Below, one piece after another: positions 1 to 64,000 of a stretch of 64,000 bases of DNA. This stretch comes from a virus (taxonomy: Duplodnaviria; Caudoviricetes). How positions within the stretch are numbered: position 1 is the stretch's first letter; every line of letters starts with the position of its first letter. Location of the stretch: IMG/VR virus record IMGVR_UViG_3300032321_001270, positions 32,001-96,000 of that record. The stretch is one strand, 5' to 3'. The notes under the pieces were generated by a model that saw only the letters and a list, made by a program, of their open reading frames with translations, had not been told where the DNA came from and made no database searches. Position numbers and translations under genes: made by a program.

Positions 1-81
1 TGCCAGAAGTATTGCATACACTGAATCCATTCAGTGCGTTCTGCGGTTAGATCCGTCTAACCGACCAGATATTAATGTAAC

Positions 82-459
82 TTAATTCGGTGGCGTTTCT
101 AAAATAGGGGACATCTCGCTAATTTTGTCTTCCAGTTCGCGGATCGTACGCCGCAGAGCCGCATGCTCAGCTGCGGAGGCTGTAACCAAATCAGCAATCA
201 CGGCATTCAGGTGCGCGATTTCTTCATCCGCGGCCGGCACTGTTACCTGCGGCGGCGGTAAAACCTGTACCCTGTCTTCCAGTTCGCGGATCGTACGCCG
301 TAGGGTGGCGTGTTCTGCCGCGCGGGCGGACACCATACCGGCAATCAGCGCGTTCAATCGGTCAAGTTCGTCTGCTGCGTCGTCGAGCGTTTTGCGGTTG
401 ACTAAACCGTGCATGGTGCGCAAGGGCCGGCTGAGATGATGACGTTCTTGTTCCGTCAT
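82..459 (-). CDS. Hypothetical coiled-coil protein with an internal 49-aa duplication
   Basis: AEHA[TA]LRRTIRELED occurs twice; 27-bp direct repeat at 127-153 and 274-300; start overlaps the deaminase stop. Confidence 0.6.
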   Translation of the reverse strand: MTEQERHHLSRPLRTMHGLVNRKTLDDAADELDRLNALIAGMVSARAAEHATLRRTIRELEDRVQVLPPPQVTVPAADEEIAHLNAVIADLVTASAAEHAALRRTIRELEDKISEMSPILETPPN

Positions 460-941
460 AGTTCGATTTCCTTTCCGTCGCGTAATATCGTCATGCCGAG
501 TTTTTCCTGCAGCCGACGGTAAATCACGCCAGCTTCTGTAAACATCTGGTCAGCGCAGTCGATGCTGTCCTGCCATGTGCCGTGCGCGGGATCATGTGCT
601 AACCCCACAACTTCGGTGATACCGGCGCAGATGATCGCCCGGGCGCAATCGGTACAGGCAAACCACGGGCAGTACAGCTTGCCGCCCTTGGTCGAAAGAC
701 CACGCCGCGCCGCCGTATAAATAGCGTTGCGTTCGGCGTGCTCAATATACATGTACTTCGTCGGTCGTTGGTACCGAGACTGGTCCGGGACGACGCCGTC
801 CGGGAACGCATTTGCAGCTCCAACCGGCCAGCCGCACGCTGTGACTAACACTGCGCCATTTTGCGTGTGCTGGTCATCAGACTGCGTTTGCGCGATCTCA
901 ACGGCGAGCCGCAGGTAAAACAAATCAGGATTGGGGTGCAC
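456..941 (-). CDS. dCMP/cytidine deaminase family protein
   Basis: HAERNAI and WFACTDCARAII zinc motifs; likely GTG start at 941 (the ORF-track extension to 1139 overlaps the next gene). Confidence 0.85.
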   Translation of the reverse strand: MHPNPDLFYLRLAVEIAQTQSDDQHTQNGAVLVTACGWPVGAANAFPDGVVPDQSRYQRPTKYMYIEHAERNAIYTAARRGLSTKGGKLYCPWFACTDCARAIICAGITEVVGLAHDPAHGTWQDSIDCADQMFTEAGVIYRRLQEKLGMTILRDGKEIEL

Positions 942-1404
942 AGTAAAAAGCCTCTTCGGGACGGCAGAACCGCACGTACTTTTTATCCACAGTATAGAAG
1001 TCGCACTCGCGGTTTTGTTTCGGATCCCAACGCCGTTCGATCTTCCAGTGCGGGCGCGTATGACCGTATACAACAGCGGCACACGAGCCGTCGCGGTTTT
1101 CGATGACATACGCCAGCGGCGCATCTGTTGCACGATCAACTTTATATTTTTCGTCCACGATCACGGTCGGATACGGATAGCTGGCGGCACACCGAAACAT
1201 CAACTCGCGAACTTTGTGCTCCACGCGGCAACAGATCATAATGTCGCCGCTGTCGCCGTATTTCATCCGTACCGATGAGTCTGGCCGCGTCTGTTGCGGC
1301 GGTACTTCAGCATAAAACCCGACATCACACATCTGCTGCGCAAACGCTGCTACCCGCGATCGACTGGCCGACAAATCACGTAAAAAAGCTGTATCTGACT
1401 TCAT
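925..1404 (-). CDS. Putative PD-(D/E)XK nuclease-fold protein
   Basis: D-x-GD-IMICCRV-E-H-K arrangement resembles the restriction-endonuclease-like catalytic motif. Confidence 0.45.
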   Translation of the reverse strand: MKSDTAFLRDLSASRSRVAAFAQQMCDVGFYAEVPPQQTRPDSSVRMKYGDSGDIMICCRVEHKVRELMFRCAASYPYPTVIVDEKYKVDRATDAPLAYVIENRDGSCAAVVYGHTRPHWKIERRWDPKQNRECDFYTVDKKYVRFCRPEEAFYCAPQS

Positions 1405-1661
1405 CTGGCAGCTCTCCTAAAAATGCGGGCTGGATACTGGCAGCAGATCCGCTCGTGATCTGCTTGTGCTCGTATAACGTAGGGGCGAAGGAGGCGCTTG
1501 GACACGTTTAAAACCCAGCTACCAGTACCCGGCACCACGGCTATCCAAGTGTGGTGCAAACTCTGGGAGGACGACCAGAGTTCTGCGGCGTCACGTCCAA
1601 TTCGGCGCAGAACAGGTGGGAGTACCCTGCTTGCGGCCAGCAACCGGCCACCATGCCGCAA
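1401..1661 (-). CDS. Hypothetical protein
   Basis: Fills the gap between neighbours, with a 4-nt overlap at its stop. Confidence 0.35.
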   Translation of the reverse strand: MRHGGRLLAASRVLPPVLRRIGRDAAELWSSSQSLHHTWIAVVPGTGSWVLNVSKRLLRPYVIRAQADHERICCQYPARIFRRAAR

Positions 1662-1677
1662 CTTTCCCGCAAGTTTT

Positions 1678-2232
1678 TTACTTTGTGTCGCGATCCATCA
1701 TGTTTAACCGTCGGAGCTGCCGCTTGTCGACATCCGCCAGAATGCGTTGGATATGCCGCGCGTCTTCAAAGCTATCTTGCAAATGGTCTTCGTAAAACAC
1801 TTCAAGATACGCGGCTGCAACCCTGTCGTCGAGCGATTTAAGCTGCTGCAGACGTGTTGCATAGTTTGCAACAACTTGGCGTTCCAGCGTGTGCGCCTCG
1901 ATTAAGATATCTTCAACGCGCGTGTATGTTGGAAACGGGTGTCCGCCGGCGCAAGGTTGAACAAAATCAAACCCGTACAGGCAATCCAAAAATTGCTGGA
2001 CATGCTGCAGCTCACCCTTGGCCGCGTCGGTTAAAAACTCTTTGTACTCTTCCGCGTGCAGGCCCGTGACGGCGCTGGCGTGATAGAGATAGAACTGCAG
2101 GTGCGTCCATTCATTCTGCAAATCTTCGTTGATCAGGCTGACAAAATCCGCCAACGTGTACATTCCCGGTTCACCTGCAGGTCCGGGTTCACCGCTATCG
2201 CTCGTCAGTCCGAGATCGTCTTCCGTGCTCAT
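1678..2232 (-). CDS. Ferritin/bacterioferritin-like di-iron protein
   Basis: Four-helix pattern with NEWTHLQFY...ELQH and LERQ...EDARH carboxylate/His ligands. Confidence 0.75.
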   Translation of the reverse strand: MSTEDDLGLTSDSGEPGPAGEPGMYTLADFVSLINEDLQNEWTHLQFYLYHASAVTGLHAEEYKEFLTDAAKGELQHVQQFLDCLYGFDFVQPCAGGHPFPTYTRVEDILIEAHTLERQVVANYATRLQQLKSLDDRVAAAYLEVFYEDHLQDSFEDARHIQRILADVDKRQLRRLNMMDRDTK

Positions 2233-2828
2233 AGTGCAAACTCCCTTTTGAGATAATCAGCCAGCCGCTCCGCTTGCGGCGTTTCTTCTTTGATGATGGT
2301 GTCGAAGCAGACTTCACCGTATTGGCAAAACACCTGCACGTTGTTCACAAACCAGCCCATATGGTAGCCAAGGGACATAAACCCGCAAAGGCGAGTTGTC
2401 GCCTCTATGTCGAGCACATAGTTCTGTTTAGCAAATTTGTGTTCCCAGTATTCTTTTGGTTGGCAGTTAATATGTCCGTGCCCGCCCTGACCCGGTTGCG
2501 CGGCGCTAAAAATAATCGTCGGCGCCGTGGCCACGAGCTTGGAAACAAACGTGTCAGCCAGTGACTCGTCGATGTGTTCCGCCACTTCCAAACACAGGCA
2601 GATGTCGTAGTTTCTGTACATCTCAAACTGCGGGTGGAACACGCTCAGTTTGTCATACGGGCAGCGCGGATCGGGGTCGACGCCGTCCGCCTGCAGGCCC
2701 AGCTGGCGTAGCGCGGTAACATAGATTCCGGGGCCGCAACCGACGTCAAGAATCCGCATGCTGTCCTCCATTGTGCGACATGCCGCATTAGGTGGGCAAA
2801 GTGTATCGCACCCCCTGAAAGCAGGCAA
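2229..2828 (-). CDS. Class I SAM-dependent methyltransferase (start probably 2759 or 2771)
   Basis: ILDVGCGPG motif I; CLCLEVAEHI; IIFSAAQPGQGGHGHIN. Confidence 0.85.
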   Translation of the reverse strand: MPAFRGCDTLCPPNAACRTMEDSMRILDVGCGPGIYVTALRQLGLQADGVDPDPRCPYDKLSVFHPQFEMYRNYDICLCLEVAEHIDESLADTFVSKLVATAPTIIFSAAQPGQGGHGHINCQPKEYWEHKFAKQNYVLDIEATTRLCGFMSLGYHMGWFVNNVQVFCQYGEVCFDTIIKEETPQAERLADYLKREFAL

Positions 2829-2846
2829 TAGAAACGCACGAACGAG

Positions 2847-3554
2847 TTACAGCTTTTTTAAGATAGCCGCCACGAGTGGATGACGCACGACATCACTGTG
2901 GGCAAACTGCACAACATCAATACCCGAAACACCCTTGAGCTTCGTGACGACTTCATTCATGGGCGGCGGCGAGATTGGTAAATCAGTCTGCTGCGGATCA
3001 CCGGTCACAACGATCTTCGAGTTCTGCCCAAAGCGCGATAAAAATAACTTAAACTGCGTGTACGTGGCATTCTGGGCCTCGTCAAACACGCAGATGCTGT
3101 CGTTGAACGTGCGGCCGCGTAAATAACACAGCGGCGCCAGCACAATGGCTTTATTTACAAATTCGCGCTTGGGGCCTAACTTACCCAAGAGCGCGTCCAT
3201 GGTGTCGTACAGCGGCTGCATGTACGGATTGACCTTCTCGCCGAACGAGCCCGGAAGATAGCCGAGCTTTTCGCCGGCGTCCACGATGGGGCGCGTCAGC
3301 ACAATCTGGCTGGCGCGCTTGGCCAGAATCTCGTTGATGGCAAAGGCCATGGCCAGAAACGTCTTGCCCGAGCCAGCCGAGCCCAGCAAGAACGTGATGT
3401 CGTTCTCTTGCAGCGTTTTCCACGCGCGTTTCTGGGCTTCGGTGCGCCACTCGATATCGCACGGCGTTAATTGGGCTTTTGCTTTTTCCTGTTGATCTTG
3501 TTTTCGCTTAGCCTTCTTCTCGGCTCTCCGCACATTCCTTTGCTTGACAGCCAT
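2847..3554 (-). CDS. phoH: PhoH family ATPase
   Basis: GSAGSGKT Walker A, LTRP, LGYLPG, YLRGRTF, DEAQN, GDPQQTD. Confidence 0.95.
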   Translation of the reverse strand: MAVKQRNVRRAEKKAKRKQDQQEKAKAQLTPCDIEWRTEAQKRAWKTLQENDITFLLGSAGSGKTFLAMAFAINEILAKRASQIVLTRPIVDAGEKLGYLPGSFGEKVNPYMQPLYDTMDALLGKLGPKREFVNKAIVLAPLCYLRGRTFNDSICVFDEAQNATYTQFKLFLSRFGQNSKIVVTGDPQQTDLPISPPPMNEVVTKLKGVSGIDVVQFAHSDVVRHPLVAAILKKL

Positions 3555-3619
3555 AGCGACTCGCTTTCGTGGTGAAAGTCATCGTGTGATTATGTTACCT
3601 GTATCGGCACGCCTCCTGT

Positions 3620-5845
3620 TTACATCTGCGGACCGGACGGCATGCCCGGCGCCTGATCGTAGTAAAACGGGTTGCGCACATTGGGCACGTACGACCGTGC
3701 CGTTTGCGCTGCGTTGTTCACGCCGCGGCGAACATTGTTTGCGGTGTTAACAACGCTGTTTCGGGCTGTGCCGTATGCGGTACCGGCGGCATCGCCGATT
3801 GCTGAGCCAGCGGTATTGAACGCGCTACCAATCAAATTTCCGGCTGAACTCGCAGCGTTTCCGGCTGAACTTGCGGCGTTGCCAACGGCGTTGCCAGCGG
3901 ACGATATGGCGTTGGTCACGCCCTGCACACCAGCGCCAATGTCGTTTGCGGCTTGATTGTAAATATTACGACCAAACTCTTGCGCGTGATTCACATATGG
4001 CTGCGCAGGCGACGAGTTTCCAAGGCCATATGCGCCAGCCCCGGCTAACATCGTGGCGCCAAGCGGACTCTTGTTTGCGACATACCGCGCACCCGTGCCG
4101 GCCCCGCGGGCCACGGTACCGGCCCCCTGCATACCGTAGCCGAGCGCAGCTTGTGCGCCGCCGGCCATCGTCTTGGCAGCGCCCATGCGTCCGCCCTGCT
4201 GCAGGCCGCTGCGGGCCATGTTTACGCCGCCCTGCGCGAGCGTGTTTCCGCCGCTTGTCATAGCGCCGCCGACCATTTGCGCACCCCGACCGACACCAGA
4301 CACGCCTTTCTGCGCCGCGGCTCCAACCGCGCGGCCTGCGCCGGAAGCCATGCGACCCACCCCGCGAGCAAGTGCCCCAAGCGGTACGGCTACTTTTTCA
4401 TGCGGCTGCTGGTTGTTCTTTGCGTCAGTCGGCACCGGGCTGTTTGTTTCGCGTTGCTTGTCGTCGATCATCTTTTTGCTACCACGCGATGACGGCTCTA
4501 GCGTCATCTGTGTTTTACCGCGAGCAGCACTCGACACAGCTTTCTTCTCTTTCTTGTCTTTCTTCTTCTTGCTACGAGCTGGCCGGCACGAGTCTTCGCT
4601 GTACGGCTTCTTGCCCGGCACCGGTTCGTAACCAGCCCAGCACCGCGCAAACTTCTCGCCAAACTCGCGCGCAGAACCCTGCTTGACGCCATTCGTGCTG
4701 CTGGCCTGTAACTGCGGCATCAGCTGCTCGATGATATTGCGGTTGTGCGTCAGGAAGTCATACGTTTGCCGGCCCTGTTCGCTGCTCATGTTGGGATCGC
4801 GGCCCATGAGCATCGTGGTGCCGAACTCTGGACTTAACTTGCCCAGCGCGTTGATCTGATCCATGGGGTTATTGCTGTTTCCGCCGCCAAGCATGCTGTA
4901 CAGGCCGTTGGCGCCCTGTCCAACCAATCGCCGCGGGCCGTCGCCGAACATACCGGCTCCTGCAGCGCCTAAACCAGCCGCACCCAGACCAAGCGCACCC
5001 ATCGCGCCACCCAGTCCGGCATTGCCGCGGCCGCCCATGTATGCGCCAGCCAAGGCCAGCGGAACACCGGCGCCAATCGCGTAGCGCGCTTCGATCGGCA
5101 GGCTATTCCACATGCCCATCAAGCCGCCGCCGTGCCCAGCTTCAGCGTGCTGGCCCTGCATAAGCTGCGTGTTCAATTGTTGGTTATTGATATTTGCCGT
5201 CGACGGCTCAGCGGCGTCATTGCCGCCCAGACCTAAAGCCTGACCGCCGTAATGCAAACCGGCAGCGCCGGCGCCAGCGCCAACTGCAAGGTTCAGCGGA
5301 TTGCGCGCATTCGTCATCGCCGACGTGCCGCCACCCAGATAGTCAGGAATGTTTTTGGCCATCGCTTGCGTGCGGCCCAGCGTCTGATCGCCGAAACGTT
5401 GTCCGGCGGCGCGCGCATCACGACCCATGGCATACTGCGCCAGATCGTCAGCTTTGTTTAGGCCGCGGCGCGCTGTATTCATGACGCCCTGACCGAGACC
5501 GCCGACAGCGTCCAACGCACCACCAGCTAACTGACCCGGCGTGCCGTGATACAACGACGCGGCCTGTCCACGGACTGCACGGCCCGCCGCTTCCATACGA
5601 CTAGGTGCCGCGGGCTTGGCCGCCAGCGGCACGGCTTTGTAGCGATCTTTCAGCGGAATGGTCAGCGGATCTACAACATTTTTTTGCATACCGCGCGAAA
5701 AACCACGTGTCGCCGCTGTGCCTTTTGCTGCCGCTCGCTGCGCTGTGCGCCTGACGGCATCAACGCCCTTGTTCACGTACTGGCCGACGTTAATTGCGTC
5801 TTTTTCCATTGCACCAGTAAGTTGACCAAATTCATAAGGCGTCAT
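3620..5845 (-). CDS. Gly/Ala-rich modular protein with repeated EKxA motifs, putative virion/injected protein
   Basis: Likely start MTPYEFG at 5845; hydrophobic glycine-zipper segments; CWAGYEPVPGKKPYSEDSC module. Confidence 0.7.
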   Translation of the reverse strand: MTPYEFGQLTGAMEKDAINVGQYVNKGVDAVRRTAQRAAAKGTAATRGFSRGMQKNVVDPLTIPLKDRYKAVPLAAKPAAPSRMEAAGRAVRGQAASLYHGTPGQLAGGALDAVGGLGQGVMNTARRGLNKADDLAQYAMGRDARAAGQRFGDQTLGRTQAMAKNIPDYLGGGTSAMTNARNPLNLAVGAGAGAAGLHYGGQALGLGGNDAAEPSTANINNQQLNTQLMQGQHAEAGHGGGLMGMWNSLPIEARYAIGAGVPLALAGAYMGGRGNAGLGGAMGALGLGAAGLGAAGAGMFGDGPRRLVGQGANGLYSMLGGGNSNNPMDQINALGKLSPEFGTTMLMGRDPNMSSEQGRQTYDFLTHNRNIIEQLMPQLQASSTNGVKQGSAREFGEKFARCWAGYEPVPGKKPYSEDSCRPARSKKKKDKKEKKAVSSAARGKTQMTLEPSSRGSKKMIDDKQRETNSPVPTDAKNNQQPHEKVAVPLGALARGVGRMASGAGRAVGAAAQKGVSGVGRGAQMVGGAMTSGGNTLAQGGVNMARSGLQQGGRMGAAKTMAGGAQAALGYGMQGAGTVARGAGTGARYVANKSPLGATMLAGAGAYGLGNSSPAQPYVNHAQEFGRNIYNQAANDIGAGVQGVTNAISSAGNAVGNAASSAGNAASSAGNLIGSAFNTAGSAIGDAAGTAYGTARNSVVNTANNVRRGVNNAAQTARSYVPNVRNPFYYDQAPGMPSGPQM

Positions 5846-5995
5846 GGGTTTGTTCCTGTGTTGCTTCTGGTTTTGATATTTTTTCGGGGTACGTGCAGCG
5901 GCCGCCTTCGCAGCAGGTTTCAAGGATGATGCGGCAAAACGGACACACCAGTTTGCCGCGGATCTCAATCGCCGGGCTTTCGCACAACGGGCACA

Positions 5996-6616
5996 TTACC
6001 ACTCAAACTCAACCGGGTTTTGTGTCTTATAACCAAAGTTAATGTCAATCGGCGACTTTAACTTCACGCCGGGTAGCGGCAGTTTTGGCGCCACAGCGGC
6101 GGTGCCACCCAATAAACCAGCGGCGGCCAAAGTCGGCACGCCATAATGCGCGCCAGCAAGATTCTCAAGCTGCCGGCCGCCAAACTGTAGCGCATCACCG
6201 GCAAAGTTTGTGACGTGACCGGCACCGCGCGCTGTTCGACCGCCCAACCTAACACCGTGCCCAAGCAACGCCATTAGATCGCGCGAGACACCCGATGTGC
6301 CGCCCGAACCGCGGATCATGCGCTCGCCACCCTTCATAGCCTCGCGTCCAGCCGAGAGCGCCAACCCGCCAAGACCCTGCGACGAACCCATGCCAGCCGC
6401 TGTGTTCTGGGCCGCGCCACCGACCAACTGCCCGGCGCCTGTCATACCGCGGCCAAAACCTTTGACGATGTGTTTGGAACCCTGATTCACCGTCTGGGCG
6501 CCGCGGGCAATGCTAGAACCAACGTTCTGCAGTCGCGCGCCAAGGCCACCCCAATTGATCGCCTGTTTTTCGAGCGTTCCAATTTGAAATCCAAAGTCAA
6601 ACGGCGTCATGTGCAT
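5996..6616 (-). CDS. Gly-rich EKxA-motif protein
   Basis: N-terminus MTPFDFG...LEKQA resembles the neighbouring proteins. Confidence 0.7.
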   Translation of the reverse strand: MHMTPFDFGFQIGTLEKQAINWGGLGARLQNVGSSIARGAQTVNQGSKHIVKGFGRGMTGAGQLVGGAAQNTAAGMGSSQGLGGLALSAGREAMKGGERMIRGSGGTSGVSRDLMALLGHGVRLGGRTARGAGHVTNFAGDALQFGGRQLENLAGAHYGVPTLAAAGLLGGTAAVAPKLPLPGVKLKSPIDINFGYKTQNPVEFEW

Positions 6617-6629
6617 ACCTTTCTGCTAT

Positions 6630-7280
6630 TTAAAAGCTCATCATTGGATTGTTTAACTGCGGCGGCTGCATAGGTTGCATCGGTTGCCCGCCAGCACCCA
6701 TCGCCATTCCCGCCAGCGAGCCAGCTGTTGTAGCCAGCGGCGCCATCTGCATGGTCTGCATAGGATTCTTGATCGCGGCGTTCCAGACTTTGCCGCCCAC
6801 GCCCGGATTCTGAGCCAGCGGCGCCACTTTCTGGACACCCTTGGACATGGCTTGGTTCACGCCGGTCATCATCTTGCGGCCGCGATCCACGAATTGGACC
6901 GAACCCGACGACAACGCGCGGCCGGTTTGTTTCATGCCGGCCCGAGCCAGCGCGCGGCCTGCCGACACGCCAGCGCGGCCGGCAGCTCCAGCAGCAAAAC
7001 CAAATCCCGGCAGAAAGCTCAGGGCGCCATTGAGTACAGACAGCCCGGCTTGCCCAAAGCGGCCGTTGTATAAATGCCGTGTTGTATCGTTTATCGCAGT
7101 GGGCACGCCCGTGATCGGATTGGAATACAACGCCACGTCCTGTACCAAGCCGCGTTGGGTGGGATCAAACTGCCCCATCGCGCCGCCTGTGCCGAACGCA
7201 ATCTCGTCGCCGGTCTCGCCAAACAGTGCGCGCTTCTCTAGCTGCACACCGACACGGTAGCCGAACTCGTAAGGCTGCAT
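6630..7280 (-). CDS. Gly-rich EKxA-motif protein
   Basis: N-terminus MQPYEFG...LEKRA; amphipathic/hydrophobic helices. Confidence 0.7.
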   Translation of the reverse strand: MQPYEFGYRVGVQLEKRALFGETGDEIAFGTGGAMGQFDPTQRGLVQDVALYSNPITGVPTAINDTTRHLYNGRFGQAGLSVLNGALSFLPGFGFAAGAAGRAGVSAGRALARAGMKQTGRALSSGSVQFVDRGRKMMTGVNQAMSKGVQKVAPLAQNPGVGGKVWNAAIKNPMQTMQMAPLATTAGSLAGMAMGAGGQPMQPMQPPQLNNPMMSF

Positions 7281-7397
7281 AGTTACTTGCTCCAAAAAAC
7301 ACACGCGAACGCCCCACACCTGACTCGGTTCCGCTTCGGTGAGGAGTTTGTGACAGGAAACCGAAAAAACATCCCCTCGCTCGCGTGTGTTATTTTG

Positions 7398-7931
7398 TTA
7401 TTTTTGGCACTCCCGGCTGCAGCGAAACACGAGCGAATACCGCGTGTCCGCCACAGGACAGATTTCATGTTTCCAATTGTAGCGGATTTCGTCGCGCATT
7501 TGTACAAGGCTTCGGGGCGGGAGTTCTACAGAGAATGAGCGCTCTTCGTGCGTAAATACCATTGTAGCCGGAGTGACGAGGCTTAAAACCGTGATTACCG
7601 CGCCGCCTGCAGGGGCATCAATGTGCGGCAGAATAACTTGTTTTTTTAGATACTGATTAAGCGTAATTGAGTCTGGCCGTATCTCTACCAGTTTTTGTTC
7701 TACGAGGCGGTCCAGCAAAAATTCAAAGTGCGCCGGTATTGTAGCTGACAGCCGATCGTTGCTGTACGGCACCGCAGAACCCCAACGTTGAACCACATTG
7801 CGCCCTTTGACGTGGTGCCGTTTATGTCCTGTGGGGATGCCCGCCTCAATACAGGTTATTAATGTCTGTTCTTCTTCTGCCGAGATAAACTCTGGGATCA
7901 ACGCAAGTGTGCCGACGTCCGTGGGAAGCAT
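7398..7931 (-). CDS. AlkB-like 2OG-Fe(II) oxygenase
   Basis: NQY...PHID (HxD), WKHEI, RYSLVFR. Confidence 0.85.
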   Translation of the reverse strand: MLPTDVGTLALIPEFISAEEEQTLITCIEAGIPTGHKRHHVKGRNVVQRWGSAVPYSNDRLSATIPAHFEFLLDRLVEQKLVEIRPDSITLNQYLKKQVILPHIDAPAGGAVITVLSLVTPATMVFTHEERSFSVELPPRSLVQMRDEIRYNWKHEICPVADTRYSLVFRCSRECQK

Positions 7932-7943
7932 AAGGCGCTCCAG

Positions 7944-8324
7944 TCACCGGCGATACTGCGCACAACGGCGATTCCGGTGCATATCTCGCCGAAAGGCCGC
8001 GGCCATCTTGCGCACGTCCTTGTTGTAGCAATGATAATTAAAAAAGTGCCCAAACATGAAATGACACGATGTTTCGCACAACGTAATTAAATTGTGCTCA
8101 ACGAGTTCCAGTTCCGGCGCAATGCTCACTGGATAAATATGATGCACGTTTAAATTCGTCGTGCGACCGCAGACTTCACAAACGGGGTGCTTCGCTAGGT
8201 GTTCAGCCCGCACCCGTCGCCATGCGCCTGCGCGTGCCCGCAAATCGAGGATGTGCCGGGGTCGCAGCCAGAGGGGCAAGAAGCGTTCGACGGCGTGCCA
8301 GCAGGCAAGAAAAATGGCACGCAT
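7944..8324 (-). CDS. HNH endonuclease
   Basis: CEVCG...VHHIYP...NLITLCE...CH...GH. Confidence 0.85.
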   Translation of the reverse strand: MRAIFLACWHAVERFLPLWLRPRHILDLRARAGAWRRVRAEHLAKHPVCEVCGRTTNLNVHHIYPVSIAPELELVEHNLITLCETSCHFMFGHFFNYHCYNKDVRKMAAAFRRDMHRNRRCAQYRR

Positions 8325-8443
8325 GGCATAACTTTCGTGCTGCCGCAGTGATACGGCGGGTCATACGGGCAGTTCTGGCATTTGCGACCACAACACATTT
8401 GCTGCGCTAGTAAAAACTCCCGGGACAGAGGCTGCGGGCTCAT
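8195..8443 (-). CDS. Small Cys-rich protein (CCGxxCxxCPY)
   Basis: CCGRKCQNCPY motif; the C-terminal half overlaps the HNH gene. Confidence 0.4.
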   Translation of the reverse strand: MSPQPLSREFLLAQQMCCGRKCQNCPYDPPYHCGSTKVMPCVPFFLPAGTPSNASCPSGCDPGTSSICGHAQAHGDGCGLNT

Positions 8444-8826
8444 AGCACGGTCGAAGCGTGCGTGAATTTTTTTTCGTAGTGGGCGTAAATGTCAGCGTAG
8501 GCCACACCCCACGCGGCATCATGCGCGAGCTTGTTGAACGCCTCGTCGTCCGCGGCGTTATCCAGCCGGTGGTTCCACGCCCGCGCATGCGCCCACTCGT
8601 GGATTAAAACATCCATGGAACGCGACTCGTCCAGACTCTTGTCGATCTGGATGTGGAACTTCTTGCCCTGTTTCCAGCAGCGGCCCTCTAACTTGGAGAG
8701 CTTGACGCGGCGAACGCTCACGGGAAACGCCGCGGGGCACTCTTTTTTGAGCATCCGCAGGAGGGCGTTGTAATACTTAAATCGAGCCGCCATGCTCCGT
8801 CCTCCTGAAGGGCGTCCTTGCCGCAA
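8440..8826 (-). CDS. HExxH zinc metallopeptidase-like protein
   Basis: DVLIHEWAH, followed later by AHDAAWG. Confidence 0.6.
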   Translation of the reverse strand: MRQGRPSGGRSMAARFKYYNALLRMLKKECPAAFPVSVRRVKLSKLEGRCWKQGKKFHIQIDKSLDESRSMDVLIHEWAHARAWNHRLDNAADDEAFNKLAHDAAWGVAYADIYAHYEKKFTHASTVL

Positions 8827-8879
8827 CAGGCTGATTATACAGGGCCGGAGTTACGTTTGTCGCATCAGGTTTTTAGCTT

Positions 8880-8999
8880 GTTTTAGTGCGCTTGAAGCGA
8901 CGCAGCCGTGTGATAGGATCGCCGAAGCAACCTGATCTTTGACGCGAGCGCCGAAGCTTCCGAGTCATTCTGGCGACGTCGCTTCAAAAGCACTAAAAC
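8880..8999 (-). ncRNA. Candidate structured RNA (long closing stem, two C-UUCG-G loops)
   Basis: 8880-8889 pairs with 8990-8999, and 8892-8902 with 8977-8987; gcttcggc occurs twice inside on the minus strand. Confidence 0.4.
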
Positions 9000-9823
9000 G
9001 TAAATTGAAATTTTGAAAGTTGTCGATACGGGGCTACGCCGGCGGGCGGATTACCGTCGGGCGGCGGTGAAAACGGATCCGGCCACGGTTGAAATATCGG
9101 GCGACATTTTATCGTTTGCGAGGGCGGACCAAACAAGTACGGATGTTTGGCTGTCGTATCTGGGTTTGTCACGGCAAAGCAGAAATAAAACGACAGCGAC
9201 AACGCCGTGCGTTTTTTGTTGCCCATGCGCGGACACACGATAGGAAATTTTCGCCGTTTGCCGTTGCCGGAGCCGCTGTCTGCCCACGGAATGCAATTAA
9301 TCGGAAAATCTTCTTTGGTGGGAATGCGCGCTTCTTCCAACAGCCAATAAAACTCAAAAACGTTAAATGCGTTCAGCAAACATATTTCGTACGGCCTAGG
9401 TTTGCGCGTGAGTCGTTCATCATGCACTTCAAACCGAAACTCAGTGTGGTACGTTTTTAAAACGCTAACAGGCCCGCCGGGTCCCGCGCCTCTGGGCCCA
9501 GCGCCACCCCAAAACGGCGTGCCGTTTGTGCCGTCATAATACCGTGTATAGTGCGGCGGATGTACAAACCGCCGCCGCTTTTGACGCTTACCGCCGCTCT
9601 TGCCGCGTTCGGCACGTTCGGCGAATAGCCAGACTCTGCTTGTCGCCAGCCACTCCTGCGTGCTGGTCTGTTCGTACGAGATGCCGATTTCCGGTACGTC
9701 GGGATGGTCGCGGCGCAATAGCGTCACTTTCGGGGCCGGGATGATCAACGGCAAGCCCGCGAGGTCGTGCGCCGACACGCTGGCGTTCTTGATGTTTCGA
9801 CCGCCAAAATTGATTTCATTCAT
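8993..9823 (-). CDS. Hypothetical protein
   Basis: 276-aa ORF fitting the operon spacing. Confidence 0.6.
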   Translation of the reverse strand: MNEINFGGRNIKNASVSAHDLAGLPLIIPAPKVTLLRRDHPDVPEIGISYEQTSTQEWLATSRVWLFAERAERGKSGGKRQKRRRFVHPPHYTRYYDGTNGTPFWGGAGPRGAGPGGPVSVLKTYHTEFRFEVHDERLTRKPRPYEICLLNAFNVFEFYWLLEEARIPTKEDFPINCIPWADSGSGNGKRRKFPIVCPRMGNKKRTALSLSFYFCFAVTNPDTTAKHPYLFGPPSQTIKCRPIFQPWPDPFSPPPDGNPPAGVAPYRQLSKFQFTF

Positions 9824-9847
9824 AACACAAACTTTCGGCTATTGTTA

Positions 9848-10615
9848 TTATGCGTTTCCGGCATTTTTCTGCAGCTGCGCTAACACAGCCGCCGCGCTCT
9901 TTTTAACGTCTTCGTCGCCCGAGTCTTCAGACTTTTCTTCTTTTTCGGCCGACTCTTCCTTGGGCTCATCATCTTTCTTTTTCTTGCCAATGCTCGCGCC
10001 GATGTTGCCACCCAGATGCGCGCCGGCCCCGAGGCCCAGTGCGCCGCCCGAGAGCAGGCCAATTCCGGCGCCCGGTCCGCCACCCAAAGCGCCGCCTGTG
10101 AGCGCGCCCATCAGGCCGCCGCCCACACCGCCGGCCAAGCCACCAACACCAGCGCCCAAGCCACCGCCGAGGGAAGAAAGCAGCGAGGCCGTCTTGGGTT
10201 GTTCCCACGACGGTTTGCCTAAAATCGCGCTGGTGCCGGCATAGCCAGCACCGCCCCCGACTGCAGCACCAGCCGGAGCGCCCATGCCGACGGCGGCCAC
10301 CAGCTTGCCAAGGTTCTCGCGGTTGCGCTGATTCATATCAAAACGACGTGGAATTTTAATCCCGCCGCGCGGAACCGGCAGCCGCTTGCCTTTCATCAAC
10401 ATCATCGCCGCCAGAATACCAGCCGGAATACCCGCCACAGCGCCTAAGCTCGTGCCCGTAGCTTTCGCCGCACCACGGCCAGCGCCTTCCATGCGGTGGC
10501 CTTCCGGCGACGTGACTGCGCCCAACCCGGCGCCGATCAGGCCCGGGCCTAAAAACGCCTGCTTGCCCATGGTCTTGCCAATCTGCATGCCAAACTGTTG
10601 CGGAGTTGCGGCCAT
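9848..10615 (-). CDS. Glycine-zipper membrane protein with KxA motifs
   Basis: MAATPQQFG...GKQAFLGP; long GxxxG repeats; the ORF could extend to 10759. Confidence 0.7.
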   Translation of the reverse strand: MAATPQQFGMQIGKTMGKQAFLGPGLIGAGLGAVTSPEGHRMEGAGRGAAKATGTSLGAVAGIPAGILAAMMLMKGKRLPVPRGGIKIPRRFDMNQRNRENLGKLVAAVGMGAPAGAAVGGGAGYAGTSAILGKPSWEQPKTASLLSSLGGGLGAGVGGLAGGVGGGLMGALTGGALGGGPGAGIGLLSGGALGLGAGAHLGGNIGASIGKKKKDDEPKEESAEKEEKSEDSGDEDVKKSAAAVLAQLQKNAGNA

Positions 10616-10718
10616 TCTGTCACCTGTGGCTTGAATAGAGTTTTGAATTTTTTTACTGGCTACGTGTTGAACGATCTTCTCGAACAGCTTGCGCCGCGAC
10701 AGCATCAGCGCCGTGAGT

Positions 10719-12881
10719 TTAGCGGTCGGGAGCGGCGGCATCAGCAGGCTCGTCGTCAAGAATACTGGGCGATTTCTTGGGCGTCGCTGTTGGGTATTTT
10801 AACAGCTTGCGGCGTTTCTTTGGAAGCGGCCGATTTGCGGCATCTGTTATTAACTTAAGCGACTTGAAAACCGCGCTTTCTTTCTCTTGGGTTTCAGGCT
10901 CGGGCTGCTGGCGTTTGAGATACTTCTGTAACTCCTGCTCCTGATATGCCTGCAGCATCGTTTTGATATCATCTTTTTTGGCTGGCGATACTAACTTGGC
11001 CGGATCAATGGCCCAGTGCTGCAGCGCCCAACCCCGGCGTGGCGACGGGCTCTTCATAAACGGCCCGCCATGGCGTGCTTTGAAGCTCGCCCAGCGCTTA
11101 ATCTGCCGGGTGTCTTCGTCTGGAATCCTGCGGCCGGAGTTATAGTTCTGATACCACTCCAGCCAGCCCTTGGGATCATGCTCGGTGACCCACTCTGGCT
11201 TCCACTCGCCCAAGCTGGCTAAGCGCGGGCCCTCTTGTTCATAGAGTGACTTGTACACACCCATGCGATGCAATTGGCCGGGTGTAAAATCTGGTTGAAA
11301 GTCCGGCAGCTCGGCGCTGGTCTTTACGCCGTGCTCGTCTTGGTAGCGCGTGCCTTCGTCGCGCAAGATCCGGCGAAACTCCTCGTTGAACTGTTCTTTC
11401 TCGTCGGCCAAGTGCGCCAGTACTTCGTCGCCGGTGCGCTCGCGCTTGTAGCCCAAGAATTTCCCAAGCATGCTGGGATCTTCCGAGGCGCTAAGATATC
11501 TTTGCACGAGCACGTTCTTGAGTTCTTCGGGCAAACCGACGTGCGAGTCAAAGCGCAGACCACGACCACGAGCTTGCTGGCTGCGCGATTCATGCCAGTG
11601 CGGGTCTAAGAGCTGAATAAGACTGGTGCCCTTCGTGGACAAGCCTTCAGCGCCAGCCGGGCCAATGAGCAACGCGCGTAACTTCCCGGCGTTGTATGCG
11701 TCGACCGCTTGCTGGCGAGCTTTGGGAGAAACACCGCCATGAAAGAACCCATAGGGAATCTTGGCTTTCTCTAGGCCGGCTGCGTACGGCGACAAGCCAG
11801 AGTCCACGAAGTTGGAATAGATAATCGCCTTCTTGCGTTTGTCACTCTTGAGCGTGTCCTGCAGGTTTTTGAACGCCGTCTGTAATTTTGCGCTTTGCTG
11901 GAACGCCTTGGCCGGATCTTTGTCGGCGCGAAACGGCTGCGTGGACAGACTTACTTGGCGCAGCCCCGACATGAAGCTGTTTAACTTGGCGAGTTCTTCC
12001 TTGGACAGCGGAAACTCTTGGTCCAGTTTCCATAAGAACCCCGGCGGAATCTTCGTGCGAATCGCTTTCTGGATCTTCTGCTGTTCGCTGCTCAGGGGCA
12101 CGCGCACGACTTGCTCGTTGACGTTCACGCCATCAGGAGTCTTGCTGGGCTGATAATCCACTTTGCCGCGTAACAAGCTGCGCAGTTCAGCTTCGTTCTT
12201 CACCACTGGTTTAACGCCGGGCTTCGCACCCCGCAGCCAACCAAACAGCCCCGGCCGCACGGTCTTCTGACCGACGTAGCGCTTCTCGAATTCTTCCGGT
12301 GTGATCTCTTTGTTATTGAGCATGGACAACAAGTTCGCCAAGTCACTGGGCGAATTGGTGACCGGCGAACCCGTTAATAACAAGAGGCGCTTGGCGTTGG
12401 CGGCGGCTTCGGCAGCACTGTATGAACTGGCGCTGTTGGGATTACGAAGCCTGTGCGCCTCGTCCATGATCAGTGTGTCGGGCTGCTGTTGAAACTTCTT
12501 GCCCAAGGCCAGCCCCGTGTAACTCATGATCTCGGGATTGGAGTTGCGCGTAAACTTGCCGATTTCTTTCTCGAAATTACCCCGCAAGCTAGCTGGAACC
12601 ACGATACCGTAGTCTTCGCCGGTCTCTTCCTTGGCTTTCTCGGCCGCGGCAATGCTAGAGAGCGACTTCCCTGACCCCAAACCGTGATAGACGAGCATGC
12701 GGGGATCGCCACTAGTCAGCCGGTCGGCAATGCGCTGCTGATGTTCCTGCAGCTGGATATTTGGGTCCAGCTCGGCCTGTTTGTCGGCCAAAATGCTCGG
12801 ACTGGCTGACTTATCGGCCCATGTTCGCACGGCGGCCACAAGATCGACCGGTAGCTGCGCCGTTTTGTTATTTGTATCCAT
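10719..12881 (-). CDS. SF2 (SNF2/D6-D11-like) helicase fused to a C-terminal DPxGW...RQIKRW domain
   Basis: YHGLGSGKS, DEAH, TGSP, GAEGLS and QQARGRGLRFDSH motifs. Confidence 0.85.
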   Translation of the reverse strand: MDTNNKTAQLPVDLVAAVRTWADKSASPSILADKQAELDPNIQLQEHQQRIADRLTSGDPRMLVYHGLGSGKSLSSIAAAEKAKEETGEDYGIVVPASLRGNFEKEIGKFTRNSNPEIMSYTGLALGKKFQQQPDTLIMDEAHRLRNPNSASSYSAAEAAANAKRLLLLTGSPVTNSPSDLANLLSMLNNKEITPEEFEKRYVGQKTVRPGLFGWLRGAKPGVKPVVKNEAELRSLLRGKVDYQPSKTPDGVNVNEQVVRVPLSSEQQKIQKAIRTKIPPGFLWKLDQEFPLSKEELAKLNSFMSGLRQVSLSTQPFRADKDPAKAFQQSAKLQTAFKNLQDTLKSDKRKKAIIYSNFVDSGLSPYAAGLEKAKIPYGFFHGGVSPKARQQAVDAYNAGKLRALLIGPAGAEGLSTKGTSLIQLLDPHWHESRSQQARGRGLRFDSHVGLPEELKNVLVQRYLSASEDPSMLGKFLGYKRERTGDEVLAHLADEKEQFNEEFRRILRDEGTRYQDEHGVKTSAELPDFQPDFTPGQLHRMGVYKSLYEQEGPRLASLGEWKPEWVTEHDPKGWLEWYQNYNSGRRIPDEDTRQIKRWASFKARHGGPFMKSPSPRRGWALQHWAIDPAKLVSPAKKDDIKTMLQAYQEQELQKYLKRQQPEPETQEKESAVFKSLKLITDAANRPLPKKRRKLLKYPTATPKKSPSILDDEPADAAAPDR

Positions 12882-13752
12882 CCGGCGTCCCTGTCGGTTC
12901 GGCGCGTTGGCTGGCGATAGGATCAGAGCCCGTCGTGGCTTGTGCGGCCAGTGCCAGCTCGTATTGCTTGATCTGCGATTCTACCCAATTCACATACAAA
13001 CTAATACGGGTGAACCCAGACTCGTCGCCGTATGTGCCGTCAGGTTTTTTGTCTTTGGCCATGAGAAACGAGTTAATTCCCGCTAACTTATTGCCAATAA
13101 ACATGCCGCCGCCAGAGTCGCCGGGGGCAATCATAAACTCTAGTGGAAATCGCCCAACGCCGCTGGTGGGAGAGCACACCAGCACGCCGCGCTCTTGGCC
13201 GTCGATCTTATTGTGCCCGGCGCGGCGATGGCCGTCAGACGATGTGCAGCCCGTGTGAAACGTGCCGTGCAGGCCGTAGCCGGAGAACGTAATTGCTTTG
13301 CCCAGCTCGTCGGAATCTCGGTACAGCTCGGGGTAAAACTCGGCCTTGAAGTCTTCCGGCGAATAACCCAGCGCCAGATCATAAAAGCCAAAGTTATCGT
13401 CTTGAAAGTCTTTGTGCGCGATCACGGTCTGGAGCGGAAACGGCTTGTCTCGGCCTTCGCGCAAGATGGCGGGCTCGGTGGTGTCTTTGACCACGTGGGC
13501 TGCGGTCAAAATCCAGTGCGGGCGAATGATCACCGCTGAGCCGTACTGGGGATGTTCTTTTAATTTGCATTCAGGCTTGTCGCACGTGGTATTGGCCCGG
13601 ATGCGCACCACGTTGGGAAACTGCTTGCCAAACTCGACGTATTTTTCATCTGGGGTGTTTGGATCGATCGTTCCCGCGGTCGCAAAGCGCGTGGATACAA
13701 TCACAACGATCACAAAGCGAAGCAGGCGGGCTAGAAATTCTTGCACATCCAT
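12868..13752 (-). CDS. Trypsin-like (S1) serine protease with signal peptide
   Basis: LTAAHV, DLAL, GDSGG catalytic triad; hydrophobic N-terminus. Confidence 0.9.
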   Translation of the reverse strand: MDVQEFLARLLRFVIVVIVSTRFATAGTIDPNTPDEKYVEFGKQFPNVVRIRANTTCDKPECKLKEHPQYGSAVIIRPHWILTAAHVVKDTTEPAILREGRDKPFPLQTVIAHKDFQDDNFGFYDLALGYSPEDFKAEFYPELYRDSDELGKAITFSGYGLHGTFHTGCTSSDGHRRAGHNKIDGQERGVLVCSPTSGVGRFPLEFMIAPGDSGGGMFIGNKLAGINSFLMAKDKKPDGTYGDESGFTRISLYVNWVESQIKQYELALAAQATTGSDPIASQRAEPTGTPDGYK

Positions 13753-13786
13753 GGCAAGCCCCAGTCTATAAATAGTTAGTGTGGTT

Positions 13787-15757
13787 TCATACTCGTTGTG
13801 GTTGGAGGAGTTTCATCGACTTGGCAAACATGGTGGGATCTAACTGTGGCTTGGGTGGAGCTTTGGGAGCGCCCCGGAGGAAAGATTGCCCTAAGCCGGT
13901 GAGGCCGTACCCGGCGGCGCCCATCAGACCGATTGCACCCAAACCAGCTCCAGTGCGCCGAAATGCGCCCTTTGCCAGATCTTTGAGCATCTGCCCTTTG
14001 TGCGTGACAAGTACAGGTTCGAAAATGTCGCTGAGTGCGGCGCGATTGGGCAGCACGGCTTGTACGGGGCCGCCGGGTTTCGCTGCGCCGGCTGCTTCAT
14101 AAACAGCCGGGATGAACGAACCGCAATGATGTCCGGTGCACGCGCCCCCACGCCCAAACAAACCGCGGAGTCGGTTCAGGCCCGTGATTTCGCCGAGCGC
14201 TGTGCCGCCTGCGCCTGTTGCGTTGTAAGGCTTCCATGCTTCTTGCTTGAACGCCTGCAACAAGTTATCAGAATCAATGTTGCCTTTGGGGCGCATCCAA
14301 AGCGTGCCCTTGTGGCCCAGCTCTTTGTTACCCGCACGATAATAACCAAGCGGATTCTGGCTCGACCCTTCAGCCACCGTGTGCTTGTAGACGTTATCAG
14401 CACTGGGATTGAACAATGTTTGCGGGCGTTTGGAAGCTTGCGCGGCGTCACGGGCTGGTTGGTGTTTTGTAAAATTTGAGAAGTCTGCCAACCACTCCCG
14501 CATGGTTTTATAGGCTGAACTTGGGCCTTCTTGCCAGAGTTTTTCACCAGTATCCGCCGCCGCAAACGCTGCATAATCCGTTGGCGACATGCCCTGCACA
14601 GCGTTTGCGTGCATGCCACCGTGGAGCAAGCTGGGCACAAAAGTCTCAAACTGCTTGGGTTTGAACAGCGCGGACCGAGGCAACGCAGACGCATCACCGC
14701 CCGCTGCTTGTAACAAAGCTTCGATGGTCTTTTGTTGCGTGGGAGTCTTTACGCCGCGAGCTTCTAAGTTTTTGGCCAACCGATCCCACATCGTCGGTTG
14801 ATCAAGCCGTAGCTCGTCGGCGATAGCCTTGAGCTTGGGATTCTTCGCACCCATTTCGTCAAAACGGCGGGCAAGCATTTCGTGACGCGACGCACTGTCT
14901 GTCATGTGCTGCAGCTGCCGCTCGAAGTCTTTTGCCGCTGTGTGCGGACCCTCGAAGAACGGCGCTGTTTGCCAGACAGCCTTGGGATTTCCAGTGCGTG
15001 TCGTGCCTACATGGCCTGTCTGTGTATTTCCCGAGTTCTTTTTGATATCTGCAAGTAACGTCTTAAAGTCTGACACTGAACGCGTCTTGGACTTTAACAA
15101 ATCATCAAGTTCATTGGCGCTTGGTCGGGGTGTCGCAGGACGCACCGCAGCCGCATCACCAGACCGTACTGCTTTGTCGTACGTGTCCCATGCTTTCTGG
15201 CGCGCTTGAGCCTTGGCCAACTGGGCTGTTCGAGAGCGCAGACGTTCTTTAGCGTAGCCGTATTGTTCAGTCCCGCGACCGGCGTCTAGCGCGTCGGCAT
15301 CAAGGCGCTTGGCAAACCGCTCGGGGTTCGTGGCCATCTCGGGCGAATATAACTCGCCGCGCTCGTTCATTAAGTATGCCAGCGCCGGGCCTAATTCTCC
15401 CGGTTCGGCTCCGGTGATTTTCCAATGCGGGCGCACATAATGGCCGGCGATCTGGCCGTGCGCGCCCACACCACCAGAGGCGCCATGCGAACCATGGACC
15501 AGCGCATTGGTAAACGTACTGCCGCCGCCCTGCAACCCAGAAACACCAAAGTCACCCGGATTGATCGTGGTCAGTACTTTGCGCAGATCCACGTTGCCGT
15601 TGGGTAGCGTGGCGTCTGGGGCCGCTTCCAGCATCTTGCGATACTGTGGGTATTCCCGCAGCAGATATTCCAGCAGCCCGACCGTCGGCAGACTGGCCCC
15701 GGCAACTGCGCCTACCGGGCGATAGTCAAACGGGGCATTCTGGTCGTTTGCGGGCAT
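13787..15757 (-). CDS. Large hypothetical protein, possibly a permuted papain-like (NlpC/P60, YiiX-type) fold with a long insertion
   Basis: N-terminal NPGDF...AHGQIAG and C-terminal HCGSFIPAVYEAAG...VLPN; Gly-rich hydrophobic tail. Confidence 0.45.
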   Translation of the reverse strand: MPANDQNAPFDYRPVGAVAGASLPTVGLLEYLLREYPQYRKMLEAAPDATLPNGNVDLRKVLTTINPGDFGVSGLQGGGSTFTNALVHGSHGASGGVGAHGQIAGHYVRPHWKITGAEPGELGPALAYLMNERGELYSPEMATNPERFAKRLDADALDAGRGTEQYGYAKERLRSRTAQLAKAQARQKAWDTYDKAVRSGDAAAVRPATPRPSANELDDLLKSKTRSVSDFKTLLADIKKNSGNTQTGHVGTTRTGNPKAVWQTAPFFEGPHTAAKDFERQLQHMTDSASRHEMLARRFDEMGAKNPKLKAIADELRLDQPTMWDRLAKNLEARGVKTPTQQKTIEALLQAAGGDASALPRSALFKPKQFETFVPSLLHGGMHANAVQGMSPTDYAAFAAADTGEKLWQEGPSSAYKTMREWLADFSNFTKHQPARDAAQASKRPQTLFNPSADNVYKHTVAEGSSQNPLGYYRAGNKELGHKGTLWMRPKGNIDSDNLLQAFKQEAWKPYNATGAGGTALGEITGLNRLRGLFGRGGACTGHHCGSFIPAVYEAAGAAKPGGPVQAVLPNRAALSDIFEPVLVTHKGQMLKDLAKGAFRRTGAGLGAIGLMGAAGYGLTGLGQSFLRGAPKAPPKPQLDPTMFAKSMKLLQPQRV

Positions 15758-15873
15758 AACTGAGGCGCCGATTTTGATAGCAATAGCCCAAGTCTACTGA
15801 AGTTTATTCTAGTACAAAAGCAAAGCTGGGCTGAAAAGTTGTTATGGGGCCGAAAAAACAGTTACCAGAGCGC

Positions 15874-15940
15874 TGATAGCTAAAAAAACGCTTACGCGTG
15901 CGGAGCCGTCGCCTCCGCTGCCGATAGATTGTTACGCCCG
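15874..15940 (-). terminator. Repeated hairpin/terminator element, copy 1
   Basis: gcggag-loop-ctccgc hairpin, small hairpin and T-run; 23-bp core identical to 22913-22935. Confidence 0.6.
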
Positions 15941-16237
15941 TCATGCGGCCGCCTGCCAGTCTTTTAACTGCGTGGCGACCACACATTCCAGCTGGAAATA
16001 AACCAGCTTTTCCTCTTCGCTTGCCGCGGTCCGTTGACCGGACTGCGCAACAAAGAGAAAATCGTTCCACTTTTCAACCGACGAGCGCCGCGAAACCTTG
16101 TGGCCTTCAAACGGCGTCCAGTACGCATCCATCGCGTCCAGCACCACGTCGCGGACACGCTTGGCCGATTCCAGACTGCGTTCAACGTACGACTGCATGA
16201 TATTTCTCCATGAGCGAAAGAACACGGCTGGAGCCAC
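15941..16237 (-). CDS. Hypothetical protein (start probably MQSY, about 16198)
   Basis: Lies downstream of a conserved promoter and has an SD-like GGAG. Confidence 0.55.
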   Translation of the reverse strand: MAPAVFFRSWRNIMQSYVERSLESAKRVRDVVLDAMDAYWTPFEGHKVSRRSSVEKWNDFLFVAQSGQRTAASEEEKLVYFQLECVVATQLKDWQAAA

Positions 16238-16275
16238 AACACGTGGCTTACCAGCAAGCAGCTAACACTGCTCAT

Positions 16276-16308
16276 TAGATATGACCGTTTTTTGCCCGAT
16301 ATTTAGCT
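16276..16308 (-). promoter_or_regulatory. Conserved bipartite phage promoter
   Basis: AGCTAAATA-N17-ATATCTA. Confidence 0.7.
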
Positions 16309-16333
16309 CTGGGCTTTGATAGCTAAACAAAAG

Positions 16334-16375
16334 CCTGCAGCCCCGGGGCTTGGGCAGCACCCGGGGACTTGCAGG
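16334..16375 (-). terminator. Intrinsic terminator
   Basis: cctgca..ccccggg/cccgggg..tgcagg stem followed by CTTTTGTTT. Confidence 0.65.
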
Positions 16376-16397
16376 ACTTTGTTGCCGCACTAGGCGA

Positions 16398-17033
16398 CTA
16401 GGCAGCGGCGAGAGCTTGCTTACGGGCCTCACCGATCACCTCCGCGCGGACGCCGGCCTTGAAGAACGTGTAGCACGTCTCCGCCAGCACGCCGCCGGTA
16501 ATGGCGCTCGTCATGATCGCCACCATCTTGGCGGTCTCCGTCGCAGCGCCGGCCGCGATGGCCACACCGCCGATGGTGGTGCCGACGAGGATGCCGCCCG
16601 TGATGGCGACACCGATCGCAGCCGCGCCACACAGGACGTTCACCGCCGAGACGCTGATGTTCTGGGAGGACACCAGCTCGACGATGTAGCCGCGGGCCGC
16701 CATATAGGCGTCCTTGGCCTTGCCGGTCGCCCAGCTCGCCTGTGCGGACAGCCAGTTCAGCGCCGCCGTGAGGAACTCCTTCATGGAGTTGTACACGTGG
16801 CCCATGAACTCGTACACGACGCCGGCGATCTCGACGACGCTCGACAAGAGCGCCTCCAGCGTTTCCGTCGCGCCGACCACGAGAGCCGTGATCGGGCCCA
16901 TCTCCACCGGCTTGGGGCGACGACGGCCGGTGCCGCCGAGACGGACAACCTTGCCCGTCTTGTTCTTCGCCTTGACGCCGCCGTGACCGCCGACCGTCTT
17001 CTTCGTCTTCGTCTTCATCTGAGGTTCTCCCAA
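16398..17033 (-). CDS. Hydrophobic Gly/Ala-rich membrane protein with basic N-terminus
   Basis: GGGAG SD; two long hydrophobic segments; visibly GC-rich codons. Confidence 0.7.
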   Translation of the reverse strand: MGEPQMKTKTKKTVGGHGGVKAKNKTGKVVRLGGTGRRRPKPVEMGPITALVVGATETLEALLSSVVEIAGVVYEFMGHVYNSMKEFLTAALNWLSAQASWATGKAKDAYMAARGYIVELVSSQNISVSAVNVLCGAAAIGVAITGGILVGTTIGGVAIAAGAATETAKMVAIMTSAITGGVLAETCYTFFKAGVRAEVIGEARKQALAAA

Positions 17034-17100
17034 AACATGGTTAGTTACACAGAAGCTCGGGTAACTTAGTCCGAGGACGCCAATAACACATTGGCATCAT

Positions 17101-17133
17101 TAGATATACCCGCTTTTCGGCTTTTATTTAGCT
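17101..17133 (-). promoter_or_regulatory. Conserved bipartite phage promoter
   Basis: AGCTAAATA-N17-ATATCTA. Confidence 0.7.
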
Positions 17134-17134
17134 A

Positions 17135-18304
17135 TTAGCCGAGATCGCGGGTCTTGAGCACCAGCTTTTCCTGCGCGGGCCATAACAGCATCTGCTGCAT
17201 GGTATCCACGCTGGTGACATCCTTGAGCAGCTTGAGGGCTACCTGCGGATTCGCCTGTATTATCTCTGGAGCTGGCTTCGCTTCCTTGCACGCCAGAGAT
17301 AAGTCTTCATGCCGGGTGAACGTATCCCACTTCCAATCTTTACCGTTCTTGGGGTTGTGCTTTTTCAGCTCCCCATTCAGGTAATGATTAGTTTGCACAA
17401 GGCCGTGTTTCCTTGTGCGAATGTAGGTATGTTCCCCGGTATGTGCTACGACCGTATGTTCCTTGGGTTGCGTGCCAACGACGTGTGCAAAGAATGGCAC
17501 CATCGTTCGCTGCGCGCGTAACCCAAGAATTAACTTCTCGTAGCTTGGCATCTTGTCGCAGACGGCTCTGACCCGGTGCAATGCGGGCCATGCCTGTAGA
17601 AACTGCGGAACCGATGTCACGGCGTTTGTCGCGTTCGCAAACACCGAAGTTAACGTACCCCACCAGCTGTCGTCGTTTTCCTCGTCTTCTTCTTCGTCAA
17701 CGAGGGACTTCACGATTGGAGCTTGGTTCACGACCAGACCCCATTGGTCGCTCATCGCGCTGACCACGCCCACCATGCCCGCAACGCCCACCGAAGTGTA
17801 GCTTTTGCGGCCGCGATGAAACCTGATCAGGCGCGTGTGCTTCCCTGTGGAAGGCGGCGTGACCCAGTCCATGTTGCGCACAATCATGGGGCTGGAATCA
17901 ACATCGAAGCTGGCGGAACTGCACCCACAACCGTACATCTCTGAAAGAGACGTAAAGTCATAGATTAAGTTCCCCAGCAGGAGTTTCCCCACAGGAACTT
18001 CAGCGTGCTGCGCAATGCAACTGAGTTCCTGCGGGTATTCGAGTCCGGCGCGCTCCAAGAGCCACCGGGTGATCGAGCCTCCGCCGCTTGCCAGCATCTT
18101 CACGGCAGCACGTGTGCTTTCGGAAAGATGTGGCAAGATGTCCTCGTCGATGTAATCTTCTACATCTCCGAGGATGGACTGAATTGCATCTCCGTTTTTG
18201 ATAGCAAAATCAGTCCAGCGCTCGTCTGGTGGTTCCTCCAAGTCGATGTCATAGATCTTCCCTGTGTAGAGTTTCATATGACACGTACTTTCTGGTTGAA
18301 CCAT
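17135..18304 (-). CDS. Ntn hydrolase, acid ceramidase/NAAA/C45-like
   Basis: YDIDLEEPPDERW N-terminus; GCGCSS nucleophile region; RNMDW; VQTNH. Confidence 0.75.
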   Translation of the reverse strand: MVQPESTCHMKLYTGKIYDIDLEEPPDERWTDFAIKNGDAIQSILGDVEDYIDEDILPHLSESTRAAVKMLASGGGSITRWLLERAGLEYPQELSCIAQHAEVPVGKLLLGNLIYDFTSLSEMYGCGCSSASFDVDSSPMIVRNMDWVTPPSTGKHTRLIRFHRGRKSYTSVGVAGMVGVVSAMSDQWGLVVNQAPIVKSLVDEEEDEENDDSWWGTLTSVFANATNAVTSVPQFLQAWPALHRVRAVCDKMPSYEKLILGLRAQRTMVPFFAHVVGTQPKEHTVVAHTGEHTYIRTRKHGLVQTNHYLNGELKKHNPKNGKDWKWDTFTRHEDLSLACKEAKPAPEIIQANPQVALKLLKDVTSVDTMQQMLLWPAQEKLVLKTRDLG

Positions 18305-18552
18305 TCACGCACGAACACTTCGGCCGTGGCCCTGAGCGTGACACCCTGAGCCAAAGCCATTTTCTCGACCGCCGCGAGTTCGGGGCCAAGGATCTTTTTC
18401 CAGTTTTCGACACACATGTCTGTGTGCCGCTGGATCTCTTCTTCCGTCGGGTTCTCTGGCGGAAACTCGGTTGGCGTGCTGATCTTGGCCAGATCCTGCA
18501 CTGCCACGTCACGCCGGTCACGCCGTTCTTCGCTGGTGATGAACCTAACCAT
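18274..18552 (-). CDS. Hypothetical protein
   Basis: AAGGAGG SD; lies downstream of a conserved promoter. Confidence 0.6.
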   Translation of the reverse strand: MVRFITSEERRDRRDVAVQDLAKISTPTEFPPENPTEEEIQRHTDMCVENWKKILGPELAAVEKMALAQGVTLRATAEVFVREWFNQKVRVI

Positions 18553-18620
18553 GGCGCACCTCCTTGGCTGCTTTAAGCGCAGCAGGACACAGATCTGCCC
18601 AATACACTACTGGGCGTCAC

Positions 18621-18653
18621 TGAATATGACCGGAATTGAGCTTTTATTTAGCT
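18621..18653 (-). promoter_or_regulatory. Conserved bipartite phage promoter
   Basis: AGCTAAATA-N17-ATATTCA. Confidence 0.7.
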
Positions 18654-18654
18654 A

Positions 18655-20148
18655 TCAGCGCTGGGCCGCCGGAACGATGCCCTGCAGCTGGCCCCACGTT
18701 CTGGCGTCGGTTGTCGGGCCGCCCCACGCAGTCAGATTTGTGCGAATCTTGTCGCCGGTGATCGTGTTGCTCATGTTTCGGCGCCCCATGCCGGCCATAA
18801 CGCGCTCGAACCTAGCACTTGCGTCAGCCAATGCCTGCTGGGCTTGTTGCGTATCGCCAAAGCGCGGAAAACCACCGGGAGCAGCGCCGGGCATACGCAT
18901 CCGTGCCGTAGGCGCTTGTGCCGGGCGCTTGTTTGCGCGCATGAGATAATTATGCACGTTTTCCATGATGTCTGGGTGGCGCATTAAGCTCTCACCGCGG
19001 GCTGCAGCGAGCGGGCCAGCCACAGACGGATGCACGTTGGCGATGTTTAACTTGGGGGCTACAGCCTTGGCCGCCGTATTAGCTACGGCCTTTGCGCCAC
19101 CACCAAATAACCGACCAAGGCCGCCAAAGTTGAGCCCGGCTTCTTTGCCAAACTCATACGCGCTGGAGCACTTGCAGTTCCATTTGCGCAGGGATTTATT
19201 AATGCGCGAGTCTGGGTCTTTCTTTGTATCGGCGCCAGTGTTTACGCGTTTCATGCCACACATCCGGGAGCAAAAAGAGTTCTGGCGCTTGGCCCGATCG
19301 CCTTTAGGATTGCTCTCGGTGACGGGTGCTTTCAGGTGGCCGCCCGTGGCTTTGTTATAGCTGGCGCGCCCCTTGGCGTTGAGGCCGCCTTCGTCATTCT
19401 TGCCGGCAGATCGTTGCCACGCAGGTGTGCCGGCCAGCTTTTCGCCGCCTGCTGAGTTCGCTGTACCAAGGGCGGCATTGCCATTGATATCACCCGTCGT
19501 GGACAGCCCGCCAAAGGCATTGATCGGGTTGGCGTTAGCCGAGTTTCCACCGCCTACAGGTGGCAGTTGACCCTCGGCGCCGGTGGGAGCAGGGGTAGCC
19601 GGGCTGGCGGCCTGCTGGGGCGCCTGTGGAGCTTGTGACTGCATCCCCATGGGCAGGGGCGTACCCATCGCGGGCATGGCGTATCGCTTAATTCCGGCGT
19701 TTGCAGGCACCATGGCGGCATCGCGGGCCTCCTGTTCAGCCTTTTCGTTCTCTAAAGCCTGCTGGATGGATTGCGATAACACTGCAGAAAGCTTCGCCAT
19801 CAAGCTGTTTACGCCGGTTTTGGGCATATTTCCACACCCACACGAATCCTGCTTGGTTTTCTTTACTTCTGTCTGTTCTTGGCCCGCATACGTTGGCTTT
19901 TCCCCCTGCGGCATAGCGACTCGGACCTCTGTAACCCCACTTTTCTTCAAGAACTTGGCGTAAATATCGAGGGCGACGGAGTTTACAGCAGATTGTTTAT
20001 TGTTTGTTTCCACAGGTTCGTCCTTTTTATTCTTATGCGCATACAGGGGGAGCTTTTTCTGGTTTGGATACTCATGCGCCCAGCGTTTCGCAATATCTGG
20101 ATGCTCGGCCCAGAGAAATCTGCGCTGCTTTTCTGACTTGAATGGCAT
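18655..20148 (-). CDS. Modular KxA-motif protein containing small conserved phage domains
   Basis: MPFKSEKQRRFLWAEHP module; PAWQRSAGKNDEGGLNAKGRASY...SFCSRM...KWNC module (DUF6321-like); YEFGKEA. Confidence 0.7.
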   Translation of the reverse strand: MPFKSEKQRRFLWAEHPDIAKRWAHEYPNQKKLPLYAHKNKKDEPVETNNKQSAVNSVALDIYAKFLKKSGVTEVRVAMPQGEKPTYAGQEQTEVKKTKQDSCGCGNMPKTGVNSLMAKLSAVLSQSIQQALENEKAEQEARDAAMVPANAGIKRYAMPAMGTPLPMGMQSQAPQAPQQAASPATPAPTGAEGQLPPVGGGNSANANPINAFGGLSTTGDINGNAALGTANSAGGEKLAGTPAWQRSAGKNDEGGLNAKGRASYNKATGGHLKAPVTESNPKGDRAKRQNSFCSRMCGMKRVNTGADTKKDPDSRINKSLRKWNCKCSSAYEFGKEAGLNFGGLGRLFGGGAKAVANTAAKAVAPKLNIANVHPSVAGPLAAARGESLMRHPDIMENVHNYLMRANKRPAQAPTARMRMPGAAPGGFPRFGDTQQAQQALADASARFERVMAGMGRRNMSNTITGDKIRTNLTAWGGPTTDARTWGQLQGIVPAAQR

Positions 20149-20337
20149 GGCGTAGCTCGTGATGGCGTGAACTTAAAGGAAATACCGAATAGTTCACGGA
20201 GTGCGGCTGTTCCCAAGCTGAATACGCCCATTTTGGCAGAAGAGGCGTGTGAAGAAAAGGGCGGGTAAGTGTGTCTGGTATAGTGAAGTTGATTTGTTAC
20301 ACACATCACGTCACTGAATGGTGACAAGGAGGGCGCC

Positions 20338-20661
20338 ATGCGGCTGCTATGGATTAGTTTACTTGCCCTAAGCTGCGTGATTGGTGCGGGAAGTGCTTTT
20401 GGTGAGAGCTTGTTGATGTTTTCTGCTGACTGGTGCAAATACTGTCAGAAAGCCAAGGCTGATCTGCTGGAGAAGCAAGACAGCGTACAGGAATGGAACT
20501 TGGATATTGTCGATATTGAACAAGAGCGCGAGTTAGCCCGGCAGTTTGCGCTCAAGAGTCTGCCCACGTTTATCGTACTGGACGACGACGGCCGGGAAAT
20601 GCGCCGGCTCGTTGGGTACCACGGTTTTGATAACTTAAAAGCGTGGGTCGAGAAGCGCTGA
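20338..20661 (+). CDS. Secreted thioredoxin-like protein
   Basis: AAGGAGG SD; signal peptide; WCKYC; LPTF (cis-Pro). Confidence 0.85.
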   Translation: MRLLWISLLALSCVIGAGSAFGESLLMFSADWCKYCQKAKADLLEKQDSVQEWNLDIVDIEQERELARQFALKSLPTFIVLDDDGREMRRLVGYHGFDNLKAWVEKR

Positions 20662-20673
20662 TAGCTAAAAAAA

Positions 20674-20703
20674 ACGGAGAGTAGGTTTGCCCTATCTCTC
20701 CGT
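20674..20703. terminator. Bidirectional terminator between convergent genes
   Basis: acggagag/ctctccgt stem flanked by A8 and T4. Confidence 0.75.
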
Positions 20704-21084
20704 TTTAATTCCAGTATTTTTCTCGCGAAATATGGGCGCTTCAAGTAACGTGACAACGATAAACTCCTCGTTACTAGATAAACTACAGTCGTAATAAATA
20801 GAAAGCACCGGGGTGTCCAACACAGCGAAAAAAGATTTAGTGAAATAATCTGCTCCAGCATTCACCATGAGACACCGGCGCACAGATTTCAATAAGTCAC
20901 TGTCGATGGCGGGTGTAGCGGCAAACCGTTTTTCGGTCTCTGTTAACATGCCCGAAATACGGACAACGAACATATCAGCTATGATGCACGTTTTTATGTT
21001 ACTTGCGCCTTTTCCCATGTATTGCTGCATGAACTTGTTTACTGCAACACATATGGCAGCTTCGGCTTCTCCTTGCGTATACAT
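20692..21084 (-). CDS. DUF2294 (Na-translocating decarboxylase subunit-like) protein
   Basis: TQGEAEAAIC...QQYMGKG...VVRISGMLTETE pattern of the family. Confidence 0.75.
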   Translation of the reverse strand: MYTQGEAEAAICVAVNKFMQQYMGKGASNIKTCIIADMFVVRISGMLTETEKRFAATPAIDSDLLKSVRRCLMVNAGADYFTKSFFAVLDTPVLSIYYDCSLSSNEEFIVVTLLEAPIFREKNTGIKTER

Positions 21085-21121
21085 ATAGGCTCCACGAAGA
21101 GTGATAAAGACCAGCGGACAT

Positions 21122-21154
21122 GTAATATGCCCGGGTTTTGATAACTATTCAGCC
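21122..21154 (-). promoter_or_regulatory. Conserved bipartite phage promoter (variant)
   Basis: GGCTGAATA-N17-ATATTAC. Confidence 0.55.
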
Positions 21155-21176
21155 AGAGAGCTAATAGCTAAAAAAA

Positions 21177-21212
21177 GCGCACGCAGGGTCAGGGAAGAAT
21201 ACCTGCGTGCGC
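21177..21212 (-). terminator. Intrinsic terminator
   Basis: 11-bp stem gcgcacgcagg/cctgcgtgcgc followed by T7. Confidence 0.8.
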
Positions 21213-21236
21213 TTTCGCCTACTTCGAGAACTAGCA

Positions 21237-21437
21237 TCAAGCCAGTACTTCGTCGTAGGTCTGTTCCAACGGGTTGATGATGAGCCGGGGCTTGGGCTCG
21301 GGAGCTGGTTTGGGAGGCGCAACTACAGGAGCCTGCCAGCGTTCAGTCAGGTCGGTCCACGCAGGATCGATCTTGACCTTCTCGCACACCCAGCCCACGA
21401 ACGCCAGACCACCAAAGACCATGCAGGCCGTGGCCAT
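21237..21437 (-). CDS. Small membrane-anchored Pro-rich protein
   Basis: N-terminal TM helix; lies between a promoter and a terminator. Confidence 0.6.
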   Translation of the reverse strand: MATACMVFGGLAFVGWVCEKVKIDPAWTDLTERWQAPVVAPPKPAPEPKPRLIINPLEQTYDEVLA

Positions 21438-21502
21438 GCTATTTCCTTTCTATAAAGCAGATAGAGGCCAGACGTAATTTTTGGCTTACGCCTCTCTATC
21501 AT

Positions 21503-21535
21503 CAAATATGCCCGACTTTAGGGCAGTATTTAGCT
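21503..21535 (-). promoter_or_regulatory. Conserved bipartite phage promoter
   Basis: AGCTAAATA-N17-ATATTTG. Confidence 0.7.
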
Positions 21536-21622
21536 TCACAGAAAGACAACGATGCTCAGGTCGTCATCATCATCGTCAAAGTCAAACTCGATGCCGTAGA
21601 TATGCTTGGATGCGTTTGTCAT
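21536..21622 (-). CDS. 28-aa acidic small ORF (not in ORF track)
   Basis: MTNASKHIYGIEFDFDDDDDDLSIVVFL; GAGGT SD; TATAAT at 21663-21668. Confidence 0.45.
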   Translation of the reverse strand: MTNASKHIYGIEFDFDDDDDDLSIVVFL

Positions 21623-21763
21623 ATCTGTACCTCGCGACGACAGGTTTCAAAAACGTGTCGCTATTATATCGTTTTGATAACAATTCCCTTTCTGTAAGAA
21701 AACCGTATACGGCTTTCTTACAAAAGAAATGACGTAACATGTTGTCAAATAACAAGTTACGTC

Positions 21764-22441
21764 TAATAGCTAAAAAAATCCTGCACGGTGGGCCCGAAGG
21801 CCGCCCGCGGCGTCGTACTGCTGAGCGCAACCCAGCAGCCGTACGCCTCCGATGTGGCGGACTTGGTAGTCCGAGCCCCGTGTGTGGATTAAACACGTAG
21901 GGGCTTTTTAGTTCGTCCTCGGGTTGCGGCGTTCCTTGGGAACGACTTAGACAACCTGTAACAAACCATATCCACGTAACTCTCCTGACGATAAAGACGT
22001 TTCAGGAGAGCCAATGCGTCGGCGCTCTAAAGCAGTACACCGACGGCAGAGAATTCGCGCACCAAAGAGGCGCGTTCCCGGGCTACGTTGCCATAGCTCC
22101 AGCACACACAATTACGGATTGTTACTGCCGTGGCGCCTCCGTATGGTGTTGTGCAGTACACCGGGCGTCCACGAGCAGGCCGAAGTTTCATCGGCACCCT
22201 ATTGTTTAACGTGATAGGTTGGCACGGTACGTTCTTGCGCTGGCAGCAGCTTTCACGGCTTCTTCAGTTACGATTCCTCGCAACTTTATTACCGTGTGGA
22301 CTGTACATACGCAGCCCGAACCTCCCATGGAAGCAGCATGGACGGGGGAGGCTCCATGCCGCGCTATGACCAACCATCAACCGCCGCTGGCTGTCACACT
22401 CAGCCAGCGGAAGACGCAGAGTCTCACACAAACTCTGCGTC
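21764..22441 (-). ncRNA. Candidate large structured ncRNA
   Basis: About 670 nt without a credible ORF; at least 10 hairpins including UUCG and GGAA tetraloops; ends in a T7 tract. Confidence 0.45.
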
Positions 22442-22669
22442 GATGACGGTGTAGCTGTCGTACTCTTCCTGCAGAAGAGCCGCAGCATCACCGTCAAGAA
22501 TTGCAGCCTCGGCGGGAATGCAAACGCAGACGCCGAGTTCCAGCCCGCAGTGCAGGCAGTGTTCAATGTCCGTGTCGGGCGGCGCAATGGCCACGGCGAA
22601 CACAAACAGCATGTCCCGGCAGTCGTCCACGTTGACCTTCACCGCCGGGTTGTTACGGAGCTGACTCAT
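22424..22669 (-). CDS. Hypothetical protein
   Basis: AAGGAGG SD. Confidence 0.65.
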   Translation of the reverse strand: MSQLRNNPAVKVNVDDCRDMLFVFAVAIAPPDTDIEHCLHCGLELGVCVCIPAEAAILDGDAAALLQEEYDSYTVIDAEFV

Positions 22670-22687
22670 TTCAATCCTCCTTGAAGA

Positions 22688-22840
22688 AATAAAACAACCG
22701 CCGTCTCGTGGCGGCTCACGCTAATGGTCTCTCGCCATTAGACGGCCCCACCTATCACCGGGCAGGGGGTACGGCGAGGGGTGCTATAACTTCATGCGTA
22801 AAGCCAGTGGATGTACCACTGCCGCGGCAAGAGCTATAGG
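22688..22840 (-). ncRNA. Candidate ~150-nt structured RNA or attenuator leader
   Basis: Lies between the promoter at 22848-22880 and a terminator-like hairpin at 22697-22714 plus T-rich tract. Confidence 0.45.
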
Positions 22841-22847
22841 CCCTCAA

Positions 22848-22880
22848 TAGATATGCCGCGTTTTTGGCAGATATTTAGCT
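22848..22880 (-). promoter_or_regulatory. Conserved bipartite phage promoter
   Basis: AGCTAAATA-N17-ATATCTA. Confidence 0.7.
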
Positions 22881-22884
22881 ACTG

Positions 22885-22954
22885 GCTAATAGCTAAAGAA
22901 AGCGTACGCTTTGCGGAGCCGTCGCCTCCGCTGCCCACAAATTAATAACGCCCG
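22885..22954 (-). terminator. Repeated hairpin/terminator element, copy 2
   Basis: Same 23-bp core and same layout as 15874-15940. Confidence 0.6.
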
Positions 22955-23493
22955 GCCTCTTCTTCGTCGGCCTCGTGCTCGGCTTCCGCCCATTCAGCCT
23001 GCCGCTCTGCCAGCGCTTTATCATCCAGCCCGAACGTTTCAAGTTCCAGCTTTTTCCTGCGCGCTTCGCGCTCAGCCTCCGCCTCTGCCTCTTCATATTG
23101 CATACGATCCTCGCGCATGCGATCTTCAAATTCAAGATCTTCAAGAGAGATGTCGTGCGCCTCGGCTTCAAGCTCTTCTTTCTTTTCACGGTCTATGGCG
23201 ATGTAAAGCTCCGCCTTGACCGCGTCAAGTGAAAACGCGCCCTGCGGGCAAAAGCAATTGCGGCTACCGTACGTAGCGTCACTCAGATGCACGTACTTGT
23301 AGCCGCGCAACTCAAGCAGCTCAACCAGCGCCATTGCCGTATAAGGATCGGCAGCCGTACCAACGTACTGGCGACCCACGCTGTATACACCATCATCGGC
23401 GTTCTTAATGCCGTGAACGCGCATGCTACCGTCGGGGAAGGTAATCATGTGAACCTTTCTAAAAAAAATTACAAGCTTAAATTGAGATAGCAA
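22942..23493 (-). CDS. Hypothetical protein with Glu-rich coiled-coil C-terminus
   Basis: ORF; start possibly MITF, about 23448. Confidence 0.6.
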   Translation of the reverse strand: MLSQFKLVIFFRKVHMITFPDGSMRVHGIKNADDGVYSVGRQYVGTAADPYTAMALVELLELRGYKYVHLSDATYGSRNCFCPQGAFSLDAVKAELYIAIDREKKEELEAEAHDISLEDLEFEDRMREDRMQYEEAEAEAEREARRKKLELETFGLDDKALAERQAEWAEAEHEADEEEAGRY

Positions 23494-23718
23494 AAAGTCT
23501 GCTGGGCCTTAGCCAGCTTTGTGCAATACAAGCATCCCGGGCAGACTTATGCCCGAACAGCTTCACCGCCCCGCGGCAAGGCCGGCAAACCGAAGTTTGC
23601 CGCTAAGGTGTCTGAAGGAGAGCTGATATCCTCGGCGTTCTTTTAGTCGGGCTCATGAGACCCGCCGTTCAAATAGAGGGGCTATTTGCGCGAAACGCCT
23701 CGTACTGTGAATTAAAAA

Positions 23719-23750
23719 AAGCCGGCAGGGAAACGCGTCCCTACCGGCTT
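23719..23750 (-). terminator. Intrinsic terminator
   Basis: aagccgg/ccggctt stem with T7 tail on the minus strand. Confidence 0.75.
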
Positions 23751-23873
23751 TGTGGGGTTAACGAGGCCCACGCTCGTGCCGAAGCGACCAACCGGTCGCC
23801 AAGAAAGCTTGTTAGCACAAGAAACGCTCGCGAGGACAGGTATCACTACCCACCTACGCCCTGCAGCCGTTTG

Positions 23874-24077
23874 TTAGGTCACAGACAAATCTGCGTTGTA
23901 CGGACGCAAATCTTCGTTACTGAAAACGTCGTCTGGCAGGTCTTTCACCTGCACCGCCCGCTCCCCTAGCCATATGTAGTGTAGTCGAGCGGAGTCACTT
24001 GAAGCAGCCACGAGGCCCGGGCAGGGCTTGCCCGCTGCTTCGCCATCTACCCTAACGGTTCCTGCAAAACATTTCAC
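23874..24077 (-). CDS. Hypothetical protein
   Basis: ORF with protein-like composition. Confidence 0.4.
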   Translation of the reverse strand: MKCFAGTVRVDGEAAGKPCPGLVAASSDSARLHYIWLGERAVQVKDLPDDVFSNEDLRPYNADLSVT

Positions 24078-24179
24078 GAAGTCTGCTCGTTACAGCCCTC
24101 TGCATGCACCTAGAGATAGGTTCATACACATGCTTCTCACGAGCGCTTCTTGTGCCAACAGCAGTGACAGTTTAGTAAC

Positions 24180-24323
24180 TTAGCTGATCTGGTCAATCGC
24201 CCGCACAATCGAGGCGGCATAGCGCTGGCTGATCTCGTCTGCCTCGCCGCCGTCATACTGCACGTGAATCTCGCGTTCCCATTTCAGGACCGCTGCCCGG
24301 ATCTGCGCCAGAGATTTACGCAT
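24180..24323 (-). CDS. Small hypothetical protein
   Basis: MRKSLAQ... start just after the upstream stop. Confidence 0.45.
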   Translation of the reverse strand: MRKSLAQIRAAVLKWEREIHVQYDGGEADEISQRYAASIVRAIDQIS

Positions 24324-24333
24324 TGATTTCAGC

Positions 24334-24648
24334 TCAATCTCCGGTTCGGTCTTGTACCTCGTCCCGCTCTTCGTGTTCACTGTCGGTTCCAACGCTGCTT
24401 TCTCCTTGTGGACTACTTCCTGCCACCATTGGTTGTTCCAGTTCGTCGCCGTCCGTGTCGCTGGCATCTGTATACGCTATTAACAGCGCTTCCTTGAGGG
24501 TGTCGATCAGGGTGTTAGCGCAATCATCCACGACTTTACGCAGATGATCCATTCTGTCAATCGTTTCGCGCATCTCGTCTCTGGTTTTCACCAGTACCTC
24601 AGCGAGTTTGAGCAGTCCTTGCGCCATTGCTAACGGTAGTTCTTCCAC
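24334..24648 (-). CDS. Hypothetical acidic coiled-coil protein
   Basis: AAGGAG SD. Confidence 0.6.
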   Translation of the reverse strand: MEELPLAMAQGLLKLAEVLVKTRDEMRETIDRMDHLRKVVDDCANTLIDTLKEALLIAYTDASDTDGDELEQPMVAGSSPQGESSVGTDSEHEERDEVQDRTGD

Positions 24649-24660
24649 GCAGTTCTCCTT

Positions 24661-24990
24661 TTACCGTAGGTCATCGAACGATTCTTTTAAGCCCACTGCC
24701 CGGTCTGCCAAGTACTGGGCGACAAGAGTCATCACGTCAATAATGCCTTGGTTCTCGTGTACACGCCGGGCTTCCGTGGGCGAGTACGCGCCAAAACACG
24801 TCACGCTAAGCAAGATAGGGCGAACCTTTTCTAGCGCTTTTACATCTGTCAGATCTGCAGGCGAGAAACCAGCGTCGGTCACCTCGATTGACTCGATGTG
24901 GCCTAGTTGGTCACCAATCATGCCGTCTTCCAGCGCGTGATTGCAGGCATCACGCAACGCTTCCACGAACCAGCGGCAGTTCTGGTTCAT
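24661..24990 (-). CDS. Hypothetical protein
   Basis: ATGA start/stop overlap with the upstream gene. Confidence 0.65.
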   Translation of the reverse strand: MNQNCRWFVEALRDACNHALEDGMIGDQLGHIESIEVTDAGFSPADLTDVKALEKVRPILLSVTCFGAYSPTEARRVHENQGIIDVMTLVAQYLADRAVGLKESFDDLR

Positions 24991-25289
24991 GACGCCACCT
25001 TCTCAGCGGGTTTGACGCTATCAGCAATCTGGTCGCGCAGCTGGCCCTCAGCCTCGGCCCACTTGTCGAGAATGAGGTTGGCGAGCGGGCTGTTGACCTT
25101 CTGCAAAAACTCCTCGATCTCAGGGGCCAACGCCGCCAGCGCCAGCAGCTTCGGCTCACACTCACAAGTGTTGCCGATCTCCAGCACATAGTGTCCGGCC
25201 TCGTCCGCGATGGAGCCGCGGACGTGGTGGTGGCTGGGCATCGAACCCAGCGCGCGCAGTGCAGCAAAAAGCATAGATTGCTCCTTCAA
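24987..25289 (-). CDS. Hypothetical protein
   Basis: 4-nt overlaps with neighbours on both sides. Confidence 0.65.
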   Translation of the reverse strand: MKEQSMLFAALRALGSMPSHHHVRGSIADEAGHYVLEIGNTCECEPKLLALAALAPEIEEFLQKVNSPLANLILDKWAEAEGQLRDQIADSVKPAEKVAS

Positions 25290-25495
25290 GGGTAAATGGG
25301 GTAAATCTTCTCATTGAACGCCACGAACGCCGGTATTCCGTGCTCGTTTGGCAGCCGGGCTGCCGGATCATCAACGACATGATCGTCGACCTTTACACGA
25401 CCCTCAACGATCGCGCGCCGGGCCATAGACGTGTCGATGTTGGCGCACTTTGACAATACATCAACCAGTGGTGTGGTAGCCATAATTAGTCCCAC
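25286..25495 (-). CDS. S4-like RNA-binding domain protein
   Basis: LVDVLSK...SMARRAIVEGRVKVDDHVVDDPAARL matches the S4 pattern. Confidence 0.7.
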   Translation of the reverse strand: MGLIMATTPLVDVLSKCANIDTSMARRAIVEGRVKVDDHVVDDPAARLPNEHGIPAFVAFNEKIYPIYP

Positions 25496-26148
25496 AGGGC
25501 TTGGTAGTACTTACCGAACAGAGTCGTTCCACGGCGGATACGCTCCTCGTGGGCCTGAAGACCGTCATAATCGCATTTCAGCTTTCTGAAGCCTTCGGGC
25601 CACTTATCAACATCGGGCAAATCGTCGCGGCCTTCCCAGAACTTATCGTCATGATTTGAGTCGTTCAACTGCTCGAATGCCCAAATCATTTCGCCCATGA
25701 TCCACTCCCACCGCTTGTCATGAAGCTGGTCGGGAGTACCGCAATTCTTTTCTTCTTCTTCGGTCAACGCCGGTGCAGCGCTGGACCGAAGTTCTTCCGG
25801 GACGTCCGTGTCGTCTGTGAAAGGATAACCGTGCTGGGTCGCCTGCAGCTGCTTGAGCAACGGCAGAATGATGGGCGCCAGCGTGCTATCGATATTCCAC
25901 GTGTCATAGTCGTGGATTTTGATAGCAATACGCCGCGTCCGAAACCGCGAATGAAACCACTCGCAAAACGCGTTCAGCCACGTCTTGCTCAGCCGCTTTC
26001 CGATCTCGTGGCAGCGGTCCTCGGACACGCCCACATACTGCAGCAGGTCAGCCAGCTGATACGGACCAGTCCAGCCCGGATAGGGGCCAATGTAAACCTT
26101 CATGAATCCTCCCTGAAACGAGGCCAATCGTGCGCACAACTCGGACAA
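25486..26148 (-). CDS. Conserved phage hypothetical protein
   Basis: IHDYDTWNIDSTLAPII...HGYP...WEWIMGEMIWAFE...LFGKYYQALWD, recalled from T4-like phages. Confidence 0.7.
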   Translation of the reverse strand: MSELCARLASFQGGFMKVYIGPYPGWTGPYQLADLLQYVGVSEDRCHEIGKRLSKTWLNAFCEWFHSRFRTRRIAIKIHDYDTWNIDSTLAPIILPLLKQLQATQHGYPFTDDTDVPEELRSSAAPALTEEEEKNCGTPDQLHDKRWEWIMGEMIWAFEQLNDSNHDDKFWEGRDDLPDVDKWPEGFRKLKCDYDGLQAHEERIRRGTTLFGKYYQALWD

Positions 26149-26396
26149 CGCCAGAAACTCACGCCGTCGTAATGATCTGGATGGTCATACGACAACTGCA
26201 CACCAATGAGACGGCTAAACTTATACGGGGGTGAATAATGCTCCCGTATCCACGCGTGCAGCTCCTCATCACTCTTATTGTCGCACCACGCTTGCGAACG
26301 TAGCGCGTCAAAGACATCGCCGGCATCCCAGTTAACACCGCATTCCGGGCACCGGCCGAATGGGTCCAACTTTGCTGTCTCTTCATTAAGTCGCAT
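26100..26396 (-). CDS. Zinc-ribbon protein
   Basis: CPECG and CPSCA pairs; start 26396 overlaps the upstream stop. Confidence 0.6.
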   Translation of the reverse strand: MRLNEETAKLDPFGRCPECGVNWDAGDVFDALRSQAWCDNKSDEELHAWIREHYSPPYKFSRLIGVQLSYDHPDHYDGVSFWRCPSCAHDWPRFREDS

Positions 26397-26637
26397 CGGC
26401 AAGCTCCTTCTGCGTGACGACGATAAACGAATCTTTCCCCGGCAACAGCGCCAAGCCGCGGCCGTTATCCCAGCGCACTGAGATCTGATGCCACTCTCGC
26501 GGGCCTTCAAAATTAACGGCGATAATCGTACCTTCCAATCCGACTGGCATATCCTTTTCAATAGGCATCCAATCAGAGTTCGGGTTGAGCATCGGTCCAG
26601 TTAATTTAACTCGCTGGCCGACTGCGTACGGTTCCAT
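26386..26637 (-). CDS. DUF4314-like protein
   Basis: GQRVKL...GTI...ISVRWDNGRGLALLPGKD. Confidence 0.65.
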   Translation of the reverse strand: MEPYAVGQRVKLTGPMLNPNSDWMPIEKDMPVGLEGTIIAVNFEGPREWHQISVRWDNGRGLALLPGKDSFIVVTQKELADAT

Positions 26638-26672
26638 AACTGACTCCTGGGTGAGTAGATATCAAAAAAACA

Positions 26673-26721
26673 GGCGAGCCGGGCTGAGGCATGGCGAAAC
26701 ATACCCCAGCCCGGCTACGCC
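26673..26721 (-). terminator. Intrinsic terminator
   Basis: gccgggctg/cagcccggc stem followed by T7. Confidence 0.7.
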
Positions 26722-26733
26722 AACAACACGCCG

Positions 26734-27333
26734 TCAGTCGTTCAGCAGCTCGGCGAGACGTTTGATCCCGCCGTGCCGCAGCACGAGACGGGTCACCGGG
26801 GCACGCTTCTTCTTGACAATCCGCGTAGCCAACTTCTTCACCGACACCTTGAACTTGTGCACAGCCGCCTTGGCCTTGCGCTTCTTCTTGCCCTGTGGGC
26901 TGGCCTGCTCCCGATGACTTTCCGACATCGGATTCAGCCTGTACAAGCCCGGGGGCAGCTTCCATCGGCCGTTGGGCCGATCGAACTTCCTGATCTGCGC
27001 ACGCAGACAGCCGGGCGTGGTGAACCGCACCTCGATCTTCTTTTTGACGTCGAAGATCTTGGTGATACCAGCGCCGATCTGGTAATCGAACTGACTGCCT
27101 GTTGCTTCGTCGAGCGCAAGCGCGACGACGCAGTAGCGGGCATCACCCGGCACAGCGTCAGCGATGTGCTGCGCTGAGATGTTGAACCAGAACGGTTCTC
27201 GGGCCAGCACGATCGTCCAGCTGGGATCGACCTCGTCCTTGAACGAGTCGCCCATCGCCCGAAGCGGCGAAGACGTATAACGATGTCGCTTGTGCACACC
27301 GTCCTTACGCGTCTTCTTATTATTAACAGCCAT
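26734..27333 (-). CDS. Basic hypothetical protein
   Basis: GGGAG SD; Lys/Arg-rich C-terminus; GC-rich codons. Confidence 0.65.
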   Translation of the reverse strand: MAVNNKKTRKDGVHKRHRYTSSPLRAMGDSFKDEVDPSWTIVLAREPFWFNISAQHIADAVPGDARYCVVALALDEATGSQFDYQIGAGITKIFDVKKKIEVRFTTPGCLRAQIRKFDRPNGRWKLPPGLYRLNPMSESHREQASPQGKKKRKAKAAVHKFKVSVKKLATRIVKKKRAPVTRLVLRHGGIKRLAELLND

Positions 27334-27767
27334 GACAGAACGTCTCCCTACGTTTCATCGAACCACTGAACAACCCACGACAACGTGCCGAGGGCAAGAA
27401 AAAAAACCGGGCGGGCCCTTTACGGTCCGACCCTATAACCCAAGACTAGCTGCAGCTCTTCTTGGAACCCCTCCACGTCGGCAGCACGCCACGAGATTCC
27501 CCGCAACGATAGCCAAAGGTAAGGAGTACCCGGTTAAACAACGTTGTGACGGACACGCAGGCCGTCACGGGATATAGGACTTCGGGCTCATGCGTGAATA
27601 TTTGCCCCAGTTTCCCGGCTAACCTTTTTGAGGCGCCTTCGTCCACTACGTTGTTGTTCGAGACCCGGCTGTTAATTCAGCAATCTTACCCGTTGAAAGA
27701 TAAGACGCGGACGCAATGCCGCGGTGTTAATTCACTTCACTACCCGATGAAGGATAGTTCCGGGCTA

Positions 27768-28112
27768 TGGAGGCGGCGGGAGTCGAACCCGCGTCCAGAG
27801 ATATCTCCAGAAAGAACGTCTACGTGTGTAGGCAGTTGTTGTTTACACTCTTGCCAAAGTTAGCCGATTATCGGCGTCAGGTGGGCTACCACCATCTTGC
27901 CCTTTCTTACTGGGCCAGATCAGCCGATTATCGGCGTCAACCTGATTGGGCAATAAGGCTCAGGTCGCCTCACTCACTGGCCTATTAACTAGGCAGCGAG
28001 GGCCGGTGCAAAAGCGCCAGCTAGAAACGTAATCGGCTTTTAACGTGGCCAACCGATCAACCACGACACGCAGTCCTAACCTTCCTTATCCTGTCGATAC
28101 CAGTACGCCCCC
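27768..28112 (-). ncRNA. ssrA: tmRNA; predicted tag AGAFAPALAA
   Basis: 5' GGGGGCGTACTGGTATCGAC; pseudoknot 1; tag frame ending LAA-TAG; 3' GGGTTCGACTCCCGCCGCCTCCA. Confidence 0.93.
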
Positions 28113-28336
28113 GTATTGTTGTTGGCCATATTCCCATTGTGAGGCTGCGGCGCTGGTGGGCGCCTGCGTTTACCGCCAGCTCTTTTTAACGTAATTTATC
28201 TGGCGGCACCAACAACAAATTGAAAATCTCGCCGCAGGGATGTGGTGATTACACGTAGTTGCTACGCTCCCACGCACATTGAGGCTCATAACTTCCCCCT
28301 GCATTTCGCATCGCTGTACACACGCTGCCGAGACAA

Positions 28337-28410
28337 TAACCCGGGTGGGAGTCGAACCCACAACAAGTAGATCCTAAGTCTACCGCCTCTGCCAGTTGTG
28401 CTACCGAGTT
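28337..28410 (-). tRNA. tRNA-Leu(TAG) with short variable loop
   Basis: Cloverleaf; gtaga-CTTAGGA-tctac; 5-nt variable region. Confidence 0.8.
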
Positions 28411-28547
28411 AAAAATTGATGAGTGTCGATTAGGGGTCGCTTCCGATATACGAGCCACGTGGATAGGCATACCGGGAAATCGAACTTAAAACCTCACTAC
28501 CTCCTGCCGGGGATCAGCCGGAACAGTTCAATGGTTTTACTCATCAA

Positions 28548-28620
28548 TGACCCCACGGGGATTCGAACCCCGGTAAACGGAACGAAAATCCGTTGTCCTA
28601 GGCCACTAGACGATGGGGCC
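28548..28620 (-). tRNA. tRNA-Glu(TTC)
   Basis: Cloverleaf; acgga-TTTTCGT-tccgt. Confidence 0.9.
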
Positions 28621-28629
28621 ATTGTCGTC

Positions 28630-28815
28630 TCAGTCTACCTTCTCGACGTTTAGCGCGATAAGAAAACCACACATTTGCGCGAACGTGATCAGCTGCTTCT
28701 CTTTGAGTTTGAAGAAATCTGCAAAGTGAGTAAACAGATCACAAGGCGACAGATCTGTCGGGTTTTGCGTTTCGCGCAACTTAGATATCAATTCAGCGGC
28801 TCTTTCCAGCGTCAT
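28630..28815 (-). CDS. Small hypothetical protein
   Basis: AAGGAG SD before MTLERAAE. Confidence 0.55.
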   Translation of the reverse strand: MTLERAAELISKLRETQNPTDLSPCDLFTHFADFFKLKEKQLITFAQMCGFLIALNVEKVD

Positions 28816-28851
28816 CTTCTTGCTCCTTCGTGTAAAGATAACAAAACTCAT

Positions 28852-28922
28852 TGGGCCGCCAAGGAATCGAACCTTGCGTCGCGAGTTAATAAGACTCGCT
28901 TGCCTACCAGTTTCCGCGGCCC
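28852..28922 (-). tRNA. Atypical tRNA-Ile(TAT) or tRNA-like element
   Basis: Perfect acceptor, T and anticodon stems; loop CTTATTA; short unpaired D region. Confidence 0.6.
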
Positions 28923-28985
28923 GCGTGGGCGGGGCGCCAGCAGCTTGGGCTACTGCCAGCGCCCCGCCGTCAGCGAGTCTAACGC

Positions 28986-29330
28986 TTACCGATAGCGCTT
29001 GCACGCATACCAGCGGCCATCCCTGCCTCGCGCGACCCCTTGATCAACAACCCTCATTCCGCTGCGGCTGTAGCAGCAGTTATTCAGAGCCTGCTCGGGC
29101 GTGGAACCGGCGCCAACACCCTCGTAGCCTGAATTACCACCACAGTGCCCCATAGCACCGCGACTTGCCTGCATCTCTGCGACGCCTTGCGCCGTAGAGT
29201 TAGTGTAGGCATAGCTGCGCACAGACGGGATTGGCGTCGAACTGGTATAGCGTCGTACTACAACAGGGCCGTCGGCATGCGCAACGCCGACAACAGAGAG
29301 CGCCAATAGCGAAAGAAAAACGCGAATCAT
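28986..29330 (-). CDS. Secreted minimal CAP/SCP-like protein
   Basis: Signal peptide; MGHCGG..YEGVG..NNCCY..GVARG..GRWYAC. Confidence 0.55.
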   Translation of the reverse strand: MIRVFLSLLALSVVGVAHADGPVVVRRYTSSTPIPSVRSYAYTNSTAQGVAEMQASRGAMGHCGGNSGYEGVGAGSTPEQALNNCCYSRSGMRVVDQGVARGRDGRWYACKRYR

Positions 29331-29392
29331 ACGATCCTCCGTGACAAACCAAACAAACCACAGCCCGGAACATTTCTGCGCCGGGCTGACAG

Positions 29393-29466
29393 TAGGCGCA
29401 AAGGGACTCGAACCCCTAACCCCCTGCGTGTAAAACAGGTGCTCTGACCAATTGAGCTATGCGCCT
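29393..29466 (-). tRNA. tRNA-Val(TAC)
   Basis: Cloverleaf; cctgt-TTTACAC-gcagg. Confidence 0.92.
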
Positions 29467-29472
29467 GCGAGT

Positions 29473-29829
29473 CTAACCCGCGTGTTCTAACTCTCGACGA
29501 CGACGTGCTCGTGCCCAAGGCGACCGATTCCAATACCAGCCCCGCCAACGATTGCAATATCCACGCCACCGCCGGCGCAACTTGTGATACCACTTGTTGC
29601 GGCCGATGGTGGTTAAATAATGCTGCGTCCAGAAGCTCATCGACTCGTCCGATGTTCCGTCGATATAGCTTTCCCCGCAATCGAAGCACCGATTCGCCGG
29701 TACGCGAAACACCGGAACTTGGTGTTGCTGTCCGTCAATCAGCATCGACATGACGTCATTGAATTCAACGGCTTCAATACGCCCACCGCAGTGCATGCAC
29801 TTTAACGACTTGTAAATTGGCTTACCCAT
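29473..29829 (-). CDS. YgiT/MqsA-type zinc-finger protein
   Basis: CMHCGG...VPANRCFDCGESY. Confidence 0.65.
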   Translation of the reverse strand: MGKPIYKSLKCMHCGGRIEAVEFNDVMSMLIDGQQHQVPVFRVPANRCFDCGESYIDGTSDESMSFWTQHYLTTIGRNKWYHKLRRRWRGYCNRWRGWYWNRSPWARARRRRELEHAG

Positions 29830-29841
29830 GTCGCCCTCCAA

Positions 29842-29926
29842 TGGCCAAGGCGGGAATCGAACCCGCACGGGAAGTTATTCCCAGCGGATTTTAAGTCCGC
29901 TGCGTCTGCCGTTTCGCCACTCGGCC
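29842..29926 (-). tRNA. tRNA-Leu(TAA)
   Basis: Cloverleaf with long variable arm; gcgga-CTTAAAA-tccgc. Confidence 0.95.
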
Positions 29927-29935
29927 AACCGCCTG

Positions 29936-30280
29936 CTAAACCAGCGCCGGATCTTCCCGCTCGGCGGGAGCAGGATACTTGTCGGGGTGACCGATGTGCA
30001 TGAACTTATCGCGCCCCGACCGACTATGCGTGCCGCATCCTGATCGCAAAATCATTGCTTCCTTGAAGTACTGATACACGCGATCGATGTCCAGATACTC
30101 ACGATACGTCAACCCAGCCTCCAATTGCCGCGGCCGATCCAGCATTTCTCGCAGCGTATTCAAATGCTCGGCGATCTTGTCGTTGTAGTACTCGGCCGTC
30201 GTTTCCAGATCATCTTTGCCGTTGTTGATCATACACGTACCTCTTGTCCCCAATTTGACACCACCAACGCTGCCCATCAT
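29936..30280 (-). CDS. Hypothetical protein (start possibly MINNG)
   Basis: ORF between tRNA genes. Confidence 0.5.
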   Translation of the reverse strand: MMGSVGGVKLGTRGTCMINNGKDDLETTAEYYNDKIAEHLNTLREMLDRPRQLEAGLTYREYLDIDRVYQYFKEAMILRSGCGTHSRSGRDKFMHIGHPDKYPAPAEREDPALV

Positions 30281-30440
30281 TCCAGTAGATGGGTGTAACA
30301 GACGCTGACGGGGGTTGCAACTCGGTCGGTTTCGGGTGGGCTTTTTGATACTCTTCGTAGCTTTCCCACGCGATTCCGGCCAACATCAGCAACGCCGTGA
30401 TCAACCCGATTAAGTTACCTTTAATCTCGATCCCCTTCAT
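30210..30440 (-). CDS. Small membrane protein
   Basis: AAGGAGG SD; N-terminal TM helix. Confidence 0.65.
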   Translation of the reverse strand: MKGIEIKGNLIGLITALLMLAGIAWESYEEYQKAHPKPTELQPPSASVTPIYWNDGQRWWCQIGDKRYVYDQQRQR

Positions 30441-30486
30441 TTCAAACCTCCTTGTTTAGAAATGAAACCCAAAAAGAATCCCCCAA

Positions 30487-30560
30487 TGCCTCCTCTAGGA
30501 TTCGAACCTAGGACCAACGGATTAAAAGTCCGATGCTCTAACCAGCTGAGCTAAGGAGGC
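30487..30560 (-). tRNA. tRNA-Lys(TTT)
   Basis: Cloverleaf; tcgga-CTTTTAA-tccgt. Confidence 0.95.
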
Positions 30561-30593
30561 CCAACGTTTAACGCCTGTTGGTGGCGAAGCGCT

Positions 30594-31157
30594 TTACCGT
30601 GCGCCAGCGTTCGTGAGGCGGCATGAGCCGTCTTGGCACGCAGGACCGGCCTGCAATTCCTCACGAGTTACCTCACGGACGTTGCCGCCCATCAGGTGTG
30701 CTTTCCACTTGCCGCGCACTTTGTGCAGGACAAGTTCAAACTCGCACAACTCCCACGGCGGAAGCATAGCTGAGCGCGAGCGAAACTCGGAGTACGGGAG
30801 GTCTTTGTCATCTTCTCCGCCGGCAAGAGTTTCTTGCACGACTTTGACGGTGACTGTTTGTCCGTACTCGGTCATCTCGGCAGAAACGAAGTCAACAGAT
30901 ATAAGCCGCGCATACACGTCAACCTCGTCAAAAAACTGTTTGAGTTCTTTGACAAAAGTTTCTCGATTAGGTGTGTAGGGCGTCATCGTATCCATTACCG
31001 CGTCAACATCCTCGGCGTTGCTAGCGGCGAGGTTTTGTTGAACGACCGTCTCGATGAGCTGCATTTCTTTTTTGCCGCGAGCGTTTAAACCCGCAGCGGA
31101 AGCAATGCCGGCCATCATCAGAACAGTCAAAATTACAGAGGTCACAACTTTAATCAT
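30594..31157 (-). CDS. Secreted NTF2/SnoaL-like protein
   Basis: Signal peptide; NLAASNAEDVDAVMDT helix followed by beta strands. Confidence 0.55.
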   Translation of the reverse strand: MIKVVTSVILTVLMMAGIASAAGLNARGKKEMQLIETVVQQNLAASNAEDVDAVMDTMTPYTPNRETFVKELKQFFDEVDVYARLISVDFVSAEMTEYGQTVTVKVVQETLAGGEDDKDLPYSEFRSRSAMLPPWELCEFELVLHKVRGKWKAHLMGGNVREVTREELQAGPACQDGSCRLTNAGAR

Positions 31158-31338
31158 CTCGCTGACTCCTTGTTAAACAGATGTGAGCAAAGCCGCCGCA
31201 AAGCGCCCAGCCCACAAATGCGCCCGTTACGTCTACCGCTTCTCCCATTTGGAAGGACCGCGCTGCTTCTAGCCCAAGAACAGCGCCGGCCACGGTACAC
31301 GCAACGATCAAGATTTCACGGACAATCGGGTATGGCAT
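31150..31338 (-). CDS. Small two-TM membrane protein
   Basis: AAGGAGG SD; hydrophobic hairpin. Confidence 0.6.
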   Translation of the reverse strand: MPYPIVREILIVACTVAGAVLGLEAARSFQMGEAVDVTGAFVGWALCGGFAHICLTRSQRDD

Positions 31339-31401
31339 GTCATCCTCCTTGCACCGCCCGAATGTGTGCTATATCCACGAACACATATTCGCGGGGCACA
31401 A

Positions 31402-31434
31402 GGAATATGCCCGATAATTAGCAGAAATTTAGCA
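31402..31434 (-). promoter_or_regulatory. Conserved bipartite phage promoter (variant)
   Basis: TGCTAAATT-N17-ATATTCC. Confidence 0.6.
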
Positions 31435-31437
31435 CGT

Positions 31438-32574
31438 TTATCGACTGCAAAAAGTGGGTATATCCCAGTCTTTTTTTTCGTGCTTTTCGGGCAATGTGTA
31501 CCAACCTTTGTCGTATAGCTGATAGATCTTCTGAAATGCCTCGTCATATCTAGCGCCACACGCCTGAAGGCTGTACGTATCACGAGCCGCTTTGGCTATG
31601 GCGGCGCGGTCAAGTGAACCAACCTTGCCCAGAGCTGTCAACCAGTCGGCCAGCGTCTTACAGCGAAAGCCGTTGAAACCGGGCTGGACGGTTTCCGTGA
31701 AAGCTCCGTAGTCAGTTGTGATCAGCGGCGTACCGCACAGCAGACCTTCGACACCAGAACCGCCAAACGGCTCAATGAAGTTGGTCGGCATGAGCGAGCA
31801 GATGGCGTTGCGCATGAAATCGCTGCGCTCTGTACCGGCGAGCGGACCTTTGTAGATGATATTTGGATGCGCCCAGCGCTCGTGGTCGCCCTGTCCGCAC
31901 AACACGATTTTCGGCCCGTCGGTATGTATGTGTTTGGCAATCTCTTGAATCGTGTCGAGACCCTTGCAGGCATCAATACGACCGAGAAACGCATAGTAGC
32001 TGCCGGCAGAGAACTTTGGCTGCCAATCGTCAATCTCGAAATAGTTTGGGATTACGAACTCATAGTGCGCGCCCTGCCGACCGTCTTTACCGGCGTGATA
32101 GTGCCGCCACGCGTAACTTTCAAATATCTTAATTGTGCCGTCCACCAGCGTCGGATAGCCGATGCCTGTTTCAACGTGGATGTTTTCGGGAAAGTCTTGC
32201 AGCAACCTTGAGTGCGCATGCCCAAACGGGTGGCAAATGATATCCCTCGGCTTTACCCGCGCTTTCATAACGGGAACCAACTTGGATTCAAATAACGCGT
32301 GGTGCGGCGTACCCAGCGAAGCCTTGTCGCCATGAAACGCTTTTTTGTCCCGGCCACCAAGCAAAGACTCAAACTCGTTATCTGTAAGCACAGTGACTTT
32401 TTCGTCAGCTTCGCTTTCGCTGCCGGCGTTTGCATACTCAACAACAGGATAGCCATACATACGCAGCATCTTGGAAAAGCGCAGGGCCTTTCCGGTGAAC
32501 GCGCAGTGCGAATACTCCTGCGTGTGCTTCGTGTGAAAGATACCTACAAGATGCAGCGTCGGCTTGTCTGCCAC
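31438..32574 (-). CDS. GT-B fold glycosyltransferase (GT4-like)
   Basis: FLGRIDACKG; EPFGGSGVEGLLCGTPLI (Ex7E). Confidence 0.9.
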   Translation of the reverse strand: MADKPTLHLVGIFHTKHTQEYSHCAFTGKALRFSKMLRMYGYPVVEYANAGSESEADEKVTVLTDNEFESLLGGRDKKAFHGDKASLGTPHHALFESKLVPVMKARVKPRDIICHPFGHAHSRLLQDFPENIHVETGIGYPTLVDGTIKIFESYAWRHYHAGKDGRQGAHYEFVIPNYFEIDDWQPKFSAGSYYAFLGRIDACKGLDTIQEIAKHIHTDGPKIVLCGQGDHERWAHPNIIYKGPLAGTERSDFMRNAICSLMPTNFIEPFGGSGVEGLLCGTPLITTDYGAFTETVQPGFNGFRCKTLADWLTALGKVGSLDRAAIAKAARDTYSLQACGARYDEAFQKIYQLYDKGWYTLPEKHEKKDWDIPTFCSR

Positions 32575-32590
32575 TGATTACTCCTTTGGT

Positions 32591-33109
32591 TTAAGCGCAG
32601 TCACTGAACGGTAACCATTTCTGATCCGGCGGTGCTGGCTGTGATTTTTTTAATTCTTCAGCGGCAGCGATCAAGCTGTCCGCAAGCTTTGTCCTGCCGG
32701 TTTGCGTAAGTGTCGGGATAAACAGCGTGTACGAGTTGCGCGGGCCAAACGAGACAGTTACGCCGCGGTCTTCAACTGCCGCCTTACCGGGGTAATAAAC
32801 GCCAAGCAAACTTTTGAGATAGTTATTCTCAGTCACAATCGCCGAAATCGTTGCCGCCAGTTCGTTTGTGGTCGCGTTTTTGAATCCGACAAATCGCGCG
32901 CCACCTCTTGCAATTTCCATGAGCTTGGTCAGTACCCACGCCCCCTCCTCGACTAGTGTATTGAGGGTTGCGGCGTCGACCATTTCTTCCCGCGGTCGGT
33001 TGCAACCTTCTTTGTTGGAACAGCAGCCCATGTGTTTTCCTTTGAAGTTGAGAGTCACGAAAAGCAGCGTACAGAAGAAGACTGGCCCACACAACAACGA
33101 CCGCCACAA
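32591..33109 (-). CDS. Hypothetical protein (start possibly MGCC)
   Basis: ORF within the operon. Confidence 0.55.
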   Translation of the reverse strand: MWRSLLCGPVFFCTLLFVTLNFKGKHMGCCSNKEGCNRPREEMVDAATLNTLVEEGAWVLTKLMEIARGGARFVGFKNATTNELAATISAIVTENNYLKSLLGVYYPGKAAVEDRGVTVSFGPRNSYTLFIPTLTQTGRTKLADSLIAAAEELKKSQPAPPDQKWLPFSDCA

Positions 33110-33133
33110 ATACCACCCATTTAATTAGCACGG

Positions 33134-33343
33134 TTAGTCAAGCGGCGTAATGCGCCGTTTAGGGTTGAAGTCAGCGTGCGGAGCGGCGTAATCCGTGAAA
33201 TGCGATTCGGGCACAGGAACATACACGACTTTTGTTTTGTAGGCGCGCCGTTTTTCTGTTTCACGTTCTGACCAATTTACGCGAATCGCTCTCGCGCGCA
33301 ATTCTATTTCTTCGGGCGTTGGCGCCGGTACGCGTTTAGCCAT
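33134..33343 (-). CDS. Small hypothetical protein
   Basis: ORF within the operon. Confidence 0.55.
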   Translation of the reverse strand: MAKRVPAPTPEEIELRARAIRVNWSERETEKRRAYKTKVVYVPVPESHFTDYAAPHADFNPKRRITPLD

Positions 33344-33352
33344 AAAACCTTT

Positions 33353-33970
33353 CTAGTGTTTGCGCTTACCGGTCGTCGGTACAAGACCGTGCTTAACGGC
33401 ATAGCACGCGGCACAGGCAGGGAGATATTTTTCTTCGCAACCGAGTTCTACAGATGGTCCGTCAAGCGTTGGGTTGCCGTCGCACAATTTAAGATTGAAC
33501 ACAGCCTTGCGCAAGCAAAACGTGCATATCGTTTTGATTTCTTCTATCGAGTCGGCTAGTTCGAGCAGTCGCTGTGAAGCTGGGAAGAGTTGCCGGCGAA
33601 AGTCTGTCCGCAGGCCGTAGCAAATGACAGGTATTCCCGTGCGGTTATAGGGCGGATACGTGCAGGCGTGAGCGACACAGTGTAGCTGGTCAATAGCCTC
33701 TACCGAGAGAAACTGCGCCTCATCCACAAGCAGGCACACGACGTCGTTTAGATCTGGTAGCGCGCATTTGCCGGTAGGTGGCACAAGCACGTCTGCCGGG
33801 GCTTCTAGACCAGCCCGTGTCTTAATGATATCTTTGCCAAAACGAATATCGACAGCCGGCTTGAGCAGCAAAACTTTTTTATCCTGTTGCCGGTAATTGT
33901 GGGCAACAGCCAGTAGGTTCATGGTCTTTGCGCTGCCAACCGTACCGTACCGGAAATAAAGTTTGGCCAT
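33353..33970 (-). CDS. tdk: Thymidine kinase (type II)
   Basis: YGTVGSAKT, VDEAQFL, YGLRTDF and zinc CxxC pairs. Confidence 0.95.
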   Translation of the reverse strand: MAKLYFRYGTVGSAKTMNLLAVAHNYRQQDKKVLLLKPAVDIRFGKDIIKTRAGLEAPADVLVPPTGKCALPDLNDVVCLLVDEAQFLSVEAIDQLHCVAHACTYPPYNRTGIPVICYGLRTDFRRQLFPASQRLLELADSIEEIKTICTFCLRKAVFNLKLCDGNPTLDGPSVELGCEEKYLPACAACYAVKHGLVPTTGKRKH

Positions 33971-33973
33971 AGA

Positions 33974-34471
33974 TTATGGTTCTGTCGTTTCTTGCGGGCA
34001 GACGTTAATCTCAACAGGCGACTCACCGGCGTAGCTATCATACAAAACTTCGCCGGTAGTAGAACGCGTGACCTTGAGACGCGCAATACCTCTGTGGCAG
34101 TCAGAGTAGTCGCACTGCAACTGCGCGTAAATAATACAGCAATCTTCGGCGTCTTTGGTGATGCTTTCAGCTTGCTGTTTGCTGATTGTTCTTGTAACGG
34201 TGACCAACCTGCCGTCGCTGCCGTTGTTGAGATTGACGTTGCCAATTTCAGTTTTATTTGCTTCTTGCCCTTTGGCGTAAATGTACAGTGTAAAACTGGC
34301 GCGATCGCATTGATGGCCGTCTCCACCGCCGGCTTTATACTCCAGCTGCACGCCTTCAATACCGCAGCCGCAGCAGCAATTTTTATCTTTTATTTCCCCC
34401 ATAACGAGCTTAGGAGAACCGCACGATGGCACGCGCAAACGGCCGTTAAGCATGATAAGTTTTTGAACCAT
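33974..34471 (-). CDS. Cys-rich hypothetical protein
   Basis: ORF, 9 Cys. Confidence 0.55.
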   Translation of the reverse strand: MVQKLIMLNGRLRVPSCGSPKLVMGEIKDKNCCCGCGIEGVQLEYKAGGGDGHQCDRASFTLYIYAKGQEANKTEIGNVNLNNGSDGRLVTVTRTISKQQAESITKDAEDCCIIYAQLQCDYSDCHRGIARLKVTRSTTGEVLYDSYAGESPVEINVCPQETTEP

Positions 34472-34472
34472 G

Positions 34473-37400
34473 TCACGTTACCGTCAGCGTGGCAATCCGG
34501 CTGTAGCCAATATTTGACGTACCGCAACCAGCCCGAACGCGATACTGATTGCCATTGTCAGTGCCGGCGGTTAATGCAGTGTCCGTGAGAGATGTTCCTG
34601 TCGCAAACGGAATGTCCTGCCAGCCATCTGCCCCAGCGGCGCGCTTTTGCCACTGATAAGTAAATGACGAGTACGTTTGACCGGTTGTACGACCAATACC
34701 GACGGCCGCGGCGGTAAACGTGACCGAAGCCGTAACAAGCGAGCTGATAGTCTGGTCTTGCGGCTGCGTCGTAAATGATACGCTCAACGGCTCTACAGTA
34801 AGTAGCGCGGCGTTACTTACTGCGGTTTGAAATCCGCTGCGCGCTTCAATGCGGTAATACGTGGCGTTGTCTGCAAACGTTAGGTTGTTTAATACTAATT
34901 GCGCGCTTAACGGCTGTGAAAACTGCAGCGGATATTTTTGGATTGTCGTCCAGTTGTAGCCGTCGCTGTAGTACTGCCACGAACCGCTTGGATTTCCATT
35001 GCCGTCGGCTTCGTGAATAATCCAGTATCCGTTGCTCCAAAACAGGCAGTACATGTTATCTGTTTTACGATAAAACTGTTTGAAGTTGTATGTGTTACTC
35101 CCGCCAGCAACGATGGGATAGTAATCACCGTTGATAGCATTATTTCCAGCGGTTGAAACAGTCAAATAATAGATTTTGTTTCCATTATTGAAGGCCGCGG
35201 GCGGCGAAAACGTGCCGGAGTATCTGGCAGCACGCGTAATACGAAAATCGTCAACGTAATCGTTTGCCGCAGCAAATACATATGTGCTTTTTTCTAGCGT
35301 GGTATCACCAACTTGGCCGCTGTAGGCAAAATCGCCGATGTTGACGCCGTCGACAAAGCACTTCACCGCCGACGCAGATACAGCAACATCTCTAACAATT
35401 GCAATGTGTGTCCAGTTGCCCTGAGAAACATGTTGCGTACCGCTAAATGTTTGCGCGCTACCGCCATTAATTTGCAGATACAATTTGCCAGCTTCAAGAT
35501 ATAAGTCTGTTAAATTTACGCCAAGTGTGCCGCTAGAAAACAAATAACGTTTTGTTGTAGTACTGTTGAAGTAATACCAACCTTCAACGGTAAAACTACT
35601 TAGCAACGTTATATCGCCATTGAAACCAACGGAGCCATTTGTCAGGCTATATGTTCCGTATTTTTTATTTGACGCAGTGATTGTTGAAGAATTGCTCATC
35701 ACGCCCGCAAAACGATTATCGCTAATGTCGCTGGGGCCTTTTTCAAAATTAACCAGTAACGCCACCGAACTTGAATAAGCGTCTGCGTCTGCCCAAGTTG
35801 TCGGTGCGGCGGCCGTTGGCGGCGTAAAACTCGCTGGGTAGCGCGCCCCTATATTTCCAACAGCGCCGCCTGTCGAAGATAGCGCGCCGTTCGTAATTCG
35901 AATTTGTTGCATATACCCTTCAAAGTTCACGCGACCGCGCCAAGTGTGCGGCCAGCTACCCAATACAAACGTGCTTGGCGCGAGCGGCGGATCATCAATA
36001 ACGCCGGCAAATTGCTGCGACGCACGAAAGACACCGTCAACAAATATCATTACTGTGTCGTATTTGCGCATTACGGCGATGTGGTGCCATTTATTTAAAG
36101 TTGGTGTAAAACCAGAATCAATAGCCACATCCCACCCGCTCCACCACGTACCACTTTCATTAGCATAGAAATAAATACGGTTATTGTCTTCGAGCAGGAG
36201 TAACCACCCGTTACCGTCATTTGCGCCGTGGTGTGCAATTAAACCCTGATACCCTTTCGACACGTTAGAAAATTTAAACCAACCCTCTACTGTAAAATTA
36301 TTTCCTTGCGCCGTGCCTATTAAACCGGAGGATCGCGACCACACTCTGGACAAATAACTGTTACCGTCAAAGTAAGCACTTTGTCCGCCAATGAGTCCGT
36401 TTGTAGTCGTTGTTGCTAACTGCACTGTTCCAGTAACAGTCATTGGCGTGCTTGGACTTGCAAACGACGACTGATCGTTCAAACTAGTTGTAAACGGGAA
36501 TAGCGCTGTAACGTATGAAAAATCTGCGTCGCCGGCAGCTGAAGTCGGAAAAGCGGTCGAAGGCGGCGTAAAATTAAGTGTGTAACGTGCAACACCTTTT
36601 GTCACACGCAATTCGTCAATGTACCCGTCAAAAAACGGATTGGAACTAGTGTTATCCCAGCGCCGACCAATATTAAAACCTAAAGTTGGTTCTGGAAAAG
36701 TGTAGTTAATTGTGGTGTATGCTACGCGTACACCATTTAAAAATATGAACAGCTGATTACCAGACCGTACGGTAGCCACGTGCGCCCACTGATTGAGCGG
36801 CACGTCCCGATCGGCGACTAAGTGTACGTACCAACCGTAGTAATAACTTCCAAAAAATAGCCGCTGGCCAAAACCTTCAAAACCACCACCCGCGCCGTGC
36901 ACGCCAAATGCAAAAGTTATAGGCGTGCCGACATGTTGTTCAGAAATAATACAAGCACTTTTGCCGCCCGAACGTAAATAAATCCACGCTTCAACAGTAA
37001 AATCGCCGGAACCAAAACCCATATCAACGTTTTTGGTTGTGACCGCAATTCCTGATGCGCCGTCGAATTCACCACTAGCGGTACCGTACATTTTAACACT
37101 GGAGTTGATGACGGCGCCGGGACTGTTTGTGAATGGTCGCGCGTACGAGGACAGGTCGACAAACCCCGTGTCCATTGACAAAAGCAACACGACATTTTTG
37201 AAATAAGGGTCGCCGCTCGCGCTTGTCGCTATCGTCGCGCTGTTTTGTTGAATGTACGGCACGGGAGCGGGCGCGTTGGCGTATTGCAAGTCGCCTGTAG
37301 ACGGCTCATCTCCCACCCACGGGTTACCTGTAATTGGTGTATCCGCGTTTCTACTTGCTTTCTGCCACGATACTGTAATTGGGTCTTCCCAGCGCCCGGT

Positions 37401-37631
37401 GCGATATGCGTTGGCGTCAAACGTTGCTGTAAACGTACAAGACGCATTTACGTCTGACGGGTTTTGGCCTATTCCAAAACCCTGCGCGCGCGGATCTAAA
37501 ACTGTAGGCCAACTGCTTCGCCGTCTCGCGTCAAAAGCTTCTTGCAGTCCCCATATGCCAATCGCGCCATAAGCACTCGGCTGTCCGTTATCGCGATTAC
37601 CAATATGTTCGCCGACACGACCCCGGGGCAT
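34473..37631 (-). CDS. Virion protein with about 3 LamG/ConA modules and Ig-like domains
   Basis: FTVEAWIY..WAHVATVR..YIDELRVTKGVARY repeats; C-terminal FTTQPQDQT...YQWQK Ig motif. Confidence 0.8.
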   Translation of the reverse strand: MPRGRVGEHIGNRDNGQPSAYGAIGIWGLQEAFDARRRSSWPTVLDPRAQGFGIGQNPSDVNASCTFTATFDANAYRTGRWEDPITVSWQKASRNADTPITGNPWVGDEPSTGDLQYANAPAPVPYIQQNSATIATSASGDPYFKNVVLLLSMDTGFVDLSSYARPFTNSPGAVINSSVKMYGTASGEFDGASGIAVTTKNVDMGFGSGDFTVEAWIYLRSGGKSACIISEQHVGTPITFAFGVHGAGGGFEGFGQRLFFGSYYYGWYVHLVADRDVPLNQWAHVATVRSGNQLFIFLNGVRVAYTTINYTFPEPTLGFNIGRRWDNTSSNPFFDGYIDELRVTKGVARYTLNFTPPSTAFPTSAAGDADFSYVTALFPFTTSLNDQSSFASPSTPMTVTGTVQLATTTTNGLIGGQSAYFDGNSYLSRVWSRSSGLIGTAQGNNFTVEGWFKFSNVSKGYQGLIAHHGANDGNGWLLLLEDNNRIYFYANESGTWWSGWDVAIDSGFTPTLNKWHHIAVMRKYDTVMIFVDGVFRASQQFAGVIDDPPLAPSTFVLGSWPHTWRGRVNFEGYMQQIRITNGALSSTGGAVGNIGARYPASFTPPTAAAPTTWADADAYSSSVALLVNFEKGPSDISDNRFAGVMSNSSTITASNKKYGTYSLTNGSVGFNGDITLLSSFTVEGWYYFNSTTTKRYLFSSGTLGVNLTDLYLEAGKLYLQINGGSAQTFSGTQHVSQGNWTHIAIVRDVAVSASAVKCFVDGVNIGDFAYSGQVGDTTLEKSTYVFAAANDYVDDFRITRAARYSGTFSPPAAFNNGNKIYYLTVSTAGNNAINGDYYPIVAGGSNTYNFKQFYRKTDNMYCLFWSNGYWIIHEADGNGNPSGSWQYYSDGYNWTTIQKYPLQFSQPLSAQLVLNNLTFADNATYYRIEARSGFQTAVSNAALLTVEPLSVSFTTQPQDQTISSLVTASVTFTAAAVGIGRTTGQTYSSFTYQWQKRAAGADGWQDIPFATGTSLTDTALTAGTDNGNQYRVRAGCGTSNIGYSRIATLTVT

Positions 37632-38632
37632 TATGCAATCTCCTCGTAAGAGCAGATGTATTCAAGTCGATTATCGGCGCTGGCAGTGCAGAAAATTCTG
37701 TCGCCTTCTTCAAGATATATCGGATTTTCTTTGGACAATACCGCTAGTGTACCTTGCGCCGGCACGGTAATCCGGTGAGCTATTCTTGTTTCGTTACCGA
37801 TAAATGCGCTCTGTGTTGTTTTGATAGCTGCGCCGCCAACCGCGGTAAGCACATGCGGCGCTGACACACTATCTGTAAATACGGTAGAGCCGTTTAAACC
37901 GTCAGCGTGCATTAGTAGTTTTGTGTTTGTTTCATTGTCGGTAAACGGCGCAGTGGGCACAGAAAAATCGCTTGAGTATCGTCCGATGTTGCTTGCGCGC
38001 AATTCTTCCAAATACCCGTTACCGTATTGGCCGTCCAACATTCTTCCAATACGTGGATTTGAATTGTTCGCGGTCATTGTGTCTGAATTTACAAAAGAAA
38101 CAGTGTCTTTCATGCCGTTAGTGTAAAAACTAATAATATTGCTCACACGACACACCACAATATGTGTCCATTGTTGTAGAAAAATTGGCACAGTTGAATA
38201 TTGCGTGCCTGTGGTATCAACCCACGCAAGACGATAAAAACTACTATTTACAGCGTACAAGCAATAAGAGGTATTCCCTGTCGATGCGCGTGTATCAAGC
38301 ACCGCAAAATAATTCGGCAACGAATCAAGGTAGATCCACGCCTCAATTGTGAAGTCGCCGGTAAATGTTAAACCGGCGTTGCTGTTCATTGTCAAGTAAC
38401 CGCTGTAACCGTCAAAGTAAGCAGATGACGCGGTTGTAGTTCCACCGCGACGAATAACAGCGATTAAATCGGCATTTGCTGTGCCGGTAGTATTGCTGAC
38501 AAGCAACGTGCTGACTCGCAATATTTTTCCACTGCCTGTTGGATTTATAAGTACATTCGCGCCGTCAGCCGGAATACGGCCGGCGGTTGTTTTACCGTAA
38601 ATCGCTGTCGTAGAAACGATGTTTGTTGGCAT
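37631..38632 (-). CDS. Small phage structural protein with inserted LamG module
   Basis: N-terminal NIVSTTAIYGKT and C-terminal IYLEEGD...SYEEI flank a LamG domain. Confidence 0.75.
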   Translation of the reverse strand: MPTNIVSTTAIYGKTTAGRIPADGANVLINPTGSGKILRVSTLLVSNTTGTANADLIAVIRRGGTTTASSAYFDGYSGYLTMNSNAGLTFTGDFTIEAWIYLDSLPNYFAVLDTRASTGNTSYCLYAVNSSFYRLAWVDTTGTQYSTVPIFLQQWTHIVVCRVSNIISFYTNGMKDTVSFVNSDTMTANNSNPRIGRMLDGQYGNGYLEELRASNIGRYSSDFSVPTAPFTDNETNTKLLMHADGLNGSTVFTDSVSAPHVLTAVGGAAIKTTQSAFIGNETRIAHRITVPAQGTLAVLSKENPIYLEEGDRIFCTASADNRLEYICSYEEIA

Positions 38633-38633
38633 T

Positions 38634-40784
38634 TTAGCCTCCCAAAATTAATGCGGCCCAAATTGATGGCGGTCCCGGCGGACCGCTCGGGCCGCCACTA
38701 GGACCAGTAGCTCCGATCGGGCCTGATGGTCCAGTAGGCCCTGACTGGCCCGTCAGACCGCGCGCCGCATAAACAGGTACACCGCCAATAAGAATAACCG
38801 ACGGGTCGGTAGTCCCTGTTACCGTAGGCGGAGGACCCATTGGCCCCGTCGGACCTGTTGGTCCAAACGGCCCTGTTGATCCTTGTGCGGCGTAAACAAG
38901 TACGCCATTTATGTAAATTGAATCACTGGTCGGGCCGGTTGTCACAGTTAAACCCGGGCCTGTCGCGCCTGTAGCCCCTGTCGGACCGGCAATACCAGTC
39001 GGCCCTGTTTCGCCGGCGCCGGTGGAGCCGGCAGGACCCGTGGAACCAGTTGCGCCGCGAATACCTGTTGGGCCCGCGGGGCCTGTCGCACCAGTGGCGC
39101 CTGTAAGACCGCTGAACCCACGTAAACCAGTTGCCCCGACAAGACCAATTGGCCCGGTAGCGCCTATGGGTCCAGTCGCGCCCGTGATTCCCGGAATACC
39201 CTGCGGGCCAATGGGACCTTGAATACCTGTGGGTCCAAGACCACCTTGCGCGCCAGTTAACCCCTGTGGTCCCGTTGCACCGCGAATGCCAGTGGCGCCA
39301 GTAGCGCCGCTGATACCCAACGCCCCTGTAGCACCAGTTGCGCCGACAACTCCCGAAGGCCCTGTAGGTCCTTCAATGCCAGTCGGGCCTGTAATGCCAG
39401 TCGAGCCAATTTCACCTTGTGCACCTGACGGGCCTGTCGCGCCAGCTGGTCCTACAAGCCTTCCAATGTTTTGCCAGTATGTACCGTTCCAGTAATAACC
39501 AATACCAACCGCTGCGTTAAGCGGTAAGTCTTCGTATGTCATCGCGCCCGACCCGATGATCCAGATGTCACCAATCGAGGCTGTTCCGGCGGGCGGCCAA
39601 ATCTCAGTAATCCCGTAAAGCCGGATACTTGTACCCTGTATGCCAGTTGCACCGCGTAAGCCTGTTGCACCAGTTAAACCGGTTTCACCTGCTGGACCAG
39701 TTTCTCCAGTTGGACCCTGTAAACCTGTTCCGCCCTGTGGACCGGTGGGTCCTGTAGCGCCGTTAATACCGTTAATGCCATCTAACCCAGCTGGGCCGGT
39801 GGCGCCTTGAGTACCAGTTGGACCCATTGGACCCGTTGAGCCCGTGTCGCCGGTTAATCCGGTGGCGCCATCATCGCCTTGCGCGCCAGTTGCACCCGTT
39901 GGGCCCGCTATGCCAGTCGAACCCTGACTACCTTGCGGACCAGTCGCACCCAACTCGCCGGTGGCTCCCGTCGGACCGGCAATACCAGTCGCGCCGGGCA
40001 AACCCTGTAAACCACGCGGGCCAGATATACCCTGCAATCCTTGCGGGCCGGCGGGGCCGACACTACCCTGTAAACCCTGTGGACCTGTCGGGCCGGCTAC
40101 GCCTGTTGCACCCGAGACGCCAGCCGGCCCTGTCGCGCCTTCAGCACCAGTGGGGCCGGGATCGCCGGTTGAGCCGGTTGCGCCTGTAATACCGAGAGCG
40201 CCGGTTGCACCTGTCGCGCCGAGTGCGCCTGTTGGGCCGGCTAAACCAGTGGCACCAGCAAACCCGCGCGGACCGGTTTCACCAGCCGGCCCTGTGGAGC
40301 CTTGAATGCCGGTAGCGCCTTGTAAACCTGTCGCGCCTGTCGTACCCGCTGGGCCTGTCGGCCCACTTGCACCACGAACACCGCTCGCACCCGTGGCGCC
40401 TTGTACGCCTGTAGCTCCTGTGTCGCCCGCGGTGCCTGTTGCACCTTGCGCACCAGTAGATCCAGCTGCGCCAGCTAACCCAGTAGCACCGGGCGTGCCG
40501 GTAGCGCCTGCGACGCCTGTGGCGCCTTTAGCGCCTGTTGGCCCCATTGCGCCAACTTGCCCGGAAACGCCTTGCGGGCCAGTTGCGCCACTCTGCCCTT
40601 GCGGGCCCGTTGCGCCACGAGGGCCAGAAGGACCTTGGGCAAAGATATTTAAAGCCGCGAGAAGATTACCAACAGTCGTCTTTTTGGTTGTCGGCAAACC
40701 TGACTGCTGGTCAACGATCGCTATAAGATCGTCTGCGCCCGGTATCGGCTTACTGGGCAGATCTGATATGCGCTTTTTGGCCAT
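38634..40784 (-). CDS. Collagen-like fibre protein
   Basis: Hundreds of residues of Gly-X-Y (GAT/GPT); N-terminal KKRISDLP motif; internal WNGTYW domain. Confidence 0.9.
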
Positions 40785-40830
40785 TGTGCTATTCCTGCAG
40801 ACAGGTTTCCTGCCCTATAAAATAGCATAT

Positions 40831-41091
40831 TTAGCTGCGCCAGTCGTCAGACGTCTCGATGCGGTCTAGAGCCCGCATTAAACGAGAATCCCGCCAGTTA
40901 AAAGCGCGACCCCGTAATCGCCGGCGCGCGATATACCGTAAATGTCGTGGTTGCGCGCGGTAATAAAATTTGTTGTAAGCGCCAACGCGAAAACCACGAA
41001 ACTTATACCGCCAGTACGCTTTTTGCGCCAAGCAATAAATAGCGGCGCCAAGAATTACGCCAGCCAAAAAGAAAAGATACGAGAGCGGCAT
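40831..41091 (-). CDS. Small membrane-anchored basic protein
   Basis: N-terminal TM helix; ATG overlaps the upstream stop. Confidence 0.5.
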   Translation of the reverse strand: MPLSYLFFLAGVILGAAIYCLAQKAYWRYKFRGFRVGAYNKFYYRAQPRHLRYIARRRLRGRAFNWRDSRLMRALDRIETSDDWRS

Positions 41092-41468
41092 TACAACGGA
41101 TCCCCCTGTGAACTCGCTGGCGGCTGCGGTTCTTCAGTTTTTGGTTCTTCTTTTGGATATAGCTTTGAGTAGTAATTGTCAAGGATATTCCAACCGATTT
41201 GCGCGATATCAAAACGAACTTCTGGGTCGATTACACCCTCGTTGCCGGAACAGTAGTAGTACGAATAATCTCCCTGTGCGCGAATATTGCTAAGCATCTC
41301 GCCAGCGTAGCGCCACGAACACGTCCAGATATCTAACGGGCCGCCTTCTTTGTGTTTAAAAGCGTTATTGCAAAGAGTGCTGTAAAAAGCTCTGGCGTAT
41401 TCCTCGGATGATGTAATACGTTCGCGCAGCCAGTCTGTATCAACTACGTCTTTTTCTAGGTCGCGCAT
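41091..41468 (-). CDS. Conserved phage hypothetical protein
   Basis: FYSTLCNN...WTCSWRYAG...GDY..YYCSG.EG. Confidence 0.65.
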   Translation of the reverse strand: MRDLEKDVVDTDWLRERITSSEEYARAFYSTLCNNAFKHKEGGPLDIWTCSWRYAGEMLSNIRAQGDYSYYYCSGNEGVIDPEVRFDIAQIGWNILDNYYSKLYPKEEPKTEEPQPPASSQGDPL

Positions 41469-41498
41469 AGCTCTTTACGTATAGGGTTGTGAGACAGA

Positions 41499-41645
41499 TT
41501 ATTTGTGCGTGGCGTAGAGCATACCAACATTACTAAAAGCGTAGCCAAAAAAAGCTAACGCCAAGCCGTAATTACCTTTGCGGCACTGCTCTGCTGCCAC
41601 ATACAGATACACGGCAGCAACACTTAAAAGCAACCAGCTACTCAT
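41499..41645 (-). CDS. 48-aa membrane protein (not in ORF track)
   Basis: MSSWLLLSVAAVYLYVAAEQCRKGNYGLALAFFGYAFSNVGMLYATHK; two hydrophobic helices. Confidence 0.65.
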   Translation of the reverse strand: MSSWLLLSVAAVYLYVAAEQCRKGNYGLALAFFGYAFSNVGMLYATHK

Positions 41646-41659
41646 TAGATATTAAAAAA

Positions 41660-41696
41660 ACCCGCCGAGTGAGCATCGTTGAGAGGCCCGGCGGGT
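41660..41696 (-). terminator. Intrinsic terminator
   Basis: acccgccg/cggcgggt stem followed by a T-run. Confidence 0.75.
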
Positions 41697-41716
41697 GTGC
41701 GCATGAAATTAAACTA

Positions 41717-42139
41717 TCAACCGCCTGTCGACGGTTCCGGTGTCGGCGCCGGGGCAGGGGCAGGGGCAGGGGCAGGGGCCGGTCTTGGAGGCAGAGGAAA
41801 CGGCACCGGCGCTGGAACCGAGTTGATGGTCACCGTGCCGTCAGCGTTGGTCGTAAACGTACCAACCAGTTTCAGCGTTTCGGTCGTGCAGCCGGGCTTT
41901 ACTTCGTTGAGCAGCGCGCCAAGTTTGCCGTGCATCGAGAATACTTCGGCGGCGTCTGTACCAAGCGCAGCCGAGAGTTCAGCCGGCGAGGACTTCGGAT
42001 TCTTCCAAAAGAGTTTTACGCTCTGGTCAAACGTGTTGAGCAGGCTCTGGTATGTAGCCCGGGCGTTCTGCTTGATTTGCGCAGCTGTACGGATGGCCGG
42101 GGTGATCTCGGGAACGTTGGGCTTGTCAAGAACGCTCAT
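41717..42139 (-). CDS. Hypothetical protein with (PA)n tail
   Basis: GGAG SD; (GGGGCA)4 at 41751-41774. Confidence 0.7.
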   Translation of the reverse strand: MSVLDKPNVPEITPAIRTAAQIKQNARATYQSLLNTFDQSVKLFWKNPKSSPAELSAALGTDAAEVFSMHGKLGALLNEVKPGCTTETLKLVGTFTTNADGTVTINSVPAPVPFPLPPRPAPAPAPAPAPAPTPEPSTGG

Positions 42140-42168
42140 GGGTATCTCCAGTTATTAGGGTCTCAAAT

Positions 42169-42197
42169 AGTATAGGCGAAAACAAAAATCACGCCAA
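42169..42197 (-). promoter_or_regulatory. Sigma70-like promoter
   Basis: TTGGCG-N17-TATACT upstream of GGAG-ATG. Confidence 0.5.
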
Positions 42198-42202
42198 CAC
42201 GA

Positions 42203-44491
42203 TTACGGCAGTACAAGCGTTCTGCCGGCTGTCGTGCGCATGAAATTGATATCTAAGAAATCTGGGCGTACCTTTACGGCACGGTACGCTAAGTTTCCGG
42301 GGATCGATACCGAAAACACGATATTCTGGTTCGGGTCAAGGTTCGTGCCGTTGTTAAATTCGACGATAGCCGGATTTTCGTAGATGAAATCAGCAACGTG
42401 GCTATACGAACCGTCGAGTTCTTTTACCAGCGTGAACCCACCTTGGTAGGGCGACGTGCCTGATGTTGAGTGTGCGTGCGCTCGGAAAATACCGCGGTTA
42501 TTAGCGAGGTCAATTTCATAGGTCACGCCGCGGGCATAATTGCCATGATCGGTCTGGTCGTCGTACAGCGTAATAATTTCGTTGCCGGGCGTAAGCGGTG
42601 TAATGTCAGCAGAATGCCAACGCGCGTCATGGTTACCAGCCGGCCCGGTGTACGGATCGTTATAGACCGTAAGCCACTTCGTATTTTGCGTGGTTGCGCC
42701 GCGGGCCACATTCTGGAACGTGCCCGTGTCAGAGCAGCACGGCACACCTTGCAGTGCCCACTTTACTTCTTTCGTTGCGTAGTCGATGCAAAACGCGCCG
42801 CCCGGGTGTCGGCAACTGATAAGCAAATCGCCAGTGACAGGGTGCACGTCGATTGAATTAGCGTGAAAATAATCGTAGTGCGGGCCAATATTGAAGTACT
42901 CGTCGCTGTGCCAATCCCACACAATGGTTTGTCCGTCGGCAGACAGTTCTTGAATATACAGTTCGTTATTGGGCATGTACGTGCCGGTGCAACCGTACGC
43001 GTACGTCATCGAGATAAAGTTGCCGCGGCGGCCTTCGGGGCCGGCGATCATGTGCGACTCGTGGCACTCCCAAATAGGCTGCGAGTTTGACGAGTCGTTT
43101 TTCATCGTGTAGTTCGTGGCCGTCATCTGATTCAGGCCAAGTTCTACGGCGTATCGAGTAGCATCCCCCCACGTGTGCAGCACCAGTTTGTTCGGCACTG
43201 TACAGTGGAGCGAAGAGCCGTTATGCCGGTCGTCGTGGGTGTACCAGACAGGCGTGCCGTTTTCGTTAAACACGATGAAGTAGTTTGCGCCATTACCTTG
43301 GGACGGGTTGTACAGATAGTAGCCGGGACGATACCCGGCGGTCTTTGTCTGCACTGTGACCATCGGCAGGTCGGTCGGGATAACCCGAATAAAATACTCC
43401 TGCGCGCCGTATGTGACGTGCAGTGCTTTATTGACGTCAATTGAACCGGTTGTGTTAGCGCCGTTGATCGTCAGGCTATAAGCGTCGGTGCCGTTTGTGT
43501 CGGAGTAAATGCAGTAGTCTTGAATCGATGGATTAAACGCCGGCATTAAACTGCCGCTGCTGCCATCAATACTGACGTCAAGCGTAGTAATTTGCGCAGA
43601 AGCCGAAACCTCAACAAACATGTCAGAGGTCAGCGGCGGTTTTGGCATCAACTGGCTGATTAGCGCCGTGGCATACCAGTAGATCGTTTTGCCCGCAGCG
43701 CCAGTCGCGTCAATGGCCAGCGTATACGGTTCAACATCGTCGTCTGCTGTAGCACGAACACTGATACCAGCCGCCACAGACCAATCGTTTTCAGCGGTGT
43801 TCTCAATGATGGGGCTGCCCACAAAAACAACACCGTCACCACCTAAACCACGTTTGACGCCGCCGCGAATTGTCCACACAGCCGTTACGTCAGTCGTTAT
43901 ATCGTAAGCCGTGACTTTGATATCAAAATTCCAGATAACACCGATTGGAACTTCAAGGCGCCTAGCAGTGGATACGCCGCTAGAATAAGAAGCTACGCCA
44001 TCCAGCGCCAGTACAGTCGCCGCGTCCGAAGTGGTTTGCCCGCGCAAGTTATAGATACTGAACTGCGCGTCGCCGGGGGTGTTAAATGCGCCGCTCGAAA
44101 TCGCCACTTGACCAAAAGAACTGGCCACCGCCTGTTTGCCGATAGCCAGAGAATTTGCAGCCGTCGCAGAAGATCCGGCGCCAGCCAGTACAGCGGCATT
44201 AGCGCCAGATACTGTGTTATCTGCACCGCCGCCAATAAAGCCGTTGAGCCCAGATACGGTATTTGTGTTGCCGCCGCCGATGAAACCGTCTGTGCCTGTT
44301 ATTTCATTGTTCGTGCCGCTGTTGATGTCAGCGCCCGTAGCGTACGCAAGCAAGTTCCACGGCGTAGTCCCGTCGCCGTACTTGACCTTGTTTGTGTCCG
44401 TTTCAAGGCACGGCTCGCCCGGCTCCAGAACCGGATTCAGTTCTGCCAGATAAGCCGCCGTGCCACGTTTAACGCGAATTTCAATAGTCAT
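42203..44491 (-). CDS. Tail-fibre-anchored protein: Mtd_N-like anchor, cadherin-like sandwich, arylsulfotransferase-like propeller
   Basis: VKRGTAA..NPVLEPGEPCLETDTNKVKYGDG; PAFNPSIQDY; CHESH, FHANS, SCRH, NHDARW. Confidence 0.75.
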   Translation of the reverse strand: MTIEIRVKRGTAAYLAELNPVLEPGEPCLETDTNKVKYGDGTTPWNLLAYATGADINSGTNNEITGTDGFIGGGNTNTVSGLNGFIGGGADNTVSGANAAVLAGAGSSATAANSLAIGKQAVASSFGQVAISSGAFNTPGDAQFSIYNLRGQTTSDAATVLALDGVASYSSGVSTARRLEVPIGVIWNFDIKVTAYDITTDVTAVWTIRGGVKRGLGGDGVVFVGSPIIENTAENDWSVAAGISVRATADDDVEPYTLAIDATGAAGKTIYWYATALISQLMPKPPLTSDMFVEVSASAQITTLDVSIDGSSGSLMPAFNPSIQDYCIYSDTNGTDAYSLTINGANTTGSIDVNKALHVTYGAQEYFIRVIPTDLPMVTVQTKTAGYRPGYYLYNPSQGNGANYFIVFNENGTPVWYTHDDRHNGSSLHCTVPNKLVLHTWGDATRYAVELGLNQMTATNYTMKNDSSNSQPIWECHESHMIAGPEGRRGNFISMTYAYGCTGTYMPNNELYIQELSADGQTIVWDWHSDEYFNIGPHYDYFHANSIDVHPVTGDLLISCRHPGGAFCIDYATKEVKWALQGVPCCSDTGTFQNVARGATTQNTKWLTVYNDPYTGPAGNHDARWHSADITPLTPGNEIITLYDDQTDHGNYARGVTYEIDLANNRGIFRAHAHSTSGTSPYQGGFTLVKELDGSYSHVADFIYENPAIVEFNNGTNLDPNQNIVFSVSIPGNLAYRAVKVRPDFLDINFMRTTAGRTLVLP

Positions 44492-44503
44492 GATAACTCA
44501 GTG

Positions 44504-47500
44504 TCAGAAGGGTGCTGTGGGCGGCGTGAAGTCGCTTGTGTAGAGCGCCTGTTTTATAATGCGAACTTCATCAATAATTACGTTAGATTCAAACCCGCCG
44601 GCTGTTGGTACGAAACCGAGGCACAAAATATACGGCCCCGGTTCTGGCGCTTGCGTGCTGGTACTTACGGCAACGCCCTTCACGTATAGCGTTGACGTGC
44701 CATTAGAGCGAACAACGGCGATGTGGGTCCACTCTCCAACGTTTGCGCCGCCGCCCTGCAATGCGCCAGAAAAACCGTTATTGCATTCAACGGGTCCGCT
44801 TGAAGCGATGCAAAGATGCAATCCACCAAAATAGCTATAGATATCATCAGAAGCGCTCAAGAACAACAAAGTGCTGTAATTAAAATTTGACTGACGGTAA
44901 GCCCAGCATTCAATGGTGAAATCGCCAGTCGAAAGGTCAGGTACGTTGCGCGTGGTTGACGCAAAACCGGTTTGATTGTTGCAGTTGTACGCCGCGGCGC
45001 CAAACATCTTGGTTGACGTATCAAATACACCCGGCGGCGTCGGGAAAGTTAAACCCGTCGGAGATGAATCGACAAGGTTTGACGGGCCGTCGCAGTGCAA
45101 GAGTAGTACCGGTAAAACCGGCGCATAAAAATTGACAAACACGGGGTAAAAATTACTTTCGTACCGCGCGGCCTGCGTCAGGCGCATGTTTGACATATAC
45201 ACGTTGGCATACATATCAAAGTCGTGCCCGTCGATTGTTTCCCAGTACGCGGGGTTTCCGCTACAACTCGGCGACTGATTCACGGAACAAGCGTTAACGC
45301 CGTCCACAAATAACGCTGTAAATTGCCCAGCTTTTCCGACCAAGGCAATATGTTGCCAACGCCCAAGTTTGACAATGTTTGCCGCTGTGCGCGCCACAAA
45401 CCCGGCCCCGTCAGCCGGCAGGCACCCGCCACTGTTTATGCTCAAACTCTTGTCACCCCACATTACAATAGTGCATGGATCTCCGCCGTCACTGCGCAGC
45501 ACAAGAAACGCAGAATCATTTGCCCCACGAGACGGGTCCACAGATTCGGTGTACAGCCAGAACTCATAAGTAAAATCTTGCGTGATGTCTGGCAAGAAAC
45601 CAGAGCCATCCATTCCGGCGTTTGAATACATGCCGACGCCCTGAGTCCCGTATAGTGCCGTGGTGTTTGGACAGCCTTGCGGCGCTGTTGTGAACGACGG
45701 CAACGAGTTGCCGGGCGCATGCCAGTTTGTAGACAGATCAGATGCGCTCGTGAAATGATTCAGGTATTTTACATCAGCGGAATACGGGTCACTGGCTGGT
45801 TCAAAACTCGGCCCGCCAAACGCTTGCGTGGGCGGCGTGAAGTTTTCGGTGTAGACCGCCTCGCCCTTGACGATGCGGAGTTCGTCGATGTAGCCGTGGA
45901 AGAACTCGCCGCTGCTGCCCTGCTGTGCGATCCACAAATCCGCGCCATTATCAGGTTGAACGGCCCACGGCCCAGAATCCGCCAAAACGCCGTCGACGTA
46001 CAGCGACATAGTTCCGTTCTGGTAGCACGCCGCAACGTGGTACCACTGATTCAAATTCAACTCAAACGGCGTCATCAATTCAGAAACGCCTCCGCTGCTA
46101 TTAGCGCTAAGATATAAATTCCTTGTCGCCGGATTACTAAAACCACACAACCACTGCCAGTTGACCCCGGTTCGGCGAGTAATAACCGTTGTGTAACTAT
46201 CTGCATACGAAAGCATATGCATCCAGAATTCAACCGTAAACGGCTCGTCGCCAGTCAAATTAAATGCGTCGTTTGATGCAATTTGTAAATAACTGTTGTT
46301 AACAAAATCAAAATACGCAATTGTCGGACCAAATTTAGTCTCGTTTGTGCTGATTTGAGCGTTGCCGCCGGCGGTTACAGTTAGCATATTTGGCGACGAA
46401 TCAATGAACTGGTTGTCGCCGTCAATGCCGTCAAAGTGCAGGAGCAATGATGTTGTTCCGCTAGACGAAACAATAGGCGGCGCGGTTACAAACTTGTCAG
46501 CAAGATACTTCTCGACGGCCGCAAGCGCCGCAACGCCCAGTTTGTGGTCGTAATGAACCACGGCGGCGATGTCACCTTGCAGCGATTCTGGGGACTGAAA
46601 TGAGCCTCCAAAACCTAAGAGAAGTTCGGCGCCGGCCATAGAGGCCATGTCAGCGTACAGCGTTTCAGAAACTTCTTCTCCGTTTATGCGCAACTTTAAC
46701 AACCCAGCAGCGTCGACTGTGTAACTGATTAATGTCCAGTCAATCGGCAGGGTTGTTGGAAAACCACCACACTCTGCAGCGTTATAATTTCCAGTGCACG
46801 ATGCGTTGTACAACTCCAACCTGCCTTGCGGTTTGTGTACATTTAGCGTTAAACCGTCGAGTTGGCTAAAGTCGGTCCCCGCCGCTGGTTGAAAACTAAT
46901 GATTCTTGCGTAATCGTTGTCGTTGGCTGTTTGCCGCACTACAACAAAACCGCTGGAGTTCTTCAAGTTGAACTGGTGGTTGACCTGCATCACGTTCGGG
47001 TCGCCGTTGAAGTGCACGGCATTCTTACCCGTCGGCGTGGCGCTGATTGCCAGTGTCGGAACAGGGGCGTAATCAGCGTTAGCGGCATTGTTGTTACTGC
47101 CGCTCATGTCACCCCAACCGAGAACCGTATCGTTGAAGGTCGTGAAATCAGAATCAGCGCCGTCCAGCCAGAGATCATTGCCTGTGATAAGTTTGGGCGT
47201 GAAGGGGCCGATAAACGGCTGGGTGGGTGGCGTGAAATCAGTGGTGTAGACAGCCGTGCCCTTGATTACTCGGAATTCGTCAATGTAACCAGTAAACCCG
47301 TCTCCCGCACCTTCTGCCGTCCCTAATGAGGCGGAGGCGCTGAGTGTGAAATCATAGGCCACATTGGTGTCTGCTATCTTTGTTCCGTCAACAAATGCTC
47401 TGACAACACCGCTCTGGCACGTGATTGCGAGATGAAACCACTGGCCTGTAGAAACGCCTAGGGCCTCAATTATAAACCAGCCGTACGGCTGCCGGCCGAT

Positions 47501-50500
47501 CATCAGTTCTCCATAATCTGAAAACACGACAAACAAAGATCCGGCGCAGGTCGCGACCTGCGGACCCAACAACGCCGGATAATTGGAGAATGTTGTGGCG
47601 TTTATCCACATTTCAATTGTGAAATCAGCGGTGCCAAAATGAAATATTTCGGGATCAAAAGACACGCGACTGGAGCCGTCAAAGTACCCGCTTGCCCCAC
47701 CAAATTTGCTTTGAGCAGTTCTAATGACTGCGTTGCCGTTGGCCGTGACTGTCAACGCGTTAGAAGATGAATCCGTGAATGTCGTGCTGCCATTCGCGCC
47801 ATCGAAATGAAGCAGCAAGTCAGCAGTAATCTCGGGCACAAATGGATTCAGGAACGCAGCAGTCGGCGGCGTGAAGTCTGCCGTATAGCGCGCGACGCCC
47901 TTGGTGATGCGGAGGTCGTCGATGTATCCGTACAGCGACCCTTGAACTGACCCGCCATCAAAAAAACCCGCGAAGGTTGGCTGACCGTCATACGGTGACG
48001 AGTCAGTGATCGCCGCGCCTACCATCGCACCGTCTATGAATAACTTCACTGCGCCATTTTCTCTAGCCGCCGCAATGTGATGCCACTCGTTTGATGTTAT
48101 GTAGTGGTCGGAAAACGAGGTGTTTGCATTTGTGCCTTCGTTATACCAGTTCAGAATATTGTTCTGGAGATAGATCGACGGCCTAAAATCTCCGGCGACC
48201 TGCCCGCCCCTCCAGTCAGCGAGAAACACAACCTGCTCTTCTTTCAAGTAGACCCACATCTCGACGGTGAAGTCGCCCGATCCGAGGCTTAAATCGCCGG
48301 AAGCGGACAGTCGACACTGCGCGCCATCATTGTAGTAAGACGATCCTCCAAACTTGCTCTCGGTCGTGCTGATGTACGCGCTGCCATTTGCAGTCACCGT
48401 GTTCTGCAGATACGAATTATCTGTAAATACCGTACTGCCATCCGCGCCGTCCATGTGCAGAAGCAGGACAACGTCTTCTGCGTACGGGTCGCCAACAGGC
48501 GCTGTATCAATAGGATCTGCAAATTCGCGTGTCGGGGGCGTAAAGTCCGCCGTATAACGCGCGACACCCTTAGTGATGCGAAGGTCGTCGATGTACAAAG
48601 TTGTTCCTGATGACGAAAACTCTGCTACATCTCCGGCTACGGAGCCTATTGATGCGTCGGTAGAGTTAGGCCAGTTTATTGAGTCAGTACTTGTGTATGA
48701 GTCATTCTGCACTCCATCCACAAACAACATGTAATCCGAACCGTTTCGGACTATGGCGAAGTGCTGCCATGAATTGAGCGGCAAATCAGTTGCAGAACCC
48801 AAGAATGGCATTTGCCAACTGCCGTCTATTTTGGCGTCTACACGAAGTTTGCCGTCCGTATACACGTAGCAATTCAGTCCTTCAGGCACATTGGCCGATC
48901 TGCCATTGCCAAAAACTCCCACTTGAGACCCGACCGACGACGCTCCGATGTAGTGCCACCATTCAATGGTGAAGTCACTTTCTCCAAAATTGAATGTTTC
49001 GGCAGGAAATTTGATAAAACTTCCGTCACCTTCAAACTTACCGCTGCCATTACCAAATTTGACAGTTGTCAAATCAATCCGCGCGCCGCCGCTGGTCGTG
49101 ACCTCGTGGTGATACTTGGAATTGTCGTAGAAGTAGGTGACAGGTGTTTCGGGCGCAGTCATGGCGCTAAGCGGGGCTGATGGAGGCGTAAAATTCGCAG
49201 TATACACCGCAAAGCCTTTCACGATGCGAAGTTCATCGATGTAGCCGTGGTATGCATCTACGCTGGCTAACTCGTGCGCTCCGCAACCAATTGTGAGTGG
49301 TTGAGCCGCGCCAAGATCTATTACGCCGACGTCTTCTTCAAAAGCGATTACGCCGTCAACGAACACTCGAATAACCGTACCCGCGCGTGTCAGCGCCACA
49401 TGCGCCCATTGCTCTAGCGGCACAGAAACATTGCCAGAATTATTCAACCAATAAAAAGAGTTGCCGGCAAGATAGAGCGCATCGCCGGCGGTGAGCCGCC
49501 ACAAAATTCCATTCGCATATGTGCCAACAGACACAACTGAATTTCTAGTGGCGGAAAACATATACGTAAACATTTCGATGGTAAAATCGCCAGTGCCAAA
49601 ACCAAATAGCGGCGATTCTTCGTATGTCAACGTAGCCACCGGATCGCCAGAGAAATAGCCGCTAGAACCGCCGAACTGATTCTGCTCTGTCGAAATTAAC
49701 GCATTAGAAGAATTTATTGGCATTAGCGCATTATTACTGCTATCTGTAAATGAATCACTGCCGTCGGCGCCGTCAAAGTGGAGTAGCAGCGCCGCGGGTA
49801 ATCCGCCGGCGCTGAACGGCGCTGTCGGCGGCGTGAAGTTATCCGTGTACAGGGCCGTGCCGTTTGTGATTCTGAGTTCGTCCACGTAGCCGTCGTTTAT
49901 CGGGCTTTGGTTGTTGCCCCAAACGCCAATTCTAAAATCAGCCGCCGCTACGGGGTCAGAAACTCCAGAGTCATTTTGCGCCTCCACTTGCCCGTTTAAA
50001 AACAGAGTGAAGACAGAACCCTGACGCACGAAAGCGATATGGTTCCAATCATTCAGTGTCACATAATTACTACCAAAAACACCGTTTGCAAGATCCCAAC
50101 CGCCGCCGCTGCTCGCCCACATACCGATTCTGCCGTCCAAGTACATCATCACGCCATATGTAAAATCGTTGGCGCCGGCGAACAAACACTGGCAACCGCC
50201 ATTCCCGCCGCCGTTGTTATATGTTGTCGGATAAAAGAAACACTCTATCGTAAAATCAGCCGGTAAATCCAATGCGCCATTTACATTTGTTACGGTCAAA
50301 TATCTGGCTGCATGAACGTTTTCATCCGACGGGAAATAGGCGCTTGTGCCGCCGAATTTGCTTTGAGTGTTGGAAAGTTGGATGCCGTCTCCGCCCGTAG
50401 CCGTCGTCGTCAGCGCATTCGCGCCACTGTCAGTAAATGTTGTGCCGCCGTTTGAGCCATCAAAGTGGAGCAGGAGCGCATCGGTTGTGACTGGGCCGGC

Positions 50501-52132
50501 GGTTGTGTTGTTCGGCGACTTGTTCATGTGAAGCAGGAGCGAAACGTTGTCGCCGTAAACATCTGTCGCAAAGTTTTCTTTGCCAAACCCGCCGTTCCAG
50601 AGCATGCCGATGTCAGTAAGACTCAGGGCGCGACTCCAAATACCAATCGAATCCAGCGCGCACGCAACGCTGTTTTGCAAACCACCCTGCTCGCCAACAC
50701 CGACTTGCAGTATGTTCGTGGTGTCAACGAGCGTGCCAGTTACATCCGCGCTATCAGCGAGCACGTTGTCTACGTACAGCCGCGCTTTGCCCGCGTCAGC
50801 ATCGAGCGACAGAACGAAGTGCCGCCACTCGTTCGCGGCAAGTGCAGGATACGCCAGCCGAAACTGACCGCTTGTTGTACGGACATAGGACACCAGTTCG
50901 TTAGTATTTCCACTTTCATCGCCCCAACCAAGTACAAACTGGCCGTCTGGTGCGTTGCCGTCCCAGTTCTGCATGATCTCGCCGAACGTGCCGGTCGTTG
51001 TGGGCAACTTGAACCAGCCTGAGATAGTGAAACTGGGCGTGAGTTTCAGCGTGGGGTGCGACAGGTAATTTGCGCCGCCAGTAAAATTACCGGCATTTCC
51101 AAGCACGCCGGGCACGCTGGCAACAGTGCCGGTTTGCACAAGCGTATTTCCACTGCCACTGATATCTAAACGGCTGCCGTTCTCCTCGTTCATCGGCCAG
51201 AACGCCGTCATGCCGTTGAGAAGCGGGTGCACGACCTGCGTAATTCCCCAGCGGCCCAGCAGATACTCTTCAACCTGCGCCCGCTCTGTGTCGGTAAGTA
51301 CTCGGCTATACAGCACGATTTCGGCAATATCGCCGTTAAACGCGCCAGCAGCATAATCAGCGCGCGACGAACCCAGTGCAAACTGCGTGAACGTACCAAC
51401 CGTGTCTTGCTCTGTGGTTTGAGCCGTCAGGCCATTCAGGCTCGTGGTGAACGACGCCGAATCACAAGCAACCATGTACACAGCCGGCGCGAACGTCGTA
51501 ACTTCTTGCGGCGAATAATAGTTGTCACCAACCCGCGCAGCCACGTGCGTCGCGTCTTGCATAATGCACGGAATAAACCCGCTAGCGTTAGTGTCTGTCG
51601 GGTGGTTCAACGCCGTAAATACACGCCCAGCTGTACTTGTGCCGCGAGGGTTTAATACCACGAACAGCGTGAAGCCGGGCTCTAAATCAAAACTACTGAG
51701 CATGGCGTCATTCGTGCCGTCAAACGTAACGACGCTCAAATCATTGATCGTGTTGCTGGCTGCCGGGCGGTTGGCTTTGAGCGACTGGAAGAAGTGCCGC
51801 TTGTGAATCGACTTGTCATCCCACTGCGCCACTTTGTTATTAACCAGCGACACAAAGTCGGGATCTGCGGCGTCGAGCCACAGCGCCAAACCACTCAGAT
51901 TCGGCGGCGTGAACTCAGGTGTCGTGCCAGCAGACGCGCGGGCTAGTTCGCCACCGTCCACCAAATTAACGTCGGGGTTCGCGTACGGCAGGTCATTCCA
52001 CGCAGTAACGCCGTCGCCAAGTTTAAACTTTCCGGTGTCAATTTCGTGAATGGGTTCTCCGCGCAGCAACACCGGATTGACGGCGTGCAGGTCGGCGGCG
52101 GTACCACGGCGTAATTGAATTTTTGCTGACAT
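44504..52132 (-). CDS. Giant LamG/ConA-array fibre protein with Mtd_N-like anchor
   Basis: IQLRRGTAA..GDGVTAWNDLPY; about 10 modules LLLHFDG...YIDELRI..YT.DFTPPT. Confidence 0.85.
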   Translation of the reverse strand: MSAKIQLRRGTAADLHAVNPVLLRGEPIHEIDTGKFKLGDGVTAWNDLPYANPDVNLVDGGELARASAGTTPEFTPPNLSGLALWLDAADPDFVSLVNNKVAQWDDKSIHKRHFFQSLKANRPAASNTINDLSVVTFDGTNDAMLSSFDLEPGFTLFVVLNPRGTSTAGRVFTALNHPTDTNASGFIPCIMQDATHVAARVGDNYYSPQEVTTFAPAVYMVACDSASFTTSLNGLTAQTTEQDTVGTFTQFALGSSRADYAAGAFNGDIAEIVLYSRVLTDTERAQVEEYLLGRWGITQVVHPLLNGMTAFWPMNEENGSRLDISGSGNTLVQTGTVASVPGVLGNAGNFTGGANYLSHPTLKLTPSFTISGWFKLPTTTGTFGEIMQNWDGNAPDGQFVLGWGDESGNTNELVSYVRTTSGQFRLAYPALAANEWRHFVLSLDADAGKARLYVDNVLADSADVTGTLVDTTNILQVGVGEQGGLQNSVACALDSIGIWSRALSLTDIGMLWNGGFGKENFATDVYGDNVSLLLHMNKSPNNTTAGPVTTDALLLHFDGSNGGTTFTDSGANALTTTATGGDGIQLSNTQSKFGGTSAYFPSDENVHAARYLTVTNVNGALDLPADFTIECFFYPTTYNNGGGNGGCQCLFAGANDFTYGVMMYLDGRIGMWASSGGGWDLANGVFGSNYVTLNDWNHIAFVRQGSVFTLFLNGQVEAQNDSGVSDPVAAADFRIGVWGNNQSPINDGYVDELRITNGTALYTDNFTPPTAPFSAGGLPAALLLHFDGADGSDSFTDSSNNALMPINSSNALISTEQNQFGGSSGYFSGDPVATLTYEESPLFGFGTGDFTIEMFTYMFSATRNSVVSVGTYANGILWRLTAGDALYLAGNSFYWLNNSGNVSVPLEQWAHVALTRAGTVIRVFVDGVIAFEEDVGVIDLGAAQPLTIGCGAHELASVDAYHGYIDELRIVKGFAVYTANFTPPSAPLSAMTAPETPVTYFYDNSKYHHEVTTSGGARIDLTTVKFGNGSGKFEGDGSFIKFPAETFNFGESDFTIEWWHYIGASSVGSQVGVFGNGRSANVPEGLNCYVYTDGKLRVDAKIDGSWQMPFLGSATDLPLNSWQHFAIVRNGSDYMLFVDGVQNDSYTSTDSINWPNSTDASIGSVAGDVAEFSSSGTTLYIDDLRITKGVARYTADFTPPTREFADPIDTAPVGDPYAEDVVLLLHMDGADGSTVFTDNSYLQNTVTANGSAYISTTESKFGGSSYYNDGAQCRLSASGDLSLGSGDFTVEMWVYLKEEQVVFLADWRGGQVAGDFRPSIYLQNNILNWYNEGTNANTSFSDHYITSNEWHHIAAARENGAVKLFIDGAMVGAAITDSSPYDGQPTFAGFFDGGSVQGSLYGYIDDLRITKGVARYTADFTPPTAAFLNPFVPEITADLLLHFDGANGSTTFTDSSSNALTVTANGNAVIRTAQSKFGGASGYFDGSSRVSFDPEIFHFGTADFTIEMWINATTFSNYPALLGPQVATCAGSLFVVFSDYGELMIGRQPYGWFIIEALGVSTGQWFHLAITCQSGVVRAFVDGTKIADTNVAYDFTLSASASLGTAEGAGDGFTGYIDEFRVIKGTAVYTTDFTPPTQPFIGPFTPKLITGNDLWLDGADSDFTTFNDTVLGWGDMSGSNNNAANADYAPVPTLAISATPTGKNAVHFNGDPNVMQVNHQFNLKNSSGFVVVRQTANDNDYARIISFQPAAGTDFSQLDGLTLNVHKPQGRLELYNASCTGNYNAAECGGFPTTLPIDWTLISYTVDAAGLLKLRINGEEVSETLYADMASMAGAELLLGFGGSFQSPESLQGDIAAVVHYDHKLGVAALAAVEKYLADKFVTAPPIVSSSGTTSLLLHFDGIDGDNQFIDSSPNMLTVTAGGNAQISTNETKFGPTIAYFDFVNNSYLQIASNDAFNLTGDEPFTVEFWMHMLSYADSYTTVITRRTGVNWQWLCGFSNPATRNLYLSANSSGGVSELMTPFELNLNQWYHVAACYQNGTMSLYVDGVLADSGPWAVQPDNGADLWIAQQGSSGEFFHGYIDELRIVKGEAVYTENFTPPTQAFGGPSFEPASDPYSADVKYLNHFTSASDLSTNWHAPGNSLPSFTTAPQGCPNTTALYGTQGVGMYSNAGMDGSGFLPDITQDFTYEFWLYTESVDPSRGANDSAFLVLRSDGGDPCTIVMWGDKSLSINSGGCLPADGAGFVARTAANIVKLGRWQHIALVGKAGQFTALFVDGVNACSVNQSPSCSGNPAYWETIDGHDFDMYANVYMSNMRLTQAARYESNFYPVFVNFYAPVLPVLLLHCDGPSNLVDSSPTGLTFPTPPGVFDTSTKMFGAAAYNCNNQTGFASTTRNVPDLSTGDFTIECWAYRQSNFNYSTLLFLSASDDIYSYFGGLHLCIASSGPVECNNGFSGALQGGGANVGEWTHIAVVRSNGTSTLYVKGVAVSTSTQAPEPGPYILCLGFVPTAGGFESNVIIDEVRIIKQALYTSDFTPPTAPF

Positions 52133-52150
52133 GTTTGTTTATTCGTGTGA

Positions 52151-54778
52151 TCAGTTGACGATAGTGGGAGTTAAACCGGCAGTGGAGCGCAAATAGTCGG
52201 CGTCAAAAAACTCTTTTTCAACTTTGAGTATCCTATACAAATCACCCGGAAAATCTACTGCAAAGACGGGGTTAACACCGGGACTAGCGCCGTCACCGGC
52301 ATCTGCGTATTCAACAAGTTGTGGGTGCTGGCCGTTGAAATCAATCACGTGGCTATACGCGCCGTTTTTGTGCAACACGACGTGATAACTACCAAGATAA
52401 CCAGACGGACCGACAGTTGAAAAAATACTGGAACGATGAACGGCTTTATTTTGCGCCAAATCAATTTCGTACATGACACCGCGAGCGTAGGGCGCGCCAT
52501 TTGGAAAATAATTTTGCGCTTTCACCGCCGTAATTGTGCCATTTGCCGTAACGCTATTTGCCGTCGGAAGAGTGTAGGTAAACGTGTTGTTGTCGATTTT
52601 TGTGACCAGAAAAACGCCGTTAAAAGCGCTTTGATTAGCACCGCTGATTTGAACATATGATCCGGTCGTAAACCCGTGGGCGGTCGCAACACCAGTGACA
52701 GTCGTGCCACTTTGAATAAGCGATGTCACAGTTTTCAACGAAATTTGTGAGGCAGCGCCGGCGAAAAAGTTTGTCTGATTATCGAATATTGTGATGACCT
52801 GATTGCCGGGTGTCAGCGGATCTACATGCGGACACCAACGCGCGTGGTGCTGCCCGCAAGTGCCGATGTATTGAAAATTTGCGTGCGTAGGTTCTGAATC
52901 AAGTGTCAGGTATTGCGTGTCCGCTGTAGTTGTTGGGTCAGCGACCGCGGCGAGCGTGACTGACGTTGTTGACGGCGGACCCTGAATCACCCATTTGACC
53001 GCTTTTGTCGTGCCGTCAATGCACATCAAAGCAGAGCAGTTACGCATGCTGCATAACACGTCACCAGTAACTGGGTGCACATCTGCCGAGTTCATATGAA
53101 AAAACGACGAAACCTGAGTGGCAGCCGTCTGATTGAAGTAATTACCGGTCCACCAATCCCACGCAACTTGTCCGGTTGTCGGGGTCTGTTCTTGGATATA
53201 AATACCGTATGCTTTGTCGGTAATCTGTTGTGATCCAGCCGCAGGGGTCGTCGGGAAGGCAACTGTAAGAACGTTGCCGCGGCGGTTAGGCGGGCCGGAG
53301 AGTTGCAACAGTTCGTGCTGCTGCCAGTCAATAATTGGACTTGTGTATGTCGTGCCGTTCTTGGTCGTAGGCAGAAACGAGTAACCACGCGACAATGCCG
53401 CGCTGGCGGTTAAATTGATAACATAACGTTGACCAGATGTACCGTTACGGCGGCTAATGACAACCGTGTTTCGGTCGTTGCCCGGATGATTGATCTGCGG
53501 CAGGCCGGCTTCTTGGCTGTACCAAAACGGCAGACCGTTTTCGTCATAAATGACGTTGTAGTTTGCCGCGTTGATGTCGCGCCGCGATGTGGTCAGGTAA
53601 TAGCCCGGAATGTAGTCCGTCGTTGGCTGCGTCGTAATCGTACCCAGCGGCATGTCCGATGGCAGCAGCCGGATGTAGTAGGCCGAAGAACCAAACGCCA
53701 CTCGAATAATTTTTCCAACAGGCGCGCTATCTGTAATAGCCACGCCATTGACCGTCAGTGTGTACGTGACCGCGTTGCCGAGCGTCGCGGAACTTGTCAG
53801 CACGCCGTAATCGTGAATGTTGGTATTGAACGCGGGAAACAATGCGCCGGTCGAGCCTGCGACAGAGATTGCCAGCGACGCTACCGGCGCGAACGTTGAT
53901 ACGTTGATAAACGACGCGGGATCAATCGGCATCGCTGCGATCGGCGGCAACGAATAAGCAGCGCCGCCACCGTTAAATAATCTTGCGGCCTCGGCGGCTG
54001 TAAGTGCGCGGTCCCAAATACCGGCGCAATCAAAACTCACATTTACTGCGGGATTGAAAGACCCAAACGTTACAACGTCGGATTCGATAGCCGTCAGCGT
54101 GTCTGTCAAACCAGTTGCGGTCGCGTTTAATACGCCGTTTATGTAGATCTTTGCGGCAGCGGCGTTGCTACCGATTGTCTCTCGCACAAGCGTGATGTGC
54201 GTCCACGCGTCAACCGGAATAGCCGCCGCGCTCGTGGCTGGCGACGAGCTGGCTGTTGTTTGTTCAGTCCAACTCAAAGTGCGATTTGAATTTATTTGGA
54301 CGTAACCTGTTTCATTTAGCACACCGAACGGCCCAAACGAAAGAATCGTTGTTTCGACCTCGGGCGCAGCATAGATTTTCAACCAAAACGCAATTGTGCG
54401 TCGCGTAGAAAAAGAATGCGGCGCGTATAAAAAATTAGCATGCGATAACGTCAGTCCGGTGTTTTGAACGCTAGGTGTTGCCGTCGTGGCCGAAACAGGA
54501 ACAAAGAGCGGATGTGAGTTGCCAGATACGTCGGGCACATTACCGACAGTCTGATCAAACAGCCAAAACGCATGAAGACCATTAAGCAGGCTGTCATACA
54601 CAATTTCGCCGCCGTCGACACTGGCGGCTTGCGTTAGCTCAACCACAGTGCCGTCGGCTTTACGTGTAAAAAGTTTGCCGTCCGCGGTATTAACAGCCAA
54701 CTCACCGGCAGACAAATTATCGGCGGCAGGAACAGCGCCAGTTACATCGCTACGCTTATGCTTGATGATATTTGTCAT
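52151..54778 (-). CDS. Tail-fibre-anchored protein: LamG, cadherin-like, arylsulfotransferase-like propeller
   Basis: HKRS..GELAVNTADGKLF anchor; PAFNTNIHDY; QHEL, FHMNS, SMRN, QHHARW. Confidence 0.75.
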   Translation of the reverse strand: MTNIIKHKRSDVTGAVPAADNLSAGELAVNTADGKLFTRKADGTVVELTQAASVDGGEIVYDSLLNGLHAFWLFDQTVGNVPDVSGNSHPLFVPVSATTATPSVQNTGLTLSHANFLYAPHSFSTRRTIAFWLKIYAAPEVETTILSFGPFGVLNETGYVQINSNRTLSWTEQTTASSSPATSAAAIPVDAWTHITLVRETIGSNAAAAKIYINGVLNATATGLTDTLTAIESDVVTFGSFNPAVNVSFDCAGIWDRALTAAEAARLFNGGGAAYSLPPIAAMPIDPASFINVSTFAPVASLAISVAGSTGALFPAFNTNIHDYGVLTSSATLGNAVTYTLTVNGVAITDSAPVGKIIRVAFGSSAYYIRLLPSDMPLGTITTQPTTDYIPGYYLTTSRRDINAANYNVIYDENGLPFWYSQEAGLPQINHPGNDRNTVVISRRNGTSGQRYVINLTASAALSRGYSFLPTTKNGTTYTSPIIDWQQHELLQLSGPPNRRGNVLTVAFPTTPAAGSQQITDKAYGIYIQEQTPTTGQVAWDWWTGNYFNQTAATQVSSFFHMNSADVHPVTGDVLCSMRNCSALMCIDGTTKAVKWVIQGPPSTTSVTLAAVADPTTTADTQYLTLDSEPTHANFQYIGTCGQHHARWCPHVDPLTPGNQVITIFDNQTNFFAGAASQISLKTVTSLIQSGTTVTGVATAHGFTTGSYVQISGANQSAFNGVFLVTKIDNNTFTYTLPTANSVTANGTITAVKAQNYFPNGAPYARGVMYEIDLAQNKAVHRSSIFSTVGPSGYLGSYHVVLHKNGAYSHVIDFNGQHPQLVEYADAGDGASPGVNPVFAVDFPGDLYRILKVEKEFFDADYLRSTAGLTPTIVN

Positions 54779-54792
54779 CTTTTACCCTGTGA

Positions 54793-56751
54793 TTAGTATG
54801 CGCCGCCGTCCAGAACAGACGATGTGTATAAAACAGTGCCGCCGGCACCAAGCGCAATTGCTGCGCCATCGGCCCCGCTAAACGCAAGCGTGTTGTTCGC
54901 GGTAAGTGTTTTACCGTTTACAATCGTGAGCGTTGCGCTCGTAGCCGGTTGTGTGAGCGTGACTTTGTTGATAGACGTCGCCGTAGCGGCGCCAATTGTT
55001 ACGATGCTCGTGGATCCCGCAGCTGGGGCAGCGCCCACACTGGCCGCGGTCAGGGTCACAGCCCCTGTTTGTCCGTTTACGCTGCTTATGATATTTGAAG
55101 CCGGACTTCCCGCAGCGCCAGTCGCGCCTTGAGGGCCGGTAGCTCCTGTTGCACCGTCGCTGCCGGCGGGTCCAGCAAAACCGCCCGGTCCGGTTGCTCC
55201 GCTCACGCCAACCGGACCTGTGGCGCCCGTAACTCCAACAGGACCAGTAGCGCCAACAGGGCCAGAAGCACCAGTCACACCAGTGGCGCCTGTAGAACCG
55301 GAAGTTCCATTTGTACCCGCCGGGCCAGTTGCGCCAACAGGGCCAGAAGCACCAGTCACACCAGTGGCGCCAGTAACGCCCTGTGCGCCGCTGATACCAG
55401 TAGCACCCTGTATGCCTGTCGCGCCTGTGACACCAACAGGCCCAGTAGCGCCAGTAATACCGATTGAACCAGTAGCACCGGTTGAGCCTTGTATGCCTGT
55501 CGCGCCTGTGACACCAACAGGCCCAGTAGCGCCGGTAATACCGATCGCGCCGGTTGCACCTGTTACGCCGGTGATTCCACGTAAACCAGTAGCACCAGTG
55601 ATACCGCTCGCGCCCTGCGGGCCACGAATAGGCCCGACGTTTACCCACGCGGTGCCTGTCCACACAACACCGTCGCCAGACAAGCCATCGGGCGCGCCGG
55701 CTGGAATTGGCGTACTTAGTAGCCACATGTCGCCGATAGACGGGCTGAGCGATGGCGGCCAAGAATAAACAGTGCCTTTGATAGTTACGCCGGACCCTGC
55801 GTCACCTTTAGGGCCGGTTGGACCAGTGATACCTGTTGCGCCCTGAATGCCGGTAGAACCAACTACGCCGGTCGCGCCGGTTACGCCGACAGGACCGGTT
55901 GCGCCGGTGATGCCGCGTACGCCAGTCGCGCCTGTAATGCCATCCAAACCAGTAGCGCCAGTTGGGCCGTCGGCGCCTGTAGGGCCGGTTACGCCAGCCG
56001 CGCCCGTCGCCCCCGTTACGCCCCTTAAACCTGTTGGACCAGCTATACCGGTTGCGCCAGAAATACCAATTGGGCCGGATGGGCCTGTCGGTCCGGTCGG
56101 TCCGTTGACGCCGGCAGAACCAGCCGGGCCTGTCGCGCCTGTTACACCAATAGAGCCGGCAGCGCCACTAACACCAGTAGCACCCTGTATACCTGTGGCC
56201 CCGGTTATACCTATTGCGCCGGTAGGACCGGCAATACCGGTCGCGCCCGTCGTACCGACACCAGTAGCGCCGGTTACACCAGTCAAACCGCGTAAACCCG
56301 TTGCACCAATTACTCCGGTGGCGCCAGTCGCGCCCGTAGTGCCCGCGGCGCCAGTGGGACCATTAATGCCGGCCTCGCCAGCGGGGCCTGTCGCACCAGT
56401 GGCGCCGACAACGCCTGTCGCACCCAGCGGACCAGCGACACCTTGATAGCCGGTCGCACCGAGCAAACCAGACTGACCAGCCGGCCCCTGCGGACCAGTT
56501 GCGCCGGTGGGACCAACCACGCCAGTAGCGCCGGTTACGCCTGTCGCGCCGCGCAATCCTGTTGCACCGGTTGCGCCGGAGGCGCCGTCAACGCCAGTGG
56601 GACCACTTACGCCAAGAAGCGCACCAACAGTAGTGCGCTTTGTAACAAGGTTATTTGGATTCTGCGTATCAACGATCGGGATAATGTCGTTGAGCGCCGG
56701 TGTCTGCTTTTCAGGCAACGACGAGATTTTTTTATTTGCCATAGCGCGCAC
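54793..56751 (-). CDS. Collagen-like fibre protein
   Basis: Gly-X-Thr repeats; KKISSLP N-terminus; WTGTAW knot; [11 protein letters not shown] motif. Confidence 0.9.
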
Positions 56752-56756
56752 CTATT

Positions 56757-57053
56757 TTAATACGAGTCTTCTTCTTCCTCGCGTGGGCGGTGCTTGCGCT
56801 TCTTGTCAGATTTGACGCCCTCAAGGTCGTCCGCCGCGCGCACCAGCCATTTGGCTAATTTTCGGGCATCGGCGGGAGAGAGCAGGGGTAATTGCGGGCC
56901 ATAAACATCGATAACAATTCCTGCTTCGGTGTGGTTGCCGGCATCCCAATCCCCTGATTGCAAGCTTACCGTCGGAGATTCGTCTGGCGATTTAGCCGTG
57001 TTCACGTTCTTAAATTCTATGTGATCCGGCTTGTTAACAACAACTGTGGCCAC
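56757..57053 (-). CDS. Hypothetical protein
   Basis: GGAGG upstream; ORF within the operon. Confidence 0.6.
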   Translation of the reverse strand: MATVVVNKPDHIEFKNVNTAKSPDESPTVSLQSGDWDAGNHTEAGIVIDVYGPQLPLLSPADARKLAKWLVRAADDLEGVKSDKKRKHRPREEEEDSY

Positions 57054-57058
57054 GGAAA

Positions 57059-57331
57059 TTATTCCTCCTGTAAATCATCAACAATCACAGGCGTCATATC
57101 TCCCGCCCGTAATACCACAAATTTGCCGCCGTAATACTCGTCCGCATCTTCGCGGGAAAGACCGTCGGCTAAAAGTTTGGAATAAATTTTGGCCTTACTG
57201 TAGACCGCGATAGGCCCGGAGTCGGAAATGTATCCGACGCCTATAAGCGCGCTATTCATATTGTCAAATAACACGGCTTCGGGATTTAGGTCCGAAAGCT
57301 CTGCCACAATTCGCTGTGTGTGTGTATGCAT
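57059..57331 (-). CDS. Conserved phage hypothetical protein
   Basis: FDNMNSALIG..VYSKAKI..DGLSREDADEY..TPVIV. Confidence 0.65.
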   Translation of the reverse strand: MHTHTQRIVAELSDLNPEAVLFDNMNSALIGVGYISDSGPIAVYSKAKIYSKLLADGLSREDADEYYGGKFVVLRAGDMTPVIVDDLQEE

Positions 57332-57844
57332 TTAATTGATTCCGTTTTGAACGTCTTCCAGAAATAAGATAGCAATATCGCTGGCGCGGCGATAGCCCTC
57401 GCGAACACCGCGCTGATATTCAGGATCTCCGGGCGGCGTATTTTTGTCAGTCATATCGGCAATTGTTGCAAGTGCCGCTATAAACTTGTTGCGTAATTCG
57501 CGGTATTCCGGCGAATTAAATACAACACCGCGTTCCACAGACTTTGTTGGAGCGCATATGTCGGATGCGACTATAACCTCCATACCCATACGCTGTAGAG
57601 TTTTGGTTGCATGCGTTAAAGAATCAAAATCGACAAAAGCCTGTGGTGTCCGGGGCACATACCGCTGCGCTAGTTGGTGCAACAGCCGACAAATATTCAA
57701 AAGTTCAAGAAACCGCCCGTGAATGCTAGCGTCTTTTGCCCGCAGTTTTTCTGCTTTAATTTTGGCTGCGTTCTTTGTCAGGCGTACAAACTTTTCTCGT
57801 TCGGCTTTTTTCTGCAAAACTTCCGGCGCGATAATAAGCTGCAT
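57332..57844 (-). CDS. Hypothetical protein
   Basis: ORF abutting the next gene. Confidence 0.6.
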   Translation of the reverse strand: MQLIIAPEVLQKKAEREKFVRLTKNAAKIKAEKLRAKDASIHGRFLELLNICRLLHQLAQRYVPRTPQAFVDFDSLTHATKTLQRMGMEVIVASDICAPTKSVERGVVFNSPEYRELRNKFIAALATIADMTDKNTPPGDPEYQRGVREGYRRASDIAILFLEDVQNGIN

Positions 57845-57862
57845 GTGATTCCTTTTACCTAA

Positions 57863-58486
57863 TTAACGTACAACAGTCGAACCCCGGTAAGCGTCCGAGA
57901 ACAGACGATACACATAAGCGTGCGTTTCTTCCACATCACGATCGGCATTGATGTGGTGAACAATTCCGGTGTGCGGACTATTTGCCGCGTGTGTTTGATA
58001 GGCTGCGCGCATTCTGTTTTGATCTTCAACACAGCGCCGCTCGTAACGGTCGCTAGGTCCGCGAGGACGCCGTGATCGCGAAACCACCGGATCAATGTCC
58101 ATTAAAAAACAAACGTCGGGACAAACGCACGATGTTGCGCAAAAAATGTTTGTGATCAAATCGAGGGCGATATTGTTTATTTCCCCCTGATACACGAGTG
58201 TCGACAAAAGCCACCTATCACAAATAATAACAACACCGGCCCGCATCTGCTCTTCAATATGCGCGGATAATTCGGCACGAGCCGCAGAGAAAAGAAGCAT
58301 CTGTGCCGCGGGAGATATCGGATCGTCGTTGTGCAGAAGGATTTGCCTGATAGCCGTTCCGATTTTCGTCGTGCCGGGATCTGCAACAAGTTCAGCGGGC
58401 ACGTTTTCTTTTGTTAACCGCTGATACAGCATGCGCGCCTGCGTCGTTTTGCCGGCGCCGTCAATACCCTCAAAGCAAACAAACAC
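57863..58486 (-). CDS. tmk: Thymidylate kinase
   Basis: FEGIDGAGKTT, DPG, LLFSAARA, CDRWLLSTLVYQ. Confidence 0.95.
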   Translation of the reverse strand: MFVCFEGIDGAGKTTQARMLYQRLTKENVPAELVADPGTTKIGTAIRQILLHNDDPISPAAQMLLFSAARAELSAHIEEQMRAGVVIICDRWLLSTLVYQGEINNIALDLITNIFCATSCVCPDVCFLMDIDPVVSRSRRPRGPSDRYERRCVEDQNRMRAAYQTHAANSPHTGIVHHINADRDVEETHAYVYRLFSDAYRGSTVVR

Positions 58487-58503
58487 AAAAAGCCTTTCTT
58501 AAA

Positions 58504-58818
58504 TTAGCGCCCCGTAATTTGAAAGCTTTGCGAATCGCCGGCGATTGGCTTAGAAATTTTGATTTGATTACCGGTAATACCCACTTCACCCGGAACAGGA
58601 ATTACCAGCTCTTCGGCCGGCTCGAACAGCAGTAGTTCTTTTCCATCCGCAAATCTCAGCGAAATTCCGTTGATCGTGTGTCCAATGCCGACAACGCCTG
58701 TGGACGCAAGCCATGTCGCCGCGTAGTCGCAAAACACACGGAGCTGCCCCGCGTCTAGAGCCGGGTTGTTGGCCGTGAAATCGTCAAGAATCTTGTTCAA
58801 CACTTCGCTTGCGGGCAT
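58504..58818 (-). CDS. Hypothetical protein
   Basis: Likely start MPASE at 58818 (longer ORF overlaps the HD gene). Confidence 0.5.
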   Translation of the reverse strand: MPASEVLNKILDDFTANNPALDAGQLRVFCDYAATWLASTGVVGIGHTINGISLRFADGKELLLFEPAEELVIPVPGEVGITGNQIKISKPIAGDSQSFQITGR

Positions 58819-59593
58819 AGCGACCTTCCTTTTTCTTTTTGGTGGAAGCTGTTTTTGCTTTTTCAGCGGCTGCGGCTCTGGCGCGTATACCGGTTGTATG
58901 TTGCGCCACAATTTTGTCAAGTTTTGCTTTATGCTTGCACGCTTTAATCGTCTGGCTTATGTCATTGAGCATGTTGCGAGCAGCGTGAACGTACATACGC
59001 AGAACGTAATACCGACTCGCTGCCTGAATGGCTAGAAGATCGCCGTCAAGCTGTGTGAGAAGCTTTTTGGCTTTTGGCGTTGCTTGAATACCGGCCTTGG
59101 CAAGTGCATTTAAGATATCTTTAGCTGTACAGATGATGTCAGCCACCACAATAATTTGCGAGCCGATAGGGCTTTGACTTAAGCGGCCGCGAAACTCCAT
59201 GTCGCGCTTAGTTTCTACCAGCCGAAAGTCGCGGCTAATGTCGGCAACCATTGCGGCGACCTGTACCGTTGATATCTCAGCAATATTTTCAAACGCACAC
59301 GAACTAACGTTGATAACGTCGTGAAGTAGCGCGCCGTGAACAATGGCCGCAATACTTTCCTTCGTGTCGTCCGGCATAAAATCGACGCGCACATCTTGAT
59401 ATAGTTTTTGCGCGATGACCTCCGCTTGCTGCGCTACAAGCTTGCAGTGATCAAGCAAATTTATGCCGATGCTAGTGCTACGCCCTACATAATGCGTCGC
59501 CGCAAATTCTAGTGTTTTTTGAATCGGTGATCCTTCCGGCTTTTTCATGGCATCTCCATATGCCCTTAAACTAGTCTCAGTATTGTCCGCCAC
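58784..59593 (-). CDS. HD-domain protein, RelA/SpoT hydrolase (Mesh1)-like, degenerate
   Basis: FAATHY...LLDH...GALLHDVIN...VVADI; lacks the HDxxED acidic pair. Confidence 0.65.
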   Translation of the reverse strand: MADNTETSLRAYGDAMKKPEGSPIQKTLEFAATHYVGRSTSIGINLLDHCKLVAQQAEVIAQKLYQDVRVDFMPDDTKESIAAIVHGALLHDVINVSSCAFENIAEISTVQVAAMVADISRDFRLVETKRDMEFRGRLSQSPIGSQIIVVADIICTAKDILNALAKAGIQATPKAKKLLTQLDGDLLAIQAASRYYVLRMYVHAARNMLNDISQTIKACKHKAKLDKIVAQHTTGIRARAAAAEKAKTASTKKKKEGRYARKRSVEQDS

Positions 59594-60651
59594 CCCAATT
59601 CAAATGATTTACTACGTGTAGACAAGTTGTAATTCACTCGTTTGTTGAGGTTGTCGATGTGGCCGGGCTCAGCAATCATCGTTTGCAGTACAGTCACCAA
59701 TTTTTCATAGTCTGGCGCGGCGTGTGGGACGCCGTTATCGTCATAATCAACGCGTGTTTTTACAAGCACGCCATTTGCGTCTTGATACACGAAATCGATT
59801 TGTGGGGATAGAGCAAAAGACAAGACTGGCGTGCCGCAGCTAATCGATGTGAGGCTGCATAACCCGTAGTTGTCGCACTCTGCCGGAAATAACGTCAGAT
59901 CGTGCGCCGTGTACATCGCCGGGCGTTTAGATAACTGAACGTTGCGCACAAGTTTGACCCGCCCGTGTGTTTTGCGCCCAAGCGTTTGAAAAAACTTGGC
60001 AATAGACGGCGCAAACCGGCTAGACGTAATAGCCACGGTCAGCTGCGCGTCCGGCATTCGCTCAAGCAAGTAACCGAGCAAACCCAAAAACTGGCTGTGG
60101 GCGCAGCGGGCATTCCGGTCAAACCACGGCAAAAATATCTTTATCTGCCGGCTGTTGATTGCTTTCGTTTTTTTAATTGCCGGCAAACCGACGTCAAATG
60201 GGATAAACGTGACATTTTTCAGTTTGTATATTTTGGCAAACAACTCGCGCGCTTCGGCGTTCATGGCAATTACGTGATCCGCCCTGTTCATAACTTTTTT
60301 GAACGGGCGCTCAAGTTCTTGCCACATCGGCACAATAATCGTCCGAACGCCGACGCGCTTGGTGTAGTTAAGCGTGTCTAGTTTGGGAGGGTGCGTCCAG
60401 ATAATGATTTGGCAAGTTTTTGCCCATTGCGTAAATGAGCATTTCTTTTTGTGCACCACGCTACGGTCGTATTCTGTTTTCAACTTGGCCGGCTGTGTGT
60501 TTGAATACAGCGTGCAGTCAGCGCCCTGAGTGCGTAAAAACCCAGCAAGACGCAGCGCAAAATACGCTTCGTCGCAGTGCGCATAATGTGTATAGATGCC
60601 GATACGCATACTACTGAGCAGGCGGAGCCCCTTGCGGTTGTCCTTGCCCAA
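59566..60651 (-). CDS. GT-B fold glycosyltransferase-like protein (start probably 60609)
   Basis: HDLTLFPAECDNYGLCSLTSISCGTPV resembles the GT4 C-terminal motif. Confidence 0.65.
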   Translation of the reverse strand: MGKDNRKGLRLLSSMRIGIYTHYAHCDEAYFALRLAGFLRTQGADCTLYSNTQPAKLKTEYDRSVVHKKKCSFTQWAKTCQIIIWTHPPKLDTLNYTKRVGVRTIIVPMWQELERPFKKVMNRADHVIAMNAEARELFAKIYKLKNVTFIPFDVGLPAIKKTKAINSRQIKIFLPWFDRNARCAHSQFLGLLGYLLERMPDAQLTVAITSSRFAPSIAKFFQTLGRKTHGRVKLVRNVQLSKRPAMYTAHDLTLFPAECDNYGLCSLTSISCGTPVLSFALSPQIDFVYQDANGVLVKTRVDYDDNGVPHAAPDYEKLVTVLQTMIAEPGHIDNLNKRVNYNLSTRSKSFELGWRTILRLV

Positions 60652-62542
60652 ATTGCTGCGCCATCATCATTGCGCCACCCTGAGACCGCGCCTGCTGACG
60701 AATATCGTCGATGATGCTCGTAACCAATGCGTGCATCGTGGCGTCAGAGCGCTTTAGCTTAATCAGTTCAGAATCCTTTACAGACTCGGGCATAGACAGC
60801 AACTGGTTGGCTATAAGCTGGGCCTGTTGCTGTAGGTCTTCGGGCGTTCGCGGCACATTTGGCGCGTTCTGTCGCTGCGATAAGAACTGGTCGACAGGAC
60901 TCGGCATCTGACCGGGGACGCCACCAGCGGGCGCGCCGCCCTGCGCCGGCGCCGGCATACCGGTGGCCCCAGCGCCGGTATTACCGACGCCCGCTGTCAT
61001 GTCCGGCGATTGACTCATGTCTTTCATTTGCTGCGCCTGCTGCATCTCAGCCTGCATGCGCTCTTGCTCTTCCGCGTAGATCTTTTCCTCTTCAAGCATC
61101 TGCTTGATTTCGTCTTTGTAATCAAGCCCGACACTGGCAAGCCCAGTGCTCTTGCTGATCTGTTGACCCTGCATAAGCTGCAACTTCGCCATCTGGCGAT
61201 TGAGGTCGTCAGCATGCGTGACACGGACAAGTTTCGCGTTAACCGGCTCCCACGACATGACTCGGGAAAGCGACGATGCAAGTTCGTTTAAGAACAAGTT
61301 CATGTTGTGCGGCAAATGGCTCCAGTTCGCCTCAAATAGGCGTAACGCTGCCGGGGCTGCTTGCAGCGTCAGCGTGCCGTTAAACAGTTCCACTGGCATG
61401 CCGATGCATTTCAGCAACGTTTCAAGACCCTGATCCAGTAACTCGCGCGGGGCAAGCTGCTGCGCGTCGCCGCCCAGCGCCTGATAATTGACCGGAAACG
61501 GCAAAACATTCCAGCGCGCCGGATCGGTGCGGCGTGCACGAATCATGGCATTAACGCGCGCTGTAAAGCTGGATAAATTAATCGTGTGCACCGGGTCGGA
61601 AGACTGCCCGTCACCGCCGCGTGGCGCCGGCGTAATCACGCGGAACGGGATAACATAATCCAGCGCTACTGCTTCGTTGTAACGCTGTAGAATCTGGTAG
61701 TACCAAGCCTGCCGGAAGTTTGCGAGGATGCGAGAAATACCCCAGCCGCGATTACGCATGCCGGCCAGCGCATCTTCGCGCAGATGAAAAACGACGCCCT
61801 TATCAAACATCAAATTCTTGCCATCTTTGATTGCCTGAATAACTTCCCAGCTCGCGCGCTCAAGATGGTGAAGATGACCTTGCTTGATAAGCGTCCGATA
61901 ATCTTCAGGGATCTTCCACACATACGAGCACTCGCCGGTATACGGATCCCACAGCAGATCAATCTCGTGCGGGCTCCAACGTTTAACCGAGATGTGCCCG
62001 GTGTCACCACTGCGGCGGTCGATGTGCTTCCACGGGCCGACATATTTGCAGTTCGGACACGTAGCGTGAAACTGAAAGTTCTGCCATGAAAACGCGCAAG
62101 CGTCAGAGTTGTGCACGCGGTCAAGCGGCATCTCAAGCGCGCACTTCGGGCAGAAGAGGTAGCGGCGAAACGGGATAATAAGGCTGGTAAAAGAATTGCC
62201 GTAGGTCATGTAATCCATGCCAACGGTTTTCAGCACGTTCTTAATACTGAGCGTTTCAGATAAAAACGTCTGATACTTTTCTTTCTCTTCCCGACCAGTC
62301 TTGTTTTCGCCGATGTCTTGAATTTCGACGTCTGTAATAAAGTACGAGACAACGCGGTCAATGGCCTGCCGGTAGGGGCCATTCGCGTTCATGATGTATT
62401 CAGACCAGCGCAGCGCCGTCTGGATGCTCTCGGGCATCGACAGGCTGGCTACGTCGCAAAACGGGTCGGGAAATCGCTCGTCGGCCTGAACGCCGCGGCC
62501 GAGCGAGTTGTACCCCATAGAAGCTGCAGGTAATAGCGTCAC
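60611..62542 (-). CDS. Putative portal protein with zinc-ribbon insertion
   Basis: Size; YMTYGNSFTSL, VFHLRE..GMRNRGWGIS portal-like clip pattern; Gln/Pro-rich tail; CPKC/CPNC. Confidence 0.5.
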   Translation of the reverse strand: MTLLPAASMGYNSLGRGVQADERFPDPFCDVASLSMPESIQTALRWSEYIMNANGPYRQAIDRVVSYFITDVEIQDIGENKTGREEKEKYQTFLSETLSIKNVLKTVGMDYMTYGNSFTSLIIPFRRYLFCPKCALEMPLDRVHNSDACAFSWQNFQFHATCPNCKYVGPWKHIDRRSGDTGHISVKRWSPHEIDLLWDPYTGECSYVWKIPEDYRTLIKQGHLHHLERASWEVIQAIKDGKNLMFDKGVVFHLREDALAGMRNRGWGISRILANFRQAWYYQILQRYNEAVALDYVIPFRVITPAPRGGDGQSSDPVHTINLSSFTARVNAMIRARRTDPARWNVLPFPVNYQALGGDAQQLAPRELLDQGLETLLKCIGMPVELFNGTLTLQAAPAALRLFEANWSHLPHNMNLFLNELASSLSRVMSWEPVNAKLVRVTHADDLNRQMAKLQLMQGQQISKSTGLASVGLDYKDEIKQMLEEEKIYAEEQERMQAEMQQAQQMKDMSQSPDMTAGVGNTGAGATGMPAPAQGGAPAGGVPGQMPSPVDQFLSQRQNAPNVPRTPEDLQQQAQLIANQLLSMPESVKDSELIKLKRSDATMHALVTSIIDDIRQQARSQGGAMMMAQQFGQGQPQGAPPAQ

Positions 62543-62556
62543 AATCGCCTCGTGCG

Positions 62557-62703
62557 TTATTTACTAGCGTGCTTGGATGCGTCGGCAGCGCGTTTACGGA
62601 AGTCGCTGTCGAGCTGCTGAATTTGAGCCTGCTTTTCCTGACTCTTAGAAACGGGCTCGTCAGGCGGCGTGACGCCAGCTTTGATAACAGCGCGCTTTTC
62701 CAT
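62557..62703 (-). CDS. 48-aa EKxA-motif protein
   Basis: MEKRAVIKAG...QEKQAQ; ATG two nt after the upstream stop. Confidence 0.55.
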   Translation of the reverse strand: MEKRAVIKAGVTPPDEPVSKSQEKQAQIQQLDSDFRKRAADASKHASK

Positions 62704-62704
62704 T

Positions 62705-63625
62705 TTATTCCTCGTCGTAATTTGCCCGCAGGGCCCGCTCAACAAGTAAAACGCAATACTCGCGGTTATCATAAACATACTGAAATCCGGTCGTATGGAC
62801 AAGGTACAAACGGCGGTCGTCGTTAATTTGAGCGGCCCAAGGACGCTGATACGGATCGTTTGACGGTGGGAACCAGCGGGCCGCATTTTGTTCAAAACGT
62901 AAGTCGTAAACAAGAACGATAAAACCGCTCTCCTCCGCGCTGTCTGGTTCTTTCTGCGCGACAGAAATAATGATGTCGTGAAAAAAAGCGGGGACGGTGC
63001 CAATACCTTCTTTCTCAAAATACACCAGTTTCTGCGGCGGGCCAGATTTTTGCGCCGGAGTAACTGGCGGCGGGGCCTGCGTAGCGGACTGCTTTTTTAA
63101 TCCGAACGCCGCCATCGGGCTGTAGTTCCTGTCTATTTTTTCAATCGGCGGTAACTGCGGCTGGATAGGCTGCGCGGCTTCAGCAGCTAGCTCGGCAATA
63201 ACCTGTTCTTCTTCGTATTCTTCAACAACTTGCGGCGGCGAGCGGAGGGCTGCTTTTTTAACCGGCACTCGCTGTACGCCGGTTTTTTCACCTTTTGCCA
63301 GTTCCTCAAATACCATGGCTGCACGCTCCCTTACGGAATTAATATCATTACCCGGAATCTGCGATCGTGCGACAGCCATGGCATTCTCAATTGCAGGGCC
63401 ATTCATTTGCGATAGTGTGAGGCCGCCGACGTTCGCGCCATTAGGATCAACAACGTTTATTTTGATTTTCGCCCGGTCGTGCGGATCGAAATTGATGGGG
63501 ATTCCGCCCGGTGTTGCAGGAGCTACCACGACGCCGCGCAAGCCCTTTACACCGCCGCGCATGACATCCAGCATGGACCGGCCGTTTTCCATGCGTTCCT
63601 GTGACGGATCTCTATAGCCGCTCAT
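62705..63625 (-). CDS. Hypothetical protein
   Basis: 306-aa ORF. Confidence 0.7.
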   Translation of the reverse strand: MSGYRDPSQERMENGRSMLDVMRGGVKGLRGVVVAPATPGGIPINFDPHDRAKIKINVVDPNGANVGGLTLSQMNGPAIENAMAVARSQIPGNDINSVRERAAMVFEELAKGEKTGVQRVPVKKAALRSPPQVVEEYEEEQVIAELAAEAAQPIQPQLPPIEKIDRNYSPMAAFGLKKQSATQAPPPVTPAQKSGPPQKLVYFEKEGIGTVPAFFHDIIISVAQKEPDSAEESGFIVLVYDLRFEQNAARWFPPSNDPYQRPWAAQINDDRRLYLVHTTGFQYVYDNREYCVLLVERALRANYDEE

Positions 63626-63648
63626 AAAAGCTCCAATAGCTAAAAAAA

Positions 63649-63685
63649 GGGGGCAACGAGCGGCCGAAGCCTACACGTTGCCCCC
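63649..63685 (-). terminator. Intrinsic terminator followed by the TAGCTA box
   Basis: gggggcaacg/cgttgccccc stem, then T7 and AGCTATT. Confidence 0.8.
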
Positions 63686-63958
63686 GAAAGATTCTGACGT
63701 CAAATCGGGGCATACTGGGTATAGCTGTTCTTTCGGAATTCGAAAATACAGCCGACCAAGCGGAACCCCACCACCGCAAACTAGCCTTACGTGCTCTTCT
63801 GTTGGCAATACTTCTGCGAGTATTCTGCCGGAGATGAGCTGCGCTACCACCAAACCGATATCACTGTCGTCTGGGAAGAACGGCAGTGTACTTGGGGTTG
63901 TGTCGATTTCTAACAACCACGACAACGCCGAGTTTTCAGGTTTGATGAAATAACGCAT
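63671..63958 (-). CDS. Hypothetical protein
   Basis: ORF ending inside the terminator stem. Confidence 0.6.
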   Translation of the reverse strand: MRYFIKPENSALSWLLEIDTTPSTLPFFPDDSDIGLVVAQLISGRILAEVLPTEEHVRLVCGGGVPLGRLYFRIPKEQLYPVCPDLTSESFGGNV

Positions 63959-64000
63959 GTCAGACTAGCGCGGCAGAGTTTGTTTCCGCGGGCGTATGAA

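Follow-up and report, generated by a model that had tools for sequence, protein, structure and literature searches.

A gene on the minus strand at 10719-12881 of the window (the whole 64,000-nt stretch of DNA analysed here), from a jumbo-phage genome of 205 kb, encodes a 720-aa protein that we consider, on balance, to be a cargo polyprotein of the 'polyvalent protein' kind, loaded into the capsid and cut by a protease. Cleavage, packaging and function are what we infer: because its Lys-x-Ala linkers resemble head-protease sites, the protein is probably packed into the capsid, cleaved and injected along with the DNA.

The open reading frame and every motif quoted in an earlier note on this DNA were present where that note placed them, and the helicase proved, as proposed there, to be a module distinct from the domain that follows it. 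All features given here by window coordinates lie on the minus strand. The N-terminal leader (residues 1-36; 12774-12881) carries K-x-A triplets at K6, K24 and K34 as well as an SPSILAD tag (residues 27-33), and terminates in DKQA (33-36). It is followed by the SNF2-family ATPase core (residues 37-517; 11331-12773), with YHGLGSGK at residue 65, DEAH at 140, GAEGLS at 410 and DPHWH at 426, and by a short linker (residues 518-523; 11313-11330) with K520-T-S-A523. Domain X (residues 524-660; 10902-11312), with DPKGWLEWY at residue 569 and ALQHWAIDP at 619, is separated by a second linker (residues 661-670; 10872-10901), bearing K667-E-S-A670 within EKESA (666-670), from the C-terminal tail (residues 671-720; 10719-10871), which comprises VFKSLKL, a basic stretch, K702-K-S, an SPSILDD tag (704-710) and an acidic end. 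Alignments of helicase-core homologues begin at query residues 31-34 and stop at 510-516, domain X covers residues 528-656, and AlphaFold models were ordered over residues ~39-517 and ~533-658. DKQA, KTSA (520-523) and EKESA coincide with these independently defined module boundaries, and six of the seven K.[AS] triplets of the query fall in the ~15% of residues outside both folded modules.

Judged from its sequence, the region of residues ~37-517 is an intact SNF2-family ATPase, and several lines of evidence confirmed the SNF2-type identity given to it previously. Both Pfam SNF2-rel_dom (45.5 bits, cut-off 24.9) and Helicase_C (46.9 bits, cut-off 23.5) scored above their gathering scores, and the core matched phrog_62 with an E value of 2e-44. 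Motifs I (GLGSGKS), II (DEAH), III (LTGSP), V (GAEGLS) and VI (QARGRGLR) were invariant in 26 family members, motif VI being followed by an FDSH..LPEE..V.V.RY extension. The AF2 model of the core (pLDDT 86.8) displayed two RecA-like lobes with SNF2-type helical inserts and was nearest to SNF2 remodellers; the best 50 Foldseek matches were SNF2-family ATPases (including Mot1 and NPH-I), led by Chd1, ISWI and CSB (E ~1e-19, TM 0.64-0.68). RapA was absent among the PDB matches listed (43 whole-core hits at E <= 0.01, best 60 each for the C-lobe and the N-lobe), although a distant RapA relationship would still be compatible with its absence from those match lists.

Domain X is an all-alpha mobile module, rich in Trp and Arg, with conserved W, R, D and Q residues and a GRR..D..RQI.RW signature, for which AF2 gave a confident all-helical model (pLDDT 94.4). 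It was found in 551 representative clusters, either stand-alone or within many other phage multidomain proteins, and its other carriers contain InPase, AAA_18 and 2H/Acb1 domains. It had no match in Pfam even at E 10, including the LPD families derived from the PMC5512222 paper, nor did its profile match PDB sequences at E 10 or its model the PDB in Foldseek; BFVD returned two marginal matches, both without a name, and the atlas returned unnamed viral clusters and no named one. The best match of the VIA wide search, the mimivirus R596 ORFan domain (Z 5.0), was too weak to call. Domain X may act in nucleic-acid binding or as a loading adaptor; a pure loading-adaptor role leaves the stand-alone domain X proteins unexplained. 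All 136 helicase relatives have domain X, and among them the modules occur in 14 orders, together with 102 additional segments that form at least 23 groups (P-loop, NUDIX and uncharacterised types). Module order permutes freely, and in permuted relatives unrelated inserts stand between the helicase and domain X. With SNF2 and domain X, the protein holds at least two unrelated domains from a shared domain network, as is characteristic of polyvalent proteins.

The view that K-x-A/S motifs frame the modules found strong backing in the relatives, where their frequency at junctions is far above chance: of the 105 non-redundant contexts with an internal domain X, 87 have a K.[AS] in the 25 aa before that domain (83%, compared to a background of 20%). 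For the helicase core, 99% of the 136 relatives have a K.[AS] exactly 6 residues before its start, a K-x-A that could be part of the helicase module itself. Synonymous codons vary at the junction motif, which is therefore conserved as a peptide; the possibility that it is a DNA recombination joint was rejected on the same ground. K-x-A is a low-information motif and showed no genome-wide enrichment (observed/expected 0.99). The short motif of the module boundaries was also found in head proteins, with enrichment in the head-block proteins of G000 (z up to 4.9) and in Arash gp220, gp222, gp223 and gp225 (z 2.2-4.5), and in the head proteins common to Arash the positions of K-x-A/S sites are conserved at 23-30% identity.

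The closest cultured relatives of the helicase are gp217 of Salmonella phage Arash ('DNA helicase', WGL32668.1) and the helicase of Pseudanabaena phage PA-SR01 (QIW88461.1), which belong to the same SNF2 subfamily, with 33% identity across the whole core and the R.R(F/Y).SH..LPE...V.V.RY extension in common; phiKZ-type phages were not found among the 97 phage records matched by the helicase. In purified Arash virions gp217 was detected with 38 unique peptides and 1148 spectra, compared to 1210 for gp216 and 1333 for the MCP, within a virion proteome of 116 proteins for which the authors cautioned about carry-over (PMC10585845). A packaged and processed ATPase, as had been suggested in the earlier note, is plausible because of this finding. 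The gene for gp217 comes right behind the RNAP beta'-C gene, within the block that runs from portal to MCP, and the PA-SR01 helicase gene also lies among head genes. In the genome under study these RNAP genes are likewise part of the head block, while the helicase gene stands ~25 kb away from that block, in another of uncharacterised function. Since PA-SR01 has the helicase but no detectable beta'-C, the link to the RNAP is not universal. Both relatives also differ in architecture, as Arash gp217 consists of the 472-aa core alone, lacking leader, domain X and tail, and the PA-SR01 helicase has a different N-terminus of 140 aa.

No processing peptidase is embedded in the 720-aa protein. The candidate for a T4 gp21-like protease is a 517-aa protein (G000 3061-4614), a homologue of Arash gp222, whose cultured-phage homologues are all without annotation and for which phmmer against the PDB gave no match. 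Comparison of the Arash gp222-homologue family with T4 gp21 by hhalign was weak (probability 0.8%, E 0.07), and in this weak alignment the invariant His134 and Ser195 align with His85 and Ser140 of T4 gp21, which we take to be its catalytic residues. The genome gave no Pfam S77 or S78 match, and ten head-block proteins had no PHROGs or Pfam match. The triad of head-maturation proteases is His/Ser/Asp (PMC5694885).

The helicase gene stands in a packed block that begins with w656 (13787-15757), a 656-aa protein of uncharacterised function, followed by a trypsin-fold serine protease (12868-13752; Pfam Trypsin 49.5 bits), the helicase and a Gly-rich hydrophobic protein (303 aa; 9848-10759) that has six K.[AS] triplets, overlaps the 3' end of the helicase gene by 41 nt and ranges from 191 to 686 aa among relatives. 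A SprT-like zincin (HEWAH; 8440-8826), two genes from the helicase in the same conserved gene block, scored below the Pfam cut-off (SprT-like E 2e-4) and is 78-92% identical in relatives. No homologue of w656, w782 or the SprT-like protein was found in Arash or PA-SR01, NCBIfam had no match near its cut-offs, and promoter and terminator scans gave nothing above chance. We regard it as possible, though doubtful, that the trypsin-fold protease, and not the head-maturation protease, cuts the polyprotein, perhaps outside the capsid. Its gene shares 14 nt with the start of the helicase gene and is found directly upstream in 10/10 related contigs examined, its HDS triad motifs are intact, and its best PDB match is the elastase-type proteinase 3 (PR3), where the Leu at the position-216 equivalent suggests, through a weak alignment, a preference for a small P1 residue. 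Arash and PA-SR01, whose helicases are single-module or differently built, both lack this neighbour; however, the enrichment and positional conservation of K-x-A in head proteins hold in protease-less Arash, which argues against the trypsin-fold enzyme as the cutter, as does its hydrophobic N-terminus, which suggests export or membrane anchoring. In addition, we know of no prohead protease of trypsin fold.

An uncut protein appears unlikely. The K-x-A/S motifs would then be flexible linkers, and the intact enzyme would serve recombination, replication restart or transcription in the cytoplasm, where domain X would be an accessory binder of nucleic acid. Jumbo phages do employ SNF2 helicases in recombination (PMC7824862), and the Trp/Arg-rich domain X always accompanies the helicase, but an accessory domain cooperating in cis would not be expected to tolerate so many orders with unrelated inserts. 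The motif moreover stays near background where domain X begins the protein (23%, compared to the 20% background), head proteins have it in excess and at conserved positions, and the Arash homologue is abundant in virions.

The earlier note had seen in the helicase a relative of the NCLDV D6/D11 proteins, and this affinity held for the C-lobe but not for the N-lobe or the overall fold, both of which are generic SNF2. A C-lobe profile that included Arash and PA-SR01 placed vaccinia NPH-I (D11; PDB 6RFL chain Y) first in the PDB, with 40.2 bits over 110/151 positions, compared to 33.3 bits for the runner-up and at most 29 for classical SNF2 proteins. The core carries the NPH-I-type C-lobe signature (motifs V-VI and SH..P.E...V.V), and the extended motif VI, (G)R..R..SH..P.E...V.V, is common to NPH-I and the phage subfamily; the best place among solved chains does not amount to a sister group, because the PDB has no phage member of the subfamily. 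The N-lobe profile instead matched SWR1, a Sulfolobus Rad54-like ATPase and ISWI best (42-45 bits), with VETF-s (D6; 7AMV chain W) at rank 19 (37.7 bits) and NPH-I outside the best 60. Over the whole core, the profile ranked the Sulfolobus Rad54-like ATPase (46.6 bits), ISWI (42.1) and RAD5 (41.1) ahead of NPH-I (40.7, fourth), and VETF-s reached 27.5 bits. On this whole-core profile NPH-I is level with generic SNF2 proteins, and the fold ranking likewise does not favour it, as Foldseek placed it at rank 35 with a similar TM-score. A closer relationship to D6/D11 than to other SNF2 proteins, eukaryotic or archaeal, was thus not found by whole-core profile, N-lobe or fold ranks, and the nearest relatives overall are phage proteins. 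NPH-I and VETF-s are SNF2-type ATPases packaged with a viral multisubunit RNAP; for NPH-I this is the poxvirus RNAP, in agreement with PDB entry titles, and Arash gp217 is similarly packaged alongside the Arash RNAP. No Rap94-type partner is known for the phage protein. That the helicase is a specific relative of NPH-I/VETF-s by common descent or gene transfer, and as such the phage counterpart of poxvirus NPH-I, therefore seems rather improbable to us, the C-lobe ranking, the shared motif and the parallel in packaging notwithstanding.

A DarB-like anti-restriction ATPase that protects injected DNA is very unlikely. The phrog_62 and phrog_11801 matches do fall inside long profiles of methylase-helicase type, and SNF2 modules are typical of DarB-type polyvalent proteins (PMC5512222), but no methyltransferase domain was found in the 720-aa protein or the 136 relatives examined, and the defining methylase-helicase dyad was rejected for want of its methylase.

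Similar to the polyvalent proteins described in phages and conjugative elements (Iyer, Burroughs, Anand, de Souza and Aravind 2017), the protein combines several unrelated enzymatic modules in one polypeptide, draws on shared partner domains (InPase, 2H, P-loop kinases, NUDIX, SNF2) and would follow the same proposed logic of packaging, delivery with DNA and release of units by proteolysis (PMC5512222). It differs in having no embedded zincin MPTase or methylase partner, in its freely permuted module order and in the K-x-A/S junction motif, which finds no mention in the passages of the paper that were consulted. T4 gp21, phiKZ gp175 and SPN3US gp245 are head-maturation proteases whose substrates include T4 internal proteins and Alt and the SPN3US ejection proteins, and the SPN3US capsid with its ejection proteins also carries a virion RNAP (PMC10052503, PMC5694885). 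Features comparable to those proposed here are a three-residue cleavage code (L/I-x-E in T4, A-x-E in SPN3US), targeting peptides that can be removed, propeptides cut at several points and packaged enzymes that reach the host by ejection (PMC10052503, PMC5694885). The putative sites reported here differ in being K-x-A/S, with Lys at P3 and a small residue at P1, and would join whole enzyme modules instead of serving only to remove N-terminal propeptides. In the phiKZ group a SNF2 helicase proposed to be RapA-like is encoded beside the beta'-C gene (PMC7824862), the same adjacency as in Arash, while the helicase gene under study is not adjacent to RNAP genes.

For the capsid-loaded cargo polyprotein, we propose that the active-looking SNF2-type dsDNA-translocase ATPase and the mobile all-helical domain X are independent modules; short terminal tag peptides flank them, and Lys-x-Ala/Ser linkers join all parts. 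The precursor would be built into the prohead, where the phage head-maturation protease would cut after the small residue of K-x-A/S; the candidate cutter is the gp21-like 517-aa protein, with the neighbouring trypsin-fold protease as the alternative. The freed modules would be ejected with the DNA, and the ATPase would most likely act on the incoming genome alongside the virion-associated two-chain RNA polymerase that the phage itself encodes. Its role would resemble that of RapA or NPH-I: the polymerase would be moved or released, or host proteins cleared off the DNA. Domain anatomy, intact ATPase motifs, permuted order, the junction motif, the head-protein enrichment and the abundance of gp217 in Arash virions count for a cargo protein; the distance from the head block, the possible carry-over in the Arash proteome, the bare Arash gp217, the low information of K-x-A and the weak gp21 match weigh against it.

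Should cutting at the K-x-A/S sites take place in the prohead, the protein would show how large phages evolve their injected arsenal: in a chain cut apart after loading, modules could be freely added, dropped and reordered, which would account for the 14 arrangements. The specificity of the head protease (Lys at P3, small residue at P1) would be unlike the L/I-x-E and A-x-E codes of T4 and phiKZ-type phages, and once so defined would make injected proteins predictable from sequence alone. The widespread and confidently folded domain X would join the list of phage cargo modules, and a SNF2 motor is nominated as the partner of the newly noticed two-chain phage RNA polymerase, with a concrete sequence link, confined to the C-lobe, that connects phage SNF2 proteins with poxvirus NPH-I. 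Tentatively, a large clade of uncultured ~200-kb phages may use a Lys-x-Ala protease code for a self-disassembling capsid cargo of interchangeable enzyme modules, in which a constant SNF2 motor, with a C-lobe more closely related to poxvirus NPH-I than any other known, would work with a virion-associated RNA polymerase of bacterial type as a counterpart, and possibly an evolutionary relative, of the packaged transcription machinery of poxviruses.

The minus-strand ORF at window positions 10719-12881 encodes a 720-residue helicase polyprotein (the query) and comes from a 205,188-bp IMG/VR phage record, judged complete; nearly all window genes lie on the minus strand. The query consists of a leader, an SNF2 core (residues ~37-517), a linker, a second domain, X (~524-660), a further linker and a tail. 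All strings quoted in the earlier note were recovered in its translation: DKQA lies at residues 33-36, YHGLGSGK at 65, DEAH at 140, GAEGLS at 410 and DPHWH at 426, and in the C-terminal part KTSA at 520-523, DPKGWLEWY at 569, ALQHWAIDP at 619 and EKESA at 666-670. The core is that of an SNF2-family ATPase: SNF2-rel_dom and Helicase_C both exceeded their Pfam gathering scores, motifs I, II, III, V and VI were invariant across the helicase family (alignment, n=26), and the Foldseek neighbours of the AlphaFold model (residues 30-520, pLDDT 86.8) were SNF2-family ATPases, with Chd1, ISWI and CSB at the top (E ~1e-19, TM 0.64-0.68). The PHROGs profile phrog_62 "DNA helicase" matched at E 2e-44 over only the middle of its 1881 positions, and the query scored far under the cut-offs of the NCBIfam bacterial families DpdE, DrmD and ZorD. 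The sole good cultured-phage matches to the core were gp217 of Salmonella phage Arash and the helicase of Pseudanabaena phage PA-SR01 (33% identity over the core). The PA-SR01 protein carries at its N-terminus (locus L002:8581-9000) a 140-residue extension with twin-arginine-like RRNFLKN and RRQFLKN, where domain X would be.

The likeness to the poxvirus and mimivirus helicases D6 (VETF-s in vaccinia) and D11 (NPH-I) proposed in the earlier note held for the C-lobe and D11, and was not supported for the N-lobe, D6 and the whole fold. In a single-sequence search against the PDB, Rad26 and a Sulfolobus Rad54-like ATPase ranked above NPH-I (E 8e-4) and VETF-s (1e-3), while the family profile placed NPH-I 4th (40.7 bits; VETF-s 27.5), on a par with the Sulfolobus Rad54-like ATPase (46.6), ISWI (42.1), RAD5 (41.1) and RAD26 (39.8 bits). 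The NPH-I alignment sat in motifs V-VI and ran on into an extension, (G)R..R..SH..(L/T)P.E...V.V, which is common to the query family, Arash gp217 and PA-SR01 and absent from the compared Gordonia and Bacillus phage SNF2 helicases. Lobe-specific profiles were built with Arash and PA-SR01 included. The C-lobe profile placed NPH-I top of all PDB chains (40.2 bits, 110/151 positions), followed by Hef (33.3 bits) and classical SNF2 proteins (at most 29). The N-lobe profile had SWR1, the Sulfolobus Rad54-like ATPase and ISWI in front (42-45 bits), with VETF-s 19th (37.7 bits) and NPH-I outside the best 60 listed, and the Foldseek rank of NPH-I against the core model was 35. Because the C-lobe profile ranks NPH-I first and the N-lobe profile and Foldseek do not, the resemblance to D6/D11 is, as judged from sequence profiles, real and specific, but limited to the C-lobe and D11.

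The helicase and the domain that follows it had also been described as distinct units, and the relatives bear this out. More than 600 of them are known, many from contigs of ~200 kb. In BLAST alignments the core (residues 34-516 of the query) was always accompanied by domain X (528-656), in either order. The 136 helicase-bearing proteins showed 14 arrangements of core (H), domain X and extra segments ([+]), including H-X (30), X-H (29), X-[+]-H (18) and [+]-H-X (15), and their 102 extra segments fell into at least 23 groups. Domain X is mobile: an exhaustive search returned 551 representative clusters, in which it occurs as a stand-alone protein (~120-200 aa) or anywhere within proteins of up to 2184 aa. 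Ten divergent carriers included InPase, AAA_18, 2H/Acb1 and SNF2 domains, which form the repertoire of the "polyvalent proteins" of Iyer et al. 2017 (PMC5512222). A 480-aa protein with 2H-SAK ('Swiss Army Knife' 2H phosphoesterase) and DUF5661 (G000:C1:27092-28534, minus strand; locus L022:7793-9235, outside the window) is another polyvalent-type protein of the window's genome. Domain X was modelled by AlphaFold as an all-helical fold (pLDDT 94.4), with no match up to E 10 in Pfam or, as a profile, among PDB sequences, and none in the PDB by Foldseek. The one fold hit to stand out, and its best structural neighbour, was the mimivirus sulfhydryl oxidase R596, whose C-terminal ORFan domain aligned over 113 residues at Z 5.0, a model-based match too weak to rely on; on weak evidence, domain X may be shared with giant viruses. 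One atlas cluster resembling domain X (window 10902-11312) was mainly Nucleocytoviricota.

The modules are joined by a recurring motif, (E)K-x-(S/G)-A followed by E, D, A or V. We confirmed the suggestion that K-x-A sites frame the modules: six of the seven K.[AS] triplets in the query lie outside both folds, the seventh (K350) being within the core beside predicted beta-strand 351-355, and K.[AS] stands exactly 6 residues ahead of the core start in 99% of the 136 relatives. Of the 105 non-redundant contexts with an internal domain X, 87 had the triplet within the 25 residues upstream of it (several scored misses being K-x-G-A/S variants), the corresponding figures being 11/47 for X at the protein start and 20% for random windows. 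The motif varies in its middle residue and synonymously in its codons, and selection therefore acts on the peptide; a DNA joint is ruled out by the synonymous variation. A second, acidic tag, (N/P)SILDD, lies near both query ends (residues 27-33 and 704-710; window 12783-12803 and 10752-10772) and in relatives at junctions, at residue ~3 or 12-25 residues ahead of the C-terminus. Within the window's genome the tag is confined to this protein; docking or sorting is a possible role for it.

Gene order was kept in ten related contigs: the neighbour proteins w497, w389 and w656, a trypsin-fold protease, the helicase polyprotein, a Gly-rich protein, a SprT-like zincin and HNH. The protease gene and the start of the helicase gene share 14 nt, and a promoter/terminator scan gave no above-chance signal dividing the block. 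The small zincin (HEWAH; window 8440-8826, minus strand) is the block's most conserved gene (78-92% identity) and has a weak side match to lysine-specific metallo-endopeptidase family M35. A 276-aa ORF between the Gly-rich and SprT-like genes (window 8993-9823, minus strand) was not matched in any of the ten contigs; their Gly-rich protein is longer instead (up to 686 aa). ARAGORN predictions at window 27768-30560 on the minus strand comprise five tRNAs (Leu-TAG, Glu, Val, Leu-TAA, Lys) and one tmRNA-like gene.

In Arash, the helicase gene directly follows the RNAP beta'-C gene with zero gap, within the portal-to-MCP block. Purified Arash particles yielded gp217 (38 unique peptides, 1148 spectra; gp216 1210, MCP 1333) in a list of 116 proteins whose authors caution about carry-over (PMC10585845). 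The PA-SR01 helicase likewise lies among head genes; a beta'-C homologue was not found in that phage. The window's genome holds homologues of Arash gp206, gp216, gp218, gp222 and MCP in a single block, with the helicase ~25 kb off. K.[AS] showed no genome-wide enrichment (observed/expected 0.99) and was strongly enriched in head-block proteins (z up to 4.9, gp222 homologue); it was also enriched in Arash gp220, gp222, gp223 and gp225 (z 2.2-4.5). At 23-30% identity, sites were positionally conserved in gp222 (3/8) and gp218 (3-4/6); the beta'-C comparison gave 0/4. We infer that the helicase polyprotein would be packaged, cleaved and act with the phage RNA polymerase. Outside the window and at a distance from the head block, a 391-aa protein (G000:C1:158006-159181, plus strand) has 13 K-x-A triplets (z 6.6), mostly EK(L/V/A)A(A/E), which may be either a repeat or the mark of an additional substrate.

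As putative cutter we favour a candidate head-maturation protease of 517 aa (G000:C1:3061-4614, minus strand, locus L020, outside the window). Homology links it to gp222, a virion protein of Arash, and to the N-terminal part of gp97 from mycobacteriophage Spud. It contains a Cys-rich insert (CS.CGNKA...EYC.H) and bears the genome's highest K-x-A load (17, z 4.9). His134 and Ser195 are invariant in its family, and a weak hhalign alignment with T4 gp21 (probability 0.8%, E 0.07) set them opposite His85 and Ser140, which we take to be the gp21 catalytic residues, and paired NRNGDGF with NRNKRLYP. T4 gp21 has a His/Ser/Asp triad (PMC5694885). The trypsin-fold enzyme is a live alternative as cutter of the polyprotein; its best PDB match was proteinase 3, with Leu at the position-216 equivalent in a weak alignment, and it is absent from Arash and PA-SR01. 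The head protease is favoured over it because Arash head proteins bear the motif although Arash is without the trypsin-fold protease. Cleavage by the known head proteases of giant phages follows A-x-E in SPN3US or L/I-x-E in T4 (PMC10052503, PMC5694885), whereas the code predicted here is K-x-A/S, which, if so, would be a specificity other than either.

Follow-up and report, generated by a model that had tools for sequence, protein, structure and literature searches.

Several bacteriophages encode sigma factors that redirect the host core enzyme (SPO1 gp28 and gp33/34, T4 gp55, phiEco32 gp36), each of them defining a temporal class of many genes. Other large phages possess a multisubunit RNA polymerase of their own: the phiKZ and AR9 enzymes recognize single short elements near -10, which in AR9 are read on the template strand (PMC7598289; PMC5449584), and in a 2021 comparative survey enzymes of this type had no sigma-70-family subunit, large phages harboring either their own multisubunit polymerase without a sigma or a sigma without a polymerase (PMC7824862). 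A third system is represented by the promoter-early stem-loops (PeSLs) of T4-like phages, i.e., composite promoter-terminator cassettes (PMC2839356; PMC4122927). Lastly, Salmonella phage Arash encodes beta (gp206), beta' (gp216) and sigma (gp10) subunits, all three found in virions by mass spectrometry; promoter analysis is not reported in that paper (PMC10585845).

The DNA under investigation is a 64,000-nucleotide stretch (hereinafter, the window) of the 205,188-bp genome of an uncultured IMG/VR phage, whose closest cultured relative is Arash (OQ632216; polymerase 32% identical over 96%, sigma 30% identical). It contains a bipartite motif for which the original prediction had proposed a promoter function, with a phage-encoded or alternative host sigma factor as its reader. 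As in the phages encoding a sigma, a lineage-specific, non-host consensus is repeated upstream of phage genes and the genome carries a sigma-family gene; unlike them, the core enzyme is also phage-encoded and the class has about nine members. phiKZ and AR9 are likewise large phages that encode a beta/beta'-type polymerase and have short, conserved promoters peculiar to the phage; the present motif, in contrast, consists of two blocks, one of them -35-like, and the genome encodes a sigma with regions 2-4.

Occurrence and architecture of the motif

A pattern search of the window for AGCTAAATA-N17-ATATY disclosed five exact copies, all on the minus strand as predicted (Table 1), while the exact motif occurred in none of 100 dinucleotide-preserving shuffles of the window. 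The start coordinates originally reported lie 2 nt lower, because spans of 33 nt were quoted. When two mismatches were allowed, the two variants already named (GGCTGAATA and TGCTAAATT) were the only additions, giving seven copies, all on the minus strand, versus 0.3 expected. The seven copies originally described are all in the window, but the true count is nine per genome, two more being located beyond it on the same strand. A weight matrix applied to the whole genome returned exactly nine sites, with bimodal scores falling from 25.5 to 6.8 bits past the ninth, and an independent repeat finder recovered the same repeat family (D1-D3). The matrix revealed no weaker copies elsewhere in the genome; the remaining transcription of the phage must therefore rely on start signals of another, unrecognised kind.

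Each of the nine sites lies between genes and on the coding strand, without a single genic or antisense copy, in a genome whose intergenic share is 10.7%. Leaving the spacer free between 17 and 21 nt, the pattern CTAAA...YATATY matched eight of the nine sites, with identical spacing in all eight, and nothing else; the site missed is P4, whose variant lacks CTAAA. An equal frequency of the motif inside genes and on the opposite strand had been indicated as the outcome that would speak against promoters; this objection falls, since every match lies between genes, on the coding strand.

The consensus was built from 48 distinct sites, relatives included. CTAAAT, 17 bp and YATATY are found in 48/48 sites, with zero length variation; the invariant positions are C0, T1, A2-4, T5, G21, A24, T25, A26, T27 and T32, with G33 present in 44 sites. 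The spacer letters are variable, except for an A/T patch in the middle and CGG. In the window, the spacer end that had been described is found as CGG[GT][CT]. If the start is set at position 35, the conserved letters fall at -35 to -30, -14 and -12 to -7, that is, the general layout of sigma-70-family promoters (-35 hexamer, 17 bp, G-14, -10 hexamer), and the T-G pair formed by T32 and G33, 5-6 nt after ATAT, coincides with the start expected about 6 nt downstream. The motif thus behaves as the predicted promoter class, being bipartite with fixed spacing, intergenic, strand-specific, placed upstream of genes and just past a terminator or stop codon, and conserved in relatives.

The loose resemblance to sigma-28 (FliA) promoters that had been pointed out would suggest, as a reader of these sites, an alternative sigma factor of the host, of either the sigma-28 or the sporulation type. 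The textbook consensus is TAAA-N15-GCCGATA(A/T); the upstream TAAA, the A/T-rich ATAT closing the downstream block and the similar spacing are shared with it, and the -10 block, by beginning with CATA, is reminiscent of sigma-E/K promoters. Nevertheless, the likeness does not amount to membership: the CGA core of GCCGATAA is present in 0/48 sites, because position 23, where its G would have to stand, is occupied by C or T in all of them, and the best alignment requires N16 rather than N15. The invariant letters agree at least equally well with the ordinary sigma-70 layout. Furthermore, the motif does not change among phages that come from many different samples, and it would be unusual for a phage to tie its accessory genes to a flagellar or sporulation regulon of the host. 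A reading by such a host factor is hence highly improbable.

Three other promoter classes were considered and rejected. A GG-N10-TG arrangement recalling sigma-54 promoters is visible (GG in 35/48 sites), but a C at position 34, needed for the GC doublet, is found in 1/48. T4-type late promoters (TATAAATA, gp55) do not account for a second invariant block at a fixed distance, and the only sigma in the genome has regions 3 and 4. As for the hairpin promoters of the N4 virion polymerase, the stem potential at the -35 block and spacer is not clearly greater than the cross-site null. A search of the phage for PF00940 (T7-like polymerase) gave no match, which is weak evidence, the control of the same search being silent as well.

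Table 1. Putative promoters, boxed terminators and transcription genes (window coordinates unless marked as genome; all promoters lie on the minus strand).
Feature	Position	Strand	Signal	Associated genes or role	5' stem-loop
P1	16272..16308	-	AGCTAAATA, 17-nt spacer, ATATC, TAA, TGA; 48.2 bits; exact match 16278-16308	85-aa gene, 15941-16198	16256..16273 (-), starts at conserved G
P2	17097..17133	-	51.7 bits; exact match 17103-17133; begins 1 nt past TAA stop of 380-aa gene	206-aa gene, 16398-17018	17076-17098 (-)
P3	18617..18653	-	46.4 bits; exact match 18623-18653; begins 1 nt past TGA stop of 497-aa gene	92-aa and 380-aa genes; 380-aa product with AAT/NAAA-like Pfam match	18597-18615 (-)
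P4	21118..21154	-	variant GGCTGAATA; 42.3 bits; two-mismatch match 21124-21154	130-aa MpsC-like gene, 20692-21084	none (sole copy)
P5	21499..21535	-	43.6 bits; exact match 21505-21535	66-aa gene, 21237-21437	21460-21500 (-)
P6	22844..22880	-	closest to consensus; 55.1 bits; exact match 22850-22880	81-aa gene (22424-22669) and ORF-poor structured stretch of 641 nt	22829-22845 (-)
P7	31398..31434	-	variant TGCTAAATT; 45.8 bits; two-mismatch match 31404-31434	62-aa and 187-aa genes, then cluster of 5 tRNA genes and tmRNA gene	31351-31399 (-)
Extra copy	genome 162837-162882	-
Ninth promoter	genome 97431-97476	-	just past window end	terminator of its unit inside window
Intrinsic terminator	15873..15919	-	hairpins and T-run, then conserved box AGCTATCAG	ends P1 cassette
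Boxed terminator	16316..16375	-	8 nt upstream of P1; composite unit with P1	ends P2 cassette
Boxed terminator	20658..20702	-		ends P4 cassette
Boxed terminator	21161..21212	-	directly upstream of P4; composite unit with P4	ends P5 cassette
Boxed terminator	21763..21808	-		ends P6 transcription unit
Boxed terminator	22886..22931	-	directly upstream of P6; composite unit with P6; hairpin repeats that at 15899-15930
Boxed terminator	63634..63686	-	TTTAGCTATTG	ends unit of ninth promoter
Polymerase chain, 1471 aa	genome 14964-19379		Rpb2_6 and Rpb1_2
Polymerase chain, 617 aa	genome 12103-13956		Rpb1_5
Sigma, 273 aa	genome 183119-183940	-	Sigma70_r3

Terminators, stem-loops and variable cargo

The sites directly follow boxed terminators or stop codons. 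A stem-loop begins at the conserved G in eight of the nine genome sites, and such a structure is found in 71% of the 48 family sites versus 17% of shuffles; in the few leaders measured, about 75-175 nt separate the conserved G from the start codon. Five of the nine promoter units reach a terminator within about 1 kb; therefore, the class cannot drive core genes. In some cases (P1, P4 and P6), terminator, box and promoter form a composite unit.

These sites are embedded in a hypervariable region. The cargo following P1, P3 and P4 is missing from two close relatives, although identity in the flanking core genes is 75-83%; in relatives with core genes this similar, the cargo is either absent or only 33-43% identical. 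Regarding the idea of one regulon, the promoter-like class stood up to the analysis, but its members are for the most part terminator-promoter cassettes of this region. The arrangement corresponds to that of the composite cassettes of T4-like phages: a repeated stem-loop terminator and a conserved promoter surround small genes, mostly of unknown function, in a hypervariable region, and the units persist while the cargo changes between close relatives. In contrast to PeSLs, however, the promoter departs from the sigma-70 consensus of the host (2/6 positions of TTGACA are shared by the -35 block), the phage is Arash-like rather than T4-like, with its own polymerase and sigma, and an additional conserved box, TTTAGCTAT(Y)(R)G, lies past the T-run; a role in recombination is here a candidate one.

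This raises the question of whether the repeats might not be chiefly promoters, but rather recombination or operator sites at cassette boundaries, or RNA processing signals within read-through transcripts. The core ATAGCTAAA is found in both orientations at gene boundaries, being inverted at terminators without a nearby promoter; the repeats persist while the cargo differs among relatives; decayed copies were detected by the repeat finder; and P2, P3 and P5 have no upstream terminator and would therefore be transcribed from upstream. On the other hand, recombination has no need for two blocks at invariant spacing, for the T-G, for an orientation matching that of the genes or for a 5' stem-loop, and the hairpin potential does not clearly exceed the cross-site null (3.44 vs 3.10 pairs at the -35 block, 2.69 vs 2.53 in the spacer). 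Taking part in cassette exchange would go together with promoter function and not replace it, and we regard an explanation by recombination or processing in place of promoters as unlikely.

The phage polymerase and sigma factor as candidate readers

The phage-encoded sigma that had been postulated without being seen does exist: the genome encodes a sigma-70-family protein together with its own beta/beta' RNA polymerase. The latter is a single two-chain set, with Pfam matches to Rpb2_6 and Rpb1_2 in one protein and to Rpb1_5 in the other, and no second set was found in the genome. The sigma, of 273 aa, matches Sigma70_r3 with 38 bits, above the Pfam cut-off, and aligns with RpoD/SigA from region 2 through region 4; the PDB matches of its structure model are sigma factors only. 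Its score against FliA models (22 bits, cut-off 190) indicates no specific affinity. The region 2.3 aromatics are missing (VRTHLLSQLQ vs FSTYATWWIRQ in SigA). No other Sigma70_r2 match was found in the genome, in which this is the sole sigma-like gene. It has both regions 2 and 4 and is the candidate to recognize the motif.

The distribution of the motif among relatives is consistent with this. At least 16 related phage records carry it. In the relatives whose sigma is 72-87% identical, it was found in 10/10, with 8-9 copies on a single strand in six near-complete genomes (with the exception of one showing seven reverse matches and one forward) and 1-2 copies in four fragments; among six further relatives (sigma 64-72% identical), five harbor 7-10 copies and one 75%-complete record harbors 2. 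The reversed pattern, used as a control in the relatives, gave 0-1 matches. The motif fades at 53% and 42% sigma identity, three copies being left at 53%, in the form CTAAAA...GGCATA, and none was found in Arash-like phages (sigma 25-30% identical). Arash, where the sigma gene lies among structural genes, has a different repeated intergenic signal of its own (TGGTATAAG...TGT), which lacks a fixed -35 block. A similar course is followed by the predicted recognition helix of sigma-4 (ITPGAVSQRAAKIQ): down to 53% identity it does not vary, at 42% it has changed, and the Arash helix is unrelated; this parallel may be due to mere shared descent.

Another possible reader of these sites is the host RNA polymerase carrying its primary sigma, acting through an extended -10-like G-N2-ATATY and either tolerating a weak -35 or assisted by a phage activator that binds the AGCTAAAT box in place of the -35 element, as MotA/AsiA do at T4 middle promoters. 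The CATATT form of YATATY does match TATAAT at 4/6 positions, including A-11 and T-7, and with G21 at -14 the sequence G-N2-ATAT-Y is near enough to an extended -10; the inverted copies of the box at promoterless terminators would fit a sigma-independent DNA-binding protein, and the PeSL promoters of T4-like phages are themselves host-sigma early promoters (PMC2839356, PMC4122927). Against this, conservation does not extend to the T of the extended -10 TG, CTAAAT agrees with TTGACA at 2/6 positions, neither the AsiA nor the MotA family was detected in the phage, the region shows no excess of consensus sigma-70 promoters (7 vs 9.7 expected), and the phage owns a complete polymerase and sigma. 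Reading by the host primary sigma can thus be considered improbable, less so than that by an alternative host sigma.

The best explanation is that the repeats are strong promoters specific to this phage lineage. We estimate at roughly 0.6 the probability that they constitute a promoter class whose reader is the sigma encoded by the phage itself, probably together with the phage polymerase. According to this model, CTAAAT would be the -35 element, followed by a 17-bp spacer with a central A/T patch, the invariant G would correspond to the extended -10 G(-14) and YATATY to the -10 element. Transcription would initiate at or just after the T-G, 5-6 nt past the -10; the transcript would therefore open with the stem-loop, which probably shields its 5' end. 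The most likely reader would be the 273-aa sigma, probably as a holoenzyme with the two-chain polymerase. Most copies would be composite terminator-box-promoter units bracketing small accessory genes, and would therefore also act like PeSL cassettes, each cargo gene having its own start and stop signals and the repeated units serving as exchange sites for the cargo.

The class would be an early one by analogy with Arash, whose sigma and polymerase are present in the virion, and with the PeSL promoters, which are early. More tentatively, a sigma-dependent phage polymerase delivered with the virion might start at the nine sites and fire the exchangeable accessory cassettes immediately after infection; the injected holoenzyme would then consist of a fused beta-beta'N chain, a beta'C chain and a sigma-70-family subunit devoid of the aromatics that usually take part in melting, with CTAAAT-17-G..YATATY as its recognition sequence.

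Significance for this phage clade

Set against the two combinations described in the 2021 survey, this clade has both the polymerase and the sigma, Arash being the only close cultured relative. Nothing has been published on the recognition sequence of its enzyme, and the motif is the first candidate. So sharp and lineage-wide a motif provides a testable template, made up of polymerase, sigma and a 40-bp promoter, which bears on whether DNA can be opened by a sigma that lacks the canonical aromatics of region 2.3 and could reveal whether such phage polymerases use -35/-10 logic. If the virion holoenzyme proposed above were real, it would represent the first phage multisubunit polymerase with classical -35/-10 recognition by its own sigma; if it were orthogonal to the host polymerase, the polymerase-promoter pair would form a compact expression module. 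The cassettes, in turn, widen the PeSL concept of genes exchanged as modules to phages other than the T4-like ones.

Occurrence and anatomy of the bipartite motif

The pattern AGCTAAATA-N17-ATATY has five exact matches in the window, all on the minus strand, and none across 100 dinucleotide-preserving shuffles. The two variants named in the original prediction are exactly what a search allowing two mismatches adds (seven found vs. 0.3 expected); the predicted upstream ends agree with those of the sites, whereas the downstream ends do not, the predicted spans being 2 nt longer. The seven copies, referred to as P1-P7, are numbered by ascending window position. The window covers bases 32001-96000 of an IMG/VR virus record. 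The phage genome (205,188 bp, 54% G+C) bears almost all of its genes, as called with our simple codon-usage caller, on the minus strand; a weight matrix derived from the motif copies disclosed two extra ones beyond the window, and the best score after the ninth genome site is only 6.8 bits, vs. 25.5 bits before. The pattern CTAAA...YATATY, with the spacer left free between 17 and 21 nt, matches only eight of these nine sites, the one missed being a GGCTGAATA copy without CTAAA; all eight share an identical spacing and are intergenic and on the coding strand, intergenic DNA representing 10.7% of the genome. Neither the weight matrix nor the 17-21-nt spacer scan revealed weaker or differently spaced copies elsewhere in the genome. 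The same family was also recovered by an independent repeat finder, and a literature search on the motif strings matched just unrelated primer sequences.

The columns of 48 distinct sites, retrieved from this genome and its relatives, were tabulated with the C of CTAAAT as position 0. Positions C0, T1, A3, A4, T5, G21, A24, T25, A26, T27, and T32 are invariant; A2 is found in 47/48 sites and G33 in 44/48 (A in the remainder). Position 28 is C or T in 46/48 sites, positions 22 and 23 are G/T and C/T, respectively, positions 14-16 form an A/T patch, and the remaining spacer letters are variable. When the start is set at position 35, CTAAAT is located at -35 to -30 with a 17-bp spacer, G21 falls at -14, where an extended -10 element has its G, and YATATY spans -12 to -7, which places A at -11 and a pyrimidine at -7. 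The motif thus agrees with the contact map usual for sigma-70-family factors, with a foreign -35 hexamer (CTAAAT matches TTGACA at 2/6 positions) and a near-canonical -10 hexamer. The original prediction had likened the motif to the sigma-28 consensus; the CGA core that defines that class is present in 0/48 sites and, because it never occurs, membership in the class was rejected and a host sigma-28-type reader is unlikely. A sigma-54 reading (GG-N10-GC) was also discarded, its C being found in just 1/48 sites.

It is known that bacterial polymerases prefer a pyrimidine at -1 and a purine at +1. The T32-G33 step, located 5-6 nt past ATAT, where the start had been expected in the original prediction, would agree with this preference; as judged from the sequence, the predicted start can be placed no finer than positions 33-36. 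The possibility that the conserved T-G belongs to a leaderless NTG start codon was judged incidental, the P2 and P3 frames reaching stops after 15-19 codons, and an antisense reading as a plus-strand promoter was rejected (no acceptable -10, no plus-strand genes).

In eight of the nine genome sites, a stem-loop begins at the conserved G or at most 3 nt from it. Of the 48 sites, 71% have a stem-loop that starts in the first four bases and reaches at least -8 kcal/mol in stability, vs. 17% in shuffled sequences and likewise 17% in the 36 nt that follow. Stabilising 5' hairpins are known, and by analogy a stem-loop placed at the extreme 5' end would suit a transcript with the predicted start there. 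Single compensatory-looking changes were noticed by eye at the -35 block and spacer; a hairpin promoter or RNA hairpin in that position was rejected, the family-wide stem length not clearly exceeding a null of non-orthologous arm pairs. The T4-late and N4-hairpin readings were likewise discarded, as the sites do not agree with the features that define them.

Gene cargo and boxed terminators

A hypervariable accessory region extends approximately over window positions 15700-33000; in a narrower delimitation it runs from 15.7 kb to 31.4 kb. Two relatives lack any counterpart of the genes behind P1, P3, and P4, and those behind P5 and P6 have a counterpart in one relative only (42-43% identity), vs. 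75-83% identity for the flanking core genes. Cargo genes of 85 aa, 92 aa, and 168 aa, together with a 130-aa MpsC-like one, are counterpart-free in relatives with core proteins of 75-90% identity. The cargo proteins are mostly without family, the exceptions being the MpsC-like protein and an AAT/NAAA-like hydrolase. P7 is followed by two small genes, beyond which lie five genes for tRNAs and one for a tmRNA (Rfam, 119.7 bits); for the tmRNA, ARAGORN predicts an atypical 25-residue tag. Two decayed promoter-like copies are also present, one within the 3' end of a 107-aa gene, the sole plus-strand gene in the region, and the other just upstream of a 656-aa gene.

P2, P3, and P5 come directly after a stop codon, and P1, P4, and P6 after an intrinsic terminator. 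The terminator tail consists of a T-run followed by a conserved AGCTAT(C/T)(A/G)G box; these boxed terminators number approximately 8-9 per genome, every one on the coding strand, and are kept in relatives, including those designated G005 and G006. The promoter in its P2/P3 form has ATAGCTAAA at its upstream edge, and the box TTTAGCTAT is the reverse complement of this sequence. Among other possibilities, the box might assist termination or serve as a protein site or a site of exchange.

Two further observations concern this strand. A 641-nt stretch placed between the 81-aa gene of P6 and a boxed terminator contains no coding-strand ORF longer than 56 aa, has a folding energy of -291.8 kcal/mol vs. 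-239.7 +/- 8.5 in shuffles, and has no match in Rfam, the relatives, or INPHARED phages; it may encode a cargo RNA or be what is left of a decayed gene. An Rfam match to the abiF RNA motif (44.6 bits, gathering score 37) adjoins a terminator-like T-run and then AATATCTAATGAG, which duplicates the promoter's -10/start half but not its CTAAAT block.

Coordinates of the motif copies and of the associated features
Feature	Position	Strand	Remark
P1	window 16272-16308	minus	
P2	window 17097-17133	minus	
P3	window 18617-18653	minus	
P4	window 21118-21154	minus	
P5	window 21499-21535	minus	
P6	window 22844-22880	minus	
P7	window 31398-31434	minus	
Extra motif copy	genome 97431-97476		weight matrix
Extra motif copy	genome 162837-162882		weight matrix
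Decayed promoter-like copy	window 15763-15794		repeat finder
Decayed promoter-like copy	window 20608-20642		repeat finder
Terminator box	window 15873-15884	minus	T-run + box
Terminator box	window 16316-16327	minus	T-run + box
Terminator box	window 20658-20669	minus	T-run + box
Terminator box	window 21161-21172	minus	T-run + box
Terminator box	window 21763-21774	minus	T-run + box
Terminator box	window 22886-22897	minus	T-run + box
Terminator box	window 63634-63644	minus	T-run + box
641-nt stretch	window 21780-22420	minus	
tmRNA and five tRNA genes	window 27765-28112 and 28336-30560	minus	Leu-TAG, Glu, Val, Leu-TAA, Lys
abiF RNA motif match	window 41660-41695	minus	
Sigma-70-family gene	genome 183119-183940 (L013:7119-7940)	minus	

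Transcription machinery and conservation across relatives

The genome harbors one polymerase set only, formed by a 1471-aa protein, in which beta domains (Rpb2_6, 180 bits) are followed by a catalytic beta' domain (Rpb1_2), and by a 617-aa protein containing Rpb1_5. A 273-aa protein encoded within the tail/baseplate gene block exhibits Sigma70_r3 above cut-off and a weakly scoring region 4, and is alignable to SigA/RpoD from region 2.2 through region 4.2; a PDB comparison of its AlphaFold model (mean pLDDT 70) gave matches to sigma factors only. This sigma has VRTHLLSQLQ in place of the SigA FSTYATWWIRQ (region 2.3), and the aromatics thought to drive -10 melting are therefore absent. Among cultured phages, Salmonella phage Arash (OQ632216) is the closest relative; its polymerase is 32% identical over 96% of length, and its sigma, 30% identical, is likewise encoded among structural genes. 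Purified Arash virions contain beta, beta', and sigma, all in abundance, and the Arash paper contains no promoter analysis (PMC10585845). A 2021 jumbo-phage survey recorded polymerase without sigma, or sigma without polymerase, and not the combination (PMC7824862).

All ten IMG/VR records with a sigma 72-87% identical carry the motif (reversed-pattern controls, 0-1); the six near-complete genomes among them contain 8-9 copies on one strand, with one having seven reverse and one forward. More distant relatives were reached with the sigma alignment. Records at 64-72% sigma identity possess 7-10 copies on one strand (controls, 0), with the only exception of two copies in a 75%-complete record; in a record at 53%, a shifted form, CTAAAA...GGCATA, occurs three times, and a record at 42% has one or two copies. 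In Arash, Arash-like records (25-30% sigma identity), and Vibrio phage D69, the motif is not in excess of the control. The predicted region 4.2 recognition helix, ITPGAVSQRAAKIQ, stays the same in relatives down to 53% identity; at 42% it is altered, and the Arash helix is unrelated. This pattern would be expected of a cognate sigma-promoter pair, and equally of shared descent alone. Arash carries a different repeated signal in its intergenic DNA, TGGTATAAG(T/A)AA...TGT (also written (T)GGTATAAG(T/A)AA...TGT), located upstream of genes in approximately 26/91 upstream regions, lacking a fixed -35-like block and absent from the description in the Arash paper (PMC10585845). Terminal repeats of 123-127 bp in two relatives were set aside as marks of genome ends or of an early region, since their length is close to that of assembler k-mers.

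The candidate reader of the motif

The nine sites seem very likely to be promoters. Their most probable reader would be the sigma of the phage itself, in all likelihood acting on the phage polymerase (probability of approximately 0.6). It might instead be supposed that the host polymerase recognizes the extended -10-like half while a phage protein binds the AGCTAAAT box; however, no AsiA/MotA homologue was found in the phage, and this arrangement appears rather improbable.

The main weakness of a reading by the phage sigma is that the motif class cannot account for core-gene expression, because most units run for no more than about 1 kb before they meet a terminator, and the searches for weaker copies and for another conserved class found none. 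K-mer enrichment in the upstream regions of three genomes disclosed no second conserved promoter class, yielding only both motif halves, the terminator box, ribosome-binding sites, and tRNA words; footprinting against two relatives gave scattered TATAAT-like or TGnTATA-like conserved blocks with no common class, and sigma-70-consensus promoters are unenriched in the hypervariable region (7 found vs. 9.7 expected). In the whole genome, TATAAT occurs 13 times on the two strands combined (4/13 being coding-strand intergenic), with approximately 60 predicted from base composition; this scarcity may reflect avoidance of host-type -10 elements.

As for timing, the packaging of the transcription proteins in Arash virions and the early promoters of the PeSL (promoter-early stem-loop) cassettes of T4-like phages (PMC2839356, PMC4122927) suggest, by analogy, that the motif class would be active early in infection.

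Follow-up and report, generated by a model that had tools for sequence, protein, structure and literature searches.

A candidate new family of large structured non-coding RNA in a variable slot of a freshwater phage genus

RNAs that adopt a complex fold and exceed 500 nt are rare; apart from ribosomal RNA, introns, and RNase P, very few classes of them are known. Bacterial small RNAs derived from 3' untranslated regions (3' UTRs) are usually 50-150 nt long and act by base pairing, and a phage moron is as a rule a protein gene equipped with a promoter and a terminator of its own. The closest described systems to the RNA presented here are GOLLD and ROOL. GOLLD is a multi-domain, phage-borne RNA of more than 500 nt that was first obtained from lake metagenomes and is composed of variable and better conserved parts, and ROOL, with a length of about 580-660 nt, occurs in phages and prophages and is not essential (PMC12286853). 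Both GOLLD and ROOL self-assemble as closed, RNA-only, homo-oligomeric cages, the purpose of which is unknown (PMC12286853). A survey of viruses has reported 10,006 candidate structured RNAs with motifs of only 29-151 nt (PMC10690425), and therefore a whole RNA of ~640 nt lies outside the range of that survey.

Here, we describe an RNA with a strand-specific, selected, multi-domain fold that is carried as optional cargo in a variable slot of a phage genome. The window, that is, the whole stretch of DNA analyzed, is 64 kb long (64,000 nt) and is taken from an IMG/VR virus record that has 205,188 bases and is rated complete (positions 32001-96000 of the record); all positions below are window positions. 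The RNA spans ~22412-21772 on the minus strand, from the stop codon of a gene for a small protein, ORF81, to the terminator of that gene. The nearest cultured phages, Salmonella phage Arash and Pseudanabaena phage PA-SR01, are very distant (~33% identity in the SNF2 helicase), and the contigs of the relatives come from freshwater metagenomes. The RNA is a credible candidate for a new family of large structured phage RNA with three variants in one genus, and no published description of it was found in the literature.

Like GOLLD, this RNA is a large multi-domain phage ncRNA in a freshwater setting; unlike GOLLD, which is typically longer than 800 nt, it is shorter and has no model match, its nearest tRNA is 5.9 kb away, with none inside it, and it forms the 3' UTR of a protein gene. 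It shares with ROOL a similar size, carriage by phages, and dispensability, but ROOL is widespread, whereas this RNA was found in only three lineages, all within a single genus of uncultured freshwater phages. Its placement between a stop codon and a terminator, with no promoter of its own and as an optional insertion that varies among relatives, recalls 3'-UTR-derived small RNAs and morons, from which it differs by its ~640-nt length and complex conserved fold.

Coding potential, strand, and anatomy

The region had been proposed from its letters as a large phage ncRNA with no credible ORF, and the absence of an ORF is confirmed by stop codons in all six frames between the ORF81 stop and the A7 run at 21772-21778, which reads as U7 on the minus strand. 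Gene callers likewise leave the gap empty in other assemblies of the phage and in its relatives. The longest open stretches reach up to 102 codons on the plus strand, and their translations match no Pfam family. Substitutions show no codon periodicity, with counts of 14/20/21 and 7/8/6 by codon position. The stops, the flat codon-position counts, and the lack of a Pfam match lead us to reject a coding region or a recoded gene; a conserved protein-coding signal, named in the sequence-only reading as the observation that would speak against an RNA, is absent, with no periodicity, broken frames, and no Pfam match. The description of the surrounding genome as tightly packed holds only roughly, as this part of the genome also contains several other gene-free structured stretches.

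The minus strand of the region (window 22441-21772) folds with an MFE of -308.1 kcal/mol and a z-score of -9.56 against shuffles, whereas the plus strand has an MFE of -266.1 and a z-score of -3.90, a strand difference of 42 kcal/mol. The two z-scores therefore indicate a structure that is both beyond chance and strand-specific. When the minus strand is folded in 150-nt windows, z lies between -2 and -6 across nearly all of them from 21600 to 22575. The earlier preference for the minus strand, drawn from G-U pairs and tetraloops, is borne out by this MFE asymmetry and by conserved G-U pairs. Of the 92 pairs in the core, at least 11 are G-U in all variants; such invariant pairs would be mismatches on the other strand or as DNA, and thus point to selection on a minus-strand RNA. 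Among the loops are GGAA, GCAA, and UUCG tetraloops, and UGAAAC occurs twice.

All of the stems listed in the sequence-only reading are found in the DNA, namely two 10-bp stems (22413-22422/22432-22441 and 22384-22393/22401-22410), GTTACGA-TTCC-TCGCAAC at 22267-22284, CTCTCCTGA/TCAGGAGAG near 21980-22010, CTGCTG/CAGCAG at 21818-21838, and GGCC-CGAA-GGCC at 21791-21802. One further stem, given as 22336-22342/22353-22359, is one base off and truly pairs 22337-22343 with 22354-22360.

The RNA is ~640 nt long in the window and ~510 nt in the L003 type, which is without the 134-nt domain. It contains at least 14 helices, arranged as two 5' hairpins, the optional 134-nt domain, hairpins HA-HC, a seven-hairpin core, a 3' domain, and a terminator (Table 1). 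Folding of the whole molecule by MFE gives different long-range pairings for the window and L003 sequences, and the helices reported are those that are shared or supported by covariation. In the 134-nt domain, a CCUCCC loop and a downstream GGGAGG may form a pseudoknot. Domain D is predicted to be closed by a long-range helix that pairs UCCG..GUGUG.GC with GC.CACAUCGGA and is invariant. The terminator of the RNA is homologous to the terminator found directly after ORF81 in relatives with an empty site; its efficiency is uncertain, as a spacer of 5 nt lies between stem and U-run.

Table 1. Elements of the RNA and of its presumed transcription unit in window coordinates, listed from upstream to downstream.
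Feature	Position	Strand	Remarks
Phage-type bipartite promoter-like motif GCTAAATA-N15-GGCATAT	22851..22879	-	Nearest upstream signal
Leader	22690..22840	-	82-92% identical in relatives, above ORF81 itself
ORF81, 81 residues, small acidic protein	22424..22669	-	RNA lies in its 3' untranslated region
Hairpin 1	22413..22441	-	Encloses ORF81 stop codon; window-specific, not conserved in L003
Hairpin 2	22384..22410	-	First element common to the three variants, 5' edge; U-A to C-G compensatory
Conserved 5' junction CGGUUGAUGGUUGGUCAUAGCG	22362..22383	-	Nearly invariant in the three variants
134-nt peripheral domain, 3-4 hairpins, one with GGAA loop	22228..22361	-	In window and L078; absent from L003
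Hairpins HA and HB (HB = GCCGA-UGAAACU-UCGGC)	22179..22227	-	HB: A-U to G-C compensatory
Hairpin HC, long and irregular, tip invariant	22125..22178	-	C-G to U-A compensatory, plus wobble changes
Domain D, multi-branched core, hairpins D1-D7	21848..22124	-	Covariance model R1; D1 loop GCAA
Domain E, GGCGU/ACGCC helix enclosing CUGCUG...CAGCAG hairpin	21809..21847	-	U-A to A-U compensatory, after realignment
Terminator hairpin, UUCG loop and U7 tract	21772..21808	-	C-G to U-A compensatory
TAGCTATTAG motif	21757..21772	-	Common to all relatives; downstream edge of variable slot

Variants, covariation, and known RNA classes

The loci of relatives were gathered by searching with ORF81 in metagenome contigs, genome contigs, and a set of 5.8 billion proteins. 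The same RNA is present in two further variants from uncultured freshwater phages, the L003 type, with identical copies in L004, L033-35, and the MAG contig L071, and L078, a Logan contig of 1.1 kb that covers only the 5' two thirds of the RNA. The sequence variants thus number three, from one phage genus, with L078 partial. DNA pattern scans of IMG/VR, genome contigs, and metagenome contigs returned only the L003-type phage (including the MAG-binned copy) and chance 18-19-mers. BLASTN against 50,697 phage records gave no match to the RNA, and covariance model R1 gave no further match in the window, in the phage's own genome, or in 30 related phage records.

The core of the RNA is 86-92% identical in all three pairwise comparisons, against 68-76% for the adjacent ORF81 DNA. 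Window 22220-21757 is 89.6% identical to L003, as compared with ~72% for ORF81 DNA and a coding-DNA background of ~73-80% between the same two genomes. The tRNA, tmRNA, and other non-coding blocks are conserved between the window and L003 as highly as this RNA. The variants are distinguished by several 1-nt indels and one indel of 134 nt.

Covariation was assessed in several ways. The window sequence was folded alone (MFE), and the effect of the 51 substitutions of L003 on the predicted pairs was examined. Compensatory pairs number 6, as compared with 0.85 expected with random placement (P ~0.0002), and 12 pairs are broken, as compared with 17.9 expected (P 0.015); the broken pairs cluster in two long-range helices that are predicted by the window MFE alone. 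RNAalifold on the three sequences, covering the 5' two thirds of the RNA, gives 126 pairs, 14 of them with double changes. Between the window and L078, the 134-nt domain contains seven pairs with double changes, including swaps of whole helices, in which GUUGCGA-GGAA-UCGUAAC becomes GCCGUGC-GGAG-CACGGC and ACGG/CCGU becomes GUGU/ACAC. Hairpin HA also carries a compensatory change between the window and L003. On model R1, all 228 of 228 cells of the core domain hold standard pairs, whereas sliding the partners by 1-3 columns lowers this to 33-48%, and the core has four pairs with double changes as compared with 0-1 in the slid controls. Most core pairs are invariant and therefore neutral toward the model; in several helices, the long-range closing helix among them, no pair varies, and these are only predicted from folding. 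The collection of homologues, suggested in the sequence-only reading, has supplied two further variants, and their comparison an excess of compensatory pairs, and the proposal of a large structured ncRNA on the minus strand is supported by the strand asymmetry, the G-U pairs, compensatory changes in two independent variants, conservation, and the lack of a coding signal. A selected RNA structure is very probably real.

The RNA was compared with the 4227 models of Rfam 15, using the whole window at gathering scores and 1701 and 681 bases at E<=10, the 681 bases with the laxest filters. The Infernal cmscan, proposed earlier as a check, yields no Rfam family at E<=10, even for the 681 bases alone, and only chance-level matches to microRNA hairpins (E 0.4-4.7); the L003 copy has no match at E<=0.1. 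The earlier statement that the RNA cannot be assigned to a class therefore stands. At E<=10, no match was obtained to the covariance models of GOLLD (RF01998) and ROOL (RF03087) or to OLE, HEARO, raiA, and the other large bacterial ncRNA models of Rfam. The models of RNase P RNA, tmRNA, and 6S RNA do not match here either, and the same scan recovered the phage tmRNA. Across seven related loci, Rfam finds tRNAs, tmRNAs, and one weak YrlA (Y RNA-like) match (E 0.066) that overlaps a tRNA of L005.

Several other candidates were rejected. A group I or group II intron in ORF81 has no model match and no downstream exon, because ORF81 ends alike in lineages with and without the insert. A sponge of the CsrB/RsmZ type is not indicated by the 14 GGA triplets, as compared with 12.5 +/- 3.0 in shuffles, only three of which are mostly unpaired. 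A repeat RNA, such as ToxI-like antitoxins or CRISPR-repeat mimics, is rejected by the lack of a direct-repeat family in 21760-22450. RNAs such as GOLLD and ROOL are often near tRNAs; here, a tRNA/tmRNA island lies 5-9 kb away (tmRNA at 5.3 kb, tRNAs at 5.9-8.8 kb), not directly beside the RNA, and no tRNA lies inside it.

The slot after ORF81 and its surroundings

The ORF81 family comprises 12 protein clusters in the 5.8-billion-protein set, with an invariant C-x2-C...C-x-C pattern and an acidic C-terminus. It matches no family in Pfam or PHROG, and the protein may bind zinc. The slot that follows this gene is a hot spot for insertions and deletions: it is empty in seven lineages, holds a different element of ~130 nt in six, and holds the large RNA in three. 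In empty lineages, the ORF81 stop leads directly into the terminator GCGCGGCAGUGGUCUUCGGACC..GCGC-U5-8 and then the motif TAGCTATT, which has 6 copies in the window as compared with 0.8 expected. The empty state is probably ancestral because the most divergent ORF81 homologues (46-58% identity) have an empty slot. The closest relative, the P0002 contig, is probably a fourth carrier, with a 1030-nt gap after ORF81. L002, with an 80%-identical ORF81, has an empty slot, and the L078 and L003 types, at 66-71%, have the RNA; the carriers are not each other's closest ORF81 relatives, and the locus has therefore been reshuffled. The RNA occurs once per genome and at the same site every time. Neither BLAST nor the covariance model finds it anywhere in five near-complete genomes of the genus. 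The RNA is dispensable, given that most close relatives, these five genomes included, are without it.

The conserved ~130-nt element of the six other lineages (L005:5236-5395, L031:3255-3410, L046, L048, L063, and L080) has the form ACCUCACUAGAGACACUGCC...GCAGGCYGGGUGCAAUUCCCRGCGAGGU followed by a U-run, and contains a T-loop-like hairpin that covaries in an alignment to be taken as indicative. Downstream of it, most lineages have AAAGGAGGUG and an ORF of 30 codons (MRPPNK...FFSY); a ribosome-binding site often stands between the element and that ORF. No match to Rfam or to tRNAs was found for this element at E<=0.1.

The bipartite promoter-like motif upstream of ORF81 has six copies in the window as compared with 0.03 expected, and transcription of the unit that has the RNA at its 3' end probably starts at the copy at 22879-22851. 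Neither the bipartite phage motif nor a sigma-70-like site was found in the stretch from ORF81 to the RNA. Co-transcription with ORF81 is therefore the simplest reading, and we consider it likely from this arrangement of signals. The leader ends in a terminator-like hairpin (22716-22696) right before the AAGGAGG ribosome-binding site of ORF81, and it may therefore act as an attenuator controlling both ORF81 and the RNA. With this hairpin upstream and no promoter of its own, the RNA may seldom be transcribed.

Another large structured RNA without an assigned class, RNA-2, lies upstream on the same strand (24159-23714, ~446 nt). All relatives examined carry it, with 80-91% identity, which exceeds that of the coding DNA on its flanks. 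In the RNAalifold consensus of 11 sequences, 33 of 154 pairs have compensatory double changes, and the 25-bp closing helix covaries wholesale. A sigma-70-like promoter site (24196-24169) and a terminator (23751-23718) accompany it. RNA-2 has no Rfam match at E<=10 and no BLASTN match in the 50,697 phage records, and it looks better supported than the ~640-nt RNA. The two RNAs are alike in strand, large size, structure, lack of an Rfam family, and conservation above their coding surroundings; they differ in that RNA-2 is universal in the relatives and has its own promoter-like site and terminator. The ~640-nt RNA is not a paralogue of RNA-2, to which it has no sequence similarity. In the window and the L037/L039 type only, an insertion of ~810 nt (22904-23713) separates RNA-2 from the ORF81 leader and holds an ORF (22942-23493) that matches no family in Pfam or PHROG; in other relatives, RNA-2 abuts the leader.

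Downstream of the slot, all relatives carry a conserved acidic ORF of ~27 codons on the minus strand (21538-21622) with its own ribosome-binding site, preceded by a conserved palindromic hairpin (21685-21729) and an inverted repeat GACGTAAC...GTTACGTC (21733-21765). Farther along the same strand, a 130-residue ORF (20692-21084) has a precomputed Pfam match to MpsC (PF10057) and lies within a 683-nt stretch (21157-20474) that is absent from L003, another accessory insertion near the RNA. The minus strand of the window also encodes a phage tmRNA at about 27765-28112 (119.7 bits), for which ARAGORN reads an odd tag peptide of 25 residues, and five tRNAs at 28336-30560 (Leu-UAG, Glu, Val, Leu-UAA, and Lys); on the same strand, 41660-41695 matches the abiF RNA motif (RF03085) of Rfam above its gathering score (44.6 bits against a threshold of 37). 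Just downstream of the tmRNA, the block 27396-27618 is gene-poor and 83% identical to L003.

Proposed role and alternative explanations

Our explanation as a whole is that window ~22412-21772 (minus strand) encodes an accessory structured ncRNA of a new family, which is co-transcribed cargo and acts in trans by its shape; we give it a little better than an even chance. The transcript would start at the phage-type promoter at 22879-22851 and pass through the leader hairpin and ORF81, with the RNA as its 3' part, perhaps then trimmed at the 5' hairpins. The RNA would act in trans by its folded shape rather than by base pairing or coding, possibly as a scaffold or a decoy for a macromolecule of the host or the phage, or for its own copies, as proposed for GOLLD and ROOL. 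Such a trans-acting scaffold or decoy, suggested by analogy, is our best guess and a tentative one, held with rather less than even confidence. The patchy presence of the RNA suggests a host-specific and dispensable job, which might be a task such as takeover or counter-defence. A bolder and improbable extension is that a jumbo-phage genus of freshwater exchanges structured RNA cargo through a swap-in slot, either the ~640-nt RNA or the unrelated element of ~130 nt. The large RNA would then represent a new 'ornate' class with its own activity, for example by assembling with itself, acting as a catalyst, or capturing a defence or translation factor of the host, and the RNA-gene island of these phages would hold several undescribed large RNAs, this one among them.

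An RNA that is without its own promoter, begins at the ORF81 stop with a hairpin around that codon, and shares its terminator with the gene could also be a cis-acting 3' UTR, the fold of which only protects or tunes the ORF81 mRNA, for example through a block to 3' exonucleases or its half-life, and has no role of its own. We consider this unlikely in view of the seven lineages in which the same ORF is followed by a plain terminator only. Moreover, a length of 640 nt, a seven-hairpin core, and tight conservation far exceed the needs of stabilization, and an unrelated alternative element in the slot fits cargo better than a tuning device.

It is quite unlikely that the RNA is what is left of a mobile element or a passenger on one, for example an intron-like or ribozyme-bearing cassette that is spread by recombination and kept by its own transmission rather than by benefit to the phage. 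The single copy per genome at a constant site, the lack of visible terminal repeats or target duplication, and the lack of an associated protein gene or of a match to an intron, ribozyme, or transposon-guide RNA family all argue against it. A patchy presence that does not track ORF81 similarity (L002 empty; L078 and L003 types carriers) would fit such an element, as would sharp borders with a higher identity inside than outside, but the same elevated identity is seen in the other ncRNAs of these phages, and selection therefore explains the identity pattern.

In its size, its phage setting, and its freshwater origin, the RNA is reminiscent of GOLLD and ROOL (PMC12286853), and the tRNA/tmRNA island is 5-9 kb away; a very divergent member of GOLLD, ROOL, OLE, HEARO, the group I/II introns, or RNase P that was missed by covariance models is nevertheless very unlikely, given the negative scans of Rfam 15 at E<=10 for 1701 and 681 bases of the window and at E<=0.1 for the L003 copy. 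That there is no RNA at all, and that the region is a decayed protein gene or a DNA element (an origin, a packaging site, or a hairpin-rich recombination hot spot), is hardly credible despite plus-strand open stretches of up to 102 codons and the frequent insertions and deletions at the site, in the face of absent codon periodicity, frames broken by 1-nt indels, no protein family, selection on one RNA strand as seen in the conserved G-U pairs and the 42 kcal/mol strand gap, and conservation above that of the neighboring genes.

As accessory cargo, a further large phage RNA unrelated to GOLLD and ROOL would provide new material for the open question on the cages that those RNAs form, and the natural occurrence of genomes with and without it, together with a natural variant that lacks one domain, adds to its usefulness. 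It also indicates that the accessory cargo of a phage can be an RNA rather than a protein, placed in the 3' UTR of a gene, where it is missed by gene-based annotation.

What the first reader, a model, noticed from the sequence alone, without database searches (positions are those of the whole stretch)
42203..54778. Two arylsulfotransferase-like propellers mounted on different tail-fibre anchors
ORFs 42203-44491 and 52151-54778 share a cadherin-like sandwich (G.L.PAFN..I.DY) followed by a propeller with motifs HE, FH.NS.DVHPVTGD.L.S.R and [NQ]H.ARW. These match the His/Asn/Arg active-site motifs of PAPS-independent arylsulfate sulfotransferases (ASST). One has an Mtd_N-like anchor, the other an HKRS..GELAVN anchor plus LamG, and they flank a giant lectin-array gene. 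The catalytic-type residues are kept in both despite divergence. Inference: virion-displayed enzymes or binders for sulfated glycans, which fits a planctomycete host or niche. This would be a new receptor-binding enzyme class.
Basis: partly seen in the sequence, partly recalled or inferred. Interest (0 to 1): 0.78.

Follow-up and report, generated by a model that had tools for sequence, protein, structure and literature searches.

The report
Phage tail fibres tipped with sulfotransferase-type enzymes
A 205-kb uncultured phage has two tail-fibre proteins that each end in a complete copy of a bacterial cofactor-independent sulfate-transfer enzyme with its catalytic residues intact, an enzyme type I found in no cultured phage, so the virus probably reads or rewrites sulfate groups on its host's surface.

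Summary
ORFs 42203-44491 and 52151-54778 (both minus strand) share a 477-residue C-terminal module, 35% identical. It exceeds Pfam's cut-offs for Arylsulfotrans and Arylsulfotran_2. It folds with pLDDT 91.6 into a 7-strand sandwich plus propeller. Its best structural matches are Cpz4 (Z 33) and E. coli AssT (Z 27), against Z 20 or less for generic propellers.

All five AssT catalytic residues are present: H477/H543/N545/R561/H621 in one protein and H488/H561/N563/R579/H644 in the other. They are among only 22 of 477 columns that stay at least 97% conserved across 86 viral copies averaging 38% identity.

The "cadherin-like sandwich" is the ASST family's own N-terminal domain. The viral copies form one clade. 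They are found only in uncultured large phages, usually at the C-terminus behind fibre anchors.

I found no match in 50,697 GenBank phages, PHROGs or BFVD, and no paper on this. Activity, substrate and virion location remain untested. The phage encodes no sulfate-donor pathway. A planctomycete host gets no support.

Verdict: real, apparently undescribed, and best called a new variant of the enzymatic receptor-binding protein. The same scan noted these genes in another reading of this genome.

The parts
42203..44491 (-). P0001, 762 aa. Fibre protein made of an Mtd_N anchor, a beta-roll-like stretch, an unassigned region (140-285) and an ASST module (286-762).
   Evidence: ORF and translation; Pfam; PHROG tail-fibre N-terminal hits.
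44363..44479 (-). Mtd_N-type N-terminal fibre anchor of P0001 (residues 5-43).
   Evidence: PF18454, 40.6 bits against a cut-off of 26.3. Only two copies exist in the genome, P0001 and P0003. A weak match to the N-terminus of prophage hyaluronidase 6x3m.
44078..44332 (-). Gly/Asn-rich beta-roll-like shaft segment of P0001 (residues 54-138).
   Evidence: PF21300 LbR_Ice_bind, 22.8-26.8 bits, below the cut-off of 30. Treat as weak.
43337..43636 (-). N-terminal 7-strand beta-sandwich of the ASST module in P0001 (residues 286-385).
   Evidence: The AF2 model has seven strands in module residues 7-86. VIA alignment to AssT spans model 1-462 and chain 14-570. P317, F319 and Y326 are at least 99% conserved.
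42206..43336 (-). Beta-propeller of the ASST module in P0001 (residues 386-762). Catalytic codons: H477 (43061-43063), H543 (42863-42865), N545 (42857-42859), R561 (42809-42811) and H621 (42629-42631).
   Evidence: Pfam; profile alignment to Cpz4 and AssT; fold matches; conservation; codons checked.
44504..52132 (-). P0003, 2542 aa: an Mtd_N anchor followed by 11 Laminin_G_3 (LamG/ConA-like) modules. It lies between the two ASST fibres, 12 and 18 nt from its neighbours.
   Evidence: A 205,044-bp relative has the same three-gene order.
52151..54778 (-). P0002, 875 aa. Fibre protein made of a gp37-N-like anchor, a LamG domain and an ASST module (284-875) that carries an inserted beta domain.
54626..54778 (-). 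N-terminal anchor of P0002 (residues 1-51, HKRS...GELAVN).
   Evidence: phrog_1699 and phrog_19966, 'long tail fiber protein distal subunit', profile positions 7-53, E 6e-8. It is unique in the genome.
53987..54409 (-). Laminin_G_3 domain of P0002 (residues 124-264).
   Evidence: PF13385, 51.9 bits against a cut-off of 27.6.
52154..53929 (-). ASST module of P0002 (residues 284-875). Catalytic codons: H488 (53315-53317), H561 (53096-53098), N563 (53090-53092), R579 (53042-53044) and H644 (52847-52849).
52490..52738 (-). Beta domain of about 83 residues inserted into a propeller loop of P0002 (residues 681-763). It comes just after the invariant Asp of the FD[DN]Q strand.
   Evidence: A gap in the P0001/P0002 alignment; phrog_9998, E 1.4e-11; weak E1_FCCH and End_beta_barrel hits, E 0.014 and 0.021, below cut-off; well-folded strands in the model; BFVD 'Gp6 domain' hits with rmsd 1.6 over 79 columns.
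54793..56751 (-). Collagen-like tail-fibre gene directly upstream (14-nt gap). Context for a co-transcribed fibre cluster.
   Evidence: PF01391 E 2.4e-65; PHROG tail-fibre families.
41717..42139 (-). Conserved 140-aa protein directly downstream of P0001. A possible fibre-assembly partner; its function is not known.
   Evidence: 58% identical to the gene in the same position in the 205,044-bp relative. No Pfam or PHROG hit.

Best explanation
Both proteins are tail fibres, or side fibres, of a jumbo phage. The distal C-terminal head of each is a complete enzyme module of the PAPS-independent arylsulfate sulfotransferase (ASST) family. The module was captured once from exported bacterial enzymes, and the export signal was replaced by fibre anchors. 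The active site is kept under strong purifying selection. It comprises a nucleophilic His that would carry the sulfuryl group, a second acid/base His, and Asn and Arg that hold the sulfate. The most likely working model has the head docking onto a sulfate-ester-bearing or sulfatable glycoconjugate of the host envelope. The LamG lectin-like domains on the same and neighbouring fibres would help it dock. The propeller pocket would then bind the sulfate ester and probably transfer the sulfuryl group through a sulfo-histidine intermediate. The head would thus be both receptor recogniser and receptor modifier, analogous to endosialidase or esterase tailspikes. This enzyme type needs no nucleotide cofactor, so it is one that could work outside a cell. 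Shown: homology, fold, catalytic residues, conservation, fibre anchors and gene context. Inferred: virion location, the nature of the ligand, and actual turnover.
For: Family and fold. Pfam hits exceed the cut-offs. A profile of 38 modules hits Cpz4 at E 1.9e-22 and AssT at E 2.4e-9. Foldseek puts AssT at 5.6e-16 and Cpz4 at 1.6e-13, against 2e-8 for the next fold. VIA gives Z 33.3 for Cpz4 and Z 27.0 for AssT, against 20.4 or less for other propellers.

Catalytic residues. All five align in register with Cpz4. Four align in register with AssT His252, His356, Asn358 and Arg374. The fifth is the QH[DT]A.W motif at AssT His436. Their roles are taken from PMC13426309 and the two-histidine mechanism preprint.

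Selection. In 86 distinct viral modules averaging 38.5% identity, only 22 of 477 columns are at least 97% conserved, and all five catalytic residues are among them. H621 and N545 are kept in 86 of 86.

Fibre nature. P0001 has an Mtd_N anchor and P0002 a gp37-N-like anchor. The genes are packed 12-18 nt apart within a cluster of collagen-like and LamG fibre genes. The module is C-terminal in most viral copies, and 34 carry these anchors. A 46%-identical relative has the same three-gene order.

Extracellular fit. 33 of 37 cellular relatives have a hydrophobic, often lipobox-like, leader, so the family already works outside the cytoplasm. Cpz4 prefers a sugar hydroxyl as acceptor.
Against: No activity, ligand or virion proteome exists. 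ASSTs are known to take sulfate from aryl sulfates, which have good leaving groups. Carbohydrate sulfates are poor donors, so simple 'desulfation' of a glycan is chemically doubtful. The phage encodes no donor pathway: no PAPS-type sulfotransferase, APS kinase or sulfatase. Some viral copies carry the module at the N-terminus or internally, which does not fit a simple distal-head picture. The equivalent of AssT Thr501 could not be assigned. That column is Thr in only 46 of 86 viral copies. The host is unknown.
Confidence: 0.55

Rival explanations
1. Pure binder. The ASST module serves only as a lectin-like receptor-binding head. The catalytic residues are kept because they grip a sulfate (or similar anionic) group of the receptor. 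No sulfuryl transfer takes place during infection.
For: Receptor-binding heads are often built from borrowed enzyme or lectin folds, and propellers are common binding scaffolds. No donor supply is encoded. Carbohydrate sulfates are poor ASST donors (established chemistry of the family). LamG lectin-like domains alongside point to adhesion.
Against: Binders derived from enzymes usually lose the nucleophile. Here the nucleophilic His is kept in 86 of 86 copies and the acid/base His in 85 of 86, at 38% mean identity. The most conserved stretches in the viral clade are those around the catalytic motifs.
Confidence: 0.25
2. Same fold, different chemistry. The His/His/Asn/Arg pocket acts on another tetrahedral oxyanion ester of the cell envelope, for example a phosphate ester of a wall glycopolymer, or hydrolyses rather than transfers. 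The 'sulfo' label would then be wrong for the viral clade.
For: The viral clade sits on a long stem branch (0.98) away from all cellular relatives. It is only 13-17% identical to the two characterised structures. About 15 positions are conserved in the viral copies and not in the cellular ones, and the column near AssT Thr501 differs (Arg in cellular copies, Thr/Lys in viral ones). The natural substrates of most ASST-family proteins are unknown.
Against: Every residue assigned to sulfuryl binding and transfer in AssT and Cpz4 is retained. No member of the family is known to use another chemistry.
Confidence: 0.1
3. Not a virion part. The proteins are made late and act as free or cell-bound enzymes, for example by altering the envelope of the infected cell or of neighbouring cells after lysis. 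The fibre-like N-termini would serve only for oligomerisation.
For: The cluster is flanked by non-structural genes: thymidylate kinase and glycosyltransferases. Several viral copies lack a recognisable anchor or carry the module at the N-terminus.
Against: Mtd_N and gp37-N-type N-termini are typical of fibre attachment. The genes lie between collagen-like fibre genes with gaps of 12-18 nt. There is no signal peptide.
Confidence: 0.1

Closest known systems
Cpz4, the ASST-type sulfotransferase of caprazamycin biosynthesis (Streptomyces sp. MK730-62F2; PDB 9KF4/9KF6)
   Same: It is the best sequence match (profile E 1.9e-22) and the best structural match (Z 33.3, rmsd 2.7 over 325 residues). All five catalytic residues align in register. 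It is cofactor-independent and sulfates a sugar hydroxyl.
   Different: Cpz4 is a soluble biosynthetic enzyme of 472 aa, about 16% identical. The phage modules are mounted on fibre anchors and belong to a separate viral clade, and their donor and acceptor are unknown.
E. coli CFT073 arylsulfate sulfotransferase AssT/EcAST (PDB 3ELQ, 3ETS, 3ETT)
   Same: Same two-domain layout of an N-terminal 7-strand sandwich and a propeller. The equivalents of His252, His356, Asn358, Arg374 and His436 are conserved. It is extracytoplasmic.
   Different: AssT is a periplasmic homodimer with an essential disulfide made by DsbL/DsbI, and it acts on small phenols. Identity is 13-17%. No Thr501 equivalent could be assigned. 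The oligomeric state of the phage proteins is unknown.
Exported ASST-family proteins of Myxococcota, Actinomycetota and Dormibacterota (uncharacterised; 450-530 aa)
   Same: They align over the whole 477-residue module at 23-30% identity and share the same invariant residues.
   Different: They have signal or lipobox-like leaders and a conserved Cys pair in the sandwich that the viral copies lack. The viral copies form their own clade with 100% support.
Endosialidase tailspikes of K1 coliphages (K1F endoNF, K1E)
   Same: It works like them in design: a six-bladed enzyme propeller of cellular origin mounted on a phage adhesin. In P0002 a small beta domain is also inserted into the propeller. 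Pfam End_beta_barrel gives E 0.021, and the K1E tailspike appears in BFVD hits at E 1.2e-5.
   Different: The enzyme family is different (sialidase versus ASST) and so is the chemistry (glycoside hydrolysis versus sulfuryl transfer). The similarities are weak and below family cut-offs, so this is an analogy and not membership.
Bordetella phage BPP-1 Mtd and prophage hyaluronidase HylP (N-terminal fibre anchor)
   Same: P0001 and P0003 begin with the Mtd_N domain, above the Pfam cut-off. There is a weak match to the N-terminus of HylP 6x3m.
   Different: Only the anchor is shared. There is no C-type-lectin variable domain, and the genome has no reverse transcriptase, so no diversity-generating retroelement is present.

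Membership tests
PAPS-independent arylsulfate sulfotransferase family (Pfam PF05935/PF14269; AssT, Cpz4) | Sequence match to the family models above the curated cut-offs. | tested here: met
   PF05935 scores 34.2 and 35.5 bits (cut-off 24.2). PF14269 scores 28.9 and 34.7 bits (cut-off 27). The profile hits Cpz4 at E 1.9e-22 and AssT at E 2.4e-9.
PAPS-independent arylsulfate sulfotransferase family (Pfam PF05935/PF14269; AssT, Cpz4) | An N-terminal beta-sandwich plus a six-bladed beta-propeller. | tested here: met
   The AF2 models have pLDDT 91.6 and 88.3. VIA gives Z 33.3 for Cpz4 and Z 27.0 for AssT, including the sandwich, against 20.4 or less for other propellers. I did not count the blades directly.
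PAPS-independent arylsulfate sulfotransferase family (Pfam PF05935/PF14269; AssT, Cpz4) | The sulfuryl-carrying histidine (AssT His436). | tested here: met
   P0001 H621 and P0002 H644 align in register with the Cpz4 QHD motif, and by motif (QH[DT]A.W) with AssT TQH436TAW. HMMER's own AssT alignment is shifted by 6 residues here. The residue is kept in 86 of 86 viral modules.
PAPS-independent arylsulfate sulfotransferase family (Pfam PF05935/PF14269; AssT, Cpz4) | The sulfate-coordinating residues His252, His356, Asn358 and Arg374 (AssT numbering). | tested here: met
   H477/H543/N545/R561 in P0001 and H488/H561/N563/R579 in P0002 align in register with AssT and Cpz4. They are kept in 84-86 of 86 viral modules.
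PAPS-independent arylsulfate sulfotransferase family (Pfam PF05935/PF14269; AssT, Cpz4) | An equivalent of Thr501 in the active site. | tested here: inconclusive
   AssT T501 aligns within one residue of P0001 G685/T687. That column is Thr in 46 of 86 viral copies and Arg in most cellular ones. I had no coordinates to decide.
PAPS-independent arylsulfate sulfotransferase family (Pfam PF05935/PF14269; AssT, Cpz4) | Ping-pong sulfuryl transfer from an aryl sulfate donor through a sulfo-histidine. | not testable with these tools
   This needs an enzyme assay and mass spectrometry.
Phage tail fibre / receptor-binding protein | An N-terminal virion-attachment domain of a known fibre type. | tested here: met
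   Mtd_N scores 40.6 bits against a cut-off of 26.3 in P0001. The P0002 N-terminus matches the N-termini of PHROG long-tail-fibre families at E 6e-8.
Phage tail fibre / receptor-binding protein | Location in a cluster of fibre or structural genes, conserved in relatives. | tested here: met
   The genes are flanked by collagen-like fibre genes and LamG 'baseplate wedge/virion structural' genes. A 205,044-bp relative has the same three-gene order.
Phage tail fibre / receptor-binding protein | A trimeric fibre and physical presence on the virion. | not testable with these tools
There is no cultured relative with a virion proteome.
Diversity-generating-retroelement target (Mtd-type) | A reverse transcriptase and a template repeat paired with a C-type-lectin variable region. 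| tested here: not met
   The genome has no RVT_1 match. Only the Mtd_N anchor is shared.

The most novel reading that the evidence does not exclude
The virion carries working, cofactor-free sulfotransferases that rewrite the sulfation pattern of the host envelope at the moment of contact. They might create or destroy a receptor, move sulfate between neighbouring surface groups, or hold the phage through a covalent sulfo-histidine link. That would be a new mode of phage adsorption chemistry and the first natural role for an ASST on a macromolecular surface.
Probability: 0.3. Interest if true: 0.8.

Novelty: new variant of a known kind. Interest (0 to 1): 0.62.

Why it matters
The known enzymatic heads of phage receptor-binding proteins cut or strip surface polymers; they are lyases, hydrolases, sialidases and esterases. 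A sulfuryl-transfer enzyme would add a new chemistry to that list. It would point to sulfate esters on bacterial surfaces as phage receptors, and few such surfaces have been studied. The natural substrates of most ASST-family enzymes are unknown. A fibre that must recognise a host surface offers a direct way to find one, by using the labelled head to pull out the host cell and the ligand. Stable, cofactor-independent sulfotransferases that act on glycans are also sought as biocatalysts.

Tried and rejected
1. Direct phmmer of either protein against PDB found no ASST. A profile was needed.

2. tblastn of the module against 50,697 GenBank phage records found no match. PHROGs has no family covering the module. 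BFVD has no ASST-like viral structure; the best hit is E 1.4e-7 at TM 0.20, and no listed hit reaches a query TM above 0.34.

3. Donor supply in the phage genome. I found no Sulfotransfer_1, Sulfotransfer_3 or sulfatase. The only APS-kinase hit is a sub-threshold P-loop match in the thymidylate kinase.

4. Host clues.
- The nearest cellular ASSTs include no Planctomycetota.
- The Atlas look-up of thymidylate kinase was mixed: mostly Pseudomonadota, with one Planctomycetota cluster.
- The genome has no psbA or NblA.
- The helicase's best cultured matches are Salmonella phage Arash and Pseudanabaena phage PA-SR01, at about 33%.
- LamG matches are mostly in cyanophages, which may only reflect database bias.
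The host stays unknown.

5. The gene neighbourhoods of six of the nearest cellular relatives show no shared partner that hints at a substrate.

6. The sandwich alone gives no Pfam hit, not even to Cadherin-like.

7. There is no reverse transcriptase, so the Mtd_N name does not imply a diversity-generating retroelement.

Environment, expression and trimer formation therefore went untested.

9. Literature searches linking ASST to phages, tail fibres or sulfated phage receptors returned nothing relevant.
Full report
**What is in the sequence.** The window is part of a single 205,188-bp IMG/VR virus record that CheckV rates 100% complete. Nearly all genes run on the minus strand.

Between 34.4 and 56.8 kb lies a run of fibre-type genes:
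- two LamG-array proteins that match PHROG 'baseplate wedge' and 'virion structural protein' families;
- two collagen-like tail-fibre proteins;
- the three genes of the finding.

The three genes are packed 12-18 nt apart behind the upstream collagen gene. They are:
- P0002 (52151-54778, 875 aa);
- P0003 (44504-52132, 2542 aa), with an Mtd_N anchor and 11 Laminin_G_3 repeats;
- P0001 (42203-44491, 762 aa).

**Check of the observation.** P0001 and P0002 share a C-terminal module: 35% identity over 406 residues (E 6e-70) and 46% over the last 108.

Both proteins exceed Pfam's curated cut-offs for Arylsulfotrans and Arylsulfotran_2. P0001 starts with Mtd_N, above the cut-off. P0002 starts with a segment that matches the N-termini of PHROG long-tail-fibre families, followed by a LamG domain. 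Mtd_N occurs only on P0001 and P0003 in the genome, and the P0002 anchor occurs once.

**Family membership.** A search of 5.8 billion clustered proteins found two tiers of relatives. The first tier is fibre-type proteins at 34-72% identity, most of them carrying Mtd_N. The second tier is 450-530-aa bacterial proteins at 25-30% identity that align over about 95% of the 477-residue module and that their sources label ASST.

A 38-sequence alignment has invariant H192, H258, N260, R276 and H336 in module numbering. As a profile it hits Cpz4 (PDB 9KF4) at E 1.9e-22 and E. coli AssT (3ELQ) at E 2.4e-9.

The AlphaFold model has pLDDT 91.6 and pTM 0.91. It shows a seven-strand sandwich followed by an all-beta propeller. 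Foldseek ranks AssT (5.6e-16) and Cpz4 (1.6e-13) first, seven orders of magnitude ahead of generic propellers. VIA-align gives these scores:
- Cpz4: Z 33.3, rmsd 2.7 over 325 residues;
- AssT: Z 27.0, rmsd 3.5 over 358 residues, spanning model 1-462, so the sandwich is included;
- other propellers: Z 20.4 or less.

AssT is described as a 7-stranded sandwich plus a 6-bladed propeller (PMC13426309).

**Catalytic residues.** According to PMC13426309, AssT is transiently sulfated on His436. His252, His356, Asn358, Arg374 and Thr501 coordinate the sulfuryl group. A 2026 preprint supports a cooperative two-histidine mechanism in another ASST.

In the HMMER alignments all five of the conserved His/His/Asn/Arg/His positions line up in register with Cpz4. 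Four line up in register with AssT His252, His356, Asn358 and Arg374. The fifth is the motif QH[DT]A.W, which in AssT reads TQH436TAW. HMMER's own AssT alignment is shifted by six residues at that point, so this one assignment rests on the motif and on the Cpz4 alignment.

The residues are H477, H543, N545, R561 and H621 in P0001, and H488, H561, N563, R579 and H644 in P0002. I checked the codons. The Thr501 equivalent could not be fixed. I could not inspect model coordinates, so the three-dimensional clustering of these residues is inferred from homology and not measured.

**Selection on the site.** I collected 86 distinct viral-type modules with a mean pairwise identity of 38.5%. Only 22 of 477 columns hold one residue in at least 97% of them, and all five catalytic positions are among the 22:

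| Residue | Kept in |
|---|---|
| H621 | 86/86 |
| N545 | 86/86 |
| H543 | 85/86 |
| R561 | 85/86 |
| H477 | 84/86 |

My own arithmetic puts the chance that five pre-named columns all fall in such a set at about 2e-7. The best-conserved stretches in the viral clade are those around these motifs. This is the pattern of an active site in use, and it is my main argument against a purely structural scaffold.

**Origin and spread.** IMG/VR holds 22 loci with the module, on contigs of up to 205 kb. The exhaustive representative search finds 338 relatives. Of these, 51 score below 1e-30; they are mostly multidomain proteins of up to 3468 aa.

A scan of one genome for each of 185,579 species found cellular relatives only at 30% identity or less. 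They come from Myxococcota, Actinomycetota (mainly Acidimicrobiia), Dormibacterota and a few others, and none from Planctomycetota.

In a maximum-likelihood tree the 24 viral copies form one clade (SH-aLRT 100) on a long stem of 0.98. P0001 and P0002 fall in different subclades, each with orthologues in other phages. This is most simply read as one old capture followed by duplication, though the tree is unrooted.

A 205,044-bp relative keeps the same three-gene order, LamG-ASST, then the Mtd_N-LamG giant, then Mtd_N-ASST. Its Mtd_N-ASST module, the orthologue of P0001, is 46% identical.

Among the viral proteins the module is C-terminal in most. Twenty-eight have Mtd_N anchors and six have the gp37-N-like anchor. 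Two proteins (P0012 and P0033) carry two complete modules in tandem, and some have the module at the N-terminus or internally.

Of the cellular relatives, 33 of 37 have a hydrophobic, often lipobox-like, leader. They also have a conserved Cys pair in the sandwich that the viral copies lack. The phage thus took an enzyme that already worked outside the cytoplasm and swapped its export signal for fibre anchors.

**The insert in P0002.** Residues 681-763 interrupt a propeller loop just after the invariant Asp of the FD[DN]Q strand. The insert folds as a separate beta domain in the model. It matches phrog_9998 at E 1.4e-11. It also matches small 'Gp6 domain' phage proteins in BFVD, with rmsd 1.6 over 79 columns.

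Its Pfam similarities to E1_FCCH and to the beta-barrel that is inserted in the endosialidase propeller are below cut-off (E 0.014 and 0.021). They are a lead only.

**How it most likely works.** The fibre anchors, the lectin-like LamG domains on the same and neighbouring proteins, and the C-terminal position of the module together point to a distal head that meets the host surface.

An ASST needs no nucleotide cofactor, so it is one of the few transferase types that could act on a virion. Cpz4, the nearest characterised relative, prefers a sugar hydroxyl as acceptor. My best model (0.55) is therefore a head that binds a sulfate-ester-bearing or sulfatable surface glycoconjugate and probably moves the sulfuryl group through a sulfo-histidine. 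It would work like the enzyme heads of endosialidase or esterase tailspikes.

The weak points are chemical and ecological. Known ASST donors are aryl sulfates, not carbohydrate sulfates. The phage encodes no donor pathway. The host is unknown.

The rivals are:
- a pure binder that keeps the site to grip an anionic group (0.25);
- a related but different ester chemistry (0.10);
- a non-virion enzyme (0.10).

**Host claim.** Nothing I tested supports Planctomycetota. The best cultured matches of the phage helicase are Salmonella phage Arash and Pseudanabaena phage PA-SR01, at about 33%. LamG relatives are commonest in cyanophages, which may be sampling bias. No cyanophage marker genes are present.

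**Novelty.** I found no ASST-like module in 50,697 GenBank phages, in PHROGs or in BFVD. I found no paper that links ASSTs to phage fibres or to sulfated phage receptors.

Earlier notes of this scan describe cellular ASST propellers fused to carbohydrate-binding modules.

Enzyme-tipped receptor-binding proteins are a known kind. An ASST as the enzyme is new, so I class this as a new variant of a known kind. It rests entirely on sequence and predicted structure.

Noticed in passing
window 41717-42139 (-): A 140-aa protein with no family match sits directly downstream of the Mtd_N-ASST fibre. It is 58% identical to the gene in the same position in a 205,044-bp relative, so it is better conserved than the fibre head (46%). 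It may be a fibre-assembly partner.
   Followed up: partly
window 52490-52738 (-), P0002 residues 681-763: A small beta domain (phrog_9998) is inserted into the propeller next to an invariant Asp. It has weak similarity, below cut-off, to E1_FCCH and to the endosialidase beta-barrel insert. The same domain occurs in 'Gp6 domain' proteins of uncultured phages.
   Followed up: partly
P0012 (1093 aa) and P0033 (1291 aa), metagenomic relatives: Some viral-type proteins carry two complete ASST modules in tandem. Others (P0036, P0037, P0128) start with the module and continue with LamG or long unassigned regions, so the module is not always the distal end.
   Followed up: partly
Cellular relatives P0041-P0097; loci L025-L104: The bacterial homologues mostly have lipobox-like leaders (for example LVAGC, LLAC) and a conserved Cys pair in the sandwich. 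The viral clade has replaced that pair with Thr and Ile. In L025 the next gene encodes a DsbA-like domain fused to a Na+/H+ antiporter, which recalls the astA-dsbA pairing of enteric ASSTs.
   Followed up: partly
window 27765-28112 (-) and 28337-30560 (-): The phage encodes a full-length tmRNA (Rfam RF00023, 119.7 bits), followed by five tRNAs (Leu-TAG, Glu-TTC, Val-TAC, Leu-TAA and Lys-TTT).
   Followed up: partly
window 10719-12881 (-) and 44504-52132 (-): The helicase's best cultured matches are Salmonella phage Arash and Pseudanabaena phage PA-SR01 (about 33%). The first LamG units of P0003 match mainly cyanophage structural proteins, with 301 of 389 records from Synechococcus phages, Prochlorococcus phages or records named 'Cyanophage'. 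This is a possible but unproven hint about lineage or host.
   Followed up: partly
window 31438-32574 (-) and 59566-60651 (-): Glycosyltransferase genes flank the fibre cluster: phrog_3408 at E 4e-60 on one side and a weak GT1/GT4-like gene on the other. They might glycosylate fibres or host structures.
   Followed up: no
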